Assembly (NCBI GenBank): GCA_026770705.1
Contig: JANJGN010000014.1
Span: 90,954,001-91,018,000 of the forward strand
From: Isurus oxyrinchus
Lineage: Eukaryota
Length of the DNA stretch: 64,000 nucleotides
Direction: 5' to 3'
A program made the translations under genes and the position numbers. Shown piece after piece: positions 1 through 64,000 of the stretch (the stretch's first letter is position 1; every line of letters begins with the position of its first letter). Below the pieces are notes generated by a model, which saw nothing but the letters and a program-made list of their open reading frames with translations, did not search any database and was not told where the DNA came from.

Positions 1-121
1 CGCATTTCATGCTAGCTGGCCATTAATTGGCCAGCCAGCATGAAATCGCTGTCGGGGTCTGTTTCCCAACCGCTCCAGGCCTGCTGATCACATGCACACG
101 ACGAGGGAAAAATTCAGGCCC
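1..121. mobile_element. Right end of a PIF/Harbinger-type MITE, cut by the window edge
   Basis: Ends AAAATTCAGGCCC followed by TAA. GGCCATTAATTGGCC box and terminal sequence match the MITE ending at 36223. Confidence 0.6.
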
Positions 122-123
122 TA

Positions 124-1920
124 ATGTCGCTATTGCTTCTTTTGCCATTTACCTTAAATCTATGCTCTTTCATTCTCAATCCTTCCACTAACGGGAACAG
201 TTTCTCCCCATCTACTCTGTCTAGAACCTTCATGATTATAAATACCTCATCAAATCACCTCTCAGCCTTCTCCAAGGAAAATAGTCCCAACTTCTCCAAT
301 CTATGTAACTGAAGTTCCTCATCCTGGAAACGATTCTCATGAATCTTTTCTGACCCTCTCTAATGCCCTCATATCTTCTCTAAAGTGTGTTGTCCAGAAT
401 TAAATGCAAAACTGCAGTGTTTTATGCAGGTTTAACATAACTTCCTTGCTTTTGTACTCAATGCCCCTATTTATAAAGCCCAGAATGCCATTTGCTTCAT
501 TAACTGCACTCTCCACCTGTCCTGCCACCTTCAATGATTTATGTGCATTCACAATCTTGTCCCTCTACTCTTGCATCTCCTTTAGAATTGTACACATTGG
601 GCAGCTTTTTCCGGTTGGTGGGTGGAGGTGGGGCCCACTCGCCGACGTGTAAAATGGCGCAGGGTGACCGGGTGTGCGCCCCAACGTCTCCCTGCTTCAT
701 TTAGGTTTTCAGTTTGGCGGACGCGCAGCCAAGTCGGCTGCGCACCTCCAACCTATCAACAGCCTATTAAGGCCATTAAAAAAGTAATTGAAATGATTAA
801 TGGACCTGCCCATCCAACCTTAAGGTTGGCAGGCAGGTGAAGAGCTCAGGCAGCCTTCCAAAAAAGCATGAAACCTCATCCAAGGGTGGGATGAGGTTTC
901 ATGAGAGATTTATAATTTTCGGAATATTTTTAAATAAAAGTAATGGACGTGTTCCAGCTTATGAGGGGACATGTCAGGAAAACTTTTTCTAACCTTTAAA
1001 AAAAGTTTATAATTTCAACCGATCTCCCTAAGGCAGCACTTTGCCTCAGGGAGATCTGTGCGCTCTTTCCCCCAACTAGGGGCGCTGATCGGGAACCTGC
1101 CCGCCCGCTCCCGCACAACCCCCCTGACAGGGGGAAGATGCTGCCCTTTATTTTATATTGTTATTCTGCATTCTTCCTACCAAAATGAATCATTTCATAC
1201 TTTTCCACATTAAAATTCGTCTGCCACTTGTCTGCCCATTCCACCAATCTATGTCTTTTTGAAATTCTACACTAACCTCCTCACAGTTCACATTGCTTCC
1301 AAGTTTGGTATCATCTTCAAATTTTGAAATTGTATCCTATACATTAATATATATCAGGAAGGGCAAGGGTCCCAATACTGATCCCAGGAAAATACGCTAT
1401 AAACCTTCCTCCAGTCTGAAAAACAACTGTTAATCACCCACTACTCTGTTTCCTGTCACTTCGCCAATTTTGTATCAATGGTGCTACTGTCCCTTTTATT
1501 CCATGAGCTCTAACTTTACTTACAAGTCTGTTCTGCAGCACTTTATCTAATGCCTTTTGAATGTCCATGTACATCACATCACAGCCTTCAAGTTAAACAC
1601 AATTTTTCCTTAACAAATCCATGCTGGCTTTCCTTAATTAACTTGCATTTGTGCAAGTGATTGTTAGTTTTGTCTCAAATTATCGTTTCTAAAAGCTTCC
1701 CCACCATCAAGGTTAAACAGACTGACCTGTGGTTGCTGGGCTTATTTTTACACCATTTTTGAACAAAAGTGTAACATTTGCAATTCTCCAGTCCTCTGGC
1801 ATGGCACCACCCCTGAGTCTAAGGAAGGTTGGAAGATTTTGGCTAGTGCCTCTGCAATTTCCACTTTCAATTCCCTCAGTATCTTTGGATGCATCTTATC
1901 TGGTCTCTTAAATGACTTTG
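124..1920 (-). mobile_element. CR1 LINE fragments (ORF2 RT region), split by a MITE
   Basis: Minus ORF 1748-1930 (PDKMHPKILRELKVEIAEALAKIFQPSLDSGVVP) is typical CR1 ORF2. CR1-like sequence resumes after 1146. Confidence 0.85.
599..1146. mobile_element. PIF/Harbinger-derived MITE
   Basis: TIRs GGGCAGCTTTTTCC / GGAAGATGCTGCCC; internal palindrome CATGAAACCTCATCC..GGATGAGGTTTCATG; interrupts a CR1. Confidence 0.75.
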
Positions 1921-2168
1921 GGGGAAACATATTCAGTTAAAATCTAAGATTTTATATATGTATTAAAAACACAAAGGCAACTCAATGGTTAATTTAATTG
2001 TGCTATTTTGAAATATTAATTTTAATGTTTTTAGTTTAACACCATATTTTGTTTCATAAAATGTTTAGTCACTCAGGAAAAATGACCATTTTTCCCCCGT
2101 GATAGATATTTTAGATAAGGTAAAGTTATTGCTTCACTTCTACTTTCCTCTACATTGATAGGGTTACC

Positions 2169-2362
2169 TGACCAATCATTCAAGACCGGTGGTTTTTGTA
2201 GTCTTCAACAGAATCTTTTTGGCAGTTTCTTTACTTTTGATGTGTGTGAAGCCTTTTAAAGTATTAAAAATCTATCTTCTGTGATGATGCACATGGGATA
2301 TCAGGACCTATAGTATTCTTCCAGAGAGACAGAATTGGAGCCAGGGGGAATTTGACTCGGGT
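2169..2362 (-). pseudogene. Exon-like remnant of an unidentified decayed gene
   Basis: Acceptor ..CTATAG and donor CAG|GTAACC. Reads TRVKFPLAPILSLWKNTIGPDIP, then after a frameshift FNTLKGFTHIKSKETAKKILLKTTKTTGLE*. Confidence 0.4.
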
Positions 2363-3120
2363 CTATAGACATAATTCAATAACCATTTTAAAGTTATACA
2401 ATCTATCCTTATTTTTTAACTTTTAAAATAGATGTTCATGTCCACATTTATAATAAATTAACAATGTAAAGTTTTCGTGCTTCAATCCTGCCAATGATGG
2501 TGCCAAAGCTTCCTCATCCAGGCAGGTTGGGGAGAATATGGTATTATTGCAGCCTGACAAGTTTTACAGTCTATTCTGTTATAAATGTAGACAGCAGAAT
2601 TTCTAATGGAAGAAATTGACATGGAGATGCAACATTTTTTATTGATTATAGATTAAAAATCTTGCTTCTGTTGAAATCATCACACTTCATATGCCAAAAT
2701 TCAAACTGTCAAAAATATAAAATAGAACAGTTATATTCTTCTATACTTTCTGACTTTGATAACCTGGTCCATCCCAAGTACAAAGATCAAGGATTTATAA
2801 ACAGTTGCCAATCTACAGAAATTAAAATCAGAAGTTAACCTCATGATATTGAACGAATTCCCCACAGCTAGTCCTAACTAGGACCAGGTCAGCTCAAATA
2901 CAATTCAATCTTTGTAGGTGACCATTACAACTGTGTCAAGATCAGAAACTACCTATAAGCAACACTATAGGTAGGCAGCTAGTGTATGTTTACTTTTTGC
3001 TATTTTATGCAAAATGCATTTCTAAACTGTTTATAAATATTCCATCCCCATACAACAGCAACTGCATAACAGTGCACAAAAAGCTACATAAGCAAGGAAA
3101 ATAATCAGTAATAACATTTA

Positions 3121-4623
3121 GGGGAGATTTTATGGAGACTGCAAGAGGGAGAAACATGGCGTGCTGGGTGACTGAATTAGGTGTGAGCCGAAATTTCAAT
3201 TTCCCAATAGCAGGCTGAGATGCAGAGATTAAGTCAGCTGCATGTTTGTTGTGTTTTGGGCCTCATGCTATCCTGTGGCGGGTTCCCACTTGGAATACAT
3301 TTGCATGTCATGAATACTTATTAATGTAGAAGTTTTAAAAATTATGTCCTACCTTCAAGATAAAGTCAGTGGTGCACGAGAACCTTGTGGCATTCGGTTC
3401 ATGTTCGTTTAAAGGTGGCGTCCAACAGTCAGTTTTGCGCAATTGTGTCTGAGGTCAGCAATTTTTCTTGTTTAGCTCTGCAGTACAAGGGAGGGAACAG
3501 GAGAATGGCAGCTTACAGGAAGGCTTGGAACCAGCTAGGATGAGTCAGTGGTAGGGGGTGGTGTGGAGTGGGAAGGGAGGCACGGAGGAGTTGAAGAGTG
3601 ATCCAAGGTGGAGTAGGAGCATGGAGGAGTGGAAGAGGAAAGGGTCTGGTGTCCTGGGTATGATGGGCAGTGGTGGGAACCGTCACTGAAGGTTAGGATA
3701 TGAGGGGCTGAAAGGGTGGTTTCAGTCGTGTCCAAATATGGGTCCATCTCAGAGTGTTGACTGGCAGAGCTTAAGTTCACCTACAACATTTCAATTATCC
3801 GCACTGAGAGTGATGTCAAACATTGGGTAGCATATTACGGGGGCAGACGACTCACATTGCCCGGAAGCAAAATCGGGTGGAGCCGACCTACCCAATGCCA
3901 GCACGCCCCGCAGCCATAACACGCTATGGTGGGCTAAATTGGGGCAGTGTGGAACTTCCGTACCTCACTGGGGAGGAAGACCTGCCTTCAGGAGCTGTCA
4001 GCTCATCCGACAGGCCAGCAGCTCCAGCAGTCCCGGCAGGACCAAGAGCGCATTAGTGGGTGCTGCTGGGACTGCAAGCAAGCCCAAGAAGGCAGCCCAT
4101 GATTCCAGTGCCAGGTCAATCTACGGTCTTGGGCAAGGAGGGTTTGGGCAGTTTAGGGAGGGGGTAAGGAGGTGGGGGTAGAGTGTTTTATAGAGCATGT
4201 AGGTAGGAAAACAGTGGGTGTACTATCTTAGGGGTGCTGCTCCCCCAAAACGCAAAGGGCACTTCTCAAAGATAAAGCCTCCCCTTCCTTCCCATCCTTT
4301 GCAAAAGTTTTTTTTATAAACAGCGGCCTGCCCCTCCCACCCGACTGTCCGCTCCAGCCATTTTATGGCATGGGCATCCATTTTATGGTGTGGACAGCAT
4401 ATTATCTGGGTCAATTTGCTTGTTAACAAGATCAATTGACCCTGAATTGTTTATTTAAACATGGCGAGTGGGCTGCTGGTTTCAGCGCCTGCCCACCCCT
4501 TGTATTATGGGGGTGAGCACTGGGGTGGGCAGGAAAGTGATGGAGTGGGCACCCATCCTATTTTACATGGCTGCCCCCACCTCAGCCAAAACATGCTCAG
4601 TGGGGACACGTAAAATGCAGCCC
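3121..4623. mobile_element. Degenerate Harbinger-type non-autonomous element(s)
   Basis: Begins TTA|GGGGAGATTTTA and ends TAAAATGCAGCCC; GC/CpG-rich relative to flanks; may be two nested copies. Confidence 0.4.
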
Positions 4624-5574
4624 AATGTCCTTTACAATGCACAGAAGGGAGAGCCAGTTAAGCCTGCAAGTTCAGTTCATGTCCCACAGAGTGGTGAGTA
4701 CAACACTGGACATTAACATGAACAATCCATAAGAATGAACGCAAAAACACATAAGTGTTTCTTCCACAATAAAAAAATGTTCTTAACTCCACTGTAACCA
4801 TCAATCCATGCCAACCATGAGGCATGCCATTATATTTGACTCTCTGACTAAGCTAGTCTCAACAAATAATGACGAAGCACATCTGAATAAAGTGAAACCA
4901 ATGTAAAGTGAAATACTTACAAATGAAATTTAAATTTGAGAAACACCATGCCGCCTTTGTGCTCTCAATAAGTCAATGCCAATAATATTAATGGCAATGA
5001 AGTTGTGCAGGAGAATTGTGGCCGTAATGAAGAGCCTCCTTATTTGTCCACAGGGAGCTTTTATAGCCCAACTGTATCTGCTGCTCTGTTGCTGATGGGT
5101 TTCACTACTGAGAATGTTCCCCTGCCATATGATTTCACCTGTCTCCCGTGCATGCCACCAGCACTTTGAATTTTAATTGCAATTGCATGGGAACAAACAA
5201 AGAGGAAGAGAACTGAAATGATGCCTACTTCCTGTTTCACCATCAGGAATGGCGTGCCATAGATAAAATTTCACCCATAGTATAAGTGCTTTTATGCCCA
5301 CTGCTCAAGCAGGCAGAAATAAATTAATCCTTAGAATGGGACTGCTAACCCTCCTGGTTTCAACTTGAGTCTGTAGTATAAAGGGTTAACAGAAGGGATA
5401 AGCTAATGTATGGTGATGTATCACTGACATCAGTAAGCCAAGTAGGTTATCTCTCACAACACACAGAGAGAGAGGTTGGAACAACATGCCCAGGAGCAAC
5501 ATGCCTACTCTGTAAACTGTTTAGATGTAGTACTAAAAAACAAGTGTTAAACAAGTACCAGAGTATGTCTACAG

Positions 5575-8574
5575 ATTTAAAAACAAAAATACTGCGGATG
5601 CTGGAAATCCAAAACAAAAACAAAAACAGAATTACCTGGAAAAACTCAGCAGGTCTGGCAGCATCGGTGGAGAAGAAAAGAGTTGATGTTTCGAGTCCTC
5701 ATGACTTCGACAGAACTTGAGTTCGAGTCCAAGAAAGAGTTGAAATATAAGCTGGTTTAAGGTGTGTGTGTGGGGGGCGGAGAGAGAGAGAGAGAGAGAG
5801 GGGTGGAGTGGGGGTGTGGTTGTAGAGACAAACAAGCAGTGATAGAAGCAGATCATCAAAAGATGTCAACAACAATAATACAAAAGAACACATAGGTATT
5901 AAAGTTAAAGTTGGTGATATTATCTAAACGAATGTGCTAATTAAGAATGGATGGTAGGGCACTCAAGGTATAGCTCTAGTGGGGGTGGGGAGAGCATAAA
6001 AGATGTAAAAAATAAATAAATAAATATTTTTTTTTTCTTTTTCTCTTTTTATAATGGAAATAGGTGGGAAAAGGAAAATCTATATAATTTATTGGAAAAA
6101 AAAAGGAAGGAGGAAACAGAAAGGGGGTGGGGATGGGGGAGGGAGCTCACGACCTAAAGTTGTTGAATTCAATATTCAGTCCGGATGGCTGTAAAGTGCC
6201 TAGTCGGAAGATGAGGTATTGTTCCTCCAGTTTGCATTGGGCTTCACTGGAACAATGCAGCAAGCCAAGGACAGACATGTGGGCAAGAGAGCAGGGTGGA
6301 GTGTTAAAATGGCAAGCGATAGGGAGGTTTGGGTCATTCTTGCGGACAGACCGCAGGTGTTCTGCAAAGCGGTCGCCCAGTTTACGTTTGGTCTCTCCAA
6401 TGCAGAGGAGACCACATTGGGAGCAACGAATGCAGTAGACTAAGTTGGGGGAAATGCAAGTGAAATGCTGCTTCACTTGAAAGGAGTGTTTGGGTCCTTC
6501 GACGGTGAGGAGAGAGGAAGTGAAGGGGTAGGTATTGCATCTTTTGCGTGGGCATGGGGTGGTGCCATAGGAGGGGGTTGAGGAGTAGGGGGTGATGGAG
6601 GAGTGGACCAGGGTGTCCCGGAGGGAGCGATCCCTATGGAATGCCGATAGGGGGGGTGAAAGGGAGATGTGTTTGGTGGTGGCATCATGCTGGAGTTGGC
6701 GGAAATGGCGGAGGATGATCCTTTGAATGCGGTGGCTGGTGGGGTGATAAGTGAGGACAAGGGAGACCCTATCATGTTTCTGGGAGGGAGGAGAAGGCGT
6801 GAGGGCGGATGCGCGGGAGATGGGCCGGACACGGTTGAGGGCCCTGTCAACGACCGTGGGTGGAAAACCTTGGTTAAGGAAGAAGGAGGACATGTCAGAG
6901 GAACTGTTTTTGAAGGTAGCATCATCGGAACAGATGCGATGGAGGCGAAGGAACTGAGAGAATGGGATGGAGTCCTTACAGGAAGTGGGGTGTGAGGAGC
7001 TGTAGTCGAGGTAGCTGTGGGAGTCGGTGGGTTTGTAATGGATATTGGTGGACAGTCTATCACCAGAGATTGAGACAGAGAGGTCAAGGAAGGGAAGGGA
7101 AGTGTCAGAGATGGACCACGTGAAAATGATGGAGAGGTGGAGATTGGAAGCAAAATTAATAAATTTTTCCAAGTCCCGACGAGAGCATGAAGCGGCTTCC
7201 TGTAAGGACTCCATCCCATTCTCTCAGTTCCTTCGCTTCCGTCGCATCTGTTCCGATGATGCTACCTTCATAAACAGTTCCTCTGACATGTCCTCCTTCT
7301 TCCTTAACCGAGGTTTTCCACCCACGGTCGTTGACAGGGCCCTCAACCGTGTCCGGCCCATCTCCCGTGCATCCGCTCTCACGCCTTCTCCTCCCTCCCA
7401 GAAACATGATAGGGTCCCCCTTGTCCTCACTTATCACCCCACCAGCCACCGCATTCAAAGGATCATCCTCCGCCATTTCCGCCAACTCCAGCATGATGCC
7501 ACCACCAAACACATCTTCCCTTCACCCCCCCCTATCGGCATTCCATAGGGATCGCTCCCTCCGGGACACCCTGGTCCACTCCTCCATCACCACCTACTCC
7601 TCAACCTCCTCCTATGGCACCACCCCATGCCCACGCAAAAGATGCAATACCTGCCCCTTCACTTCCTCTCTCCTCACCGTCCAAGGACCCAAACACTCCT
7701 TTCAAGTGAAGCAGCATTTCACTTGCATTTCCCCCAACTTAGTTTACTGCATTCGTTGCTCCCAATGTGGTCTCTTCTGCATTGGAGAGACCAAACGTAA
7801 ACTGGGCGACCGCTTTGCAGAACACCTGCGGTCTGTCCGCAAGAATGACTCAAACCTTCCTGTCGCTTGCCATTTTAACACTCCACCCTGCTCTCTTGCC
7901 CACATGTCTGTCCTTGGCTTGCTGCATTGTTCCAGTGAAGCCCAACGCAAACTGGAGGAACAATACCTCATCTTCCGACTAGGTACTTTACAGCCATCCG
8001 GACTGAATATTGAATTCAACAACTTTAGGTCGTGAGCTCCCTCCCCCATCCCCACCCCCTTTCTGTTTCCCCCTTCCTTTTTTTTCCCAATAAATTATAT
8101 AGATTTTCCTTTTCCCACCTATTTCCATTATAAAAAGAGAAAAAGAAAAAAAAAATATTTATTTATTTATTTATTTATTTTTACATCTTTAATGCTCTCC
8201 CCACCCCCACTGGAGCTATACCTTGAGTGCCCTACCATCCATTCTTAATTAGCACATTCGTTTAGATAATATCACCAACTTTAACTTTAATACCTATGTG
8301 TTCTTTTGTATTATTGTTGTTGACATCTTTTGATAATCTGCTTCTATCACTGCTTGTTTGTCTCTACAACCACACCCCCACTCCACCCCTCTCTCTCTCT
8401 CTCTCTCTCTCCGCCCCCCACACACACACCTTAAACCAGCTTATATTTCAACTCTTTCTTGGACTCGAACTCAAGTTCTGTCGAAGGGTCATGAGGACTC
8501 GAAACGTCAACTCTTTTCTTCTCCACCAATGCTGCCAGACCTGCTGAGTTTTTCCAGGTAATTCTGTTTTTGTT
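5575..8574. mobile_element. Head-to-head pair of 5'-truncated Penelope-like (Neptune-type) elements, one insertion
   Basis: Minus ORF 6147-7214 and plus ORFs 7196-8035 encode the RT C-terminus, a CPRKRCNTC linker and GIY-YIG (NLVYCIRC..CIGETKR..RFAEH). 15-bp TSD AGAGTATGTCTACAG at 5560-5574 and 8575-8589. Confidence 0.93.
8474..8512 (+). ncRNA. Minimal type-I hammerhead ribozyme motif in the Penelope 3' repeat (variant core CTGTCGA)
   Basis: AGTT-CTGTCGA-AGGGTC ATGAG GACTC-GAAA-CGTC-AACT: stem I AGTT/AACT, stem II, palindromic ACGT in place of stem III. Mirror copy at 5681-5717. Confidence 0.7.
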
Positions 8575-8713
8575 AGAGTATGTCTACAGTCTGTCTAAAA
8601 AGCAAGTCCCCGCCTTGAGTCCACAGATAAGAAGGACCATTTTAGAACTTCTTAAAAATGCAATGCTTCCTTCCAAGGTGAAGGTGAGAATCAAGAAATC
8701 GCCCTCAGGGGAG

Positions 8714-9498
8714 TGTAAAGAGAGAGAAATTTCTTACAATCCAGACAGCCATCGAAACTCTAAGGAAGAGTCATTAAAAATGCAAAGTACTGGATATAAA
8801 GTAATGGCTGCTACAGATAGATATATTCAAAACCTCTTGAAAATACACAATGGGTGAAATATTTCAAGGCAAGTCTGACCAACCACTAGGGAGATATTGC
8901 AAATGACACAGGTGATGGCAAGTAAGTCTTCAGCAGAGGAAACAGGCTGAGGACTACTCACTCACCTTCTCCATCCTTTAGAATGAGTGTGTCACCCTGT
9001 TTGAGAAGCCAACCCAACTAGAAACCTACCAGTAAACCGAGATCTCATAATGATAGCAACATCTACATCTGACTACATCCAAGAAACCTGCTGATCTAAA
9101 TAGGCCACAGCATTTAAAAACTATACTTCAAGCACAATCAAACTTAACAATCATACTTCACCATATATTCTTTTATCTTTTTTTTTATTGGGCTCTAACC
9201 CTCTTTATTTCTGATACCTGAATGTGTTTGGGTCTGAATGACTGCATGTGGGCCAAATGCTTGACGTCGCATTTTTATTATTTTTTTCAGGTTTAGAGGT
9301 TAATGAATCTGCTCTTCCTTCAACTCAAGAAAAACTTGTTTGATTAGCCCCTTGTTACTCACAGCTTAAATAGTTAAGTACATTCTGATTTGGAAAAGGC
9401 ATATCCTCGTTGAAAAAAGAAACTTAAACCTTTTTTGTGAACAACAAAGAGGTTGAACAGAGGGGAGGCAGTTGACCCCTTCTCACCTGGTCATAACA
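8714..9498 (+). mobile_element. LTR-like repeat
   Basis: TGT start after purine tract AGGGGAG; ends CCTGGTCATAACA like other LTR ends here; no TSD found. Confidence 0.4.
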
Positions 9499-9670
9499 AT
9501 CCTTAGTGAGTGGTGACGTTGGCATGCTTCTAGAAATCCGAGCAAGACTAGTTGATGCCCAGCATTTGAACAACACGACGTCCTTCATGGAACAATCTTC
9601 CACCTTTTATTTAGAACCAGCTGTCTATAGCAGCTGAGGAAGTCGACTCAATCTGGGGAAGATGTTAGCA

Positions 9671-10301
9671 AAGTGGTAATATCACTGGACTAGTAGTTAC
9701 AAGGAACAGCCTAATGATCTGTGGACAAAAACAAAAAATGCTGGAGAAAAGCTCAGCAGGTCTTACAGCATCTGTGGAGAGAAAGACAGAGTTAACGTTT
9801 CGAGTCTGTATGACTGTTCAAAAGAGTCATACAGACTTGAAATGTTAACTCTGTCTTTCTCTCCACAGATACTGTCAGACCTGCTGAGCTTTTCCAGCAT
9901 TTTTTGTTTTTGTTTCAGATTTCCAGCATTCGCAGTATTTTGTCTTTATCCTAATGATCTGTGGACATGGGTTCAAATCCCACCAGTGCAGCTGGTGGAA
10001 TTTAAATTCAATTAATAAATCTGGAATTATAAAGCAAGTCTCAGTAATGGTGACCGTAAAACTAGTATCAATTGTTGTAAAAAACCTATCTTGTTCACTA
10101 ATGTCTTTTAGGGAAGGAAATCTGCCATCCTTACTTGGTCTGGCATACATATGACTCCAGACCACACAGCAATGTGGTTGACTCTTAACTGCTCTCTGAA
10201 ATGCCTAGCAAGCCACTCAGTTCAAGGGCAATTACAGATAGACAACAAATGCTGGCCTTGCCAGCAATGACCACACCCCATGAAAGAATAAAGAAAAAAA
10301 A
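9671..10301 (+). mobile_element. tRNA-derived SINE, interrupted by a Penelope mini-palindrome
   Basis: A-box-like AGTGGTAAT and B-box GGTTCAAATCC; body shared with 25211-25554 and 40090-40442; 3' tail shared with the LINE at 29090-29525; A-rich end. Confidence 0.8.
9728..9949. mobile_element. Palindromic mini-insertion of two Penelope 3' ends
   Basis: Inverted arms centred near 9820; 18-bp TSD CCTAATGATCTGTGGACA at 9710-9727 and 9950-9967. Confidence 0.88.
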
Positions 10302-10363
10302 TACCAGTAAGTTGCCCTCTTTCGCAGAGACACCATCCACTAGACCCCAAGCAGATATTGAAG

Positions 10364-11422
10364 TGTAAAGTCCATAAGATATGAAAAAGATCACAAACTA
10401 TTTAAATCAAACCTTACATTTTTGCTTATTTTAAAGGTGGACCTTACTGAATTAAAAGAGGGCTGCTGTAGGTCACATGGTTCACAAGTTGGCTACAGTT
10501 TCTAAAAATTTCCAATAGCAATTACAGGACAAAACCTTAACTTTCATTCTTGTGGAATTTCACAGCTTTCATTGTGAGAACACATTACCAGGGACCAGCA
10601 GACAATTTGTCTCCCTAGCCTGGCCCTAACAAGGGGGAAGCCATTGAAACTCATTATACCTGTAGAGGCGCTAAAAACCACCATTTATCTCCTCAGGTGA
10701 ACAATGTATTTCGACCAGAGGAATATAAGCCACTTGTTAGCCTGCCACGAACTCAATGGGCAACATCACATGATCTAAGCTTCTAGCCTTTGGAAAGTTT
10801 TAATATTACATTTCTAGACTCGCAACTCAGTCTGCTGTTTAAACTCCAGCCTGAAAACATCAAAGCAGACTCCAGGCTGACCAATGGTCTGCATCAAATC
10901 TAAGCCTCCTCAAAACCTTTTCTCTGGAAGATTCCTACCATCGCCTGCTGAGCAGACCAAGTCCCTGTATACCAATGACATCCCATTGCATCACCATCAA
11001 CTTCAAAGGAATTCTGCAAAATCCTGCTTCAGCTAGCTGAACCGTAACTCCTCTGTGAAGGAACCCTCATTGGACTCTGACTTTCTGGACTTTGACAATT
11101 ACGTGAACTGATATCCACATCTGTGGTGCTTTCTCTTTTAAGTTATTCATAGTTGTAAACACTCCTTTTTACTATCTTCTTATTGTGTGCTTGTTTGTGT
11201 GTATGAAATTGTGACCATTCCCTGGGTTTGAATGTGTGAGTAAACTGTACTTCTGATTTAACCCTAAAAAGAGTTTGCTCCAAGTCACTTTAAAAATTGA
11301 CTCACAGAGGGCTCGGGGAAACACATCACAGCCTATTTCAAAAAATCAAAACACCACTGCTTACAGACAGATGCCGAAAACATAAAGGAGTTCAGTTTTG
11401 CATCCCTCCCCTGTCTGTAACA
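10364..11422 (+). mobile_element. Solo LTR
   Basis: TGT...ACA termini with a perfect 4-bp TSD GAAG on both sides. Confidence 0.72.
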
Positions 11423-13199
11423 GAAGTTAATCTCTCAATTCTTCATTGAAGTTAGACCAGAGGTAACGGATACAGAAGACACTGCAACAGATGGTGACCA
11501 TCCATAAGAAGACCTACTGGACCTGAATTTGCTCTTTCCAGAAGAAGCCATTGTAACACTGGGTGATCTGTTGGGGGATGAGGTCTTATAGGTTGGTCTG
11601 TCTTTGCAATCAATAGATACAACATACAAAGTTTCTGTTTTTTTTTTCAGAAGTTAGCTGTGCTTCCAGTGGTTGAGCAGCATTCAGATCTTTGCTCCAC
11701 CGAACCTACTAATGTATTGCCTAGTCTATCTCTTGTTGTTCATGAGGAGTATTCCAGAGAGAATGACTTGCCTGAGTCCATGTCAGAGTCCATAGAGGAT
11801 CATACTGGCAAAGAGCTGGTACGTTCCATGGGTAAAAGTCATGTGACACCTGTATTTCAGTCCTAACTGAATGTCTTCTTACCACTAGAGCTGTATGCCA
11901 GTACAAAAGCTGTGGCAGAATCTTTAGCACTTCTAAAGCTGCAGAATCCTGCACAACAATCTTGTCTCCAAGTTAATTGCCTACAGGAAGTTCATCCCAT
12001 TATAGAAGATGGTGCTGTCTTGTCTCCATATCTTCAGCAATTCTTCTCATTGCCCGGAGTGAAGCAGCGTAATACAGAGAAAAGTATAGCTCTCTTATAA
12101 CTGCCTACAGAAAATGTACTGTTCCTCTGAAGTATCACCGGGAAATCATCTCTTCATCTTTTCTTGAAAGGCTTACAGGAATTTAGTTGTTTTCTTTCTT
12201 CATCATTTATATTCCTTGAAATCTCAGATCTTCAATAACTTATCAATATTCTGTGCAGCAGTGAATGATACAGCTGTGACAGTCTTCCCTGGAGATGAAG
12301 ATCATCCCTCTTTTCCTGTGTGCTTCAAGGGAGCAACAAGTTCCTCAGAGTCCTGAGTTCTTCTCTTCTAGTCCGAGAGAGTCCAGAGGTTGATGCACTT
12401 CAGTCTTCTCTCTTGGATAAGTCTTTCATTGCAAAAGACTTATTGTCCTGGCAGTTCAGTCATCCTGAAACCTACACCTTCCAGCTGCTAAATTGCTGCC
12501 CCATTCTGACAAAGATGATGTACTTCAAGGCAAAGAAGAAAGCCCTCATGTTTCCAAGACTGCTTCCATAAGGGCCGAGAATAATGTGGGAGACTGAATG
12601 CTTCAGGACTCTGACTTGGGGAGGGGGAAGAGTAGGAGTTCGAATTGGGTAGAAGCTGTAGTTGTGAGAAGGGAGTTATAGAAATGCAATGTGAATAGCT
12701 AACGATATAGGGTGGAATTTTCTGTGCCCGTTGGTGTCAAGCATCATGGCAACGTGAGCAGACAAAACGGTAGGAAGGCCAAAAATCGGTTTCAAGACGT
12801 CGTGAAACCAGATTGCGATCGTCCACTTCACCCGTCAATGGCGGGCCACCTTTGCTGGACATCAGGAACTTAATTTTAATATATCTGCATAATACATCAG
12901 CCCTGCTCGCTGGAATCATCCCCCATGCCAAATGTACTGCCCACATCAGCGAGAAGAGACCCCAGTGCAGAACACGTTTTGACAAGTGTGATGTGCAGAA
13001 GTCGAGACTTACCTTACTCACATCGCAGGCATCCAAGGAGCAGAAGATGCTGGAGCCCTACAGCAACAGGACCCTGGAGGAACACATGGGTGGACTCAGG
13101 TGCACATGTCTCCGCCGTGAAGCAGCTCATGGAAGGTGGAAGGTCACCGTTGAGGGTCTGCTTCGGGACGTCAGTGTCTTGGGCATGATTTGCTACCGA

Positions 13200-14180
13200 T
13201 GATCGTCGACCGGGTGGAGAGGAAGGTCTAGCTGTGAGTGGGACAGGAAGGTGTACTGGGGGAATAGGTGAGGGATGGCGTGTGGTTGGGAGGGGGGAGT
13301 GATGGTGGCAGGGGAGTGAGGTTGGGAGGAGAGGTGAGTGTACGGGGGTGGAGGGTGTAACGGGGGAGTATGTGGCAACTAGGAAGATATGATTAAGGGG
13401 GGAAGAAGGAATAAGGGAAGGAGTTCAGATGGGGGAAGGAGTGGGGGGGGGAGGAGTTTGGAGGGGGAAGGGCTTCAGGTGGAGCAAGGAATTTGGAGGG
13501 GCAGTGATGAGTCCGAGGGGAGGAAGGAGTTCAGGGGGGGAATAGTTCTCAGGGGAGAAGGAATCCAGGGGGAGGAATGAGTTCAGGGGAGGAAGGGAGA
13601 AAGGAATCCAGGAGCAGGAAGGAGTTGTGGGGGAGGAAGGAGTTCGCAGGGGAGAAGGAGTCCAGGGGGAGAAAGGAGTCCGGGAGGGGAGAAAGTAGTA
13701 AGTGTGGAGGAAGGAGGAAGGGTGGAGGAAGGGGTATAAGTGGGGAAAGAATAAGGGAGGGATGTCCAGGTGAATGTGCAAAGGAGGGGTCTGTGGAGTC
13801 AATGACTGCCTCCTGAGGAGCGAAATGAGGGTGGGGGCGGTAGGAGGGAATGGTGTGAATTAGAAAGGATAAAGTGAGCCGGTAGGGTAGGAGGGTGAGG
13901 GTGCGTGGGTAGTGGTAGAAAGATCGGTTAGGGTGGTTGTTAGGGTCTCAGAGGCAGACACAGACCCTGGAGTTGGGAAGGAGTTGTTCGCGGAGATTAA
14001 TTTGGATGGGGGTGGGATTCTCAAGAAGATAGGGAATGTACATGTTCATCCGGACATCCCGGAAAGAAAAAGGGTTCTAGCTGGTAGGTGACAGTGGGGG
14101 AGGTAGAAGGTGATGCAAGCGGGGTGAACAGTGATGGTGGATAGGACATGGGTGACTGGGGGAGGGGAAAGGATGGGGGA
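13200..14180 (+). repeat. Purine/G-rich low-complexity tract with degenerate ~18-bp units (GGGGAGGAAGGAGTTCA-like)
   Basis: Units visible at about 13510-13690; strong G/A strand skew. Confidence 0.7.
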
Positions 14181-14639
14181 GTTAAAGACAAACTTCACCA
14201 GTACCACCTTGCAAAATCGAAAGTGAAAGGAGCCTCATGTTGGGTGGGAACAGGTGATGCATGGGACTGCGATGAGTGGGTGGGCGGAGATATAGATCAG
14301 CTCAGATGGACAACTGAAAGAGAACCCGGCAGGCAGCATTGAAAATGCTCGGGACATTGAGATGTGTGTGATGGAAGAAGGATCCGTGTTCATAGGAGAG
14401 TTCTTCCACGAGGCTCCAAAAAGGCTCTGCCACAGACACTTCTCCCTTCAGAGTTACTCGTGCTGCGTGCTGCTGAACTGCTAGTGGTGAGGTGAGGGTG
14501 GGAGGGATGCAGGGAGAGGACTCGCTGAGTCTGTCAACGAAGCTGAAATACACTGTTACACATTATTCAGTGAAAGTGAACATATTTTCAGATTATAAAG
14601 TGACAAAACCTGTTCACCTATGTGACCACTTATGATCAG

Positions 14640-16358
14640 AAATTTTTAGCTTTTCTAGGTCCACCACTTCTTCTAGGTGCTGCCCTGATATCCGCAGAAG
14701 GGTTGGAGACAGACGCTGCAATGGATGGCCCTGTTGCCTCTGATGACTTCGATGTGGGTCCTCTGGAGAGCCAAGGTCTTGGGAGCCCCGGCTTGCTTTG
14801 GTTGTCCTCCTGTGGGCCAGCTTCCCACTCTGCGGTGACAGTGGACAAGATTGAAGGGGGTCACAGACAAAGGGGACTCAGAGGGAGAGGGCAGCCTCTG
14901 AGATTCTGGTTGGATGATCCAGGGGTGTCCAGCTGCTGCTCCTCCTCCTTTTGAGTGTCTTATGGCCCCGGCCTGACTCCTTGAGGGGAAGGAGCACCTG
15001 TAGGAACGTCAAGGTGCCTGTTTCCCCCTTGCATTGCCACTGCAGGAGCTCACCCATAGCTACCACGATGAAGTGCAGGTTTGCATGCATCTGCACATTC
15101 TGCTGGATCAGGTTCTCCCATGGCATCTGCCATTCTTCCCATGGAGAACTCCATACGCAGACATGTAGACACCGCTTCATCAGAGAGTAGGCGGACACAC
15201 TCCTTCGACTTGCATGTCACCCTAATGGGGGCTTCCAACAGCTCTGCATGATGTTCCCGCGCCATCTGCTGACTCTCCACGATGAGGCGGAAGGCCGAAT
15301 CCAGAGGCTCGTCATCTGACTTGGACCTCACAGATGCCTCTTCCCCAGCAGTCCTTCGAATGCAGGGCAGTTCAGCTGAACTTGCCTCGTCCTGCTGTGG
15401 ACATGTGTTCATGCACTAGCCACCAAATTGTGAACTCGAGCCTGCTCTAAATCTAGGTCCCACCGAGGTGTGTGTCTCTGTGCTGGTGGAGGGTGTGGCT
15501 AAGTGCTGTGATGGGTCTTCCAGGCTGCTTATTTCCAGCTCTTCATTGGGGGTGGTATCCTCTTGGCTAGACATGCGGACCTGGATGGAGCTGAGGCAAT
15601 GGCTGGCTGGGGGTGGTTGGTCGCTTGGCAGAGCTTCCTGTGAACCTGAGATGATTAGTGCATGACAGCAGAGTCAAAAGCAGAAGAGAGAGCACTCACT
15701 GTTGCATTGAGAGAGGGATGATGTGGTGCAGGACCCTCTCATGCGTGTTCGCCACCGACCTCACTGTTGCTGCTGGCATGGTTCGTGTCCTCGCCAGCCA
15801 GCATGGTCCTCAAAGTGAGTGAGAGGCCTAATGTGGGCCACTCCACCCCAGGTCTGGGACCTTCTCCTGCTGCTGTGAGTCAGCTGTTCCTGCATGTAAA
15901 TAGACGGAAAGAGTGTGAGGAGGGCACATGGCACAGGAGTGTTTGTGTGGTGAGCAGAACTAGGGACAGGATGAGGATGCGAGCTCCAGAGAATATGAGC
16001 CTGATGGAGATGTGAGGGTGTGTGTGAGAGTTAGTGGTGTTATCGCTTGAGGTGTGAGATCCCTGTGGATGTGTGATGGGTTTGTGAGCATGAATTGAGT
16101 ATGATGAGAAGAGTGACTTACTCCAGCAGAATGGAAGAGATCATTCTTCCTCTTCTTGCACTGAGTGGCTGTGCTCTTTTTCAGGGAGTTGGCACTGACC
16201 ACTTTTGCTTCCCATGCAGGATTGGTGGCATTGCTTGCTGGCCTTCACCCAGAGCGGAGATAGAGGACATCGCGGCGGGCCTCCACTGCATCCAGTAGGT
16301 GCTTGAGGGAGGCATCGCAAAATCTGGAGGCAGCATGTTTCCTTCCTTTGGCAGCCAT
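14640..16358 (-). pseudogene. Harbinger Myb/SANT-like DNA-binding gene, spliced and decayed
   Basis: Exon 16358-16122: MAAKGRKHAASRFCDASLKHLLDAVEARRDVLY..SANSLKKSTATQCKKRKNDL, then GTAAGT donor; downstream low-complexity/coiled-coil exons. Confidence 0.8.
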
Positions 16359-16681
16359 CAGTTCACAGCAGCTCCCTATCCCTTGAAGAGTGCAAGCTCT
16401 TTGCAGGGCGGTCTTTAAATATGGCGCCCGGTTTACTGAAGACCTGATGTGACAGGTGGCAGTCAAGTGGGAGGATGCTCTGCCAGCGACCTGGCATGTT
16501 TCCTGGGAATGCATGATTAATGAGGCGGGATTGGGATGATATGGCGTGAAAAGCCACCATTGCCACCAGCGGGTAAATCATCTTTTTTCCCACCCACTAC
16601 CGCACTTAGTGCAACTCTGGGATGATTCTGCTCATTGTTTCACGTTGTTGTTAAAAAATAAATAGTATATTTCATGGGAGG

Positions 16682-16953
16682 TGTAGTATAAAGGGTTAAC
16701 GGAAGGGATATGTTAACATATGATATAGATGATATTTCACTGACATAAGTTAGTCAAGCGTTAGACTCACTCTCTCTCTCCTTCTAGGGAGAGAGAGAGA
16801 GAGAGAGAGGTTGGAACACCATGCCCAGGAGACTCTGTAACCTGTTCAGATGTAGTAATAATAAACAAGTGTTAAACAAGTACCAGAGTATGACTGTAGT
16901 CTGTCCAGTAGCCAAGTATCATGCCTCAAGTCTATGGATAAGAAGGATCATCA
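16682..16953 (+). mobile_element. LTR-like repeat, same family as 5372-8641
   Basis: TGT...TCA, internal AATAAA, preceded by GGGAGG. Confidence 0.65.
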
Positions 16954-17859
16954 GAACACAGTCTCCCTAAATTGGTGGTTCCTAACCCAAATGCTGCTGC
17001 TGTCAGTTTTGGAGAAAAATTTGTTGTATTGCTAGTCTTTGCATGCGTGACACTGTAGTTTGTGCAGGGTGAATGAACCCTGGGACACCATTCCACCATC
17101 ATCAGTTTTCCTTCAGATGCCAGTTTCATTCGGTTCCACAACATGCTTCCTGGCCTCTAGTCCAGTGACCACAGAGCTGCAATGCTGGGGTCAGCTGGTG
17201 GCAGAAACAGAGAGTTAGGAACCCAGGGTACATCAGAACTCAATGTTACAGCCGGGATGGGCAAAGCGCGCAGTTGATCTAGCCCCACTACTCCACAGGT
17301 CAGAACATTATTTTGAAAGTTTAATTTACTCACCAAAATAGCCAATTGTTTACCTTCACTCCTGGTACCCAGAATAAAAAACAAGCAAGGGAGCTAGAAA
17401 TGAAGGCTTTGGGAACAAGGCAGAATGGGGCATGGGAGCTGGGAGGAGGAACCAGGACTAGAGAGATGGAGGCAACTGGGGAATGGGGGCTTGTGATCAG
17501 CTGTTACATTTTGGAATGTTACATGATCAAATTGCAAGAAAACTCCAATCAGAGTTAGCAACCCAGCTTCATAGAACTTGGAATCCAACTATGTAGATAA
17601 ATGATTGCAATTTAGGGAAGGTAGCCACCCACCAGAAGTCTATTTTCTATACTAACTGACATCTTTACAGGAAACGAGTGTTTGGAAGCCTCTGGAATCT
17701 GAGTTTGCAGCCCAGAAACACTCAAGGACCCTCCAGCATTACAGCAATACAAAAGAAAATGTGCTCTGTTGAAGAATACTGCAGATAATAATAGAATGCA
17801 TATTTCTGTGAGTAGTCCAAGAGCAAAAATAAGGCTAACAGAAACTTAATTCCATTCAG

Positions 17860-20800
17860 ATGGATAGAAATTCAACTATGTTGATTTCAGGGAACTTGGA
17901 CACACCAAATGGCAGTTCTTCAGACATTGGTGAATTTGACCACCCTTGCAATGCAAGGTCTCGGACTTCCAACAAAATTGGATCTCTGTCCAATTCCTTA
18001 TTTGCTTTGCACAAACAGGTGAAAAGTCCAAGAAATTCAGCACAAGCACAACTTCTTGTGGCACTGGAGCAAGTACAATGCTACCTGGTAATGAGAGACA
18101 ACTGAGTGCATCTGCATTTGCAATATGCAAGCCAGGACGGTGCATAAAGATATAATCATACGCTGATAATATCAAAGACCAATGTTGAATTCTTGCTGAT
18201 GCTATTGGTGGAATGGCCTTATCCTCACTGAATAAACCCATTAATGGTTTATGGTTTTACACAATGGTGAAATGTTGTCCATGCAGATACTGGTGGAATT
18301 TCCTCACTCCAAATATTACTGATAAACCTTCCTTTTCTAGTTGAGAATAACCCTCCTTGGCTGCAGAGAGGGTTCTGGAGACATAGCAGATTAGCCTTTC
18401 TGAACCATTTTCCATTCGATATGATAACACAGTTCCCACACCATAAGGAGACGCATCACATGTTAATATTAATTCTTTTGACGGGTCGTAATGCACCATG
18501 AGTAATAGCTCTTTAACTTTCACAAAGGCTTCTTCTTATTGCGAATTCCATGACCAACAATGATTATTTCTTAACAAGTATAATGGTGCTAACACCGTTG
18601 ACAAGTTTGGCAAAAAGCAGCTGCAATAATTGATCATGCCCAAAAAAGACTTGAGTTCAGTTACACTGGACAGAGAGGGCACCTCTTAGATTGCCCTAAC
18701 TTTCTCTTCAACTGGATGCAACCCCATGGCATCCACCTGGTGACCCAGGTACATAATTTCTGGTGATTGGAATGTACGTTTCTCTTTCTTTAATCATACA
18801 CCGGATTCCAAGAACCTTCTTAACATCTCTTCCAGGTTGGCCAAATGTTCGGCGACAGTTGACCCTGTGATCAGAACATAATCTAGGTATGCTACTACTC
18901 GGAGAAGTCCTTGCAAAAGACTCTCCATTGTCCTTTGGAAGATTACGCATACAGACAATACTCCAAAGGATGGGTGGGTATATTGATACAAACCCTTGCA
19001 CGTGATGATGGCTCCATAATCTCTAGACGTGCTATCCAGCTCTAACTGTTGGTATGCATGGGTCATGTCCAGTTTGGTTTAGGATTTGCCTCCAGTTAGC
19101 TTTGTGTATAAGTCATCTATCCTCAGGATAGGATATCTAGTTTAGCTGCCTTGTTCATGGTCAATTTATAGTCCTCGCAAATGTGTAGAGTTTGATCAGG
19201 TTTCACCACAGGGACCGTGGACGTTGTCCATTCCAAAAGCTGGACTGGTTGGATGATGCCTAGCTTTTCTAAGTGGCACAATTCTGCATCCACCACCTCC
19301 TTTAGGGCATAAGGCACAGGTCTGGCCTTAAGGAAACGGGATATCGCCTGAGAATCTACATATATTTTTGTTTGCAAGTCTTTTAATTTTCCTAATTCAT
19401 CATGAAATACATTGTTGTATTTCCTTAGCAGTTCAGGAATTTCTCCTGTTCTCATGTGAAATATTTCAGAACAGTTGAGCTTAATTTTTTGTAACCAGTC
19501 TTAGCCCAGAAGACTAGGTCCTTCACCTGTCACTATAATCACTGGAAGCTGGACTGTCTGTTGCCTAAAGGACACAGGTACTGTGGCAATGCTCTTTACC
19601 TGTATGGAATCTCCAGTGTATGTCTTCAACTGAGCCGTTGTTCATTCCGGATTCAGTGACAGGTACCCTCATTTAGGTATTTAAATGTGTGCTCTCCCAC
19701 TACTGTAGCTGAGGCTCCCGTATCTACCTCTATTACTAGTGGCTTCCCATTCACTTGAATTGTGACGTTTATAGGTTTAGTTTTTACTGCTTTGACATTG
19801 TACAGGGAATAGATATCAGTATCAGCAGCTTCAGGTTCTGATATATTATTCACTTAAATCATTTTGATCTGCTGCCTTAAGGACTGTCTCGATTTCGGCC
19901 TGCATTGCTTTATTACGTGACCTTTCTTATGGCAGAAATGGCATTCTGCCTCCTTGAATCTGCAGGTTTCCGGTACGAAGTTACCACCACATCTATAACA
20001 GATTAACCTTGGAGTCACTGCTGAAATGTTTCTACTAGTTCTTTTCATTTTTCTAGCAGCAGAGATTGTCTCTCGCTTCGCTGCTGTGTTTCTGGCTTTT
20101 GTGCCAGACCCAGTGGTAGATTCCCACCCCACCTGAAGAATAGCGCCATGTTGCACATTCTGTAAAGCCTGCAAGTCACTTGCAGCATTTCCATGGCTAG
20201 TAATGTTTCCATGGCGCGCTTCAAATCGATGTTGACTTCTGCGAGTAAATAGCGCTGAATGGCGTCGTTGTGAACTCCACAAACGAATCGGTCCCATATC
20301 ATATCATTGAGTGTGTCTCTGAAGTCGCAGTGCTCAGTCAACTGCTTCAACTTCACTTTATAGGTTGCGATGGACTCTCCTGGAGCCCTTACTCTGCAGT
20401 TAAACTTAGATCTCTGCGAAGTTGGCTCCGACTGAAAATGTGTCTTCACGAGGTCTACTTATTCATTAAAAGATTTAGAATTCAAGGCCATCAGACTGCA
20501 GATGAGATGGTATGTCTTGCTACCACATACACTCAAAAGGATTGCTTTTTGCTTCTCCTCTGCAGTTATTTCATTCGCCACAAAATAAAAACCAAGGCGT
20601 TCTACACACTGGCTTCAGTCTTCCATAGACACATCATAAGGGTTGATTCTGTCTAAGAGTGATTCTGCTGAAGGCATGACTGGTTAGTATACTTGTCTTT
20701 TTTATCTTAAGAACTGATGTATTCACGTTCACAAAATGAGGTGCAGTGCCAGCGCTATTTTACCCTCGTCGCCAAATGTAATGACTTGAAGTACTGGACA

Positions 20801-20985
20801 AGTTTCTACTTGAAACAGATAACTTTATTACAGAGAGCTTTTCAGAAGCTACATGCTTGAACCAGGTTCTTGACCAGAAAACCACGCCCTCCGGATTACC
20901 CGTGCTTAGGGCTCATTTGTCAGAGTCTCCAAGAACAATCACGTGACCCCTAATAGGCAGTAGGAAAGGCTAGACCTTCAATCAC
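17860..20985 (-). mobile_element. Gypsy LTR retrotransposon (Mag-type), 3'-truncated and decayed
   Basis: Gag (FNCRVRAPGESIATY..DRFVCG), double Cys/His knuckle (CYRCGG..CHFCHKKGH..C), protease VDTGASATV, RT YLD(Y)VLITG, RNase H CDASPYGVG..YSQLEKE..ADALS. 5' LTR from 20777; its outer end is approximate. Confidence 0.9.
20762..20774 (-). promoter_or_regulatory. Primer-binding site, tRNA-Ser(GCU)-like
   Basis: Minus strand reads ..TACA TT TGGCGACGAGGGT, directly inside the LTR end. Confidence 0.75.
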
Positions 20986-21335
20986 TGTATTCTCCTTCCC
21001 CCATTTTGTGTTGCTTTGTCCTTTCCTTTTGCAGTTGTTTTTCTTTATCCTTAGTTTGTGTTTCTCTCTCCTTCCATTCTAGTTTGTTTCTGTCTCCCTC
21101 TGCTTTGTTTACTCTCTCAGGACTCATGGAGTTTCCAGACAATTTTTATTCATACCACCATCCTCACAACCAGCAATTAAGTGGTGTGTTCAGGTAGGGA
21201 TAGGACATTGCAATTTAGCTTCAAACTGCAATAACCAGTGTTCTGCATGTGCACGAGCCATGCCTATAGGGGATACCTTCTCCTAAGTCATCAGCAGCAG
21301 TTAGGAGACCAATCATCAATTTCATTAGATTCTAG

Positions 21336-22563
21336 GGGCAGGATTTTCTCCATGGACTTCAGCACTCCGCCGGCAGGCTCAAATAGTGTCAAAAGCCCAC
21401 ATTACGTGGGGAACAGTAACTCATCTGTGATTTTCCCCGAATTGGCCAATTAGTGGCCAGGGGCTGGGCTTGCCGTCCAATTATGGATGGCAAAGGTGAA
21501 TTCAAAAGCTGGAGGGCCGACAGGTGGCCATCCAGCACTGAAGAAGCAGATGTGGGTCTTTCAAGTTAACTAAGAGAGAGGGCGCCTAAAAATGGAGGTG
21601 CCCTCTCTGCAACCCTTTAAAATTTAAAATAAAAAACCTTTACAGCAGGCTACTATTGTGGATAGGAAAGCCCTGCACAGAGCAACCTGCAGTTGCAGCT
21701 GAAGCCAGGTAGACAGGGAGGGTTTCTAAGGTTTCCTGCCTGCAGCCCTGCACCACACCCTTCCCCTTCAGTCTGCCTTGAACAATAGGCCTTAATAAAC
21801 CATTAATAAGCTTTATCAAGCCAGAAATTGGCTACCCACCGTTTGCAGATGGCTCGCTCTACCACACCCATCCCGCCTCAGGAAAATGGCTCCGGGGTGG
21901 GTTGGAGCCAAGAAGCTGAATTTTGCCTTCGTCGGGCAGGCATGGCTGGCAGGCCTGAGAGCTGTCGCGAAACCAATCGCCACCTGCGGTCGGGCCCCAG
22001 CCGTGATTTCGCGCTGGCTGGCCAATTAATGGATGAGCGCGAACACAGAAGTTTGCGCATGCGCACAGCTGCGCGCACTGAAAGCTCCCTGAAGGCACAG
22101 AGCTGCCTCAAGGAGCTGAAGATTTAGAAGAGTGCAAATAAGAATTTAAAGAATAAGGTGAACTCTGTCACATGAGCAGGGACATGTTGTAAATGAGATT
22201 TAAACATTTTTATTTTATTTTCAGTTCCTGTTGGAAACCTCATCCTGCCCGTGGTTGAGGTTTCATAAAAAATCCAAAGGCCGCTTGGCCTTTTCACTTG
22301 CCCGCCAACTGAATGGCTGGGCATGTAGCGAAAAATCCAATTTAATTAATTGATTAAGGGCCTTAGTAGGTCTCTTAATTGTCGGCAGGCGCGCTGCTAC
22401 CTCTCATGCATGCCCGCCGCGTGAAATATCACGAGAGTGTGCGATGACGTTGGGATGATGACGTCGTGCACTATTTTACTCCCGATCAGGTCAGGCGTGC
22501 GCCAACCCGATGAGAGAAAATTCTGTCCAAGGAATTGACACACCAGCAGTGGGGCAAAATTCC
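21336..22563. mobile_element. Harbinger-type MITE containing a nested MITE (21913-22528)
   Basis: Outer start GGGCAGGATTTTC. Inner element AAGCTGAATTTT...AAAATTCTGTCC with AAG/AAG 3-bp TSD and the AAACCTCATCC..GAGGTTTC palindrome. Confidence 0.68.
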
Positions 22564-22864
22564 ATGTGCATCTCCTCCATGACCACCCAAATTAAAAGAA
22601 AACTCCCGCCAAAGGAGGGAGGGTTAGGAACCTTATTAATTCTGGAAATGAGTTCTTTCTGCCATGTAAAGATGAAAATCTGGATCTGTTTCATGATTCT
22701 GCACTTTTGACTTTTGTCCCATTCATATATGTGAAATGCAGGTATTCATCAAGTCAAAGGGGAGGATAGAGGAGTTAATATTTAAATAATGCTCAACTTT
22801 GAAGCTTGGATTGTATTCATGCTAGAAGCTTCAAGTTGCCTCTTATAGTCAAGTTTACACGAGG

Positions 22865-24762
22865 ATGGTCTGATGGCTCTCCGCTTCTTCCTCGAACAGA
22901 GGCCCGAGCAATCCCCATCCACCACTACTCTCCTCCGTCTGGCTGAACTTGTTCTCACACTGAACAATTTCTCTTTTAACTCCTCTCACTTCCTCCAAAT
23001 AAAAGGTGTGGCTATGGGTAGCCGCATGGGCCCCAGCTATGCCTGTCTCTTTATGGGGTATGTGGAACCTTCCTTGTTCTAGTCTTACTCCGGCCCCCTC
23101 CCACAACTCTTTCTCCAGTATATCGATGATTACTTCAGTGCTGCTTCATGCTCTCGTCGGGACCTGGAAAAATTTATTAATTTTCCTTCCAATCTCCAGC
23201 CCTCCATCATTTTCAAATGGTCCATCTCTGACACTTCCCTTCCCTTTCTTGACCTCTCTGTCTCAATTTCTGGTGATAGACTGTCCACCAATATCCATTA
23301 CAAGCCTACCAACTCCCACTGCTACCTTGACTACAGCTCCACACACCACGCTTCCTGTAAGGACTCCATCCCATTCTCTCAGTTCCTTCGCCTCCATCGC
23401 ATTTGTTCTGATGATGCCACTTTCAAAAACAGTTCCTCTGACATGTCCTTCTTCTTCCTTAACCGAAGTTTTTCACCCATGGTGGTTGACAGGGCCCTCA
23501 ACTGTGTCCGGCCCATCTCCCGCGCATCTGCCCTCACGCCTTCTCCTCCCTCCCAGAAATATGATAGGGTCCCCCTTGTCCTCACTTATCACCCCATCAG
23601 CCTCCGCATTCAAAGGATCGTCTTCCGCCATTTCCGCCAATTCCAGCATGATGCCACCACCAAACACATCTTCCCTTCAACCCCCCGGCGGCATTCCGTA
23701 GGGATCGTTCCCTCCGTGACACCCTGGTCCACTCCTCCATCACCCCCTATTCCTCAAACCCCTCCCACGGCACCTTCCCATGCAATCGCAGAAGATGCAA
23801 CACCTGCCCCTTAACTTCCTCTCTCCTCACCGTCCAAGGGCCCAAACACTCCTTTTCAAGTGAAGCAGCATTTCACTTGTACTTCCCTCAACTTAGTCAA
23901 CTGCATTCGTTGCTCCCAATGCGGTTTCCTCTACACTGGAGAGACCAAACGCAGACTGGGTGACCGCTTTGCAGAACACCTTTGGTCTGTTCGCAAGCAT
24001 GACGCAGACCTCCCTGTCGCTTGCCTTTTCAACACTCCACCTTGCTCTCATGCCCCACATGTCTGTCCTTGGCTTGCTGCATTGTTCCAGTGAAGCCCAA
24101 CGCAAACTGGAGGAACAGCACCTTCCGACTAGGCACTTTACAGCCTTCCGGATTGAATATTGAGTTCAACAATTTTAGATCATGAACTCTCTCCTCCATC
24201 CCCAACCCCTTTCCGTTTCTTCCCCCTCCTTTTTGTTTTTTCCAATAATTTATATAGATTTTTCTTTTCCCACCTATTTCCATTATTTTTAAATGTATTT
24301 CCACCATTGTTAATCTCTACCTTTTAGCCCTTTTAGTATTCTTTCACCCCACCACCACTAGAGCCATCTGTACCTTGTCTGTCCTGCCTTCTACTCTTAA
24401 TTAGCACATTCCTTTAGATAATATTAACACCTTCAACACCTCATTTGTCTTTTTGTCTGTGACATCTTTTGCTTATTTCCACCTATTACTGGCTGCTTGT
24501 CGCAACAACCCCCTCCACCGCACCCCCCACCCCCCCCCCCCCCACCCCCCCACCCCCGCCCCCCCCCTTCACCCGGCAGCTTAAACCAGCTTATATATCA
24601 TCCCTTTCTTATTTTTACTTAGTTCTGTTGAAGGTTCATAAGGACTCGAAACGTCAACTGTGCTCTTCTCCGCCGATGCTGCCAGACCTGCTGAATTTTT
24701 CCAGGTATTTCTGTTTCTGTTTTTGTTTTGGATTTCCAGCATCCGCAGTTCTTTGCTTTTAT
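22865..24762 (+). mobile_element. Penelope-like element, 5'-truncated (RT core to 3' repeat)
   Basis: KGVAMGSRMGPSYACLFMG, YIDD (TATATCGATGAT), GIY-YIG remnant, hammerhead-like motif at 24621-24659. Confidence 0.92.
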
Positions 24763-25210
24763 CTATTGCACAAGAGGTGCTTCAGTTTTTGTACAGCTTC
24801 TTGTAAAACCTTTCATTTTGATTCAAACATTGCACATATTGATTTGGAGTGCAGTAAATGTTTTGTATCACAGCAATGTGATACCTTAGCATTCCCACTG
24901 CATTCCAAGCATCTCTTCCATTTTCCTTAGATAGTTTTCTTCTAGTGCCCTCTGATTGATCCTACATTAGTATGAGAGTTTTATAGCAGTTTGTTTATCT
25001 AGAAAACTGGAGGGATATGAAACAAATTTAAGAAAAGCCAAATTTAATAGAGAGTAGGAATTAAGCCCAGTAGGACCAAGGGCAATGAAGGTTGTTTTAC
25101 TCTACCTTCAAATGTCTCCATGAAAAAAGTTAAGTGTTATTGATTTACTGCACTTACAGGCTAAACTATAGCTCCACTTGAATGTCCGTTACCAATGCAA
25201 TCACTGCAGG

Positions 25211-25554
25211 TCGATAATGTCACTGGATTAGTAATCTAGAGGCCCAGGATAATGGTCTGGGAACATGGATTCAGATCCCACCACAGCAGCTGCTAGAATT
25301 TAAATTCAAGTAATAAATCTGGGTTATAAAGCTGATCTCAGTAATAGTGACCATGACACTATCATTGTTTGTCGTAAAAACCCCTCTGGTTCAGTAATGT
25401 CCTTCAGGGAAGGAAATCTGCCATCCTGATCAGGTCTGGCCTACATGTGACTCCAGATACACAGCAATGCAGTTGACTTTTAACTGCCCTCTGAAATGGC
25501 AAAGCAAGCCAAGCAATGGCAGTTAGGGAGGGGCAGCATTAAAGAATAAAAAAA
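25211..25554 (+). mobile_element. tRNA-derived SINE
   Basis: Collinear with the SINE at 9671-10301. Confidence 0.75.
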
Positions 25555-25599
25555 TGTCAGCAAGATGGCAAACAAAGTATCCCATTTGTGATGGGATAG

Positions 25600-25862
25600 T
25601 CACAAATAAATTCAACAGGAATTCAGGAGAAACTTCTTTATCCAAAAACTGGTTAGAATCTGAAATGGGCTACCAGAAGGGGTGGTTGAAATGAATGGCA
25701 TTGATGCACTTAAAGAAAAGCTCAATAAGTATGTGAGGGAGAAAGTAATAGAGGAATATGTTGACGGGGGTAGATGAAGAGGGGTGGAAGGATGCTTGCA
25801 TGCAGCATAAATGTGAGCAATGACCAGTTGGGTCAAATGGCCTGTTTCTGTGCTGTAGATTT
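25600..25862 (+). mobile_element. CR1 3' end fragment
   Basis: CR1-type ORF2 tail and 3'UTR ending GGCCTGTTTCTGTGCTGTA. Confidence 0.65.
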
Positions 25863-26662
25863 AATTTAACCATGAATATTAATATGGATATATACAAGGC
25901 AGTGCATAGGGGAATAGGAAACCTGAGTCACAGAAATAGAAGCCCATTAGCATACATTAAAAGGGAAAATTTTAATTATTGAATACCCACTGAAATATCT
26001 AGTCAATATGTAGCTGTCGACAATCTGGCCAACAAAATTCTGAGATGCATCTTGAATGTTCTTGGTTACAGGACCAAACAATTCAATCCTGTTTGACCCA
26101 TTGCTCAGATTATACAGGCCATGGTATACCAGTCTGTGAGGAATACTGTTTTGCTCCCAAGTAGCTTAATATGTATTTTGGTGCATTATATGCATGTAAT
26201 TTCATATTAAGAAATCACATCAGTCTCCAGACATTACCAATTTGACACATTTTCAAGGACGTTTAAACCCTTGCAACTTTCAACAAATTTTCTGTCGCTA
26301 ACAGCATACAAACTGCCAAAAAGCCTAAATGCATAGCTGAAACTTCTCACCTTAAGCCAGATAGTCAGATAAAACAGACTTCAGCACATTCTAGTAACAT
26401 TCCAATGTACTGATATCATTTTACAGAGGCAGTTGCTAGACAACAGTAGAATGCCATTTAATATTTGTCATCCTTTTTGTTTTTTTTGTTTCCCTCTATA
26501 GTTTCTCTTTACCACACATCTCCTCTGCATGAGGGATCAGGCTATAAATCTCAAAAGTCTCCCAATCTTGAATGCTGGAAGGTGAGAGTACCACCTTAGA
26601 AACTGCCTGTTCTTCCCATATTTCTGCTCCCCAGCTTCACCATGGCTGGTGCTGGGAACGTC

Positions 26663-28539
26663 ATGCAGGATTTTGCTGGCCAAATGGGGTGGGAGGCAGG
26701 CAGGCACACAAAGTTAGTATTCTGATGGTCAATGATTTTGCTGAGTGAGGGGGTCAGGTCTCGGCAACCCGCCTGATTTGGAGCAAAGATCAATTTAGCC
26801 TGTTAATGAACTTACTGTTAGCTTGTTAAGGACCAGTCTGCAATTTTCATGCAAAGACATGGGAGGCATGCTGGATCTGGAACAGGCCAAGTGGAAGGAG
26901 ACAGCAATGCAGCGGGGAGCCAGTTATGGCCACATCATTCAGTGAGATGGGCTAATAAGAGGGCACATAGTTGATGGCTATGTCTGTCCTCCAAGGGGGA
27001 ATGCCTACAGCTGCCTCTGTCTCTCTCAACTCCTATTATTCATTCATGATGCACTGTTCAATCAGTGCCACTGTTTTCAATCTTGTGCCAGGACCCACCA
27101 ATGTGAATGTGTGAATGCATCTGCGCTGGTGGAGGGTGTGCTTGAGTGATGCGATGTTGCTGGGTCTATAGATTTTATGTTGTCTGAAGACCCCTGAGAT
27201 GCTGCAGTAGCACTGGCATGCTCCCCCTCCTCAACTGGTCCTGTGGGAGGCATAAGAAAGAGAGCATGAGAATTCATCTCTAACAGCTGATGCCTCTGCA
27301 CACTTGAGGGTCCCCAATATAGCTGAGGTTTTGACATGCTGTTAGATGAGGAGGAGTGCACTTCATCCCTTTAATCTACAGAATTCAATATCTTTTTCAC
27401 CCTCTCCCACAAGTATTCTCATCTATTCATTGTCCAGTTACTTATGAGATGCCTCTTGCTAGATGTCAAGTGCTGCCTCCAGTGGCACTCCCCATGCGTG
27501 TGCCCTCTCCCTTACATTTTGTACCTTCTTCCCTGTCTTCAGGTACCAGGAACTTCTGTGTTGGTCCATGGTTATGTTTGCAAGTTACTGTAGTGATTTG
27601 CCTTTGCCTTCTGCAGATGACTGACCAGCAACCTCTCCCACTCTTTTGCCTGCCATTGCTGTATGTTGGAAGGATTTACAAGTTTGTACTCAACTTGTTT
27701 GGCTGTGTTATGAACACACTTTTCTTGGCCATCATGTCCGGGCATGGGATTTGAACCTGAGCTTCTGGTTCAGAGGTAGGGGGTACTACAAGACCTCCTT
27801 ACCTTCTTCTACAAGGACAAAAGAGAGAGAGAGATAAAGCAATGCTCGCCTCGGTCACCAATTCCAGCTGCACACTTAACTAAGATGCTACGTTTATCAG
27901 TGCTGCCAGCTCCTCATTTGCACTAGGGCTTTAAGCCTTACTGATGGCTTTGAGCCTTGCTGACAGGTCAGTAATTGCTCTGGACACATATTTCTCCCAT
28001 GTTCTGGAGGACCAGATGACCTCAGGCTCTGTTCCAAAGAAGAGTCATATTGGATTCAAAATGTTAACTCTATTTCCCTCTCCACGGATGCTGCCAGACC
28101 TGTACTTTCTGTTATTAGCTCAGCTGGTATGTCTGCTGGTAGCTGCAGACGTGGAAGCCCTACATCTGGATGTCCCATTGCACTCACTTTGCCAGAACAA
28201 AGATGGTCCTTAAACATCTGATGGTACTGCACCCAAGTTCTCCTCATGATACTGCAGCTGCCCACATGCTCTGCCACTTCCAGGCAGACCTGTTTGATTC
28301 GAATGGTTATCCTTCTCCTGCCAGTCTCTAGGAGCAAAATCCCTTACCTTTCTCACACAGCTTCCAGCATGACCTCAAAGCTGGCATCAATAAATCTCGG
28401 GGCCGCCCTCCCATGGATGCCTGGCCTCTGCCTTAGCTCCTCTTCACTTCTGCATGCCATTGCATTGTAAGATAGTTGCCATAATAATGGTTGCGTCATC
28501 CTTGGAGAAGGGTCCAAGATCCATTGCAAAATCCTGCCC
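26663..28539 (-). mobile_element. Old, internally deleted Harbinger element with a Myb/SANT-like exon
   Basis: TIRs GCAGGATTTTGC / GCAAAATCCTGCCC. About 28185-28460 encodes RAAPRFIDASFEVMLEAV..CLEVAEHVGSCSIMRRTWVQYHQMFKD. Confidence 0.72.
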
Positions 28540-29089
28540 TCCATTTGTGGAGTTCCTTCATGGCAAAGTCCATGTGGTTTTATGCTTTGGCTCCAAATGA
28601 TTCAATGCCATGCAACTTCACTTTTTTGTTTGTCATTTTAATGCTGCTCTTTTTTTCCCCCTTTTCCCACCATTCTCAGCTCAGCCTGCTGACGTGGAAT
28701 CATTTGGCACAGAAGGAGGCCACTGGCCCACCGTGCCTGTGCTGGGTCTTTGAAAGAGCTATCTAATTAGCTCCATCCCTTGTTCTTGCCTAAAATGTTG
28801 TCAAAATATGTACTTTGTGAAATGTCAAACTTTTACATCAAAGCCTCTTCCTTCAGGTATGGGTGAAATGGCCGTGGATGCTCAGTTGCTTAGTATATTC
28901 AAGACACATAGAAATAGGTTTTTGGACCCCAAGGCAGAAGGCAGAAGTTTGAAGGACTTTGTAATTGAGATTGATGACATATATGCTGAGTTGATTGCCA
29001 AGCCAATTTGTAAGATCTGTCTTAGTTGTATTTGCCATTTGATGTGAATAGCTAGGCATGCCAAAAGAGTTCACTAAAGTGAACTATGA

Positions 29090-29525
29090 TGAAGCAGCTT
29101 GCTTGATTGGCATCACATCCACAAACATTCACTCCCTCCACCACTGATGAACAGTGGCAGTAGTGTGTACTATCTACAAGATGCACTGCAGGAACTCACT
29201 GAGACTCCTTAGACAGCACCTTCCAAACCCACGACCGCTACTATTTAGAGGGACAAGGGCAGCAGACACATGGGAACACCACCATCTGGAAGTTCCCCTC
29301 CAAGCCACTCACCATCCTGACTTGGAAATATATCGCTGTTCCTTCACTGTCACTGAGTTAAAATCCTGGAACCCCTTCCCTAACAGCATTGTGTGCATAC
29401 CCACACCACAGGGACTGCAGCGGTTCAAGAAAACAGCTCACCACCACCGTCTCAAGGGCAATTAGCGATGGACAACAAATGCTGGCCTAGCCAGCGATGC
29501 CCACATCCCATGAATGAATAAAAAT
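29090..29525 (+). mobile_element. 3' end of a non-LTR retrotransposon sharing its tail with the local SINE
   Basis: ORF remnant VAVVCTIYKMHC..SWNPFPNSIV..LQRFKK; tail GGGCAATTAG..AAATGCTGGCCTAGCCAGCGATGCCCACATCCCATGAATGAATAAAA. Confidence 0.75.
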
Positions 29526-31926
29526 AAACACATTTTAACAAAAGTGCCCAGACTGTAAACCAGGGCTGTGTTGATCAGTAGAAAAGTAACTCTGGGAAGC
29601 TACGTCATCAGGACTGTTGTCATGAGGGGGAGAGGGCTCGTAGAAGGAAACCGTGTCAGTATTAATCATATCCAGGGACCTCAGATGGAAGCAACTCGAG
29701 AGCCAAATCCATTGAGTGGGAAATGTGAGAGTTGGAAAGACTGAGACTGCATACGATGTCGCTTTTGTGCAAGGAGTGATGTGAATGCTTGTAATTTTAT
29801 GAGACCTATCTTTGTTGTATTGATTATTTGAAGAGAAATTCATCATTTCTATTGAAATACCATTTATCTGTGCTTAATTTTATATGGATTTTAGGTTTGA
29901 ATGTTACAGTAAAAGTTCTAAAAAGTGAAATCTTGTCCATCGATTCCTTGTGTCAGGAGATCCCTTTCTCTTCAAGCTATTGGTCCCTATGGGTATCATA
30001 ACATTGTTAATGGCAATTGCTCCATATTGTGTTCCTTTTTCCTCTAAACACAAACTGGAAAAAGCAACATGAAATGCACAAATAGATGCATTATTTTTTC
30101 TTCTTCTTTGCATATATTTTCGTGTTTCTTTTAAGGCTGGAAAACTTTGGCTACATCAAGGTGAGGTAAGCGAGTTATGGATAATGGAAAACAGAAAATT
30201 TCCTTAATGTCAGCAGCACACATTCTTTGGGCAGGTATAGCGCTGGTTAAACACGGATTGGTACACTGCTTCAAAATCATAAAAAACCCTTTGTGTGCTG
30301 TTTTCTGTTTTCCACATTGGTCATCCCAAACTTTGGATGGTTCCAACTGTGGTTTAAGTGAGATTTGTGCTGAATGAGGTGCAATTTTATGCTGTTTTAT
30401 CACATCTACTAGGAATCAATTTGAGAATTTTTTTAATGTAGCTTCTTTCAGGTCAGTATCACACATCAGCCTAGAGAACTGGCAAAAGTTGATATATGTA
30501 CCTCAGGCCCTTCCCTATTAAATTTTGATTTTGAAGCTTTATTTCTTGAATTTTGAAGCCTATTGAAATTCTGCCTTTCAAGTTAAAACAATGGTAGAGC
30601 GGCAATCAGAGTCAAATTGCCACTTCGCTCCGAGTTACTTACCTGGAAGTCCAACAACTCCTTTCTTGCCCGACCTTTGGAGTCAGGCCGGGCGAGAACT
30701 GTGTAGGGCAGCCGCTCCTGAGGCCTTCAGTCGAGGGCTGGAGAGTCAGAGGTAAGGAAGCTATACCCTCTTTTTTCCAGCACTAGCTGCCATAATGCAG
30801 GTAAGTCTGGGGGTTTCAGTCAGTTGGTGGATGGGAGGGGTGGGAGTTGGTCAGTGGGAGTTAGCACGAGAGTTACCCAGGTGTTAGAAGTGGTTTTAAT
30901 TCTTCTAGCTTTTCCTGAGGAACTATTACTGTAAGACAGTAGGAACCATCCAAAGTTTGCTATTAATATCATACTTTTTGGATGGTTCCGATTGCCCAAC
31001 TGAAGTTTGAACTTCCCAGATAGTTGCTGGGCAATCCTTACCTGGGGCCTTCAGGGGTGGGGTGGGAAGTGGGGGGCATGGGGAAGTGGGGGTTCCCCAG
31101 TGCATCCCGAAATTATGACACCAGGAAGCTCGGAAGTTACGGACCATTTTCTCTGCACAGGTTAGATACTTACAAAATAAAATTTAAATAATTTGTTCAG
31201 AATTCAATACCATTTCACAAGTTTGAATATGGCTAACACCAGATACATCATGTTAATTTACACACTATAATCTTACACTACACAAACCTATAATAATTTC
31301 CGCCAATATTGCAAAATTGGCACACTATCACAATTGTCCGAGTGGGTGAGTCACCATCACTGAAACATATCCATAGAAATTAACTCTAATGAAGTTGTTT
31401 CCATACATAAACCTGTTTTTAACTCTTTCAAAAACAATTGCACCCTACAATCATTTCAAAAAGACTAAAATGCTCAAAAATGTATTGGGATGAATTTTAT
31501 GCACTTGGTTGGACCAGACTGATTAACTCAAGTCTAGAGTTTGCAACATGTTATACTTTTATTGATTTTTATTGTCACTTCTCAAATTTTCCCATTGACT
31601 TTGACCACTATAATACGGATTGTGCAGATTTTCTTCTCAGTCACTGTTTGATAACAAACAGACCGCCATTATGAACATGTAAACAAACTGAAAATCTCTT
31701 TCAGTTACAGAAGATAGCCCAATATTATAAACCATCCACAAAAAAACTGCTCACAACATACATCGTGGTCATACACTGTAGTAAAATCTTAAATATGGTG
31801 ATGTCAGCATAATGATTTAAAGTAAAATTAATTACCCATTCGCATATTTCCAACCATACTACCTGTTTTATTTCTAAAGGCTGATAATTCTACATCTGCA
31901 TTGACAGGTATGTTCATATAAAGCTA

Positions 31927-32072
31927 AAAGCAAAAAACTGCAGATGCTGGAAATCCAAAACAAAAATAAAAATACCTGGAAAAACTCAACAGGTCTGGCA
32001 GCATCTGCGAAGAGGAACACACCACAGATGTTGCCAGACCTGCTGAGTTTTTCCAGGTATTTTTATTTTTGC
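31927..32072. mobile_element. Palindromic mini-insertion of two Penelope 3' ends
   Basis: Inverted arms; 14-bp TSD TTCATATAAAGCTA at 31913-31926 and 32073-32086. Confidence 0.88.
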
Positions 32073-34609
32073 TTCATATAAAGCTATTTGGTGTATTCAT
32101 GGCAAAACAAGATCTGCAACTTAATTTCAACTTATACACAGGAAAACTGTCAGGTGTGCTCTAGGGAGTTCCTTTCAGGAAGATTAGAATATTTTAAAAG
32201 TTGGATTTATTTAGTATGTTTTTGAGGATAAATACTAAGCAAAAGCATTTACAATTGCAAGTCTTAGAAACCATTGGATAGTCTGAAAATGTTTTTATCT
32301 GAAGTTTGTGCACAACCAGCAGGAGGAGAAAGTGACATGCAGGAGAAGTGTGCTTCTACAAATTCTCATTTTCATTATCTAATCAATCTAATTGATTCAT
32401 GCTGACAACTTCCAATCCCAGTGAAAAATGCTGATTTTCTTCATACATTGTAACCTCTCCAGTCCAATTCGGAAACACCAGTTGTCCAGAAATTTTTTGA
32501 CCAGACCGAAGCATTCCTTCGACATCATTGGCATCACTTTAGTACAGTACTTTGAAAGCAGAAATACAGAAGATACAGTATTTGGATAGTAAAACAATTT
32601 TCATTACTGCCTTATAATGTTTCATCACTGTTTTATGTTTCAAGTAACTGTTTATATATTAGTTCACATTCTTGTGGTTAGGCAATCTATTCTCATTCTA
32701 TAATTCAGAAAATTCCAAAATCAAGAAATTATTTGGTCCCAAGCATTATGGACTGAAAAGTTTACAGTGGCACTCTGGCAAGCTGTCATGAATTAAAACA
32801 TTGGGCATCATATTAAAAAGTCTATGATGTCATGTCTGCACAAATTAACACCTGTGCCACTCAATCTTTTGTCAAGTTACTGTACTTCATACTTCTTCCC
32901 TTGGCTGTCACCAATCTCCAGCTCTTGCTTTTCTCCCTCTTCATTACATTAATCACGACATGGGAAAATGATTACCAACTTCCCTTGAACAGAGAAAATC
33001 TTCATTCCAGTGATCATTTTACCAGTATCTTTTACGGTCTAGTTATCTTGCACTGCAGGTTACTGTTCAGGTTACTTCATTCCTTTATTCATTATGGCTG
33101 CAGTAATATCAACATCTGAACATACAACAGTGATGGACAGGAAAAGGTCCATCCAGTTTCTCCCAACTACTGCAATGCCTTGTGCATCACGCTGTATACA
33201 AGGCAACTCACCTGAAAACCATGTAAATCTCCTGGGAGATTGTATGAGTTTTTTTAGTCAAGCCTGTACTTCGCATGACTGAAAATTTGTTTATCTATAG
33301 AATATCTGGGATAACATGCCAAGGGGTGAATAATGAATTCTTATACCATTAGGTTATTCTATTCAAATTGTGTAGGACTTCAACATATAATCTGATTTCT
33401 TGAAGTAGAAAAGCACAATTGGAACAATAAAACTCAGGTTAAAATTAATTAAAATTTAGCCTAAATTTTTTTTACAGAGTAAATTATCAGATTACATGGC
33501 AATGCATTCATTCATTAATTAGTACATTTCAAAGTTTTGTTTTGAGTTCAGCATAACAACTTGCATCAAGATTCTTAGGTCTTTTTCCACCCTCGCTCCC
33601 AAATACTTAACTAATGCATATACTAGATACGCACCAAGCCACGATAGTGTTCCAGTTCACTGTTGTGACATGAAGCTATATGGATGAATCACATGGAGCT
33701 GCATTTAACGCACCGCACCCCTGGGAGTGGGTTGGCAGGTGGGCGGAGGAATGTAAAAGTGGGCACAATGGCGTGGGCGCTATTCCCAGCACCCACCTGC
33801 CTGCGCCTTCCCACACTGCAATGTTACACATGGCAGGGATGGCATCAGAAAGGCCACCCACCCACCTGCAGGTCATCTGAGGCCCTTACATGGTCAATTA
33901 ACAGCTATTTAAGGGCCTCCTGATCCCCACTACAACTGGTCCCCTGTCAGGCGGAGATTGGTGCTAAGTGTGAAGTCCAGCAGCATTCATTATCCGGGCT
34001 GATGGCAGGAGGGGGCACTCTCCTTTATGGCACCGCCCAGGGCAATTAGAGGCCCCATCCATAGTCTTCCTTCTAACCTTGGGTTTGCCCACCCTTCCCA
34101 GCCTGTCCACCATGGCCTCCCAAACCTGCCAGCCTGGCCATGGAAATACTAGGCTACACCAACCCCACTTACCTTGGTGTCCGGCTCCAGAAATGATTGC
34201 CTTTAAGGACTGGATGCAGTCCCAGCAGTGACCCTGAGACTAAAGAGCTTCTGGCCATTTGGTTGGCATGCAACTCTGAGGCGGGACCGCCTCCCCAGAT
34301 GGAGGCAGAAGTCTCACCTCAAGCCACACAAACTGGGTAGGCTCACTCCAAACAGTTACACCAGAGGGGCAAGGACACCAGCTGAGCTTAAAATAATAGC
34401 CTTGAATTAAATTATTTTTAATCCTAGACGAAGATGTGCATTCGATTCAGAATTACTCTTTCTTCTAACCTTGGGTTTGCCCACCCCCCCCCCCCCCCCC
34501 CCACCCCCCCCCCCACCCCCCCCCAGCCTGTCCACCATGGCCTCCCAAACCTGCCAGCCTGGCCTTGGAAATACTAGGCCACACCAACCCCACTTATCTT
34601 GGTGTAAAA

Positions 34610-35134
34610 ATTCCATATTAATAAGGAGCTGCCGCTAACATCATGAAATGCTAATACTGGCACAATGCATCATCTATCTTTCTCTTATCAGATCAAGCAA
34701 CCAGTTTACTTTCCCAAAGGAAAAGAAGACTTCATTTTCAACAAGTGGTCTCGGAAGAACATGGGATTTTCATTTTTAACTTTAACCACCACACACAATC
34801 TTCACAAACATTTAAAGGCTTAAAGCCATGTAATCCAAAAATTTCAGACAGATGTGCTTAAGATATAGAATTACTATCAATTGAAACAGGATTCTAAAAC
34901 CATCACACTTCACACAAAACTTAGCAACCATTTCACAGAAATGTCAGAGTCAAAAGTGAAAAAATACACAAATATCTTTTTAAAATGAACCCTTTGTGGA
35001 GGGTTCCAGAACTTACTGTTTACAATTCATTCAAATGTAGTAGTAAAATGCGTTGATTGTCTTAAAACTTGGTTCACCTTATCAACAGTCCTTTCTGCTG
35101 GTTTGCAAAATTTCAAGGCAAGTATTGATCTTAT
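34610..35134 (-). pseudogene. Two exon-like remnants separated by a 160-bp GT-AG intron
   Basis: Exon 35134-35017 (IRSILALKFCKPAERTVDKVNQVLRQSTHFTTTFE*IVN, GTAAGT donor) joins in phase 1 to the exon starting at 34856 (THLSEIFGLHGFKPLNVCED). Confidence 0.5.
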
Positions 35135-35575
35135 CTAAATTGCCAAAATGATACTAAAATAATAACTATAGTTAATTCTTTAGAATGCCAAAGGAAGCTG
35201 CAGTGGAATATTGATACGATGAGGAATGAGCAAAAAGTGGCAGATCGAATTCAATGTCAATAAGTGTTAAATGATGCATTTTGGATAGATGCAGGCTCAG
35301 TGTTGTAGAAGAGAAGAGAGATTTAGTTGTTCAAGCTCACAGAACATTAAAGGCAGCATCTCAGGTTCATTAGGCTACAAATAATAATACTGGAGTTCTG
35401 GGCCTTGCCGTTAGATATAGAATACAAAAGTCAAGAAACATTGAGGAGTCCATATAAAACCTTATTAAGACCATAATAAAACATTAATAAGAGTACTGTT
35501 TGGAGTATTAGGTTTCACACCTCAGACCTGAAGAACTGGATCTTTATTTGCTTTAATTGTTTTAATGAAGATTAT

Positions 35576-36223
35576 GCGCAGAACTTTTAGCTTCGCAGGC
35601 GGGCATGCGCCCGACCCGATCTAACATGAAATTGTGCTCAATGATGATGGGCGAGCGCCCCGACGTAATCCCGTGCTAGAGCAATGTTTCGGTCTACAGG
35701 CACAGACAAAAGTCAGAAGTGTGCCTGCCGACAATTAACAGCGTAATTGTCTGCAATTTTTCATTGGCTGTCCAACCTTACGGTTGGTGGATGGGCGAAT
35801 CAGCCAGGTGGCCTTGACATTTTTCATCAAACCTCATCCACAGCTGGGAAGAGCTTTCTGTGATGAAATAAAATGTAAATAAATTTATGTGGACAGTATT
35901 TTCAGTACCTAAATTTTCAGGTGATTTATAATGATGCATGGACACTTTCAGCATCTGAAACTTTTATTTTTGATTTTTCAGGTCTTTGGCACCCTGAGGC
36001 AGCTCTCTGCCCTCAGGGCACTTTCTCTCAATGCTGGCCCGCGCCCACGTTGATGTAATTGTCTGCCTTCTTCCCACTCCCACCCCGGCAGCACTGAGCT
36101 TCTGAGTTGACTGGCCAGCCAGCATGCAATCGCAATCGGAGGCCGACCGCAGTCCGCAGTCTGTCCTCCGGCCAGTCCCGGGCCCGCCAATCATGCCTGC
36201 CCACTGGCCTAAAAATTCAGGCT
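35576..36223. mobile_element. Harbinger-type MITE inside a CR1 remnant
   Basis: Degenerate TIRs GCGCAGAACTTT / AAAATTCAGGCT; TAT/TAT TSD; homologous to the MITEs at 21913 and 47469. Confidence 0.72.
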
Positions 36224-36787
36224 TATGAGTTCATTTCATGAAGGTATTAGAACTTATGAAAGGCTGGGACAGGGCAGATGAAAAAAATCTGTTCCGGTCA
36301 TTAAGAGTGAAACAATAAGAGCCCACAGGTCTCCCAGGAGGTTTTGGGTGATGTGCAGTGTATCACAATTATATAGGACAGGCTGGAAGGAACAGGAAGA
36401 CTTTAGTTCTCTGTCATTGCTTGGATGTTCATGTTATAGGAAGCTTATTCAAATGAGAGCTATCATAATGAGTTTAAACAAAAAAAAACTAATCACTGAC
36501 TCAGAATGTTCTGCATTGATTCCTCAATGTTAGATAATAAATTGAAAATGTATTTGTATGAATGAATAAGAAAACTTGGATACCATTCAAAATTAAATAC
36601 TCAACATCAGCGAATAACAATAATTTTTATAGTGGTTTTGAAACAAAACATCCCAAGGCATTTTACAAGTGCTATTAAGCAAAATTTGATACTGAGCCAC
36701 ATAAAGAGATGTTAGGCCAGATGACCAAAAGCTTGGTCAAAACGGTTGGTTTTCAGAAGCATCTTAAAGGAGGAAAGCGAGGGAGAG

Positions 36788-37742
36788 TGTTGGTAGTTTT
36801 AATATTGATAATTTTAGTGTGACTTGACCATTTTGTGGTCTGATTCAATAGTAAGCTAACATGGTCAGAAGCCATTTTGAACTAATGCAGGAGACATTTT
36901 AAAAACTAACCAGTTACAGAATTATTGGAAACCAGCCAGGAATTATTTAACAAGTAGTGAGTCTCAATTGTGACAGCTGAAGAATAAATAATTCATCAAT
37001 AGATTTATTGGTAAAGGCTGGTAATATAATCTGTAACAGAAAATCTGTAATGTTTTATGTTTTATAATAACACAGAATTAACAGATGATTTTCATTTTAA
37101 ATATGCTAATTGAATATTATGAGAGTACATTGTAAAATGTGTTTCTCATCCAGTCTAGAAAGATAAGGTATGCTAAAGTCGAAGCCATCATGATCTTGGG
37201 TAAAAAATAGGGTATTGTATTACTGTACAGGAAGATGGTCACTTGGAACATTCTGAGTAACCCCCATTGTGTTACTGTATGAGAAGACTGCTCACATATG
37301 TTAGGAGCCAATCATAAATAATCAGACAGTTAAGTTAACCAATTATTGCTTGACAGTTACGCCAATTCGAGATGAGAAAATATGAGTTGTGAGTATCAAC
37401 ATGAAGGTTTCAAGAAGTCATTTAGTTAGCATGTTATCCATGTACTGAGTGACCAGAGGGCCATCATCACATCATGCCTTTGGCCTGATCACCTGAGGAA
37501 GCCATGAAAAGTCTGTTTAGTTGTTAAGCTTCTTCTTTTTACTGTTAATTGAAATCTTGTCTTCTATCTTTTTAACTTGTTACCTTTCTACCTTTTAATT
37601 GTCAATAAATATTTTGAATTTACCATCTGAAGTGTTCAGGCATGCCTGATGGTTAAGACTAGTGCGAATAAACGATTTATTACATAATTCACAATTGGGG
37701 ATTTATTGCAAATGAGTTGTACCCCATAAATCAAATTCAACA
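36788..37742 (+). mobile_element. Solo LTR inserted in an L2-like LINE tail
   Basis: TGTTG...CAACA inverted ends, 4-bp TSD AGAG, internal AATAAA. L2-like sequence at 36610-36787 resumes at 37743. Confidence 0.72.
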
Positions 37743-39262
37743 AGAGGCAGAAAGATTTTGGGAGGGAATTCCAGAACTTAGGGCCTTAGCAATAAAAGGC
37801 ATGGCTGCCAATTTTGCAGTAAGGAAAAAAAGGTCATGGAGGGATTTGAAAACACTTTGAAAATACTTTGTATTTGTTTATGCAGTGGAGGAACAGAAAA
37901 AATATCAGCAGTACAAGGAAACTCAAAAGTAAGTGAAGGGAAGTAATTCTGTGGCTTTAACGGAAGTAAAATAAAGTAATGGAAAAAATAATGTGACTTA
38001 AGATGGGCACATTTCCAGATCCTGATGGTTCTACTATGGATAGAGAAGAAATGGAATATTGCAGATGCATCAGTCATAATTTACCCAAATCTCTCTTTAT
38101 TTGGAATTGTGTATTTGGATTGGAAAATGTAGCTCTGTAAATTTTAGTAGGAAAAATAAGGAGGTCAGCTACACCTTGGAAAATAAGGATGTAATCATCC
38201 CAGATTTGCACTAAGTGCTGTAGCAGGCAAGTAAAACAGCGTTTTACCCGCAGGCCACAATGGCAGCTTTTCACGCCATATCATCCCAAACTTGCTGCAT
38301 TAATTATGCATTCCTGGGAAACATGCCGTTTACATGGCGGGCGGGCTCATATTCTCCTGGCACACCATCATCTTGCTGCTACATCACGCCGGGTGCCATA
38401 TTTAAACTGCAGCCACGAGCACACCTTTCAGTGCTTCTAGTCCACAACTGGAAGACATGGCCTCGAAAGGCAAGAAGACTGCAGCCCCCAGGTTCAATGG
38501 CATGTCCCTCGAGTGCCTTTTGAATGCAGTGGAGGCCCACCATGATGTCCTTTACCCCTGCTCTGGCCGCAGGATGGGCAGCGACATTACTAATCCAGTT
38601 TGGGAGGCAGTGGCAGCGGTGATCAACAAAAGAGGACTGCCACCCAGGGCCACAAGAGGAAGAATGATCTCCTTCTTTCCTCCAGTATAAGTCACTCTTC
38701 TCATCACCTGCAACTCACACACTCGCAAACCAATCACACATCCAAAGGACCCTCACTCACTGCCAGTTCAAGGGACATCACCATTCACTCTCTCACACAC
38801 ACCTTCATTGTCCTCATTATCATCTGGCCGGGCAGATGTCCTGCTTATGCTCTCTCCATCTCTATTTATGCAGGATACGTTGGCAGACAACAAGAGGGAG
38901 AGGTCGCAAACCGGTGGAAGAATGCCTGAAATCACTGTCCTCACAGGTCTGGACCATTCCTGTGCTGACGGTGAGGTTGGCGGTGTTCTACCAAGTGCGA
39001 ATCCAGCAGTGCAACATCTATCACACAACCATGCTGTGAGTGATGTGTCCTGTTTCACAGGTCACAGCCATGTACTAATGCTTGTGCAGGAACATCTGCC
39101 AAACAGTCGACAGAGCCCACAACCCAGGGCCAGAACCTTGCTGAGTTGGAGTAAGATGACAAGCCTCTGGACACAATCATGTCACCATTGCTGGAGCTAC
39201 AAAGGCAAGCCCGGGACATCAAGAAGGGATGTATGCTGTACTCCTCAGATTGCAAGGTGGAG

Positions 39263-39693
39263 AGGTGATAGTATAGCGGTATTGTCGCTGGACGAGTAAT
39301 CCAGAGACCCAGGGTAATGCTCTGGGGACCTGGGTTCGAATCCTGCTACAGCAGATGGTGGAATTTGAATTCAATAAAAATCTGGAATTAAAAGTCTAAT
39401 GATGACCATGAAACCATTGTTGACTCTGAAATGGCCAAGCAAGCCACTCAGTTGTTACAAAATCACAAAAAGGGAATGAACGGACAGACCACGGACAAAT
39501 CAACCTAGATACCAGAAACGACAATGGCAATCTCAGCCCTGTCAACCCTGCAAAGTCTTGCCTGCTAACATCTGGGGGCTAGTGCCAAAATTGGGAAATC
39601 TGTCTCATAGTCAAGCAACAACCTGAGATTGTCATACAGATAATGTCCCAGACACCACCATAACCATCCCTGAGTATGTTCTGTCCCACTGGC
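39263..39693 (+). mobile_element. LINE 5' end: tRNA-like SINE head followed by APE endonuclease start
   Basis: B-box GGTTCGAATCC and SINE-like body, then ..LLTSGG/NIWGLVPKLG..VKQQPEIVI..DNVPDTTITIPEYVLSHW (frameshifted). Confidence 0.7.
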
Positions 39694-40089
39694 GTCTACA
39701 GACCCTGGACCTAGCTAGGCACAAATCAGCGATGGCTTGCTGTGACTTTTCGGCAGTGTATGTGGGAGCCCCAGCCACCCCTTCTTCCAGAGGATACTGC
39801 TCTTCCCTCAATGCAGCCAGGTGCCTCAGGCACTCTCTTCTCTGTTGTCCTTGCTCTCTGTATGCACAAGGCAGACAGCTAGTTCACCAGGCTCCATAAT
39901 CCTAATGAAAGAGATAGACATGTGGGTTAGCATGGGTGTACTACCCCTTAACGCATCCTGGAGAGAGTGCTGGCCACCACTTGGAAAGTGCGCTGTATGG
40001 CTGCCTGAAACCCCACCTTCCTCCACCCCACTCCAACTAATCAGCTTTGGCTATTGGACTTCATGCTGTGTTCTCAGCTCCGGCATTCT

Positions 40090-40442
40090 CTTTTTTTTAT
40101 TTGCTCATCACTGTCTAGGTCAGCATTTATTGCCCATCCCTAATTCAATAATTGTTTAGAGGGTATTTAAGTTTAAGAGTCAACCACATTGTTGTGTGGT
40201 CTGGAGTCACATGTAGGCCAGACACCATAAGGGCAGCAGATTTCCTTCCCTAAAGGGCACTAGTGCCCTAGATGGGTTTTTATGGCAATTGGCAATGGTT
40301 TCACAGTTGTCATCAGACTTTTAATTCCAGATTTTTATGGAATTCGAATTTCACCATGTGGTGGGATTCGAACCCGGGTCCCCAAAGCATTACCCTGGGT
40401 CTCTGGGATAGACGTCAGTGACAATACCACCATGTCACCACC
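40090..40442 (-). mobile_element. tRNA-derived SINE
   Basis: Reverse complement of the SINE family, with GGGATTCGAACC B-box. Confidence 0.78.
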
Positions 40443-41439
40443 ACCCCACCATTGCCACCTCTGCTCCCCCCCACCCCACCCACCCCAGACTCCTAACCCA
40501 CACTGTAAGGATGCACTGTTAGTTTGAACCATGGGGGAGACAGGTCCAAACTGGGATGACAACATTGCAAGGGGCTGTGAGCAACTTCACCAGTGACTGC
40601 TCCACGACCAGCTTTAGCAAGTAGATTGTACAACTTGCTCAGTCGTCCAACTGTTATGCAGTCCACTAATACACTCATTAGTTTGCTGACTGTCAAGAAA
40701 AGCTCTGGAGCACTTGGTGGCATTTTGATGCCTCTGCATTGCTTGAGTGGGCAGATAGGTAAGAGGCCCAATCCCAATGGTATCAATATGGCTGCATCTG
40801 AACTGCCTCAGCTGTAGAGGAATGGTCACTTTATACAAGGTGTCTCTAATGTGTGGCCCCTTCCCTTGCCTATCATAGCCCCAACCCCACACGTGCTTGT
40901 GCACTACCTTCAGCCGCAAGGCAGCCTTTGCCCACCCCGCAAAGCCACCTAAACCACAGGGCAGCCTTTGCCCTCACCTACTAAGTCACCTCAACTGTAG
41001 GGCAGCCTTTGCCCCGCCCCCTCCAAAGTCACCTCAACCTTGAAGTCCCAACAGGCATCCCTCGTGAACACTATGCAAGTTACTGTGCATTCACCTCTGA
41101 GTTCCCCTCAAAGTGCAGCCCTCCAAGTGCATGCCTTTTATATGCTATTGTGAAACACATTGGCATGATTGCACACCAACGTGGGCGAACAATCCAGCTG
41201 GGGGGGGTGGGGGGTTGAGTTCAGCAGTTCACCTTATAATGACATGCTGATATTTTACAATGAGGTTTCTTGACATCTGATGGTGGGAAACGTAAACCGC
41301 CATCAACAGGCTGAGCGGGCGAGAGCAAACTGATTTCACAACATCGTGAAACCAATTTTTGGCCTTCTCGTCATATTGTCTGCTCACGCCAACAAACACG
41401 CCCAATGCCAGCAGGCACAGACAATTCCACCCTGAGTCT

Positions 41440-42516
41440 AAAGTGGGGTGGAAGAGTAAACAGGTCTAAGGTATAGATTCTCGAGCCATTAAAAGCAGCA
41501 GATTGACAAGGCCATAAAAATGCAAACAAAGCACTGAGGCTCATTTCTAAAAGAGTATAATTAAAAAGCAGAAAAGTTATGTTAAATTTTTATAATGAAC
41601 TTGGTTAGACGACACTTAGTCTACTGTGCACAGTTCTGGGGCAAAATTTTACGGCCCCGCCGCAGCGAGGGCGGGGCTAGAAAACGCAGTGAGCCTTTCA
41701 AAAGTCCATCGACTTCAGCAGGACCAGAAAATCCCACCAGCAGCAAGAATCATAAAATTTCGCCCCTGGTCTCCATATTCCAGAAAGGAGAAGGTGTAAG
41801 AAAAGATTTACATCATCAGAACTGAGAGGTTATAACTATCAAGAAAGGCTGAGCAGGCTCAGATTTGATTCTCTAGAAAAGAGAAAACTGAAAGGTGACA
41901 CAATAGAGATCTTTGAAATTATGAAGGTCGTTCATAGGGTAGAGAGAAGCAAAGTTAATGTTTCGATTCTGCACTGAAGAAGACTCATGAGGACTTGAAA
42001 TGTTGACTTTGTTTCTCTCTCCACAGATGCTGTCAGACCTGCTGAGTTTGTCCAGCATTTTCTGTTTTTATTTCATATTTCCAGGATCCGAAGTATTTTA
42101 CTTTTATCTAATTTACTTAGAGATTGGCTAGATTGTGGCACTTGCCATCACATGGACTGGTTGAGGCCAACAACAAACACACATTTTAAGGGGAAGTTAG
42201 CTAAGTACATTAGAGTGGAAGGAATAGAAGGTTATGACAATACAGTGGATGAAAGAAGGTGGGAGAAGCTTATGTAAAATATGAACATTGACATAGACTA
42301 GTTGGGACAAATGGCCAGTTTTTGTGTTGTAAATTCTATGTACATCCAAATTTACAGGTAACACTAAATTGTGTGGATTGGAGCAGGAAGTTATGAAGGT
42401 ACATAGACTAAGCGAATGGGCAAAACTTCACAAGATGGGTGTTGGGAAATATAAAGTCATCCACTTTGGTTCTGAGAAAGACAATTCAGAATATTTTTTT
42501 AATGGTGAAAGACAAG
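41440..42516 (+). mobile_element. CR1 fragments with a Penelope 3' end at about 41945-42108
   Basis: LVRRHLVYCAQFW and KVIHFG motifs; Penelope repeat with CTGAAGA..GAAA motif. Confidence 0.72.
41639..41765. mobile_element. 127-bp Harbinger-type MITE
   Basis: TIRs GGGCAAAATTTTA / TAAAATTTCGCCC with perfect CTG TSD; splits the CR1 motif CAGTTCTG|GTCTCC. Confidence 0.88.
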
Positions 42517-42996
42517 GGGCAGAATTTTCCCGTTGGTGTGCGAGGGTGGGCCCCCGCACATTTGTGCGTAAAATGACACGTGGTGATGTTGGTGAGTGTC
42601 CCGACAGCACCGCGCATGATTGCAATATTTCATTGGGCGGGCGTGCAATGATATCCGCTGCGCAGCTGCCATTAATTAACAGGCCATGTAAGTGCCCTTG
42701 ACTCACCAATCAACACCAATTTTTTGGCGCCCGTGCAATCTTCGGGTCGGCGCACAGGTGCAAGGGCAGGCGGGTAATACACATTTGTATGAACCTCATC
42801 CATAGACGGGATAAGAGGGCTCACTGGGGCCATGAGTGTTGATTTTTCAAAGTTTTTGAAATTTGCCTGTGATCTGCAACACTTCAAAATGCATGTCAGC
42901 TGCTTTCTCTGGACTCTTAACGTTCAGGTCAGCATTCTGCAGTGAGAAATCTTTTTTGGGCTTGCAGGTTTCAGGAAGCCTTCCCACAGCCTAGGA

Positions 42997-44211
42997 ATGG
43001 AAGCTCAACTGTCCACTGGAGACATCTCCTCTGAGGAGGGAGGGAGGGCTAGGAGGGGGAGGAGGCCAGGAATGCACATTTGGCCTCTAGGGGAGCCACC
43101 TTTTGGAGGACAGACGCAGGCACAAGGGGCGCAGGGCCAATAAGTAGACCAAGGCAGAAAGGGCCACAGAAGACGCCACTATCCTACTGCCAGAGTATAC
43201 AGGCAGCGAAGCAGCTACCTCAATATGTCTGAGGTGCAGTGCCGAAGGAGGCTCCGTCTCTCAAGGGATACAGTCAACTATACTGTCAGATGATTGGGCC
43301 TGAGATCTCCGCTAACTGTGCGGGTTGACACCCCATGCCAGTGACTCTAAAGGTCATAGCTGCCCTCAACTTCTATGCCTCTGGCTGCTTCTAGGGGCCG
43401 GCGGGTGATCTTTGCGGTGTCTCCCAATCAGCTGTCCACGCTTGTGTCAAGCAAGTTACAGGTGCTCTGCTTAGGCGTGCATTGACCTTAATCCACTTCC
43501 ATTGGAACCAGGCAAGCCAGACACAGCGAGCCAGAGGCTTCACAGTGATTACTGGCTTCCCCTGCATCGAGGGTGCAATAGACTGCACACATGGCCATCA
43601 AGGCACCAACAGATGAGCCTGGTGCCTTCATCAACAGGAAGGACAGATAGTGTGTGATCACAGGACGCTGATTCTACAAGTCTGTGCAAGGTACCCAGGC
43701 AGCTCCCATGACGCCTACATCCTCAGACACTCCCAGGTGCCGGGACTCTTCAGTGCTCCGGCCCGACTTGATGGACGGCTGCTGGGTGACAAGGACTGTC
43801 CCCTCTGAAGATGGCTCATGACGCTTCTCTGCCACTCAAGAACAGAAGCTGACCAGCGGTACAATAGGAGCCATGCCTCCACAAGGGCTGTGGTGGAGAA
43901 TCCCCATCAGTCTTTTCAAGATGTGCTTCCGATGCCTGGACCGCTCAGCGGGCACACTCCAGTACCGCCAGATTGTGTGTCGGTGGTAGTGGTTGCATGC
44001 TGCGCTTTCCACAATCTTGCGCTGGAAAGGGGGGGACACAGTGGACGATGAAGATGTCGACGCAGTGGCTGCGGCTGCACACGATGAGTCCAGCAGTGAG
44101 TCCAAGGATGAACATGCACAGGGAAGTGCTGAGGGGGTAGACGCTGACCTGGGCATTCTGCAGGGAGGCAGGGACACCTGGGAGGCTTTAATTCAATGAA
44201 CCTTCAGCTAG
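42997..44211 (+). pseudogene. Harbinger (HARBI1-family, DDE_Tnp_4) transposase pseudogene
   Basis: ALNFYASG, GVSQSAVH, GFPCIEGAIDCTH, YPGSSHDAYIL, LLGDK, RYNRSHASTRAVVE, ACCAFHNLA; contains stops and frameshifts. Confidence 0.93.
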
Positions 44212-44566
44212 CACACCACAGATGGACTTCCAGGACAAGCCTGGGCCGTAAGCTCCATGCTCGATAACTAAGTGCCAAATCTGCCAGGTTAGAACAGTAA
44301 CTAAGGGCCTTGTTAATAAAGCTGGATGTCCCACAAAGCATTCCTAACATTTTTGGAAAGCATACACATGCAGAAGAAAAGAGGCACCCTCAGCCATGAT
44401 CACATGTCTGAATTTAATATCACAAGCAAAGAAACTTAAGCCAAAAAAATGACAATGGTGTTCTAATTTAAAGCAAATCATAAAGGCCGCAACTCTGGCC
44501 AACACAAAAGCACCAGTGATAAACCTGTGGTGTGCCCAAGGTGCCTTATGTTTATGTTTCTGGGTG

Positions 44567-46710
44567 CTATGTCTTGGTACTGCCCCATCGCTGGGAGTGG
44601 CATCTGAGACAGCCTGCTGACTCTGCAGTCCTATTGGCCTCGATGACCTTGGCGGTCATTGTCTGGCCTGGAACCTGCGCTGGCCCTGCCTGGGAGGGAT
44701 CTGCCAGTTCCACAGCTGGCATCTCCCCAGTGGTCGCAGCCTCACCGGATGCTATGGTCACTGGGAGAGGGGCGGAGAAGCTGCCGCCTTCATCCGGAGC
44801 GCCCTGAGAGGTGCCCACAGAGACGACAGGCAGCTGCTGCGCTGACGTGAGGTCGCTTTGGATCTCCCTGTTCACCATGGATGGATGGGTACCGAGCTGG
44901 GAAACTTGGTGCCCACACCATCTGCCACACTGGCACTGACTAGCTGAGGTCAATGCCGATGTGAAGGCTTGCTGGTCAGAGAGCATCCCCAGAAAGCCCT
45001 GATGGGTCTCCTGGAGGAGCCTCTCCACGAGAATCATCACTCTCTCCATGGAGGATGCATGGCGCTCGGACATGTGGCTCATTGCTTTGGCGATCGTCTG
45101 CTTAGACTACTCCACCATGGAGACCAAGCCAAGCATAGCCTCATAGATCTCCCCCAGATGCTCCTGCATACCCAGCTGCATTTCTTGCCTCAGCTGCGTC
45201 GCGGATGACTCCAGAGGCACATCATCAGGCACTGACTGAGCATGTGCCTGGTCCCCTGTAATCCACTGACTGCTGGTGCCATGGGCACTCTCTGTCTCTG
45301 CCAGCTCCTCCAGCGACTGTGAAGTGCCCTCACTGCTGTGCTCCAGGACACTAGCCGATGCTCTAACTCCCACAGAGGCGCTAGTATCTGCGCTGGTGCC
45401 TGCTTGGCAGGGATGGTGGGATGCTGGTGAGACTTCAGGGCCCTCAGGTATGAGAGGGGACCTCTGCTGTTCCTCCTCTCAGCTCTGCTCTGCTGATGCT
45501 GAAAGGAAGAACAAGGACATTGGATCAGTTAACGTAGACAGAATGACAAAGTGCATCCATGTCCCCCGGATCATTATGCACCCATCCTTCCGTAAGCAAT
45601 GTTCAAGCCATATTGCAAAATTAAATCACTTAACATTCAGCACTGCTATGGCTGTTGGGAGAACAATGCTGACCTCACTGCTGGGCATATAAACCTGGCT
45701 GTAGCACCCCAGCCTCACCAACACCAGTGGACCTGGGCGCATGGCACCTCTCCAAATCCAAAGCCTCCTGCTCAAACTGGCTGAGAATGGCTAACTATGC
45801 CAGGCCATCGCCAGTCCTCACATGCTCAGCAGTATTATGAGCATTCTTCTCCTGAAAATGAAAGAAGAGCATTGATTTGTGCAAATTGTACATGAACTCT
45901 CTTCATGTATGGCCCACCCCAACCAGAATAGGACACATCAGGTCTCCAGTGTCTTCTCACCCCACTGCTGCCGAACACTCGCACAATGGTGCTAGGCCTG
46001 TTCCCCACCCCTCCACCGCCCCCTTGCCCACATGCTGCCTACATCACATAAGGCACCACATGGTATATCCTTCCATAGCAAGGAGGCGCAAGCACATGGA
46101 GCGCAGAGGGCAGCAGATGGTTCATTGCCACGCCACCTTACCGGTCCCCTCCCAGCATGTCATCACCCTGACTTGGACGTGTCCTGCAGTTGAAGCACTG
46201 CGCCTAGGTGCAGCTCCTCCAGGTTGCCCCCAAAACAGTAATGTGGGTCTCAGTGTAGCACATGCTGTGGGTGCAGAAGCCATCTCTTCACCACCCTCTC
46301 AGGGTGACCTTGGCATGGGCAATATCTGCTGGCCCACCCAGCAAAGGATACATGCCGTCAATGATTCCATGTAGTCATTACACTCAGACTTGGTTGGGGC
46401 GGGGGGAAGCAGGGGGCAAAGCCGACCTGCTGGGTTAAGCGACCAATGCCAACATTGTCCTCACTCTTCCAAAGCGCAACAAGCCATTGAAGCGCTTGTG
46501 ACACTGGATCCAGGTGCACCGCACCACGTCGTGGGAGCTCACAATCCCCACCACCTCCTCCCAGGCACGTTTCGTCATGTCGGGGGGGCACCTCCTGCTC
46601 CTGTCCTGGGGAACCAGCACCTCCCGCCGTGCTGCGACCTCCTCAAAGAGGGCTGCAAGGCAGTCATCAGAAAAATGAGGGGCACAGTACCCCCCTGCAC
46701 TACCCTCCAA
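44567..46710 (-). pseudogene. Harbinger Myb/SANT-like gene, spliced and decayed
   Basis: APHFSDDCLAALFEEVAARREVL..AWEEVVGIVSSHDVVRCTWIQCHKRFNGL; last exon at about 45500-44567. Confidence 0.85.
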
Positions 46711-47040
46711 CCTGGCCTACCTCAATGGCCTACCCAGCAGACTTGCGTCACCTCCATTGTCCCTCTGCAAAGCCCTTCACCCAGCCATTGCTAGGAACTT
46801 TTCCAGGGCTGTCAGGCCTTCCTTTATACAGGTCACTGGGTCGTCATTGGACCCATGGGCTGAGTGTACCCGCCGCTGCCCATTCACTCCCACTGTGCAC
46901 GGGAGTCATGAAGTACTCTGGGCTGGCCTTAATTGGCCCACCCACTTAAAATGGTGGCGTGGACACGATCGCGAGTGGCGGTCGGGTCCGTACCCACCCA
47001 CGCCCGCTCGGCCCCCTTTGGCATCCAGAAAATTCTGCTC

Positions 47041-48210
47041 TGGGACCTGTGGAACAGCAGAAAGACTCAGGTGACCATGCAATTGAGAAATTAAAGTAAT
47101 TTAAAAGCTAATGCAATGTTGGGCTTTATTTCAAGGGACTGGACACTCAAAGGTGAGGTAGCAATACTTCAGTTGTACAAAACCTAGTTAGACCCCATCT
47201 GGCGTACTGTGTTTCAGTTTTAGGAACCAAACCATAGGAAAGATGTATTGGCCTTGGGAGGGGGACAGTGTAGATGTTCCAGAATGATACTCAAATTTAA
47301 GTGGTTAAATTATGAGGACAGGTCAAATAAACTTGGCATATATTAGTTTAATAGTTTGAGGAGTGATCTAATTGAGGGGTTTAAAATGATAAGAAAGATT
47401 TGATTGGTGAGATACTGAGAAACCTTATGCTCTTATGGATAAATCCAGGCCAAGAGGACAGAATCATAGGGCAGGAGTTTTAGGTCGGCGAGCGGGCGTG
47501 ATCGGCCGGTCCAGGATTGGCCGAGGAACAGACCGCCAACTGCGATCGGCCCTGACTGCGAATTCACACTGGCTAGCTAATTAACAACTAACCATTGTAA
47601 TGCACACACTGAAAAGCTCAGCACTGCTAGGGTGGGGCTGGAAGAGGGCGAGCTCTGAAGTCAGCACGGGCATGGGCAAGCAATCACAGAAAGCTGAAGA
47701 CCTGAACAACCTGAAATAAAGGTCACAGAAACCAGAAAAAAGTGTCCAAGCTTCATAATCAGTCACCTGAAAATGTAGGTAATGAAAATGCTGTCAACAG
47801 TAATTTATTTTTATTTTAATTTATCACAGAAACCTCAATCTGTCCATGGATGAGATTTCCTGAAAAATGCAAAAGCCGCTTAGCCGATTTGCCCGCCAAC
47901 CAACTGTAACGTTGGACAGGCAACAAAAATCTCTGTTAATTGCGCCATTAATGAGCCTAATTGCCCTCTTAATTATCGGTGGGCACACTTCCGAGTTTAG
48001 CGTGTGCCCACTGACTGAAATATCGCATGATTGCACAATGATGTTGGGATGCTCGCCCGGGCTTTTTTATGCTCGAGTGGGTCAGGCACGTGCCTGCCGG
48101 CTCAGCGAAAAATTCTGTCCATAGAATTAGAGCTAGGCCATTTAGAAGTGAAATCAGGAAGTACTTTTCAAAACAAAGGAAACTGGAAATCTGGAACACT
48201 CTCCCCCAAA
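47041..48210 (+). mobile_element. CR1 ORF2 3' fragment containing a MITE at 47469-48120
   Basis: CR1 motif LYKTLVRPHLAYCV. MITE TIRs GGGCAGGAGTTTT / AAAAATTCTGTCC with ATA/ATA TSD. Confidence 0.8.
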
Positions 48211-49249
48211 AGAATGTGATTGTTGGGTCAACATAAGGGAGGGGAGAAATAACTGGACACTTTGTTCCAGAAGGCAGTCACACCACTTAGAACTGTTTTG
48301 GTCAGCAGTGAGGGACAGGAGGATGTGACCATGAATGAGGCAGGTAAAGGGACCAAGCAGATAGTAGTGGAGGAGCCTTCGACCGTGCAATTGTCAAACA
48401 GGTTTGAGGTGCTCACAACTTGTGTGGACAAAAATAAGGTCTGCAAGGTGGTTGACCAGGCTGGACATGGCCCCATGGTACAGGGAGCTGTTCAAGTGGA
48501 AGTAGCTAAGAGGAATGTAATGGTAGTAGGGGAAAGTATAATGAGCGGAATTGACAATGTTCTCCGCAGCAAAGAACTAATGTCCACCCAGAAGGAAAAA
48601 ACTATTTGGACCAGTTGAAGCCAGAACTTGTTTGAACTTGCACCAACTGTTGCTCAACTTGGCTCAAGGATTTTAATGGAAGCGACTAATGAAGTGGTAA
48701 TTCTACTGGAAATCCAGTAGGGGCTTCCAGTTTTCAAGTGGTGACCAGTATAGACACCACTATAGGCGCCAGTACTTTTAGCCGGCTTAAGCTAGTATTA
48801 CAGCCGCTGTCAATTTTACTGCTGAACATATGCCTCTCCCTCATTCCTCTTTATCCCCCCCATCATCCCCCAACTCCCACGACACCATATGCTCCGCTCC
48901 CAACAACTTCCCCCATCACTTCCCAACTCCCTACTCCTCCCCACCTTCCATCCCCGCTACTCCTCCCTGCCCAATCCCCTACTTCCCACCCCAACCCTCC
49001 TAGCCCTCCTGCTACTTTCCCTACCCCACACTACTCCCCCACCCTCTCTACCCCCTCCCACCCCCTCTACACCCCTGTTCCCCTACCCCCTAGCTACCCT
49101 GCCCACCCCCGCCCATCGCACTAACGCCCCATTCCCCCCAAGTCCCCGCTACCCCAACTCTCCCCACCACTTGCACCCCACCCCCAACTTCCTACTCCCC
49201 CACTGGGCCCACCCCCACCCGGAGATCTTCGCTAAGGGCTGGCTGGAAG

Positions 49250-49262
49250 CCGGAAGTGACGT
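49250..49262 (+). promoter_or_regulatory. ETS-CRE composite promoter motif
   Basis: CCGGAAGTGACGT in a CpG-rich patch, followed by a GTGAGT donor at 49330. Confidence 0.55.
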
Positions 49263-49717
49263 TTGTGGCCGGTTGGCGCAGCTCCAGATTTGAAATGCAC
49301 GCGGGAACAGCGAGGACTGTTGGAGCAGGGTGAGTACTGGGGAGGTTCGGTGTCAGGGGAGAGAGTTTGGTGGTGATGGCGGCAGTGGTGGAGAGAAATG
49401 GTTGAGAGTTCAGGCGGGGGTGGTGGGCAGAAGAGAGAGGCACCAGAATTTGGCACCATCGGCAGGGCTGAAGGCCTGGAGACTGGAGAGAGGGAGAGGG
49501 CGAAGATTTTGGAGGCTGGAGGGAGGGGGAGTTGATACTGGAGAGAGAGAGAGGGGTCAGAGAGCCCACCAACAAGTTGGAGGGGGGGGATTGGTTAGCT
49601 GAAGAGAGATATAGAGTGGGGGTAGTAGAGGCATGCTTTTCGCAACTCAGGAGAAAAGAGCTTGTTTTTGGTGCTGATTTCTTAAATCAATACAAATCAT
49701 ATCTCTAGGAACTAAGA

Positions 49718-51680
49718 ATGTCTGGCAGCAAAGTTCGCTTGTGTCCGATTCCTGGACAATAAGCAAGTCTGCAGGATTGTGTCAATTAAAGAGGACATCA
49801 AAAAGTTTGATCCCAAGACCCACCATGACTCAAAGGTGTACAAGGTAAGGTGGGTCCAGGCAAGCATCGGAAGCTCAATTTAACTGCAATTTGTGGAAGG
49901 AGAACCGGTTGCAGGACAATTTTTTTTTATAAGGCACAGATCCTTTTGCTTAGAGGTAAATTTCAATGAAAAAGCTGAAAGTTTGTGCTCATGGCCTTTG
50001 CAAATTAAGTGTATCTTTGAAACATGTTGAAGTTTTCTTTCTTCTTCTGCAAAGTCCTGCGAAGGCCTCAAGGAGCTGAAGGAATCAACGCACATGCATA
50101 TCATAAAGGTTTGGGAAACTATTGTAGAGTGACACCAGTGCCGACAACGTAGCCCTCGAAACCCTTCAAGCGAAGAGGGCTTTGGAAGACGCTACTGTGA
50201 CCAGGATACACGTGAAGTTCTCAACTCATTGTGTATCATCGTCTTTGCTAATATTGTATTCTCACAGACCTGCATGAACAATTATGTGCCTAAAAGCAAA
50301 TAGTGCACGAAACTTGTATGCCTTCTCATGTCAAAAATGTCAACAACATTGTTAACATATAATTCCTTTTTCCTGATAGAAGGATAAGGTTGCCTGAACA
50401 TACGCTGGCCAACACAAGAAGGTGAGAAGCATGAAGTCCCAACATCTAGCGATCACGAGTAATAAAGCTAGGACTTCAAAGGCAGCAATGCAGCTAAAGG
50501 ATTGTGCAGAACCTGCCCAGAACTGGGAAAAGCTACTGACCATTCAGAGGCTGGAGGCAGCGAAGGCAGCCCTTGGCCAGCAGAAGCTGAAGGTAGAGAA
50601 GGTGACCCTGCAACAAAATTTGGAGGAGTTTTCTGGGTTCAATCAAGGCCTCTGGGAAAGGTTGGAGTTCGAGCTATAAAAGCTCAACTATAGGCTCCAG
50701 GACCAATTTTTCAGCACCTGTATGCAGAGTAACATGCATCTAGGTAACTGCAACCCTTATGCAACAGTTACCTTAGTGCTGAGTTGTCATTATAGGCTTA
50801 ACTATTACTCTTGCTTTCCATTGCAGCATAAGGACCACAACAATCATATGTGGGGACACTGCAGCTTATGACCATGCCTTTCAGAGCAATAGGCCTGCAC
50901 AGATTGAAGATGCACCTGCATTTATTCACACAGTTATGGCAAGTACACATGTGGAGGTGCTTTTCACTCCAATAGATGGAAAGGTATGATTTTCTGAATG
51001 TTCCAGATAAAAACTGTGCAGGTTCACAAAGTATCCTTAAAAGGATGATTCTAATCATCCTTAAAAGGCTGGTAAGATGAGCTGAGGGCACAGATAGGCA
51101 CGTGGAAATATGATATCATAGCTATGACTGAGACTTGGCTAAAAGGGCAGGATTGGCAGCTCAATGTTCCTCATTATAGGGTATTCAGATGGGATGGAGC
51201 GGACAGAAGTGGGGGGGTTGCAATATTGATCAAGAAATCAATCATAGCAGTGAGGAGGGATGATATCCTGGAGGATCATCAAATGAGACCAAATGGGTAA
51301 AGTAAAAAACACAAAAGGGCAAACACGATGTTGGGTGTGTACTATAGGCCCCCAAATGGTTAGGGAGAGATAGAGGATCAAATATGTAATCAAATTTCAG
51401 AGAATTGTAAGAAAATGGGATTAGTGTAGTCAGATCTTTGTTGACTGGCACAGACACGACGGGCTGAATGGCTTCCTTGGGTGCTGTAAACATCTATGAG
51501 TCTATAAAACTGATGGATATCACTGTGGTGATATATGTATCATCTTCATTCATGCAGTCTGTATATGCATTGGTAATTTAGTCTGAATTACAGATCTTGC
51601 ATGTAGAACACTAATATGTTCCTTTCTTTCCCCCTACAGGTTCAATTGCAGGGAGGTCTGTAGCTCAGTGAGCGGCAGTT
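49718..51680 (+). pseudogene. Spliced BEND5-like (BEN-domain) gene remnant inside the transposon
   Basis: Exon 49709-49955: KFACVRFLDNK..IVSIKEDIKKFDPKTHHDSKVYKVRW..FYKAQILLLR. Coiled-coil ORF at 50422-50679. Exon from 51640: VQLQGGL*LSERQ (start of a BEN domain, then truncated). Confidence 0.72.
51085..51506 (+). mobile_element. Internally deleted CR1 (endonuclease start plus 3' tail)
   Basis: WKYDIIAMTETWL..GGVAILIK followed by the CR1 3'UTR and CTATGA-type tail. Confidence 0.75.
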
Positions 51681-53871
51681 ATTTTTCCATTTGTTTTTTA
51701 ATTGTTTTTCGCTATTTGTTTAACTTTAACTATTTCAATGAATAAATGCTTATGTTTTCCGTCTTCCTTCTCCATCTGCAGCATATTTCACTCATCATTT
51801 GAAGGAGGGGTTGAGCGAGGATCAGGTCTCAAAGGAGCAAAGCAAGCTGATCAGTTATATAATGGGGAGAAGAATGGATCTGAACTGTGAACAAATTTAG
51901 CCTGAAATCAATCAGCATTTTGATATGATGCATGAGTTATTTGTGTTTGTTCACTTCTTTTCCAGGAATAAAGTTGTTGACCCTTTACAGAAACCTTCAT
52001 TCTGAGATTTTTTTTGCCTGTGATCAATGAGGAATTTTAATTTTGTATGCTTGGCGTTTTTCACAATAAAATTTGCACAGTTTTTACTCATTCCTCTTTT
52101 TATTCTGAATGTTTTGTCAGACCTGCAAATGCAGAATTCCACTTATTAATCTTTCCATTCCATTAATTTCCATTAAAAAAAATACACATTGGAAGGGGGA
52201 GCTAATCACATCAGTTGATGCTCACCAGCAATAAATGTGATAAATAAATACATATAAGTATAAGTGCAATATAAAACGCAATGGATAAACTAGAAAAATA
52301 ACCAGTTCAGACCAATATTACTGGCACCACCTTCTGGCTTACTGGTACCATTACCAGTGTTAACTGGCTATTTCTACTGGAGCACCAGTTCTGAACTGTT
52401 CTTATTTCTCTGTTCAGAACTGGTACCTTTATTACTGGAACTTCCTTCTGCTTAGATAGCTGTGCTGCCTGCCCAGTGTCAGGGTTCGTGACATTTGCTC
52501 AAGGCTGGAGAGGAACATGCAGGAGGGATTTGATAAGGTGCCACATATCAAAGGTCATTGTGGAAAATAAAAGCTCATGGTGTAGAGGCTAACATATTAG
52601 CTAGAAGATTGGCTAGCTGACAGAAAACAGTATGTTTAAATGGGTCTTTTTTATGATTGGCAGGGTCTGATGAGTGGAATCCCACAGGGGTCTGTGCTGT
52701 GCTCAACTTTTAATGATTTATATTAATGACTTAGATGAGGAGTGAAGGAATGATAGCCAAATATGCAGATGACACAAAGATAAGTAGGAAAGTATGTTGT
52801 GAAGAGGACATAAGGGGTTGCAGACAGATGTAGATAGGTTGAGTGAGTGGGCAAAAATCTAGCAGATGGAGTATAATGTAAGAAAATGTGAAGTTGTCAC
52901 TCTGGCAGGAAGTACAAAAAAGCAGAGTATTGCTTAAACAGAGAATGACTGCAGAGGGATCAAGGTGCAAGTGTCACAAAAAGTATGCAGGTATGGAAAG
53001 TAATTAAGAAGGCTAATGGATGCTATCCTTTATTATGAGAGGAATTGAACATAAAAGTAAGGGTGTTATACTTCAGTTACACAGGGCATTGGTGAGACCA
53101 CGTGTCAAATACTATGTGCCGTTTTGGTCTCCTTATTTAAGGTAGGATGTAAATGTGTTGGGAGTGATTCAGAGGAAATTTACTAGATTGACACCTGGAA
53201 TGAGCCAGTTGTCTTATGAGGAAAAGATGGACAGACTGGGCTTATTTCCACTGGAGTTTGGAAGGGTGAGAGGTGAATTAATTGAAGTATATAAGATCCT
53301 GAATGGTATTGACAACATGGACCTGGAAAGGATGCTTTCTCTTGTGGGTGAGTTTAGAATTAGGGGGCACTGTTTTAAAATTAGAGGTTGCCTTTTTAGG
53401 ATAGAGATGAGAAGATTTTTATCTCGGAGAGTTGTGCAACTTTGGAACTCTCTGACTCAGAAGGCGGTGGAGGCAGAGTCATTGAATATTTTTAAGGTGA
53501 AGGTAGATAGATTCTTGTTAGGCGAGGGAATCAAAGGTTTGTCGGGGGGTAGATGAGAATGTGGAATTCAAAGCACAAACAGATCAGCCATGGTCTTACT
53601 GAATGACGGAGTAGGCTCGAGTGGCCAAATGACCTACTTCTGCTACTATTTCATATGTTTGTATGCTTGTAACTGGAAATTTTCAAGTCTGAGATTAAAA
53701 GCTTTTTGTTAGCTATATGTAATAAGGGCAATGGATCGAAGGCAAACAAATGAAGTTTAGATACAGATTGGTTATGATCTAACTAAATAATGGAAGAGGT
53801 CTGAAGGACTGAATGGCCTACTTCTGTTCTGATACTCCTATGAATGCTTAAAGCATTTCAAGCGTACTTAC

Positions 53872-54039
53872 AGCTTGGCTTGCTCTGTAGGAATGGGTAG
53901 CTGCAGTTTGGCAATGAAAATTGCTCCTATGGGCAAAGGCATAACTCCTCCAGCCAGGTATGGTGTTGGACCACTGTGAAGTAAAATCTGGACCAATTGT
54001 AGATTTGTTTCCAGAGAAAGACCGAATCTGTGGTGTTTG
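53872..54039 (-). pseudogene. Open 168-bp symmetric exon-like segment of the unidentified gene
   Basis: CTTCACAG acceptor and GTAAGT donor; KHHRFGLSLETNLQLVQILLHSGPTPYLAGGVMPLPIGAIFIAKLQLPIPTEQAK with no stop. Confidence 0.55.
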
Positions 54040-55283
54040 CTGTGAAGATAAATCACAGTGAAATAAAAACATTAGCATCTACTTCAATGGTAGCTGAGTG
54101 AGCCTAAGACAAACCATGACATTATTATATGAAGTAATCTATATAATGGTAGTAAATCTAATCAGATCTGACTTGCTATATGTGCAATCCCAACTTATTT
54201 TCAATTAGATACACTTGTTGCGACTCATTGGGAATAGTGCACTGCAACATCAAGCCCCACTGCTCCCCGAGGTGCGACAAATGTGAAAAGTTTGATCAAA
54301 CGACTTACTTGTTAAATCTGGTTAACAGAATAGGAGCACCAAGCTTGTAAACTTAATAAGTAAATAACTGTTATTTGAACAAATTGTCTTTAACCAGTGG
54401 CAAAAGAAAGAAATATGAACTGCTAATTTCTAACTCTATAACCTAAACTCTACCCCTTCTTAAATCCCTATACACACACATACAAGTCACATAAGACACA
54501 CAAAAACATGGATTTTAAGGGTGGGATAAAACAGTTCAATAGCACCAATTCTGGAGCATAGGATTCGATGGGTTGATTTTGATCGATGTTTTCCAAATTC
54601 CTTTCAGTTCTTTGTTGATGACACGAGGTGGTCTTCCCAGCGCTTTCAGTCTTTAGTTCACTCGTTGAGTACTTGCTTTTCAATGTCTCTGATGGTGATT
54701 TTCCCCTTTTCCTCTTGACATGGGTTTTTTGGAGAGAGCATAGCTTATAGAGATATGAGGGGAAAAAACAGCTAGCTATTATTGTAGAATTATTGGAATC
54801 TTACACACACACACACAGGAGAAAGAGATTTTATGTCTTTTCTCTTTTCAGGCTTGGAGCTTTTTCCAGCTGCACAGCTCTCACACAAACCCTGGTCACC
54901 TGGTTGGGAGCCAATTAAAATGTTGTTGCTAGGCCGTTCCCCATTAGAGCGGACTCCTGCTCGGCACCATCCTGTCTTTCATGGCACACACTGTTCCAGG
55001 ACAGAAACAAGGTATTTATCCCTCACACTGTTCCAGTACACATGCCTTTCAAACTGCAGCCATTGTAATTTTAATCCACAGTCCAACAGAAATAAAAAGA
55101 TATATTCTTTACAACACTCCAACAGAAATAAAAAGATATGTTCTTTACATGCCTCCACCCTTAAAAGAGATGAAACACCATTTCAAAAATGCATTTCATC
55201 ACAAGGTATGTGACACATGGAAAACAAAACAGGAGACTTGCTTCCATCCATCCTTCCTGCCCCTTATACAATCTTCAGTATTT

Positions 55284-56603
55284 GTTCTGATGATGCCACT
55301 TTCCAAAACTGTTCCTCTGACATGTCTTCCTTCTTCCTTAAGTAAGGTTTTCCACCCACGGTGGTTGACAGGGCCATCTCCCACGTATCCGCCCTCGCAC
55401 CTTCCTCTCCCTCCCAGAAACATGATAGGGTCCCCCTTGTCCTCACTTATCACCCCACCAGCTTCCGCATTCAAAAGATCATCCTCCGCCATTTCCGCCA
55501 ACTCCAGCATGACACCACCACCAACCACATCGTCCCTTCACGCCCCCCATCAGCATTCCGAAGGGACCGTTCCCTCCAGGACACCCTGGTCCACTCCTCC
55601 ATCACCCCTACACCTCAATCCCCTCCCACAGCACCTTCCCATGCAATCGCAGAAGGTGTAACACCTGCCTCTTTACTTCCCCCCTCCTCACTGTCCAAGG
55701 GCCCAAACACTCCTTTCAAGTGAAGTAGCACTTCACTTGCACTTCCTTCAATTTAGTCTATTGCATTTGCTGCTCCCAATGCGGTCTCCTCTACATTGGA
55801 GAGACCAAATGTAGACTGGGTGACCGCTTTGCGGAACACTTTTGGTCTGTCCGCAAGCGTGACCCAGACCTCCCTGTCGCTTGCCATTTCAACACACCAC
55901 CCTGCTCTCATGCCAACATGTCCGTTCTTGGCCTGCTGCAATGTTCCAGTGAAGCTCAATGCAAACTGGAGGAACAGCACCTCATCTTCCGATTAGGCAC
56001 TTTACAGCCTTCTGGACTTAACATTGAGTTTAACAACTTCAGATCATGAACTCTCTCCTCTATCCCCACCCCCTTTCCGATCCCCCTTTTTCCAATAATT
56101 TATAATTTTTTTCATACATTTAAAAAAAATTTTTTTTTTTCTTTTCTCACCGATTTCTATTATTTTTAAGTTCATTTCTATCCATTGTTTTATCTCCACT
56201 CTTTAGCCTATTTCAATCCCTTCCCCCCACCCCACCCCCACTAGGGCTATCAGTCACTTGCTCATCCCGCTTTCTACCCTTAATGTCACCATTAGCACAT
56301 TCCTTAGCTAATATCACCACCATCAACACCCTTTTGTCTTTTTACCTTTGACATCTTTGGCAATCTCTTCTTTGCCTCCACTTATCACTGGCCCTCTATC
56401 CAGCTTTACCTGTCCCACCCCACTCAACCAGCTTATATTTTACCTTATTTCTATCTTTCCTTAGTTCTGATGAACAGTCATTTGGACTCGAAACATTGAC
56501 TGCGTTCCTCTCTGCTGATGCTCTCAGGCCTGCTGAGTTTTTCCAGCTAATTTTGTTTTTGTTTCAGGTTTTTTGTTTCCAGCATCCGCAGTATTTTGCT
56601 TTT
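55284..56603 (+). mobile_element. Penelope-like element nested in the Gypsy 3' region
   Basis: GIY-YIG remnant LYIGETK; 13-bp TSD ATCTTCAG(T/C)ATTT at 55271-55283 and 56604-56616. Confidence 0.88.
56463..56501 (+). ncRNA. Minimal hammerhead ribozyme motif with canonical CTGATGA core
   Basis: AGTT-CTGATGA-ACAGTC ATTTG GACTC-GAAA-CATT-GACT. CATT is probably a CpG-decayed CGTT. Confidence 0.68.
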
Positions 56604-56699
56604 ATCTTCAGCATTTCTTACCCCTTTAACTTATTTCAGTATTTTACACTCAGGACAATGTAACTACGATCATATTATCTTTGCCAGCATGTGAACAAT

Positions 56700-59600
56700 T
56701 TTTACATTGAATGATTGAAAGAATAGACTCCACCTAAACAGTTTCGCATTTCAAGTTTTAAACTTTTCAATGAATGCCAGCAGATTATGGTTAATGTAAA
56801 TTAATGTTTCTTTGTTATCGTGTCAGAAATAAACTTCAAAGAGTTGAAGAAATAACAATGCTAGAGTTTCTTTATCTACTGTACAGTACTTCCTCTGATG
56901 TTGATTTAGTCTCTTGGAAAAGTACCCCACCAGCTTCTCTAACTCTAATTTATCATTGTGTTACAGGACTGCACCCACCCCCAAGTCACTAGCATCAATT
57001 GCATTTTAAAAGGTTTGGTAAAGTCAGGAGTGGCCAACACTGGTTCATTTATTAAGATTGCCTTCAGATTTTCAAAGGCTGCTTGGCATTTTGCTGACCA
57101 CACCACTTTTGCCTGTTTTCTTAACAAATTGGTGAGAGGTACAGCTATTGTGCTGAAGTTAGACACAAACTTCTGATAAAACCCACGCATTCCCGAAAAT
57201 CTGATGATTTCTCGTGCTACCGTGAGTCCTTCTAGAAACATGGACATGTAATCCAACATGGAGGATTTGTCTTTCTGCTTTAGAAACTTTTCCTTAATCA
57301 CTTTTAATGAACCTCTTATTTCATGGCCATAGATCAATTCAAATAGATTAAATCCTGTAGAATAATTTGGAGAATCTCTGGTAGCAAATAGTAAGAAATC
57401 TAATCCTTTGTCCCAATCCTTTGGGTATTCATGGCAATAGATCTTAATCATGGTTTTGAGAGTCTGGTGGTCTCTCTCTAAAGCTCCCCGTGTCTGTGGA
57501 TGATAGGTTGTAGACTTCAGTTGTTTGATACCCAAACTGCTGATTATGTCCTGGAAAATTTTAGACATGAAGTTAGAATCTTGGTCAGATTATATTTCAA
57601 TTGGCAGGCCATAACGAGTGAAAAACTGAGTTAACTTTTCCAGTACCGCCTTAACTGTAATTTTCCTTATAGGAATAGCTTCTGGAAATCGAGTTGTCAT
57701 ATCCATGATTGTAAGGATATACTGATGTCCTGCTTTCGTTTTGGGTAATGGCCCTTCACAATCTAGTAATACCCAAATGAATGGTTCTTCAAAAACTGGT
57801 ATGGGTATGAATGGTGCTGGTTTGATTACATGTTGAGGTTTACCTACTACCTGACATGTATGACATGTTTTACAAAATTGCACTATATCCTTATGAAGTC
57901 TTGGCCAAATAAAATGCCTGTTTATTGATACTTGATTTTTCCGTATTCCTTCATATCCTACAATAGGAATTTCATGTGATACTTGCAATATCTCCTTACG
58001 ATATTTGGGCGGTACCACTATCCGATGAACAGCCATTCGTTCCTCAGCCGCAGGTCTGTGAGGGTGTCTCCACTTCAGCATCAGAACTCCGTTTTTAATG
58101 TAATAGCACTCCGGAACTCTTTCTGCTTCATCTTCAATGTGAGCTGAATGTGTTAACTTGTTTAACTCTGGATCTGCTTTCTGAGCCTCAATTAATGAAG
58201 ACATGCCAAACACTTCCTTTGGATTATCCTCATCCTTAAAGAGAATTTCAGCTACTCTAACATTTGCTTGCAGTATTAGTTTGACCTCTGGTGGTGGACT
58301 TTGTTTAGTCATTGCTCTGGTCACCCCAAACGATGGAAAAATACCAGGAACTTGTTCTTGTAACTGCTGTGTCTCTTTAGTCTCTCTCAGACTTTCCGTA
58401 ATTATGGGTGAAACTATAACCTCCACTCCTGCCAAATCGTTCCCCAGGAGTAAATCAACTCCATCCACAGGTAATTTCTTAACAACTCCTACAAACACCG
58501 ATCCAGACAACACAACACACTCCAATAACACTTTGTACAATGAAACTGGGATATACTCTCCACTTATCCCGTTTACCAATGCTTTAGCTTTCATTGAGCT
58601 CTCTGGAGGGAAAACTAGGTCCTTCTCCAGCAAAAGAATTGAATTCCTGTGTCCCTTAGTTATGGGTTTAGTTGCATCATTTGATGTAAAAGGGGATATC
58701 TTTCCTTTAGACAAAAACCCTCTTTATCTCTCATCTACCTTATTCACTTCACCTGCATTCACAGCAGTGGTTACCTCCAGTCCCTTATTTGTAATTAAAG
58801 CTACAATTTGATCTGTGGCATTTTCTTTTTGAGTTCCCTTTTCAGACTTACTCTTATGAACTCCAATAAGTCCCATGGGCTTCCCTCGCAACTTCCAGCA
58901 TTCCGAACAAATGTGTCCCACTTTATTACAAGGGAAGCACTTAGACCTTCGAGTTTCACCTCTACCCTCAATACCTTCCTTCCTGATCTGGGGATGAGAT
59001 CTCAAGGTATTCCCAGCTGTCCATTCTTTACCCTGGCTATTTGCCCTCCTTTCACTCTCCCATTTTCTATCCTTTTTAAATTTATGGGGTGATGGATAAA
59101 AGGTTTAGTTTTATGGATCAGGTCATAATTGTCAGCCATTACTGTTGCCTATCTCGTTGTTGAACCCTTTGGTCTTCAACATGGGTTCTTATTACAGAAG
59201 GTAGGAAGTTTTTAAATTCTTCCAGGAGATTGGTCTCTCTGAGAACTTCATAAGTAGTTTCAACTCCTAATTCTCGTATCCACCTGTCAAAACTACTTTG
59301 CTTAACCCTTTCAAATTCAATGTAAGTTTGCCCAGGCTGTTTCCTTAAATTTCAAAACTTTAGTCTGTATGCTTCAGGGACCATCTCATATGTGCTCAAA
59401 ATGGCCTTTTTCACCACATCATAATCCCCAGAAACCTCCTTTGACAGTGAAGCATAAATTTCCTGTACTCTGTCAATTTGCTCTGTATAGGCAATGTCCA
59501 ATTTTATCTTTGGCCAGTTCATCTGTTTAGCTATCTTCTCAAACGAAATAAAGAATGCTTCAACATCCCTTTCCTCAAACTTGGGAAGAGCTTGTACAAA

Positions 59601-60104
59601 TTTAAACATCTCCCCACTGGGTTCTGATCTGGAAATAAATCCTGCCTCATCTACTGGTATCTCGTTTTTAACTGCCACTTTTCTAAGCTGGAATTCTCTG
59701 TCTCTCTTTTTCACTCTTTCCTCCTTTTCTAACTTTGCCATTTCTAATTCCCTTTCTTGTTTTCTTTCTCTCTCTTGCCTTTCTGCCGAAAATGATCTTC
59801 CTTTTTCTTTTTCTGCTGCCTCCAGCTCAAGTTTTTTAATTTCCTTTGCTTGTTCAAGTTCCAGCTTCTTCAATTCTAACTGAAGTCTCACTATCTCCAG
59901 CTGTGACTCACTAGTGTCAGCCATCACTTCCAACTTTACATGCTGTGCTATACTTTCAATTATGTCTGCCTTTCTAGCTTTGGCAGGCAATCCTACTCTT
60001 AATTTACCTGACAATTTGATTAACCTGGCTTTTGGAATCCCTTGTAAAATCATCAGGGTCATCTCTTCCACTTGCAGGAAAGCTTTAGCAGTTTCCAGTG
60101 CCAT
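56700..60104 (-). pseudogene. gag-pol remnant in PR-IN-(RT)-RH order
   Basis: LPKFEERDVEAFFISFEKIA..WP; CFPCNKVGHICSEC; CKTCHTCQ; DCEGPLPKTKAGHQYILTIMD; YHPQT; fused to GFYQKFVSNFSTIAVPLTNLL..PVLATPDFTKPF. Confidence 0.9.
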
Positions 60105-60296
60105 CTTATTTGTGATAGTCCAAACCTGGTGTTTCCTTTTAGCTTTTATTACTTACTAAATCTACACCCAAATAGTCATTGTCTTTTGTTCCAAAATATC
60201 CTGGACCCGAGCCCACAAACGTTGTCAAAATTCACTGGGGATAGTGCGCTACAATATCAAGCCCCACTGCTCCCCGAGCGGTGACAAATGTGAAAA

Positions 60297-60442
60297 AAAT
60301 AAAAATAAAAACAAAGAAAACTGCGGATGCTGGAAATCCAAAACAAAAACAGAATTACCTGGAAAAACTCAACAGGTCTGGCAGCATCGGCGGAGAAGAA
60401 AAGAGTTGACGTTTCGAGTCCTCATGACCCTTCGATAGAACT
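60297..60442 (-). mobile_element. Penelope 3' repeat inserted in the 5' LTR
   Basis: Absent from the other LTR; TGAAAA duplicated on both sides; contains the hammerhead motif at 60404-60442. Confidence 0.88.
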
Positions 60443-61559
60443 TGAAAAGTTTGATCAAGCCACCTAGCTGTTTAATTTAAGTTAATAGAATAGAAGCACC
60501 AGGCTTGTAACCTTAATAAGTAAATAACTGTTCATTGAACAAATTGTCTTTAACCGGTGGCAAAAGAAAGAAATGTGAACTGCTGATTTCTAATTCTATA
60601 ACCTAAACTCTACCCCTTCTTAAATCCCTTTACACAAACATACAAGACACATAAGACGCACAAAAATGTGGATTTTAAGGGTGGGATAAAACAGTTCAAT
60701 AGCACCAATTCTGGAGTACTGGATTTGATGGGTTAATTTTGATGGATGTCTTCCAAATTCCTTTTCGTTCTTTGTTGATAACACGAGTGGTCTTCCCAGC
60801 GCTTTCAGTCTTTAGTTCGCTGGTTGAGCATTTTCAGGCTAAGAGCTTTTTCCTGGTGCACTGAACTCACACAAACCATGGTCACCTGGCTAAGAGCCAA
60901 TTAAAATATTGTCGCCAGACAGTTCCAGTTCCCCATTAGACTGGACTCCTCCTTAGCACCATCCTGTCTTTCATGGTACACACTGTTCCAGGACAGTAAC
61001 ACTGTATATATCCCTCACACTGTTCCAGTAGACATGCCTTTCAAACTGCAGCCATTATAATTTTAATTCACAGTACAACAGAAATAAAAAGATGTATTCT
61101 TTTCAACACTCCCACAGAAATAAAAAGATTTGTTTTTTACACATTTCACAACTAAAACAGAATCAGGATTTGGAGTGGCACTACAGCTACTACCATAGCT
61201 ACTACCATACAAATAATTTCCAATATTACTCTGAATCTCAACTTTGTAAATGTTAACATGATTTGCAAAATCATATAAAACCATTTATCTTGCTATAATT
61301 TATAGTGATATAATGGAAACTGCAGATTATGATGTGATGTGACATCCTACGAGTAAATTCTACAGTTGTTTGGTGTTTTATTAATAACAAGCCCACCCAG
61401 ACACAAATCAAAATGTGAAAAAATAATGAAGCAATATTTAGCTGAAGGAATATATAAAGACCACAAGCCTCAGTTCAGAATGCACAACTTATTTCCAGAC
61501 TGGAGGGTAATTCAATTATAATATAGTCATAAGTTAGTTATCCATTTCAAGTGTCTTAC

Positions 61560-61758
61560 ACAAAGGAATATATTGCACTCTTTGTACAAAAGGCTGAATA
61601 ACTTGGTGGAGGGAGGCATGAAATTCCTCTTGCCAATAAATTTAGTAGAAAAGGTAGCATGAAAATAAAACAAAGGGCAAAAGTTGCACAGGGATTTCCC
61701 TGATCTCCCATTACATCTTGTGCAGAATATCAGGATAAACCCTGGGGTTTCCACAGAT
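61560..61758 (-). pseudogene. Exon-like remnant with two in-frame stops
   Basis: TTGACAG acceptor and GTAAGA donor; ICGNPRVYPDILHKM*WEIREIPVQLLPFVLFSCYLFY*IYWQEEFHASLHQVIQPFVQRVQYIPL. Confidence 0.5.
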
Positions 61759-61979
61759 CTGTCAAATTTATGGAAATTCTAGCTTTAGAAGTATTTTGCA
61801 TTGAGGCAACATCACTTTCTTTTGCTAAAATTAACAGGATAAATTACCTCCCTTTGGTATTGTGAAGGAATGATCACTGTAAGATCATTGTAGCACAAAA
61901 TAAAGGCAAATAAGAATTGGTATAAACTATTGGCAAGAGGAATTCCACCAAGTTATTCAGGCTTTTGTACAAAGAATAT

Positions 61980-63710
61980 AATATATTCCTATTTGCCTTT
62001 ATTTTACTATGCAGTGTTATTTCTATCTGCAATGGCTTCTGTTCTATATCCATTCCATGAGGATCCAAGGCAGTTCTTTAAGGTAATCAGGAATTTCTAA
62101 TCTCCACAAAGCAAAAAAATCACCATCAAAATAAATGCAGATTACTGACACAATTTCAAAGTTAAAAGGCACCAAAAATCATTTCAAATTCTCAGTTCAC
62201 AACATTAATTGAAAAACTTGCAACGGTCTTGTAACTCTCTTCAGTAGTAATACAGATCTATTTTGATGGCTTCAGAATATAATAAAAATGATAAGAATGG
62301 AGAATAGCTATCAGACAAGTGATTAAAACACTAGAATTATCATAATTTTTTTGTTTCTGGTGAGCATTAACAATGTGGAACTTGATTTGACGGTTGTAAT
62401 AACTTACCTACATCACAAAACATTACTACATGTAAGATTATTAGGTTACTAAGCAGAATGCTAATGTTAAAATGTAATTTTATTGTAGAAAATAACATCT
62501 TACTTTATTTTTGTCTTGGTAGTATAATAAAGTGAGAAAACTTAGAAGTAGGGCATAGTATGGAAAAGATGCCAAGGTAGTGGCACCATGGGAAAATTAT
62601 AATTGTTATTATTAAAAACGATCAAGTTTTATAATAAAAAAGAGCTTTCTTTCAGCAAGGAGACGAGACCTTGAGGCTGGCTGTGGGAATTGAATGTGCA
62701 TGTAAAAACACAGGACTGGAATGTTTACATCCTTCTAGGAGATAAGACCATGGAACCTTGAAATAAAAGATAGTCAAATACAGATGAATGTGAAAAACAT
62801 TATGGAATTGTATGATGCTCACATGAAAGATACGTGGTTGGTTTAGGAAAGTATGCTCAAACACAGGGCTGAAGATGATTGGAGTAAGAGAGGGGTTAAT
62901 TGGATAAATGCCAGGGGAAAAGAGGGCTTCCCGATCAGATTCATGTGGTGGAGAAATCTAGAAAACAAGACAAGAACAAACAAGAGACAAGGGAGAGGGA
63001 GAGAGGGAGAAACAGAGAAAAGACCAAATACCAAAAGCTGCAAGAAGAGAGGTCATTGTGTGCTCCCCATCCAGTCATAATATGGCAAATATATAGCCCA
63101 CGTTAGATTGTAAATCACCACTGGAGTTTATTGCTGTAGTTTACTTGAAAACTTAATAAACTTGTTCTGACTTTATCTAATTTAAGTAGTCTCATGATCA
63201 AACTTTTTGCCAGCCCTTTCCCATAACAACTCGGGACTCAGAACCCTCAAAACCAAAATATATTCCCACTTGTCTTTACTTTACTATTGCAAGAATTTAC
63301 AGTGTTATTTCTATTTGTAATAGCTGGTATTTTATATTCATTCCATAAGGATCTGAGGCAGTTCTTAATGTAATCAGGAATTTCTAATTTCCACGAGGCA
63401 AAAAAACACTATGAAAATGAATACAGATTATTGATACAATTTCAGAGCGAATAGACACCCAAATTTATTTGAAAATTTCAGTTTATGACATTAACCGAAA
63501 AAATTGATTGTGCTACTGTCTTGTAACTCTCTTCAATAGATTGTTTCAGAATATAATAACTGAAAGATAATGAAGTATAGCAATCAGAGAAGAGGTTAAA
63601 TACACTACAATTATCACAATTATGTTTTGCTTCTGGTGAGTATTTACATTATGGAACATGAATTGATGGCTGTAATAACATACCTATGTCACAAAATGTG
63701 ACCACACAAG
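61980..63710. repeat. Diverged ~450-bp direct duplication (61980-62430 vs 63257-63710) flanking an LTR-like spacer (62431-63228)
   Basis: Shared blocks CAGTGTTATTTCTAT, TAATCAGGAATTTCTAAT, GTCTTGTAACTCTCTTCA and TTCTGGTGAG. The spacer has TGT..ACA ends and AATAAA. Confidence 0.75.
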
Positions 63711-64000
63711 AAATATCATTTGGTTCTGTATCAGTTCATCCACAATTTTGAAGTGCTAACTGTCATCAAAATGGCAACTGTTGTCGTAAATAGGTCTTTG
63801 ATAGACCTTTTCATTAATTTGGCCAGAAGAGCTCTGCCTTGTTTCTAATGTGAGGATGGACATGTGCAATGTAACTTACAACTTTCCACTGTGTATTTGG
63901 TAAACAAATTTTCCTGAAGACAACCATTGTTAAGTAAGAAAGATTTAGTTTTGAAACACTAATATAAGTAAAGGGAGAAATTGAAGTTTGAGAGAAAACT

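Follow-up and report, generated by a model that had tools for sequence, protein, structure and literature searches.

The locus at positions 5560..8589 of the window, the whole 64-kb stretch of DNA under analysis, consists of two inverted arms of one element lying head to head between the two copies of a target-site duplication (TSD). Alignment of the reverse complement of 5619–6985 with 7196–8574 gives 1340 matches, 27 substitutions and 12 gap columns. This corresponds to an arm identity of 98%, substitutions making up 2.0% of 1367 columns, and confirms the two near-identical arms of about 1.37 kb recognised in the preliminary description. Twenty-three of the 27 substitutions are transitions and six fall at CpG; the private transitions display a strand bias of 14 versus 6 that is not significant (P 0.12). 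The 3′ ends of both arms face outward, as first proposed, with an ORF on the minus strand in the left arm (6147–7196) and one on the plus strand in the right arm (7198–8035).

The left arm begins with a 3′ untranslated or pseudo-LTR region (5619..6146, minus strand) and continues into a 5′-truncated ORF fragment (6147..7196, minus strand) covering the RT thumb, a Cys linker and a GIY-YIG endonuclease. The entire left arm, 5575–7196, aligns to another copy in the window at 23140–24761. The interval of about 210 bp originally taken for a spacer (6986..7195, minus strand) is element sequence: it is included in this alignment, its frame is open, and it represents a 5′ extension confined to the left arm. 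The right arm (7195..8574, plus strand), a tail-less copy with the ORF remnant 7198–8035, corresponds to an internal part of the left arm, which extends beyond it at both ends. The arm coordinates first given correspond to real arms, but the left arm extends to 5575 and its 44-nt tail had been omitted. The predicted duplex of the two arms, at 2777 kcal/mol, restates the inverted repeat.

The 3′ tail (5575..5618, minus strand) is found on the left arm only, the right arm ending 44 nt earlier, and its length is 38–44 nt according to the register in a TTTTTG run. Both 3′ ends are located within U-rich tracts that surround a weak stem-loop, with a z of −2.2 at this locus and −0.8 to −1.9 in five other copies. 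A pattern of our own making detected a putative minimal hammerhead-like motif at 8478–8508, 5685–5713 and 24625–24655; its core position 6 is U instead of the canonical A, and the left-arm motif (about 5685–5713) carries a private 2-nt deletion in helix II. A search of 5400–8800 with Rfam returned no hammerhead at E ≤ 1 and two matches, both to XIST, which were taken as chance.

The arms meet in a head-to-head junction (7189..7199) that reads GAAGC-G-GCTTC and forms a 5-bp micro-palindrome. Beyond 7193 the family reads have AGC where the window has GGC. This is compatible either with a left arm that reaches 7196, leaving a 2-nt GC overlap (7195–7196) and a substitution at 7194, or with one untemplated G. 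The junction had been described as joining two element positions that share GCTTC; this holds for the majority of family reads, which have C at 6986, but not for the left arm itself, in which that base is changed. The shared GCTTC does not constitute a microhomology for annealing, since both cDNA ends would read GAAGC-3′ and be identical rather than complementary. Annealing between the cDNA ends is limited to the terminal GC, at most 2 nt.

Coding capacity and the element family

The left arm retains an open frame of 349 codons, and the remnant in the right arm is interrupted by a +1 frameshift in a C run near 7525. Direct Pfam matches are weak (E 0.025–0.065, below the cut-off, with PF01541 in the left arm at E 0.065). 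Longer relatives were recovered in 77 cases at E ≤ 0.001; most contain PF00078 and several contain PF01541. The best relative displays 48% identity, and the left-arm frame aligns to residues 458–800 of an 803-aa relative at 48% identity; another, from the shark Chiloscyllium, is 59% identical over 57% of the query. The Chiloscyllium match, considered with the end motif of the family, suggests a cartilaginous-fish host. The RT core is cut off by the 5′ truncation at this locus, and the longer relatives together with the open frame provide a single ORF in which RT is followed by a C-terminal GIY-YIG endonuclease. As far as its features could be tested, the sequence identifies the locus as an endonuclease-positive Penelope-like element (PLE).

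The CCHH motif and the CX2-5CxxC linker are defined in PMC8557442. A Cys pair lies between GIY and YIG, with His at 280 and 296 as candidate residues of the CCHH motif. A CX4CxxC linker between RT and endonuclease is intact in the right arm, and in the left arm its last Cys is replaced by Tyr through a private change at 6529. This linker points to Neptune or Nematis. Features in common with Neptune are the CX2-5CxxC linker of the right arm and the two Cys within the GIY-YIG core; the linker motif also occurs in Nematis, and the clade placement is by motif only. In all likelihood the locus is an inactive relic. No convincing host-gene domain was found by Pfam in 49 of the 64 ORFs of at least 110 aa in the window, a search that short exons would escape; the window ORFs gave two weak sub-threshold matches and two LTR-retrotransposon domains.

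In a second organism, read depth in one raw-read run was about 6,500 over the ORF versus 0.3–1.4 over the flank, a depth ratio that corresponds to a family of roughly 5,000–20,000 copies at 95% likeness. The RNA-labelled runs contain 0.17–0.40 of the sequence words, a share that is uninformative for 5560..8589 because the family has thousands of copies. The long dsRNA hairpin first suggested would form only if the locus were transcribed, and no evidence of this came to light. Self-match aside, the 64-kb window holds 10 alignment matches to the family at 8 places, and all these copies are 5′-truncated. Two further head-to-head pairs are present. The second (9710..9967) has an 18-bp TSD and a 39-nt tail on the right arm only, and the third (31913..32086) has a 14-bp TSD and a tail of about 34 nt on the left arm only. 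Thus one TSD and a one-sided tail are observed in all three inverted pairs of the window. At 5560..8589 and in the 31.9-kb pair the tailed arm spans the whole of the tail-less one, the 9.7-kb pair being ambiguous. A DNA-pattern scan for the end motif of the family gave 0 matches in metagenome contigs and 0 in viral contigs; a single match in one bacterial assembly was taken as chance and not used.

Target site and template of the arms

The left (5560..5574) and right (8575..8589) copies of the TSD are exact repeats of a 15-mer that has no further occurrence on either strand of the window, which confirms the single 15-bp TSD proposed to flank the pair. When 1988 random pairs of 70-nt windows were compared as a control for chance, none had an exact shared word of 14 or more letters and one had a word of 13. 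An uninterrupted paralogous copy of the older target repeat lies at 16682..16957 (plus strand). Its sequence matches the left flank as far as the target (166 of 224 columns) and the right flank from the target onward (54 of 75 columns), both in register, and the 15-mer occurs in it once, at 16885–16899, with 12 of 15 letters equal. Since this uninterrupted paralogue carries the 15-mer only once, the TSD is real and 3 kb were gained without loss of target DNA. Contigs from two runs of one sample, which may be the source of the assembly itself, match 5501–5599 with no difference, reaching 25 letters into the element where the bar for bridging was 31. The flank in the second organism differs at 12 of 898 letters in a read comparison.

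Differences from the family majority were analysed for 40 of 315 positions, of which the 12 flank positions were set aside and the 28 within the insert retained. Both arms have the deviating letter at 13 of these 28; another 12 are confined to the left arm, and the right arm does not cover the remaining 3. At 5898, 6218, 6403 and 6733, where neither arm has the majority letter, only 1.4–2.0% of reads, which come from the second organism, lack it; the same majority letters account for 90–99% by contig depth in the best-matching organism. Some letters common to both arms are ancestral or widespread. The rare sites are linked, and the bound for two unrelated copies is therefore about 1–2% and not the product of the frequencies. 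Four of the seven changes shared by the arms in the ORF are non-synonymous, including a Tyr to Cys change in the YIG motif of the endonuclease; at this residue, 265, Tyr is present in 15 of 16 aligned relatives (one has a gap) and Cys in both arms.

The 27 differences between the arms were divided by manual count into 11 arising in the left and 16 in the right, and the in-window outgroups by themselves assign 6 to the left and 14 to the right and leave 7 unclear. Comparison of the arms had been expected to reveal either CpG decay, as from one template, or subfamily-diagnostic changes, as from two. Neither pattern was found: 6 of 27 differences are at CpG, and the differences occur in one arm rather than marking subfamilies. 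Sites common to both arms are intermingled with private ones (21 runs, P 0.87) and thus give no sign of conversion tracts. Together these alleles point to derivation of the arms from one template lineage, whose source was probably an aged copy with a damaged endonuclease. Because its endonuclease was probably damaged by the YIG Tyr to Cys change, the source is likely to have depended on mobilisation in trans. The shared rare non-synonymous alleles would be equally well explained if one DNA strand had been copied or if gene conversion had occurred early. The earlier view that one insertion event produced the pair is well supported by the single TSD, the paralogous empty site and the rare alleles present in both arms, and we regard an origin in one event as very probable.

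Origin of the inverted pair

At both sides of the insert, antisense element sequence immediately follows the target 3′ end and begins at one or other of two fixed element 3′ ends. A PLE protein assayed in vitro, with a predicted ability to dimerise, cuts both target strands and extends them; its RT initiates at a pair of neighbouring internal sites corresponding to the ends of the tail (PMC11167929). It is reasonably probable that both nicked target strands primed RT here, one at each of the known start sites, within one event. In such a course the GIY-YIG endonuclease, probably as a dimer, would cut the two strands 15 nt apart. The top-strand 3′-OH (5574) would prime cDNA at the downstream RT start site and give rise to the tailed arm. 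Similarly, the bottom-strand 3′-OH (8575) would prime at the upstream site, about 40 nt off, leading to the tail-less arm. The two cDNA runs, templated by one RNA or by two RNAs from a single source lineage, would end 210 nt apart and have their 3′ ends joined through no more than 2 nt (GC), and a short snap-back might aid the joining and leave the 5-bp palindrome. Fill-in would then fix the TSD, followed by decay of about 1% per arm. Counted against dual priming is the strand displacement that would be needed if RT twice traversed the same 1.37 kb of a single RNA.

The preliminary description had offered priming on both strands or fold-back of one cDNA as alternatives, and the former is the best reading at this locus, while related loci speak against the latter as a general route. 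Fold-back, also a single event, is a possible but unlikely origin of the pair. A cDNA started at the tail end would stop at 7196, its 3′ GC would pair 210 nt back and it would copy itself until about 44 nt short of its start, after which the other target strand would copy or join the hairpin. Arkhipova et al. 2013 explain head-to-head palindromes by self-priming on an antisense template (PMC3846280), which is a variant of the same route. Fold-back accounts well for the nesting of the right arm in the left at both ends, seen likewise in the 31.9-kb pair, as well as for the rare alleles common to both arms and for the junction palindrome. However, only 2 nt pair at the fold, and the stop of the second arm at the same tail boundary in all three pairs is unexplained without an added cut. 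The 5-bp junction stem also speaks against it, being found in 5% of random joins versus two of seven observed junctions; a junction palindrome as a general rule is suggestive at most.

The evidence that discriminates between fold-back and the priming of both strands comes from 80 relative loci in metagenome contigs, all of which were compared with themselves; the 13 with an inverted arm on the element were examined. Four of the 13 have a TSD and a one-sided tail: L033 (16 bp), L039 (13 bp), L062 (13 bp) and L055 (10 bp, exact). Each carries its tail on the shorter arm. These loci belong to a different family, with 39–44% protein identity, from other animals. The tail-less arm is longer at its 5′ side by 1190 nt in L033, 986 nt in L039 and 937 nt in L062. 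L055, with its short TSD and a later insert within an arm, is a weaker case. At L001 and L050 the arms end at the same point and no TSD was found, and the remaining seven of the 13 run off the contig end or are complex. A candidate rule that the tailed arm is always the longer was abandoned, being contradicted by the four related loci. A simple fold-back cannot generate L033, L039, L062 or L055, since in these the tail-less arm extends further 5′ than the tailed arm.

A single copy that underwent inverted duplication later at the DNA level, or gene conversion between the arms, is an improbable source of the pair. The four non-synonymous changes among the seven shared ORF alleles resemble neutral decay before the arms separated and are in keeping with such a history. 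Against this, the end of the second arm coincides with the tail-less site and abuts the TSD, as in the two other pairs, and the shared and private sites display neither patchiness nor a long identical tract.

Still more improbable are two separate insertions, one of which landed at the 5′ end of an existing copy. The density of the family, at 8 places in the window and in thousands of copies genome-wide, and the 2% difference between the arms would suit them, but a second TSD is lacking, the arms are not separated by any target DNA, some of the alleles they share could occur in at most about 1.4–2% of family reads, and the in-window copies are 13% and 17% distant. An assembly or library artefact in the form of a palindromic chimeric read is extremely improbable: although assemblies are known to suffer from errors at long inverted repeats (PMC8557442) and the central junction is absent among the read matches listed, a chimera gives near-identical arms rather than 27 substitutions (23 of them transitions) divided 11 to 16 between them, it would not create a TSD matching the empty-site paralogue, and the two-run contigs of one sample cover the flank, the TSD and 25 tail bases without difference.

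A more specific form of the priming of both strands is put forward tentatively, as a rather unlikely possibility: inverted PLE pairs may record a dimer that primes both strands at the two adjacent start sites on a single RNA molecule, with the trailing enzyme displacing the cDNA made by the leading one. If true, this would account for a tail on one arm only, for the extent of the overlap, for the rare alleles common to both arms and for the fact that either arm can be the longer.

Relation to known systems and significance

The layout, initially presented as unusual, is a published PLE layout comprising an inverted 5′-truncated copy, one TSD and a one-sided tail of 30–40 bp (PMC8557442, PMC3846280), and it occurs three times in the window. 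Rotifer PLE inserts are described with inverted pseudo-LTRs and TSDs of 8–10 bp, head to head being the commonest arrangement (PMC3846280). The present locus resembles the published pairs (Craig et al. 2021; Arkhipova et al. 2013) in its head-to-head truncated copy, single TSD, one-sided tail, junction palindrome and order of RT followed by C-terminal GIY-YIG. In contrast, its TSD is 15 bp (14–18 bp in the window) rather than the 8–10 bp of the rotifer examples, its inverted arm is 1.37 kb long and includes the ORF rather than the pseudo-LTR only, and it is without the full-length copy or direct pseudo-LTR of the published examples.

The Anolis Poseidon element PAc (Frangieh et al. 2024, PMC11167929) is similar in that two adjacent 3′ ends define the tail, both target strands are usable as primers and the end region contains a hammerhead, for which a putative hammerhead-like motif stands here. 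PAc belongs to another clade, however, and its start sites lie in an AC-rich stem-loop, in contrast to the U-rich tracts of this locus. Twin priming of L1 is also comparable, in that both strands prime RT, the TSD measures 12–18 bp and cDNA ends are joined internally (PMC11702581). The second priming in L1 is internal and adjoins the end of the first cDNA, often with deletions or duplications of 1–10 bp (PMC11702581), whereas here both primings are at the 3′ end, 1367 aligned nt overlap and there is no poly(A). The locus thus falls outside L1-type twin priming as defined in PMC11702581 and PMC12350158. The shark mutation rate is given per generation (PMC10587355).

The locus is ordinary: many other decayed copies exist, its layout is already in the literature, and its value is modest and mechanistic. 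The mechanism of PLE integration is still called undefined in PMC8557442 and PMC11167929, and the empty-site paralogue together with arms that appear to come from one template lineage make the locus a clean example for it. In the relatives the side of the tail is uncoupled from arm length, so that a census of the two features could discriminate between dual priming and fold-back. A literature search, with most subscription journals outside its scope, returned no title or abstract opening on the test of tail side against arm length. If the proposal of a dimer acting on one RNA is true, a shark-like genome with thousands of such pairs would constitute a data set on PLE integration.

Paired and inverted copies

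Two miniature head-to-head pairs of the Penelope-like element (PLE) lie in the window at 9710–9967 and 31913–32086, bounded by target site duplications (TSDs) of 18 and 14 bp, respectively, and each carries the 3′ tail on one side only. The junction of the pair at 9.7 kb falls within the self-complementary hammerhead-like region. At L068, a related PLE locus from a metagenome contig (L068:380–2406), the inverted part comprises a 3′ piece together with residues 372–483, and the forward part begins at residue 483. This inversion is non-overlapping and more like L1 twin priming.

Single copies and neighbouring repeats

A longer, tailed and 5′-truncated family copy occupies 22858–24763 on the plus strand, 13% apart from the left arm (5575–7196, minus) of the main head-to-head pair; neither an inverted partner at this locus nor a TSD longer than 6 bp around it was found. 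An older tailed copy at 55262–56611, also single and non-inverted, has a candidate 8-bp TSD at positions 55271 and 56604 and sits in the left LTR region of a minus-strand LTR retrotransposon (~54225–61150). The two LTRs of this retrotransposon, both broken up by PLE pieces, are ~87–90% alike, and its coding strand presents an integrase zinc-binding domain followed by an RT/RNase H domain, the domain order of Gmr1-type gypsy elements. The window also holds a degenerate, G-rich minisatellite of 17–18 bp units at 13382–13732.

Tail folds and the hammerhead-like motif

The tail region of the left arm (5575–5680, minus) and five other tails can pair with the sequence just upstream, placing the tail-less end in a U-rich loop of the fold, with weak folding z-scores of −0.8 to −2.2. 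The hammerhead-like motif at 8478–8508, 5685–5713 and 24625–24655 carries U at the core position of A6, the canonical residue of the hammerhead; a canonical-looking core is present in the copy at ~41975.

Substitutions shared by and private to the arms

Private transitions of both arms are mostly at non-CpG positions, and their plus-strand excess of C>T over G>A (14 versus 6) is not significant. Both arms encode Cys in the endonuclease YIG motif (position 6403 in the left arm, mirrored by the equivalent site of the right arm, 7195–8574, plus), where 98.6% of family reads, the raw reads of a second organism matching the high-copy PLE family, imply Tyr. This shared Tyr-to-Cys replacement suggests that the source copy of both arms had a damaged endonuclease.

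Follow-up and report, generated by a model that had tools for sequence, protein, structure and literature searches.

Penelope-like retrotransposons (PLEs) are known to leave TSD-flanked insertions of inverted pLTRs that carry a 30-40 bp tail at one end (PMC8557442, Fig. 2; PMC3846280). In Pen2a of A. vaga, one of the inverted pLTRs has a 31-bp tail and the TSD is 9 bp (PMC3846280), and Penelope of D. virilis combines a 34-bp repeat with a pLTR promoter (PMC2377424). For PAc, a Poseidon element of Anolis carolinensis, two adjacent RT start sites bound the genomic tail in vitro; both target strands are cleaved and extended, and a dimer is predicted (Frangieh 2024, PMC11167929). The formation of the inverted copy after the first priming is still unvalidated (PMC11167929, PMC8557442). 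Minimal hammerheads of PLEs are mostly solo and sometimes form opposite-strand pairs 100-700 bp apart (Cervera and de la Pena 2014, PMC4209133). The abstract and passages of bioRxiv 10.64898/2026.07.22.740005 make no mention of tails.

The window analyzed here is the whole 64-kb stretch of DNA. Self-comparison and a profile search located the element end at eight loci in it (A-H), three of which have exact long TSDs, so that the family is dense. In each of these three loci, A, B and C, two inverted copies stand head to head, so that both 3' ends point outward.

5575-8574: insertion A, 3000 bp; exact 15-bp TSD at 5560-5574 (left) and 8575-8589 (right)
5575-7196, minus strand: long tailed arm of A, a 5'-truncated PLE
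6986-7195: central spacer of A, 210 nt, part of the long tailed arm
7196-8574, plus strand: short tailless arm of A, ending in the internal T tract
9728-9949: insertion B, 222 bp; exact 18-bp TSD at 9710-9727 (left) and 9950-9967 (right), within a dispersed short repeat
9728-9815, minus strand: short tailless arm of B
9816-9949, plus strand: 9-nt centre (strand ambiguous) and tailed arm of B
31927-32072: insertion C, 146 bp; exact 14-bp TSD at 31913-31926 (left) and 32073-32086 (right)
31927-32021, minus strand: tailed arm of C, which owns the central spacer
32022-32072, plus strand: short tailless arm of C

The coordinates and TSD lengths given for A, B and C by an earlier, sequence-only reading proved exact, and for A and B the TSDs are backed by empty sites. 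As a null for shared flanks, 4,986 pairs of 40-nt windows were drawn at random; the longest word common to a pair was 11 nt, compared with TSDs of 14-18 bp. Insertions A and B and the solo copy G lie in other repeats, and the paralogues of these repeats carry the duplicated word once: at 16885-16899 for A, in three of three paralogues within the window for B, and at 54284-54289 for G. The duplicated words are thus true TSDs; no paralogous empty site was found in the window for C or D. The two arms are 98.0% identical in A (1340/1367) and match at 79/83 positions in B and 45/49 in C, above the 78-88% identity among the three insertions. Since arms are closer within than between insertions, and since centres and target sites differ, A, B and C represent three separate events, in agreement with the independence claimed for them.

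The identity of the element was established from the following remnant, located in the long arm of A.

6147-7196, minus strand: open ORF remnant of 349 aa with the RT C-terminus, a CX4CXXC-type linker and a GIY-YIG EN with CxxC

The long arm as a whole contains the RT thumb, the linker, the GIY-YIG EN, the 3' UTR, the hammerhead motif and the tail, and in the short arm the ORF is split across two frames. The remnant has 77 homologues (E 3e-99 to 4e-13, 25-59% identity), most of them annotated with RT, and cartilaginous-fish proteins are its closest named relatives (58-69% identity), so that the host is probably a shark or ray. Copy E carries the RT motifs QxKGxAMG and YIDD. The GIY-YIG match in Pfam is weak (E 0.07, under the cut-off); one homologue, P0002, combines RVT_1 with GIY-YIG. 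The sequence CIRCSQC lies between the VY and CIG motifs, with His residues downstream, which corresponds to the CCHH motif with two Cys inside the GIY-YIG core that defines EN+ PLEs (PMC8557442). The linker reads CPRKRCNTC in the short arm of A, and its final Cys is altered in the long arm. Because a CX2-5CxxC linker between RT and EN marks Neptune and Nematis (PMC8557442), we label the linker of this element Neptune/Nematis-type. The inverted 5'-truncated copy, the variable TSD and the 30-40 bp tail on one end agree with the EN+ PLE assignment. By its motifs, the element is classified as an EN+ PLE with Neptune/Nematis-type features and a minimal-hammerhead motif.

The three insertions share a one-sided tail.

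5575-5618, minus strand: tail of A, 44 nt (38 if one 6-nt repeat unit is slippage)
9911-9949, plus strand: tail of B, 39 nt
31927-31959, minus strand: tail of C, 33 nt

In each insertion one arm has these extra terminal nucleotides, and the opposite arm stops in the internal T-rich tract, as had been noticed earlier; the difference was then put at about 40 nt, which is right as to its one-sidedness and loose as a figure. All seven recognisable tailed ends (A-G) stop at one common terminal T-rich motif. The short arms of A, B and C end 9, 7 and 4 nt before a conserved GATTTCCAG, i.e. within 5 nt of each other, and with the 6-nt repeat of A taken as slippage and microhomology allowed, the three ends fit positions -4 to -3. 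Microhomology at the short ends amounts to 0 nt in A, 3 nt in B (between the outer end of the short arm and the TSD) and 0-2 nt in C; in B, C, F and G the tailed ends show about 1-4 nt. With the adenine that opens helix I of the hammerhead motif numbered +1, the internal T tract ends at about +101 to +107 and the terminus lies at +143 to +146. A stem around the proximal site (GAUGCUG with CAGCAUC) is kept in seven copies, with 0 of 17 compensatory pairs.

Two defined end positions are therefore present in the window. Chance, or deletion of one end after insertion, could imitate them, as there are three cases only and the T tracts vary in their number of repeat units and slip. However, the clustering of the short ends has P of about 0.009 (uniform null, 100 nt) or 0.03 (T-biased null), with n = 3 and post hoc, and intact TSDs adjoin each short arm, which places the setting of the end at insertion and argues against later deletion. 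We regard this explanation as scarcely credible.

The comparison with described PLE tail systems reveals several shared features: (i) a head-to-head 5'-truncated inverted copy, (ii) a TSD of variable length, and (iii) a 30-40 bp extension at one end. Here, in contrast, the tail is 33-44 nt long and lies between U-rich tracts, the TSDs span 14-18 bp, and two insertions of the three, B and C, have a length of only 146-222 bp. The two defined sites proposed earlier are upheld by the end positions; as a rule they are not new, and they coincide with the PLE tail and the two-start-site model already published (PMC8557442, PMC11167929). Beyond extending the tail rule to an element of Neptune/Nematis type, from what is probably a cartilaginous fish, the finding adds little.

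The design also resembles that of MITEs, since B and C are short, TSD-flanked and hairpin-forming. B and C could then belong to a MITE-like family whose hairpin units are mobilized by a DNA transposase, and both indeed form strong short hairpins (predicted as DNA at -92 and -50 kcal/mol) within TSDs. The constant TSD and symmetric TIR ends of MITEs are absent, however: the TSDs measure 15, 18 and 14 bp, and one end is 33-44 nt longer than the other. Between B and C the similarity is 81-85%, and they differ in centre and length, with TSDs of 18 and 14 bp; no second copy with any same centre junction, and thus no repeated unit, was found in the 64-kb window; and the same design is seen in a 3-kb copy with RT/EN, which indicates a retroelement origin. 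A transposase-driven origin is thus highly improbable, and the term MITE-like, used in the sequence-only reading, is apt for the shape of these insertions and misleading for their variable TSDs, differing centres and asymmetric ends. In L1 twin priming, both nicked target strands prime and an inversion flanked by a TSD results, the two arms being non-overlapping parts of one RNA. The TSD-flanked inversion is common to both systems, whereas here both arms copy the same 3' region.

The remaining five loci are as follows.

41941-42108, plus strand: D, a decayed palindrome, with the tailed arm at 41974-42108 and an inverted remnant at 41941-41973
22858-24764, plus strand: E, solo, 5'-truncated, tailed, with RT motifs
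55279-56603, plus strand: F, solo, 5'-truncated, tailed, with an 8-bp TSD at 55271-55278 and 56604-56611
60297-60442, minus strand: G, solo, 146 bp, from the hammerhead motif to the tail, with a 6-bp TSD
about 28029-28123, plus strand: H, a decayed solo short copy with its 5' end at helix I

Locus D had been suspected as a fourth case. It has a tailed arm and an inverted arm of about 33 nt; the outer end of the inverted arm and a TSD longer than 7 bp are absent at the locus, and D is left out of the scored palindromes. The translation of its left flank resembles the 3' end of a LINE ORF, perhaps a CR1-like one. No TSD was found at E. The clear solos E, F and G are tailed in three of three cases. 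Copy H is ambiguous, being either tailless or provided with a decayed tail: its match runs on across the T tract, where 16/22 positions agree (P about 0.005, post hoc), and loses clarity beyond it. If H is a tailless solo, the proximal site can initiate by itself. A full-length or tandem copy is absent from the 64-kb window. A scan of genome contigs gave a 21-nt match at one locus in a bacterial contig; the similarity extends no further, and we discarded it as a chance match.

By geometry, each of the two 3'-OH ends was finally joined to an element 3' end. Our preferred reading, with a probability of about 0.6 and drawn from three scorable palindromes in one 64-kb window, is that two initiation sites were used from the two target ends and gave ordinary inverted-pLTR insertions. 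The GIY-YIG endonuclease would make a staggered cut of 14-18 nt, leaving a 3'-OH on each strand. RT could start at either of two U-rich sites 33-44 nt apart, the first about 100 nt and the second about 140 nt downstream of where the pLTR hammerhead motif begins. Extension of one target end from the distal site would yield the tailed arm; the other target end would join at the proximal site, most simply via a second priming event, and yield the tailless arm. The two 5'-truncated cDNA ends would then join in the middle, and gap filling would produce the TSD. The short-arm end would accordingly be an initiation site and not a termination site. What was earlier called the 3' terminus probably lies inside a tandem read-through RNA, by analogy with D. 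virilis Penelope and PAc. A tblastn comparison of the pLTR end with the N-termini of 171 homologues gave scattered weak matches, many on the wrong strand and none convincing, and in a check for a tail inside an ORF the frame seemingly open in E was interrupted by stops in A, F and G.

We favor initiation at two sites because of the in vitro precedent and copy H. As in PAc, two sites bound the tail and lie below a minimal hammerhead-like motif with the same GAAACGUC segment. The main PAc start is 85-92 nt after the cut, compared with ends about 66-72 and 108-111 nt after the predicted cut here (PMC11167929). PAc belongs to the Poseidon clade and starts at an AC-rich stem-loop with no target homology, whereas in the present element the linker is CX4CXXC, the sites are U-rich and microhomology amounts to 0-4 nt. 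The U-rich sites and the microhomology, being unlike the AC-rich stem-loop, count against a transfer of the two-start-site model.

The same window sequence is fitted equally by fold-back self-priming, which predicts the same junction sequences. Under this scheme a single TPRT starts from the distal site, and the 3' end of the cDNA snaps back and copies itself; the DNA-templated strand stops 33-44 nt short, because of slippage in the T tract or a protein footprint, and then switches to the other overhang, so that the internal T tract is a termination site. Evidence bearing on this choice comes from the ownership of the centre, because the centre must belong to the tailed arm under fold-back, a condition that independent dual priming does not impose. 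In A, C and D the central spacer does belong to the tailed arm; the 210-nt spacer of A, for instance, aligns collinearly with copy E and with RT homologues. The centre of B scores 21 vs 16 in the comparison with H and 14 vs 22 in that with F, and, being ambiguous, was left out of the count. There is no clear counter-example, and the score of 3/3 corresponds to a one-sided P of 1/8, the other arm of D being unscorable. Ownership thus counts against dual priming. The junction of A also contains a mini-hairpin, GAAGC-G-GCTTC, with a 4-nt snap-back, a match that arises at 2.8% of element positions, and self-priming was inferred from junction palindromes in PMC3846280. On the other hand, both PAc sites are initiation sites on either strand in vitro (PMC11167929), the tail is stated to occur "at either end" of the unit (PMC8557442), H may be a tailless solo, and the short end of A has no microhomology. 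On this balance we consider fold-back possible and rather doubtful. The dual priming proposed earlier is plausible and has the in vitro precedent, though its wording claims more than the window shows; fold-back fits the polarity of the centre better.

Another route to a one-sided tail is that both arms are made full length and EN, in resolving an intermediate, removes one tail. It was given as the likely cause in PMC8557442, and the EN of D. virilis requires the tail for recognition, as cited in PMC11167929. Later in vitro work, however, places the tail between RT start sites (PMC11167929), the short ends vary by about 5 nt, and microhomology is present in B and perhaps in C. Removal of a tail by EN is therefore improbable.

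The 5' ends of the short copies form a second group of defined positions, located relative to two motifs.

8474-8512, plus strand: minimal type-I hammerhead-like motif, with a predicted cut after 8508
8442-8447, plus strand: TATA-like motif, a consensus match

The hammerhead descriptor matched 6 of 9 stretches; in the motif, 87% of the cells are paired, with 0 of 11 compensatory pairs. An Rfam search returned no hammerhead and only generic hairpin matches below gathering scores. The predicted cut lies at +33 to +35. As in the elements of PMC4209133, short solo and inverted pLTR fragments carry the motif, a bulged nucleotide precedes helix II, and positions 15.2/16.2 are palindromic; here, by contrast, A, E and G deviate from CUGANGA in the core. 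The TATA-like word lies 29-32 nt upstream of the AGTT that opens helix I and is found in all copies long enough to hold it (3/3: A in both arms, E and F).

Four of the five short copies start between +1 and +5: G at +1, B and H both near +2, and D at +5. Post hoc, a uniform null over 100 nt gives P 0.0015 for such a cluster. The 5' end of G, at AGTT, adjoins 3 nt common to its TSD, and the position in B is unchanged under either reading of its centre. In C, a single case, the 5' end follows the predicted hammerhead cut by about 3 nt. The cluster below a TATA-like box suggests run-off at the RNA 5' end, and the short copies B, D, G and H would be run-off products. With run-off at the transcription start, the tail sites would lie near the RNA 5' end, as in PAc. 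Alternatively, a 3' splice acceptor at the same place could produce the cluster: a pyrimidine tract and AG are present, and an intron of D. virilis ends at helix I according to the accessible sections of PMC4209133, which do not tie the 5' ends of short copies to the transcription start. Both the 5'-end cluster and the spacer ownership are based on small numbers.

Among open-licence papers, we found no report of the 5'-end cluster, of a tailed arm owning the spacer, of an end such as that of C at the cut, or of a distal-then-proximal order of the two sites. Fig. S2 of PMC11167929 may already hold end histograms that bear on the novelty of the 5' ends and spacers.

We tentatively propose that the short copies are an in vivo footprint of internal initiation near the transcript 5' end. 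Transcription would begin with the first base of helix I, some 30 nt downstream of the TATA-like box; RT would prime about 100 or 140 nt inside the RNA and run off its 5' end, yielding 100-150 bp solos (G, H) and mini-palindromes (B, D), and C would derive from a hammerhead-cleaved template. The two sites would be used in a fixed order: the first strand would be primed at the distal one, so that the arm of that strand would always own the centre, and the proximal one would serve to close the second junction. If true, this order would allow genome counts alone to separate dual priming from fold-back.

The two end sites of the Penelope-like copies are associated with a conserved 7-bp RNA stem: the proximal site (the internal T-tract end of tailless arms) lies inside the loop closed by the stem, and the distal site (the terminal end of tailed arms) lies immediately 3' of it.

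5575-5680, 9850-9949, 31927-32018, 42012-42110, 24658-24764, 56500-56607, 60303-60402: conserved 7-bp RNA stem

No compensatory changes in the stem were found across the seven stretches compared. The 7-bp stem could be the protein-binding element, in the manner of the stem-loop of PAc, a Poseidon-clade Penelope-like element of Anolis carolinensis studied in vitro (PMC11167929). The canonical hammerhead core CUGANGA is retained in the decayed palindrome D and the solo tailed copy F, and a CUGUCGA-like core replaces it in the head-to-head insertion A (8484-8490, plus strand) and, at equivalent positions, in the solo tailed copies E and G.

Several copies reside in other repeats.

9660-10215, 25205-25511, 39252-39419, 40173-40455: dispersed short repeat, four copies, 75-82% alike
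5372-5570 and 8575-8640 versus 16682-16951: second dispersed repeat, 73%

The head-to-head insertion B lies in one of the four copies of the short repeat, which may be SINE-like. A is hosted by the second repeat, whose copy at 16682-16951 is the source of its empty site. G is inserted in one of two direct repeats of ~900 bp each (54225-55149 and 60232-61141, 87-90% identity), the partner serving as its empty site, and F is located between them. Minus-strand ORFs enclosed by these repeats (56945-58723) have Pfam matches to RT/RNase H-like and integrase zinc-binding domains; together they probably represent a decayed LTR retrotransposon.

The flanks of D (41500-41950 and 42110-42340) resemble a decayed LINE 3' end, and translation of the left one yields a LINE-like C-terminus. 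No paralogue of this locus was found within the 64-kb window; the left end of D and its TSD may have been lost through later deletion.

Other repeats in the window include a short palindrome at its start (4-46), a degenerate purine-rich tandem array of period ~18 (13382-13735), an inverted pair (16013-16627 versus 38193-38807, 68%), and a direct pair (61980-62420 versus 63257-63696, 75%).

What the first reader, a model, noticed from the sequence alone, without database searches (positions are those of the whole stretch)
48587..52452. EnSpm/CACTA-like transposon carrying a spliced BEND5-like gene
Seen: a 3.9-kb insertion splits a CR1 ORF1 and has CCCAGAAGGAA-type inverted ends and ACTGG subterminal repeat clusters. 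Inside is a plus-strand multi-exon unit: promoter motif, non-coding exon, then FACVRFLDN..IKKFDPK..KVYKVRW..KAQILLL, a coiled coil, and VQLQGGL*LSERQ. Known (from memory): vertebrate BEND5 reads YAFVRFLEDN..VRDFSP..KVYAVY..KAQILAL and has VHLGSGIW at the start of its BEN domain. Inference: a shark transposon family carries a BEND5-type gene as an accessory ORF. It could be a relative of the element from which BEND5 was domesticated, or a captured host gene. No transposase is recognisable, so the superfamily call rests on the termini.
Basis: partly seen in the sequence, partly recalled or inferred. Interest (0 to 1): 0.85.

Follow-up and report, generated by a model that had tools for sequence, protein, structure and literature searches.

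The report
Dead shark transposon carrying BEN gene
A 3.9-kb jumping-gene relic sits inside an older repeat and carries the broken remains of a BEND5-like DNA-binding-protein gene; it belongs to a small multi-copy family, but it is not the CACTA type first proposed.

Summary
At 48589-52450 a discrete 3.86-kb insert interrupts a highly repeated LINE. It ends in a perfect 9-bp inverted repeat (CAGAAGGAA) and has inverted clusters of CCAGT/ACTGG motifs at both ends. Its interior is collinear with shark proteins that NCBI names "BEND5-like". The 55-aa N-terminal piece matches a Stegostoma protein (69% identity, E 7e-12, searched against 1.8 billion proteins).

This copy is a pseudogene:
- its ATG is out of register;
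- it has in-block stops and frame changes;
- it carries a nested 511-bp LINE fragment;
- the BEN core is gone, so Pfam BEN scores 0 of 9 pieces.

Contigs of public DNA runs show roughly 10-30 copy-equivalents in this species and in a close relative. At least two paralogous contigs share the BEN-core loss, which suggests that a defective derivative was amplified in trans.

The EnSpm/CACTA call fails: there is no CACTA terminus, no 3-bp duplication and no transposase. The superfamily stays open, with hAT-like my leading guess. The BEND5 label rests on database names, a catfish BEND5 match (E 2e-25) and Atlas neighbours. Tetrapod BEND5 itself was never retrieved.

Three unchecked first-stage notes report a similar hidden BEN gene elsewhere in this genome. 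Interest is moderate.

The parts
48262..48588 (+). Left flank: host LINE, ORF1-like reading frame ending ...GIDNVLRSKELMST
   Evidence: ORF list and translation. Summed contig depth is 5e3-5e4. An empty-site contig joins 48556 to 52459 (table 5c).
48589..48597 (+). Left terminal inverted repeat, CAGAAGGAA
   Evidence: one of only 2 matches in the window, in inverted orientation to the other.
48598..48830 (+). Left subterminal region: 6 CCAGT/ACTGG motifs (5 of them CCAGT) and the palindrome CTACTGG-AAAT-CCAGTAG at 48703-48720
   Evidence: z -3.73. Summed depth is about 320 against about 33 for single-copy contigs in run X1.
48838..49216 (+). C-rich low-complexity tract
   Evidence: Repeat family D1 has 11 degenerate copies. 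The tract is near single-copy in contigs (depth 53-75 in X1). Its complementarity to the G-rich tract is no better than shuffles (39.7 bits against a shuffle maximum of 45.4).
49217..49329 (+). CpG-richer core with CCGGAAGTGACG, ending at a GTGAGT donor-like site at 49330: putative promoter and non-coding exon (inferred only)
   Evidence: Sequence read. CpG o/e is 0.57-0.66 against 0.32 for the window. Depth is 108 in X1, about 3 times single copy. There is no transcript evidence.
49330..49708 (+). G-rich tract, putative intron 1, ending in an AG at 49707-49708
   Evidence: families D2, D4. Depth rises from 193 to 599 across 49396-49769.
49709..49955 (+). First coding exon: N-terminal domain block 49728-49877 plus KAQILLL at 49925-49960 in another frame. 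The ATG at 49718 is out of register and there is a stop at 49881.
   Evidence: E 7e-12, 69% to P0001; 70% over 50 aa, E 9e-17 in the element-only search; KAQILLL block 67% over 12 aa.
50055..50202 (+). Second coding block (SCEGLKELKE... to ...QAKRALEDATVT), with a stop and frame change near 50130
   Evidence: QGKRALEATSVT against QAKRALEDATVT; 8 of 12 identical.
50455..50736 (+). Coiled-coil block, with a stop at 50677
   Evidence: E 5e-4 to P0007; 0.026 to P0004.
50885..50989 (+). Block ending ...LFTPIDGK, followed by a GT donor
   Evidence: ASTHVEVLFTPIDGKV against P0007, 69% over 16 aa, E 0.002.
51020..51530 (+). Nested LINE endonuclease fragment, absent from other family copies
   Evidence: Pfam Exo_endo_phos E 8.4e-8 on 51076-51297. 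Depth is 1e4-1.6e5, and the joint 51019->51531 is seen in 2 contigs of X1 and 1 of X10.
51640..51678 (+). Start of the BEN exon, VQLQGGL*LSERQ. The TAG at 51661 is private to this copy.
   Evidence: At 51661, 17 contigs of X1 (depth 615 of 654) read G (table 3).
51679..51780 (+). T-rich intron-like remnant standing where the BEN core (about residues 236-297 of P0003) should be: the deletion junction
   Evidence: tblastn finds no BEN core anywhere in the window. The paralogous contig X1 record 5 spans 51639-52045 with only 25 gap letters.
51781..51900 (+). Last coding block, AYFTHHLKEGLSEDQ...NCEQI, plus its stop
   Evidence: 45% over 40 aa, E 3e-5 to P0005 and P0006.
51901..52299 (+). 3' untranslated-like region with AATAAA at 51967 and 52065
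   Evidence: family D6. A contig of the RNA-guessed run X21 covers 51957-52237 at 96% (record 16).
52300..52441 (+). Right subterminal region: 9 motifs (6 of them ACTGG), a 14-bp-stem palindrome at 52385-52423, and an internal copy of the end at 52311-52336
   Evidence: D8, I1, I5; z -6.19. Depth is about 685 in X1.
52442..52450 (+). Right terminal inverted repeat, TTCCTTCTG
52451..53553 (+). Right flank: the host LINE continues (LCCLPSVRVRDICSRLER), then jumps to reverse-transcriptase-like sequence
   Evidence: Depth is 1e5-8e5. There was no Pfam hit on 5 short pieces.

Best explanation
This is an old, dead copy of a non-autonomous cut-and-paste (terminal-inverted-repeat) DNA transposon, inserted into the ORF1-like part of a LINE. 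Without the later 511-bp LINE fragment it is about 3.35 kb.

Its ends are a perfect 9-bp inverted repeat plus mirrored arrays of (A/T)ACTGG motifs and a palindrome within about 250 bp of each tip. I infer that these are the binding sites of a transposase supplied in trans; this is inferred, not shown.

The interior is an intron-containing gene of the BEN-solo type: a small N-terminal domain, a coiled coil and a BEN DNA-binding domain. It is homologous to shark genes that NCBI names BEND5-like. An intact version would presumably make a dimeric sequence-specific DNA-binding protein (inferred).

In this copy the gene is destroyed. The start codon is out of register, there are in-block stops and frame changes, and the BEN core is lost. 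Paralogous contigs share the BEN-core loss and differ from this copy by about 10-15%. I therefore conclude that a defective derivative was amplified, without needing its own gene, to about 10-30 copies before or around the split of the two sampled species.

The superfamily is undetermined. hAT-like is my leading guess and EnSpm/CACTA is unlikely. Whether the gene was captured from the host or belongs to the element lineage is open; I lean slightly towards an ancient whole-gene capture.
For: ENDS. The inverted-repeat pattern occurs only at the two junctions (2 matches, 0.05 expected). Motif clusters occur only at the two ends and are mirrored. Both ends have palindromes.

DISCRETE INSERTION. 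The flanks continue one reading frame. An empty-site contig joins 48556 to 52459 (table 5c).

GENE HOMOLOGY.
- 2 of the 3 whole-library HMMER hits are BEN-type shark proteins (E 7e-12 and 3e-7).
- P0003 passes the Pfam BEN threshold (28.9 bits against a cut-off of 23.2).
- Seven collinear blocks map onto the shark proteins P0003-P0007 (P0004 is an isoform of P0001).

MULTI-COPY STATUS. In run X1 the summed contig depth is 320 (left end), 420-1150 (gene body) and 685 (right end), against 33-36 for contigs that match this locus. Between 9 and 19 distinct variant contigs cover single sites. The picture is similar in X10, from a second species.

INTRONS. Paralogous contigs contain intron sequence, so these are DNA-level copies and not retrocopies (records 3-7).

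SHARED BEN-CORE LOSS. X1 record 5 spans the junction, and a contig carrying G at 51661 reaches 152 letters from its end.
Against: - No target-site duplication is recognisable next to the ends. The flanking 8-mers TGTCCACC and CTTAGATA share 2 of 8 positions.
- Six bases (TCCACC) at the left junction are unexplained.
- The stretch 48835-49395 (C-rich tract and 'promoter') is near single-copy in contigs (depth 53-108). Most copies may therefore have another 5' interior, and the left end is only about half as abundant as the right.
- Contig depth is not a true copy number; the tool itself says so.
- No listed contig links the left end to the gene in a paralogue.
- No spliced joint was listed in the two runs guessed to be RNA.
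- Three first-stage notes report copies elsewhere that do have a BEN domain. The deletion derivative is therefore not the whole family.
Confidence: 0.6

Rival explanations
1. One reading: an EnSpm/CACTA-superfamily element carrying the BEN gene as an accessory ORF.
For: There are subterminal repeat clusters at both ends. Some CACTA elements carry a second gene (recalled).
Against: The termini are CAGAAGGAA/TTCCTTCTG, with no CACTA/TAGTG. The 3 bases on each side differ (ACC, CTT). No transposase is present. Subterminal repeats are not specific to CACTA. Base-counting against the one empty-site contig does not single out a 3-base duplication; it fits 0, 6 or 9 best (by eye).
Confidence: 0.05
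2. The element is a non-autonomous member of the hAT superfamily. This refines the best explanation rather than competing with it.
For: The terminus begins CAGAA, matching 4 of the 5 positions of the recalled hAT consensus YARNG. It has a short inverted repeat plus short subterminal motifs and palindromes. The size class fits.
Against: No 8-bp duplication is present (2 of 8 positions match). No hAT transposase or dimerisation domain was found. The consensus comparison rests on recall.
Confidence: 0.3
3. The BEN gene is the element lineage's own DNA-binding partner protein, comparable to the Myb-like protein of PIF/Harbinger. BEN-only elements would then be one half of a two-component system.
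For: The element holds a whole gene with promoter-like region, introns and poly(A) signals inside the ends, not a fragment. Gene and ends have similar multiplicity. First-stage notes in this genome describe Harbinger elements that keep only their Myb gene (unchecked).
Against: Copies that lost the BEN core were still amplified. No transposase partner is known. In four sharks the same gene type is annotated under single gene names with open frames (P0003, P0005, P0006), which looks like host genes. Four literature searches found no BEN-encoding DNA transposon.
Confidence: 0.15
4. It is not a transposon. It would be a DNA-level duplicate of a BEND5-like gene that landed in a LINE by repair or segmental duplication, with the inverted ends being chance.
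For: No clean target duplication is seen. The 5' interior is near single-copy. First-stage notes mention three copies, and amplification within a tRNA cassette, elsewhere in the genome (unchecked).
Against: A perfect 9-bp inverted repeat lies exactly at both junctions, with mirrored motif arrays and palindromes found nowhere else in 64 kb. Both ends are themselves multi-copy.
Confidence: 0.1

Closest known systems
Shark genes annotated 'BEN domain-containing protein 5-like' or uncharacterized: Stegostoma tigrinum XP_048398036 (P0001/P0004), Mustelus asterias LOC144489645 (P0003), Cetorhinus maximus LOC144672782 (P0005), Carcharodon carcharias (P0006, P0007)
   Same: They have the same block order: N-terminal (F/Y)A(F/Y/C)VRFLD(D/N) domain, coiled coil...TPIDGKVQLQGG..., and C-terminal tail. 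The N-terminal block is 66-70% identical and the tail 43-45%.
   Different: Those are open reading frames, and P0003, P0005 and P0006 carry a Pfam BEN domain. The window copy has stops and frame changes and lacks the BEN core.
Vertebrate BEN-solo factors BEND5 and BEND6
   Same: Each has a single C-terminal BEN domain preceded by a coiled coil. P0003 matches catfish 'BEND5 isoform X1' at 31% identity, E 2e-25. Its nearest Atlas clusters are BEND5-like (0.96), BEND5 (0.94) and BEND6 (0.94). [quoted passage not shown]
   Different: The teleost proteins retrieved lack the N-terminal domain. BEND5 and BEND6 are host genes not known to lie in transposons.
Non-autonomous terminal-inverted-repeat DNA transposons (hAT-like as the nearest guess)
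   Same: It has a short perfect inverted repeat, mirrored subterminal motif arrays and palindromes, makes a discrete insertion, forms a multi-copy family, and has no transposase of its own.
   Different: It carries a complete multi-exon host-like gene. The target duplication is not recognisable. The superfamily is unassigned.
EnSpm/CACTA
   Same: Subterminal repeat clusters only.
   Different: There is no CACTA terminus, no 3-bp duplication and no CACTA transposase.
PIF/Harbinger two-gene elements (transposase plus Myb-like DNA-binding protein) and gene-carrying elements such as Pack-MULEs (recalled)
   Same: The idea is shared: a DNA-binding-protein gene or a host gene travelling between transposon ends. 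Harbingers are abundant in this genome according to first-stage notes.
   Different: TAA and TTA triplets do lie 8 bases and 1 base outside the inverted repeat, but using them gives asymmetric ends. There is no Myb gene and no DDE_Tnp_4 domain. Pack-MULEs usually carry gene fragments, not whole genes.

Membership tests
EnSpm/CACTA | Termini 5'-CACTA/CACTG ... TAGTG-3' | tested here: not met
   The termini are CAGAAGGAA ... TTCCTTCTG. The definition is recalled.
EnSpm/CACTA | 3-bp target-site duplication | tested here: not met
   The flanking triplets are ACC and CTT. Base-counting against one empty-site contig fits 0, 6 or 9 extra bases best (by eye).
EnSpm/CACTA | CACTA-type DDE transposase in autonomous copies | not testable with these tools
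   None is present in this copy. Longer copies could not be fetched (closed).
hAT | 8-bp target-site duplication | tested here: not met
   TGTCCACC and CTTAGATA match at 2 of 8 positions. Decay of an old copy cannot be excluded.
hAT | Terminus fitting YARNG | tested here: inconclusive
   CAGAA fits 4 of 5 positions. The consensus is recalled.
hAT | hAT transposase in autonomous copies | not testable with these tools
   None is present here. There was no access to other copies.
Terminal-inverted-repeat DNA transposon (class II, non-autonomous) | Inverted repeats exactly at the insertion boundaries | tested here: met
   A perfect 9-bp repeat lies at both junctions. The pattern is found only there (2 matches, 0.05 expected).
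Terminal-inverted-repeat DNA transposon (class II, non-autonomous) | Multiple copies sharing ends and interior | tested here: inconclusive
   Ends and interior are each multi-copy in two species. One paralogous contig links 51909-52345. No contig links the left end to the gene, and full copies were not seen.
Terminal-inverted-repeat DNA transposon (class II, non-autonomous) | Target-site duplication | tested here: inconclusive
   No duplication is seen adjacent to the ends. Only a single diverged empty-site contig was available.
BEN-domain proteins (Pfam PF10523), BEN-solo type | A BEN domain above the Pfam threshold | tested here: not met
   In this copy 0 of 9 stop-free pieces hit BEN, and there is no BEN core by tblastn. 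The relative P0003 passes (28.9 bits against 23.2). P0001 does not (16.6).
BEN-domain proteins (Pfam PF10523), BEN-solo type | Homology of the remaining blocks to BEN-solo proteins | tested here: met
   N-terminal block E 7e-12 against the whole library. Tail E 3e-5, coiled coil E 5e-4.
BEND5 orthology group | Groups with BEND5 rather than BEND6 or other BEN proteins in a tree; shared intron positions | not tested
   No tetrapod or shark BEND5 or BEND6 sequence was retrieved. Only database names, the catfish match and Atlas neighbours are available.

The most novel reading that the evidence does not exclude
The BEN-solo gene is native to this transposon lineage. Its protein would recognise the ACTGG-rich ends and work with a separately encoded transposase. 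Vertebrate BEND5/BEND6-type factors would then descend from such an element, a BEN counterpart of the HARBI1/NAIF1 story.
Probability: 0.12. Interest if true: 0.8.

Novelty: new variant of a known kind. Interest (0 to 1): 0.45.

Why it matters
BEN domains are sequence-specific DNA-binding modules whose origin in animals is unclear, and some relatives occur in viruses. A cut-and-paste element family that carries a whole BEN-solo gene between its ends would be one of two things. It could be a rare animal example of whole-gene capture and dispersal by a DNA transposon. Or it could be a living relative of the source of BEND5/6-type regulators. Either way it makes the question testable in shark assemblies. 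The single copy studied here is dead and has no function of its own.

Tried and rejected
OTHER COPIES IN THE WINDOW. blastn of both flanks, both ends and the interior against the window found no other copy. tblastn of the flank peptides found no second copy of the host LINE. The empty site could therefore not be defined within the window.

PFAM. 0 of 9 stop-free pieces hit BEN. 0 of 5 right-flank pieces hit any family, so the 'CR1' and 'ORF1' labels were not confirmed.

PROTEIN SEARCHES.
- The three word-index searches returned 5 of 2246, 19 of 8000 and 4 of 112 candidates. All were sharks or otophysan teleosts. No tetrapod BEND5 or BEND6 appeared, so no BEND5/BEND6 tree was built.
- PDB sequence searches with P0003 and with the profile A1 gave only coiled-coil noise.
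- The Atlas search with the 55-aa piece was uninformative.

STRUCTURE. The AlphaFold model of P0003 had mean pLDDT 53.5. I judged it too poor for a fold search, so none was run.

OTHER SCANS. The metagenome scan for relatives found 459 pattern matches, none confirmed. There are no tRNA genes at 40000-60000.

PALINDROME IDEA. I tested whether the C-rich and G-rich tracts form a true palindrome and rejected it: 39.7 bits against a shuffle mean of 30.6 and maximum of 45.4.

HELITRON AND HARBINGER. I read the junctions by eye for both and set them aside. There is no TC...CTRR terminus. TAA and TTA triplets would give asymmetric ends.

LITERATURE.
- Searches listed no paper on a BEN- or BEND5-carrying DNA transposon, judged from titles and abstract starts only.
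- I read passages of PMC11601247, of 10.1101/2023.12.06.570431 and of PMC4281564.
- For PMC13465315 I saw only a reference-list entry.
- Pan et al. 2023 (PMC10348805) is not held. I saw only its title, and it may bear on BEN domains in mobile elements.
- No supplements were opened. Repbase-type libraries are not searchable here.

Full report
WHAT IS THERE

The stretch 48589-52450 is a discrete insert. The pattern CAGAAGGAA followed within 5-30 bases by CCAGT occurs exactly twice in the 64-kb window. One match is at 48589 on the plus strand and the other ends at 52450 on the minus strand. The expected number is 0.05, and none of 100 shuffles gave two matches.

The 5-mers CCAGT/ACTGG occur 171 times in the window, or 0.53 per 200 bp. 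Only two 200-bp bins hold four or more: 48601-48800 (six) and 52201-52400 (seven). The orientation is mirrored: 5 of 6 are CCAGT at the left end and 6 of 9 are ACTGG at the right end.

Each end also holds a palindrome made of two such motifs. The one at 48703-48720 has z -3.73. The one at 52385-52423 has z -6.19, and 0 of 200 shuffles fold as well. The repeat finder shows imperfect longer inverted arms (I1, I5) and an internal copy of the right end (D8).

THE HOST

The left flank reads ...VMVVGESIMSGIDNVLRSKELMST. The right flank reads LCCLPSVRVRDICSRLER and then jumps into reverse-transcriptase-like sequence. Both flanks are extremely repeated in public DNA runs, with summed contig depth 5e3-8e5.

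One contig of run X1 joins 48556 to 52459 with 33 letters between (table 5c). This is a copy of the host repeat without the insert.

No Pfam family scored on the left-flank piece, and 0 of 5 right-flank pieces scored. No second copy of this LINE lies in the window.

TARGET DUPLICATION

None is recognisable. The eight bases outside the two ends, TGTCCACC and CTTAGATA, agree at 2 of 8 positions, and the triplets ACC and CTT differ.

I counted bases by eye against the single, diverged empty-site contig. This copy has 42 bases where the other has 35, which suggests about six to nine extra bases. If instead the six unexplained bases TCCACC at the left junction belong to the insert, there are none extra. 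This cannot be settled from one contig.

THE GENE

Stop-free pieces were searched one at a time. I did not build or search a joined, spliced model.

The 55-aa piece 49716-49880 was scored against 1.84 billion representative proteins and gave three hits at E 0.001 or better:
- P0001: 470 aa, 69% identity, E 7.4e-12.
- P0003: 342 aa, 66% identity, E 3e-7.
- P0002: a WD40-repeat false positive, with six repeated stretches.

P0001 is 'BEN domain-containing protein 5-like isoform X4' of Stegostoma tigrinum. P0003 is an uncharacterized protein of Mustelus asterias. P0003 passes the Pfam BEN threshold (28.9 bits against 23.2). P0001 does not (16.6).

Further relatives are Cetorhinus P0005, Carcharodon P0006 and P0007, and otophysan teleost proteins named BEND5 or BEND5-like. 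P0003 matches catfish 'BEND5 isoform X1' at 31% identity, E 2e-25, over the coiled coil and BEN domain. The teleost proteins lack the N-terminal domain. The Atlas puts P0003 next to clusters named BEND5-like (0.96), BEND5 (0.94) and BEND6 (0.94).

Tetrapod BEND5 itself was never retrieved.

COLLINEARITY AND DAMAGE

tblastn of the stored shark proteins places seven blocks in the right order on the plus strand:

| Block | Coordinates | Match |
|---|---|---|
| N-terminal domain | 49728-49877 | 70% over 50 aa; E 9e-17 in the element-only search |
| KAQILLL | 49925-49960 | in a different frame |
| QAKRALEDATVT | 50167-50202 | 8 of 12 identical |
| Coiled coil | 50455-50736 | E 5e-4 to P0007 |
| ...LFTPIDGKV | 50885-50986 | 69% over 16 aa to P0007 |
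| VQLQGGL*LSERQ | 51640-51678 | 50% over 22 aa (51613-51678); E 0.026 to P0004 |
| C-terminal tail | 51781-51897 | 45% over 40 aa; E 3e-5 |

The damage is as follows:
- The ATG at 49718 is one base out of register with the conserved frame.
- There are stops at 49881, near 50130, at 50677 and at 51661.
- The frame changes inside the first coding exon.
- About residues 236-297 of P0003, the core of the BEN domain, have no counterpart anywhere in the window. A 102-base T-rich intron-like remnant (51679-51780) stands in their place.

Accordingly 0 of 9 pieces hit Pfam BEN.

The stretch 51020-51530 is a later LINE endonuclease fragment. Pfam Exo_endo_phos scores E 8.4e-8, and other family copies skip exactly 51019->51531.

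A FAMILY, NOT A SINGLETON

I laid contigs of four public runs on 47900-53500 at 80% likeness. X1 is the probable source species. X10 is a related species whose runs hold about 40% of the sampled 31-mers. X21 and X24 are runs of that second species guessed to be RNA.

Contigs that match this locus almost perfectly have depth 33-36 in X1. Summed depths in X1 are:

| Region | Summed depth |
|---|---|
| Left end (48648-48834) | about 320 |
| 48835-49395 | only 53-108 |
| Gene body | 420-1150 |
| Right end (52201-52387) | about 685 |

X10 shows the same profile: 50, then 5-36, then 165-420, then 196. The tool warns that summed depth is not a copy number.

Distinct variant contigs give an independent lower bound. 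There are 9 at 48623, 17 at 51661, 19 at 51744 and 15 at 52202 in X1, and 7, 12, 16 and 17 in X10.

Paralogous contigs differ from this copy by about 10-15% (records 3-7). They contain intron sequence, so the copies are DNA-level duplicates and not retrocopies. Record 7 runs from 51909 into the right motif cluster at 52345. No listed contig links the left end to the gene in a paralogue.

At 51661, 17 contigs read G, so the TAG stop is private to this copy. Record 5 (51639-52045, 25 gap letters) shows that the BEN-core loss is shared by paralogues. So does a contig that carries G at 51661 and reaches 152 letters from its end.

X10 contigs match the near-single-copy part at 96-99% (records 8, 9, 12). 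This is consistent with the same insertion being present in the second species, but no junction contig was listed.

EXPRESSION

The two runs guessed to be RNA give thin cover of some exon-bearing bins and of the 3' region (X21 records 15 and 16). One contig includes intron sequence. No splice joint was among the listed rows. Nothing can be concluded about expression.

THE 5' INTERIOR

The stretch 48838-49216 is a C-rich low-complexity tract and 49330-49620 is G-rich. Between them lies a CpG-richer core containing CCGGAAGTGACG and a GTGAGT donor-like site. CpG o/e is 0.57-0.66 there, against 0.32 for the window.

The complementarity of the two tracts is compositional only: 39.7 bits against a shuffle maximum of 45.4. 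This looks like a promoter with a GC-skew switch, but that is inference. Its near single-copy status is unexplained.

INTERPRETATION

The best reading is a dead copy of a non-autonomous terminal-inverted-repeat DNA transposon that carries a whole BEN-solo-type gene. It belongs to a deletion-derivative subfamily that was mobilised in trans.

EnSpm/CACTA fails its two sequence tests: no CACTA terminus and no 3-bp duplication. It also has no transposase.

hAT is the best guess from the CAG start and the end architecture, but it fails the 8-bp duplication test, so I do not file the element there.

Capture of a host gene versus a gene native to the element cannot be decided without other copies and the loci of the annotated shark genes.

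EARLIER NOTES OF THIS SCAN

Three unchecked first-stage notes describe a 'hidden multi-exon BEN-domain gene' with a BEND5-like N-terminus on other pieces of this genome. One mentions three copies and one a tRNA cassette. This agrees with the multi-copy result and suggests that copies with a BEN domain exist. Other notes describe Harbinger elements that keep only their Myb gene, which is a possible parallel. I tested none of these.

LITERATURE

Four searches listed no paper describing a BEN- or BEND5-carrying DNA transposon. I judged them by titles and abstract starts, plus passages of three papers. Pan et al. 2023 on the phylogeny of BEN domains is not held and might be relevant. Transposon reference libraries are not searchable here, so 'not in print' is a limited statement.

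VERDICT

The element is a new variant of a known kind and is dead at this locus. Interest is moderate and depends on what a genome-wide collection of copies shows.

Noticed in passing
window 51020-51530: A LINE endonuclease fragment (Pfam Exo_endo_phos, E 8.4e-8) is nested in an intron of the BEN gene. Other family copies skip exactly this stretch, so it arrived after the element inserted.
   Followed up: yes
window 52520-52570: The host LINE passes from ORF1-like sequence (LCCLPSVRVRDICSRLERNMQ) straight into reverse-transcriptase-like sequence (EGFDKVPH...). This looks like a large internal deletion of the host LINE copy.
   Followed up: no
window 48835-49395: The C-rich tract and the CpG-richer 'promoter' core are near single-copy in public contigs (depth 53-108, against 420-1150 for the gene body). 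Either most family copies have a different 5' interior or low-complexity sequence is lost from the contigs. This is unexplained.
   Followed up: partly
window 5615-5832, 8377-8481, 9868-9912, 24546-24725, 31961-32134, 42011-42124, 60344-60388: The odd C-terminus of the Stegostoma model P0001/P0004 (DAAGPAMLFQQFLFL...) matches a short repeat scattered through this window on both strands. That gene model's last exon therefore looks like an exonised repeat, not BEN-protein sequence.
   Followed up: partly
window 48611-48660: Just inside the left end, CAGTTGAAG is followed by three (G/C)AACTTG motifs. The first nine letters recall the start of Tc1-type ends. This is probably chance.
   Followed up: no
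window 48583-48588: Six bases (TCCACC) lie between the last LINE-like bases and the left inverted repeat. They have no counterpart at the right junction or in the empty-site contig. They may be filler DNA or a decayed target duplication.
   Followed up: partly
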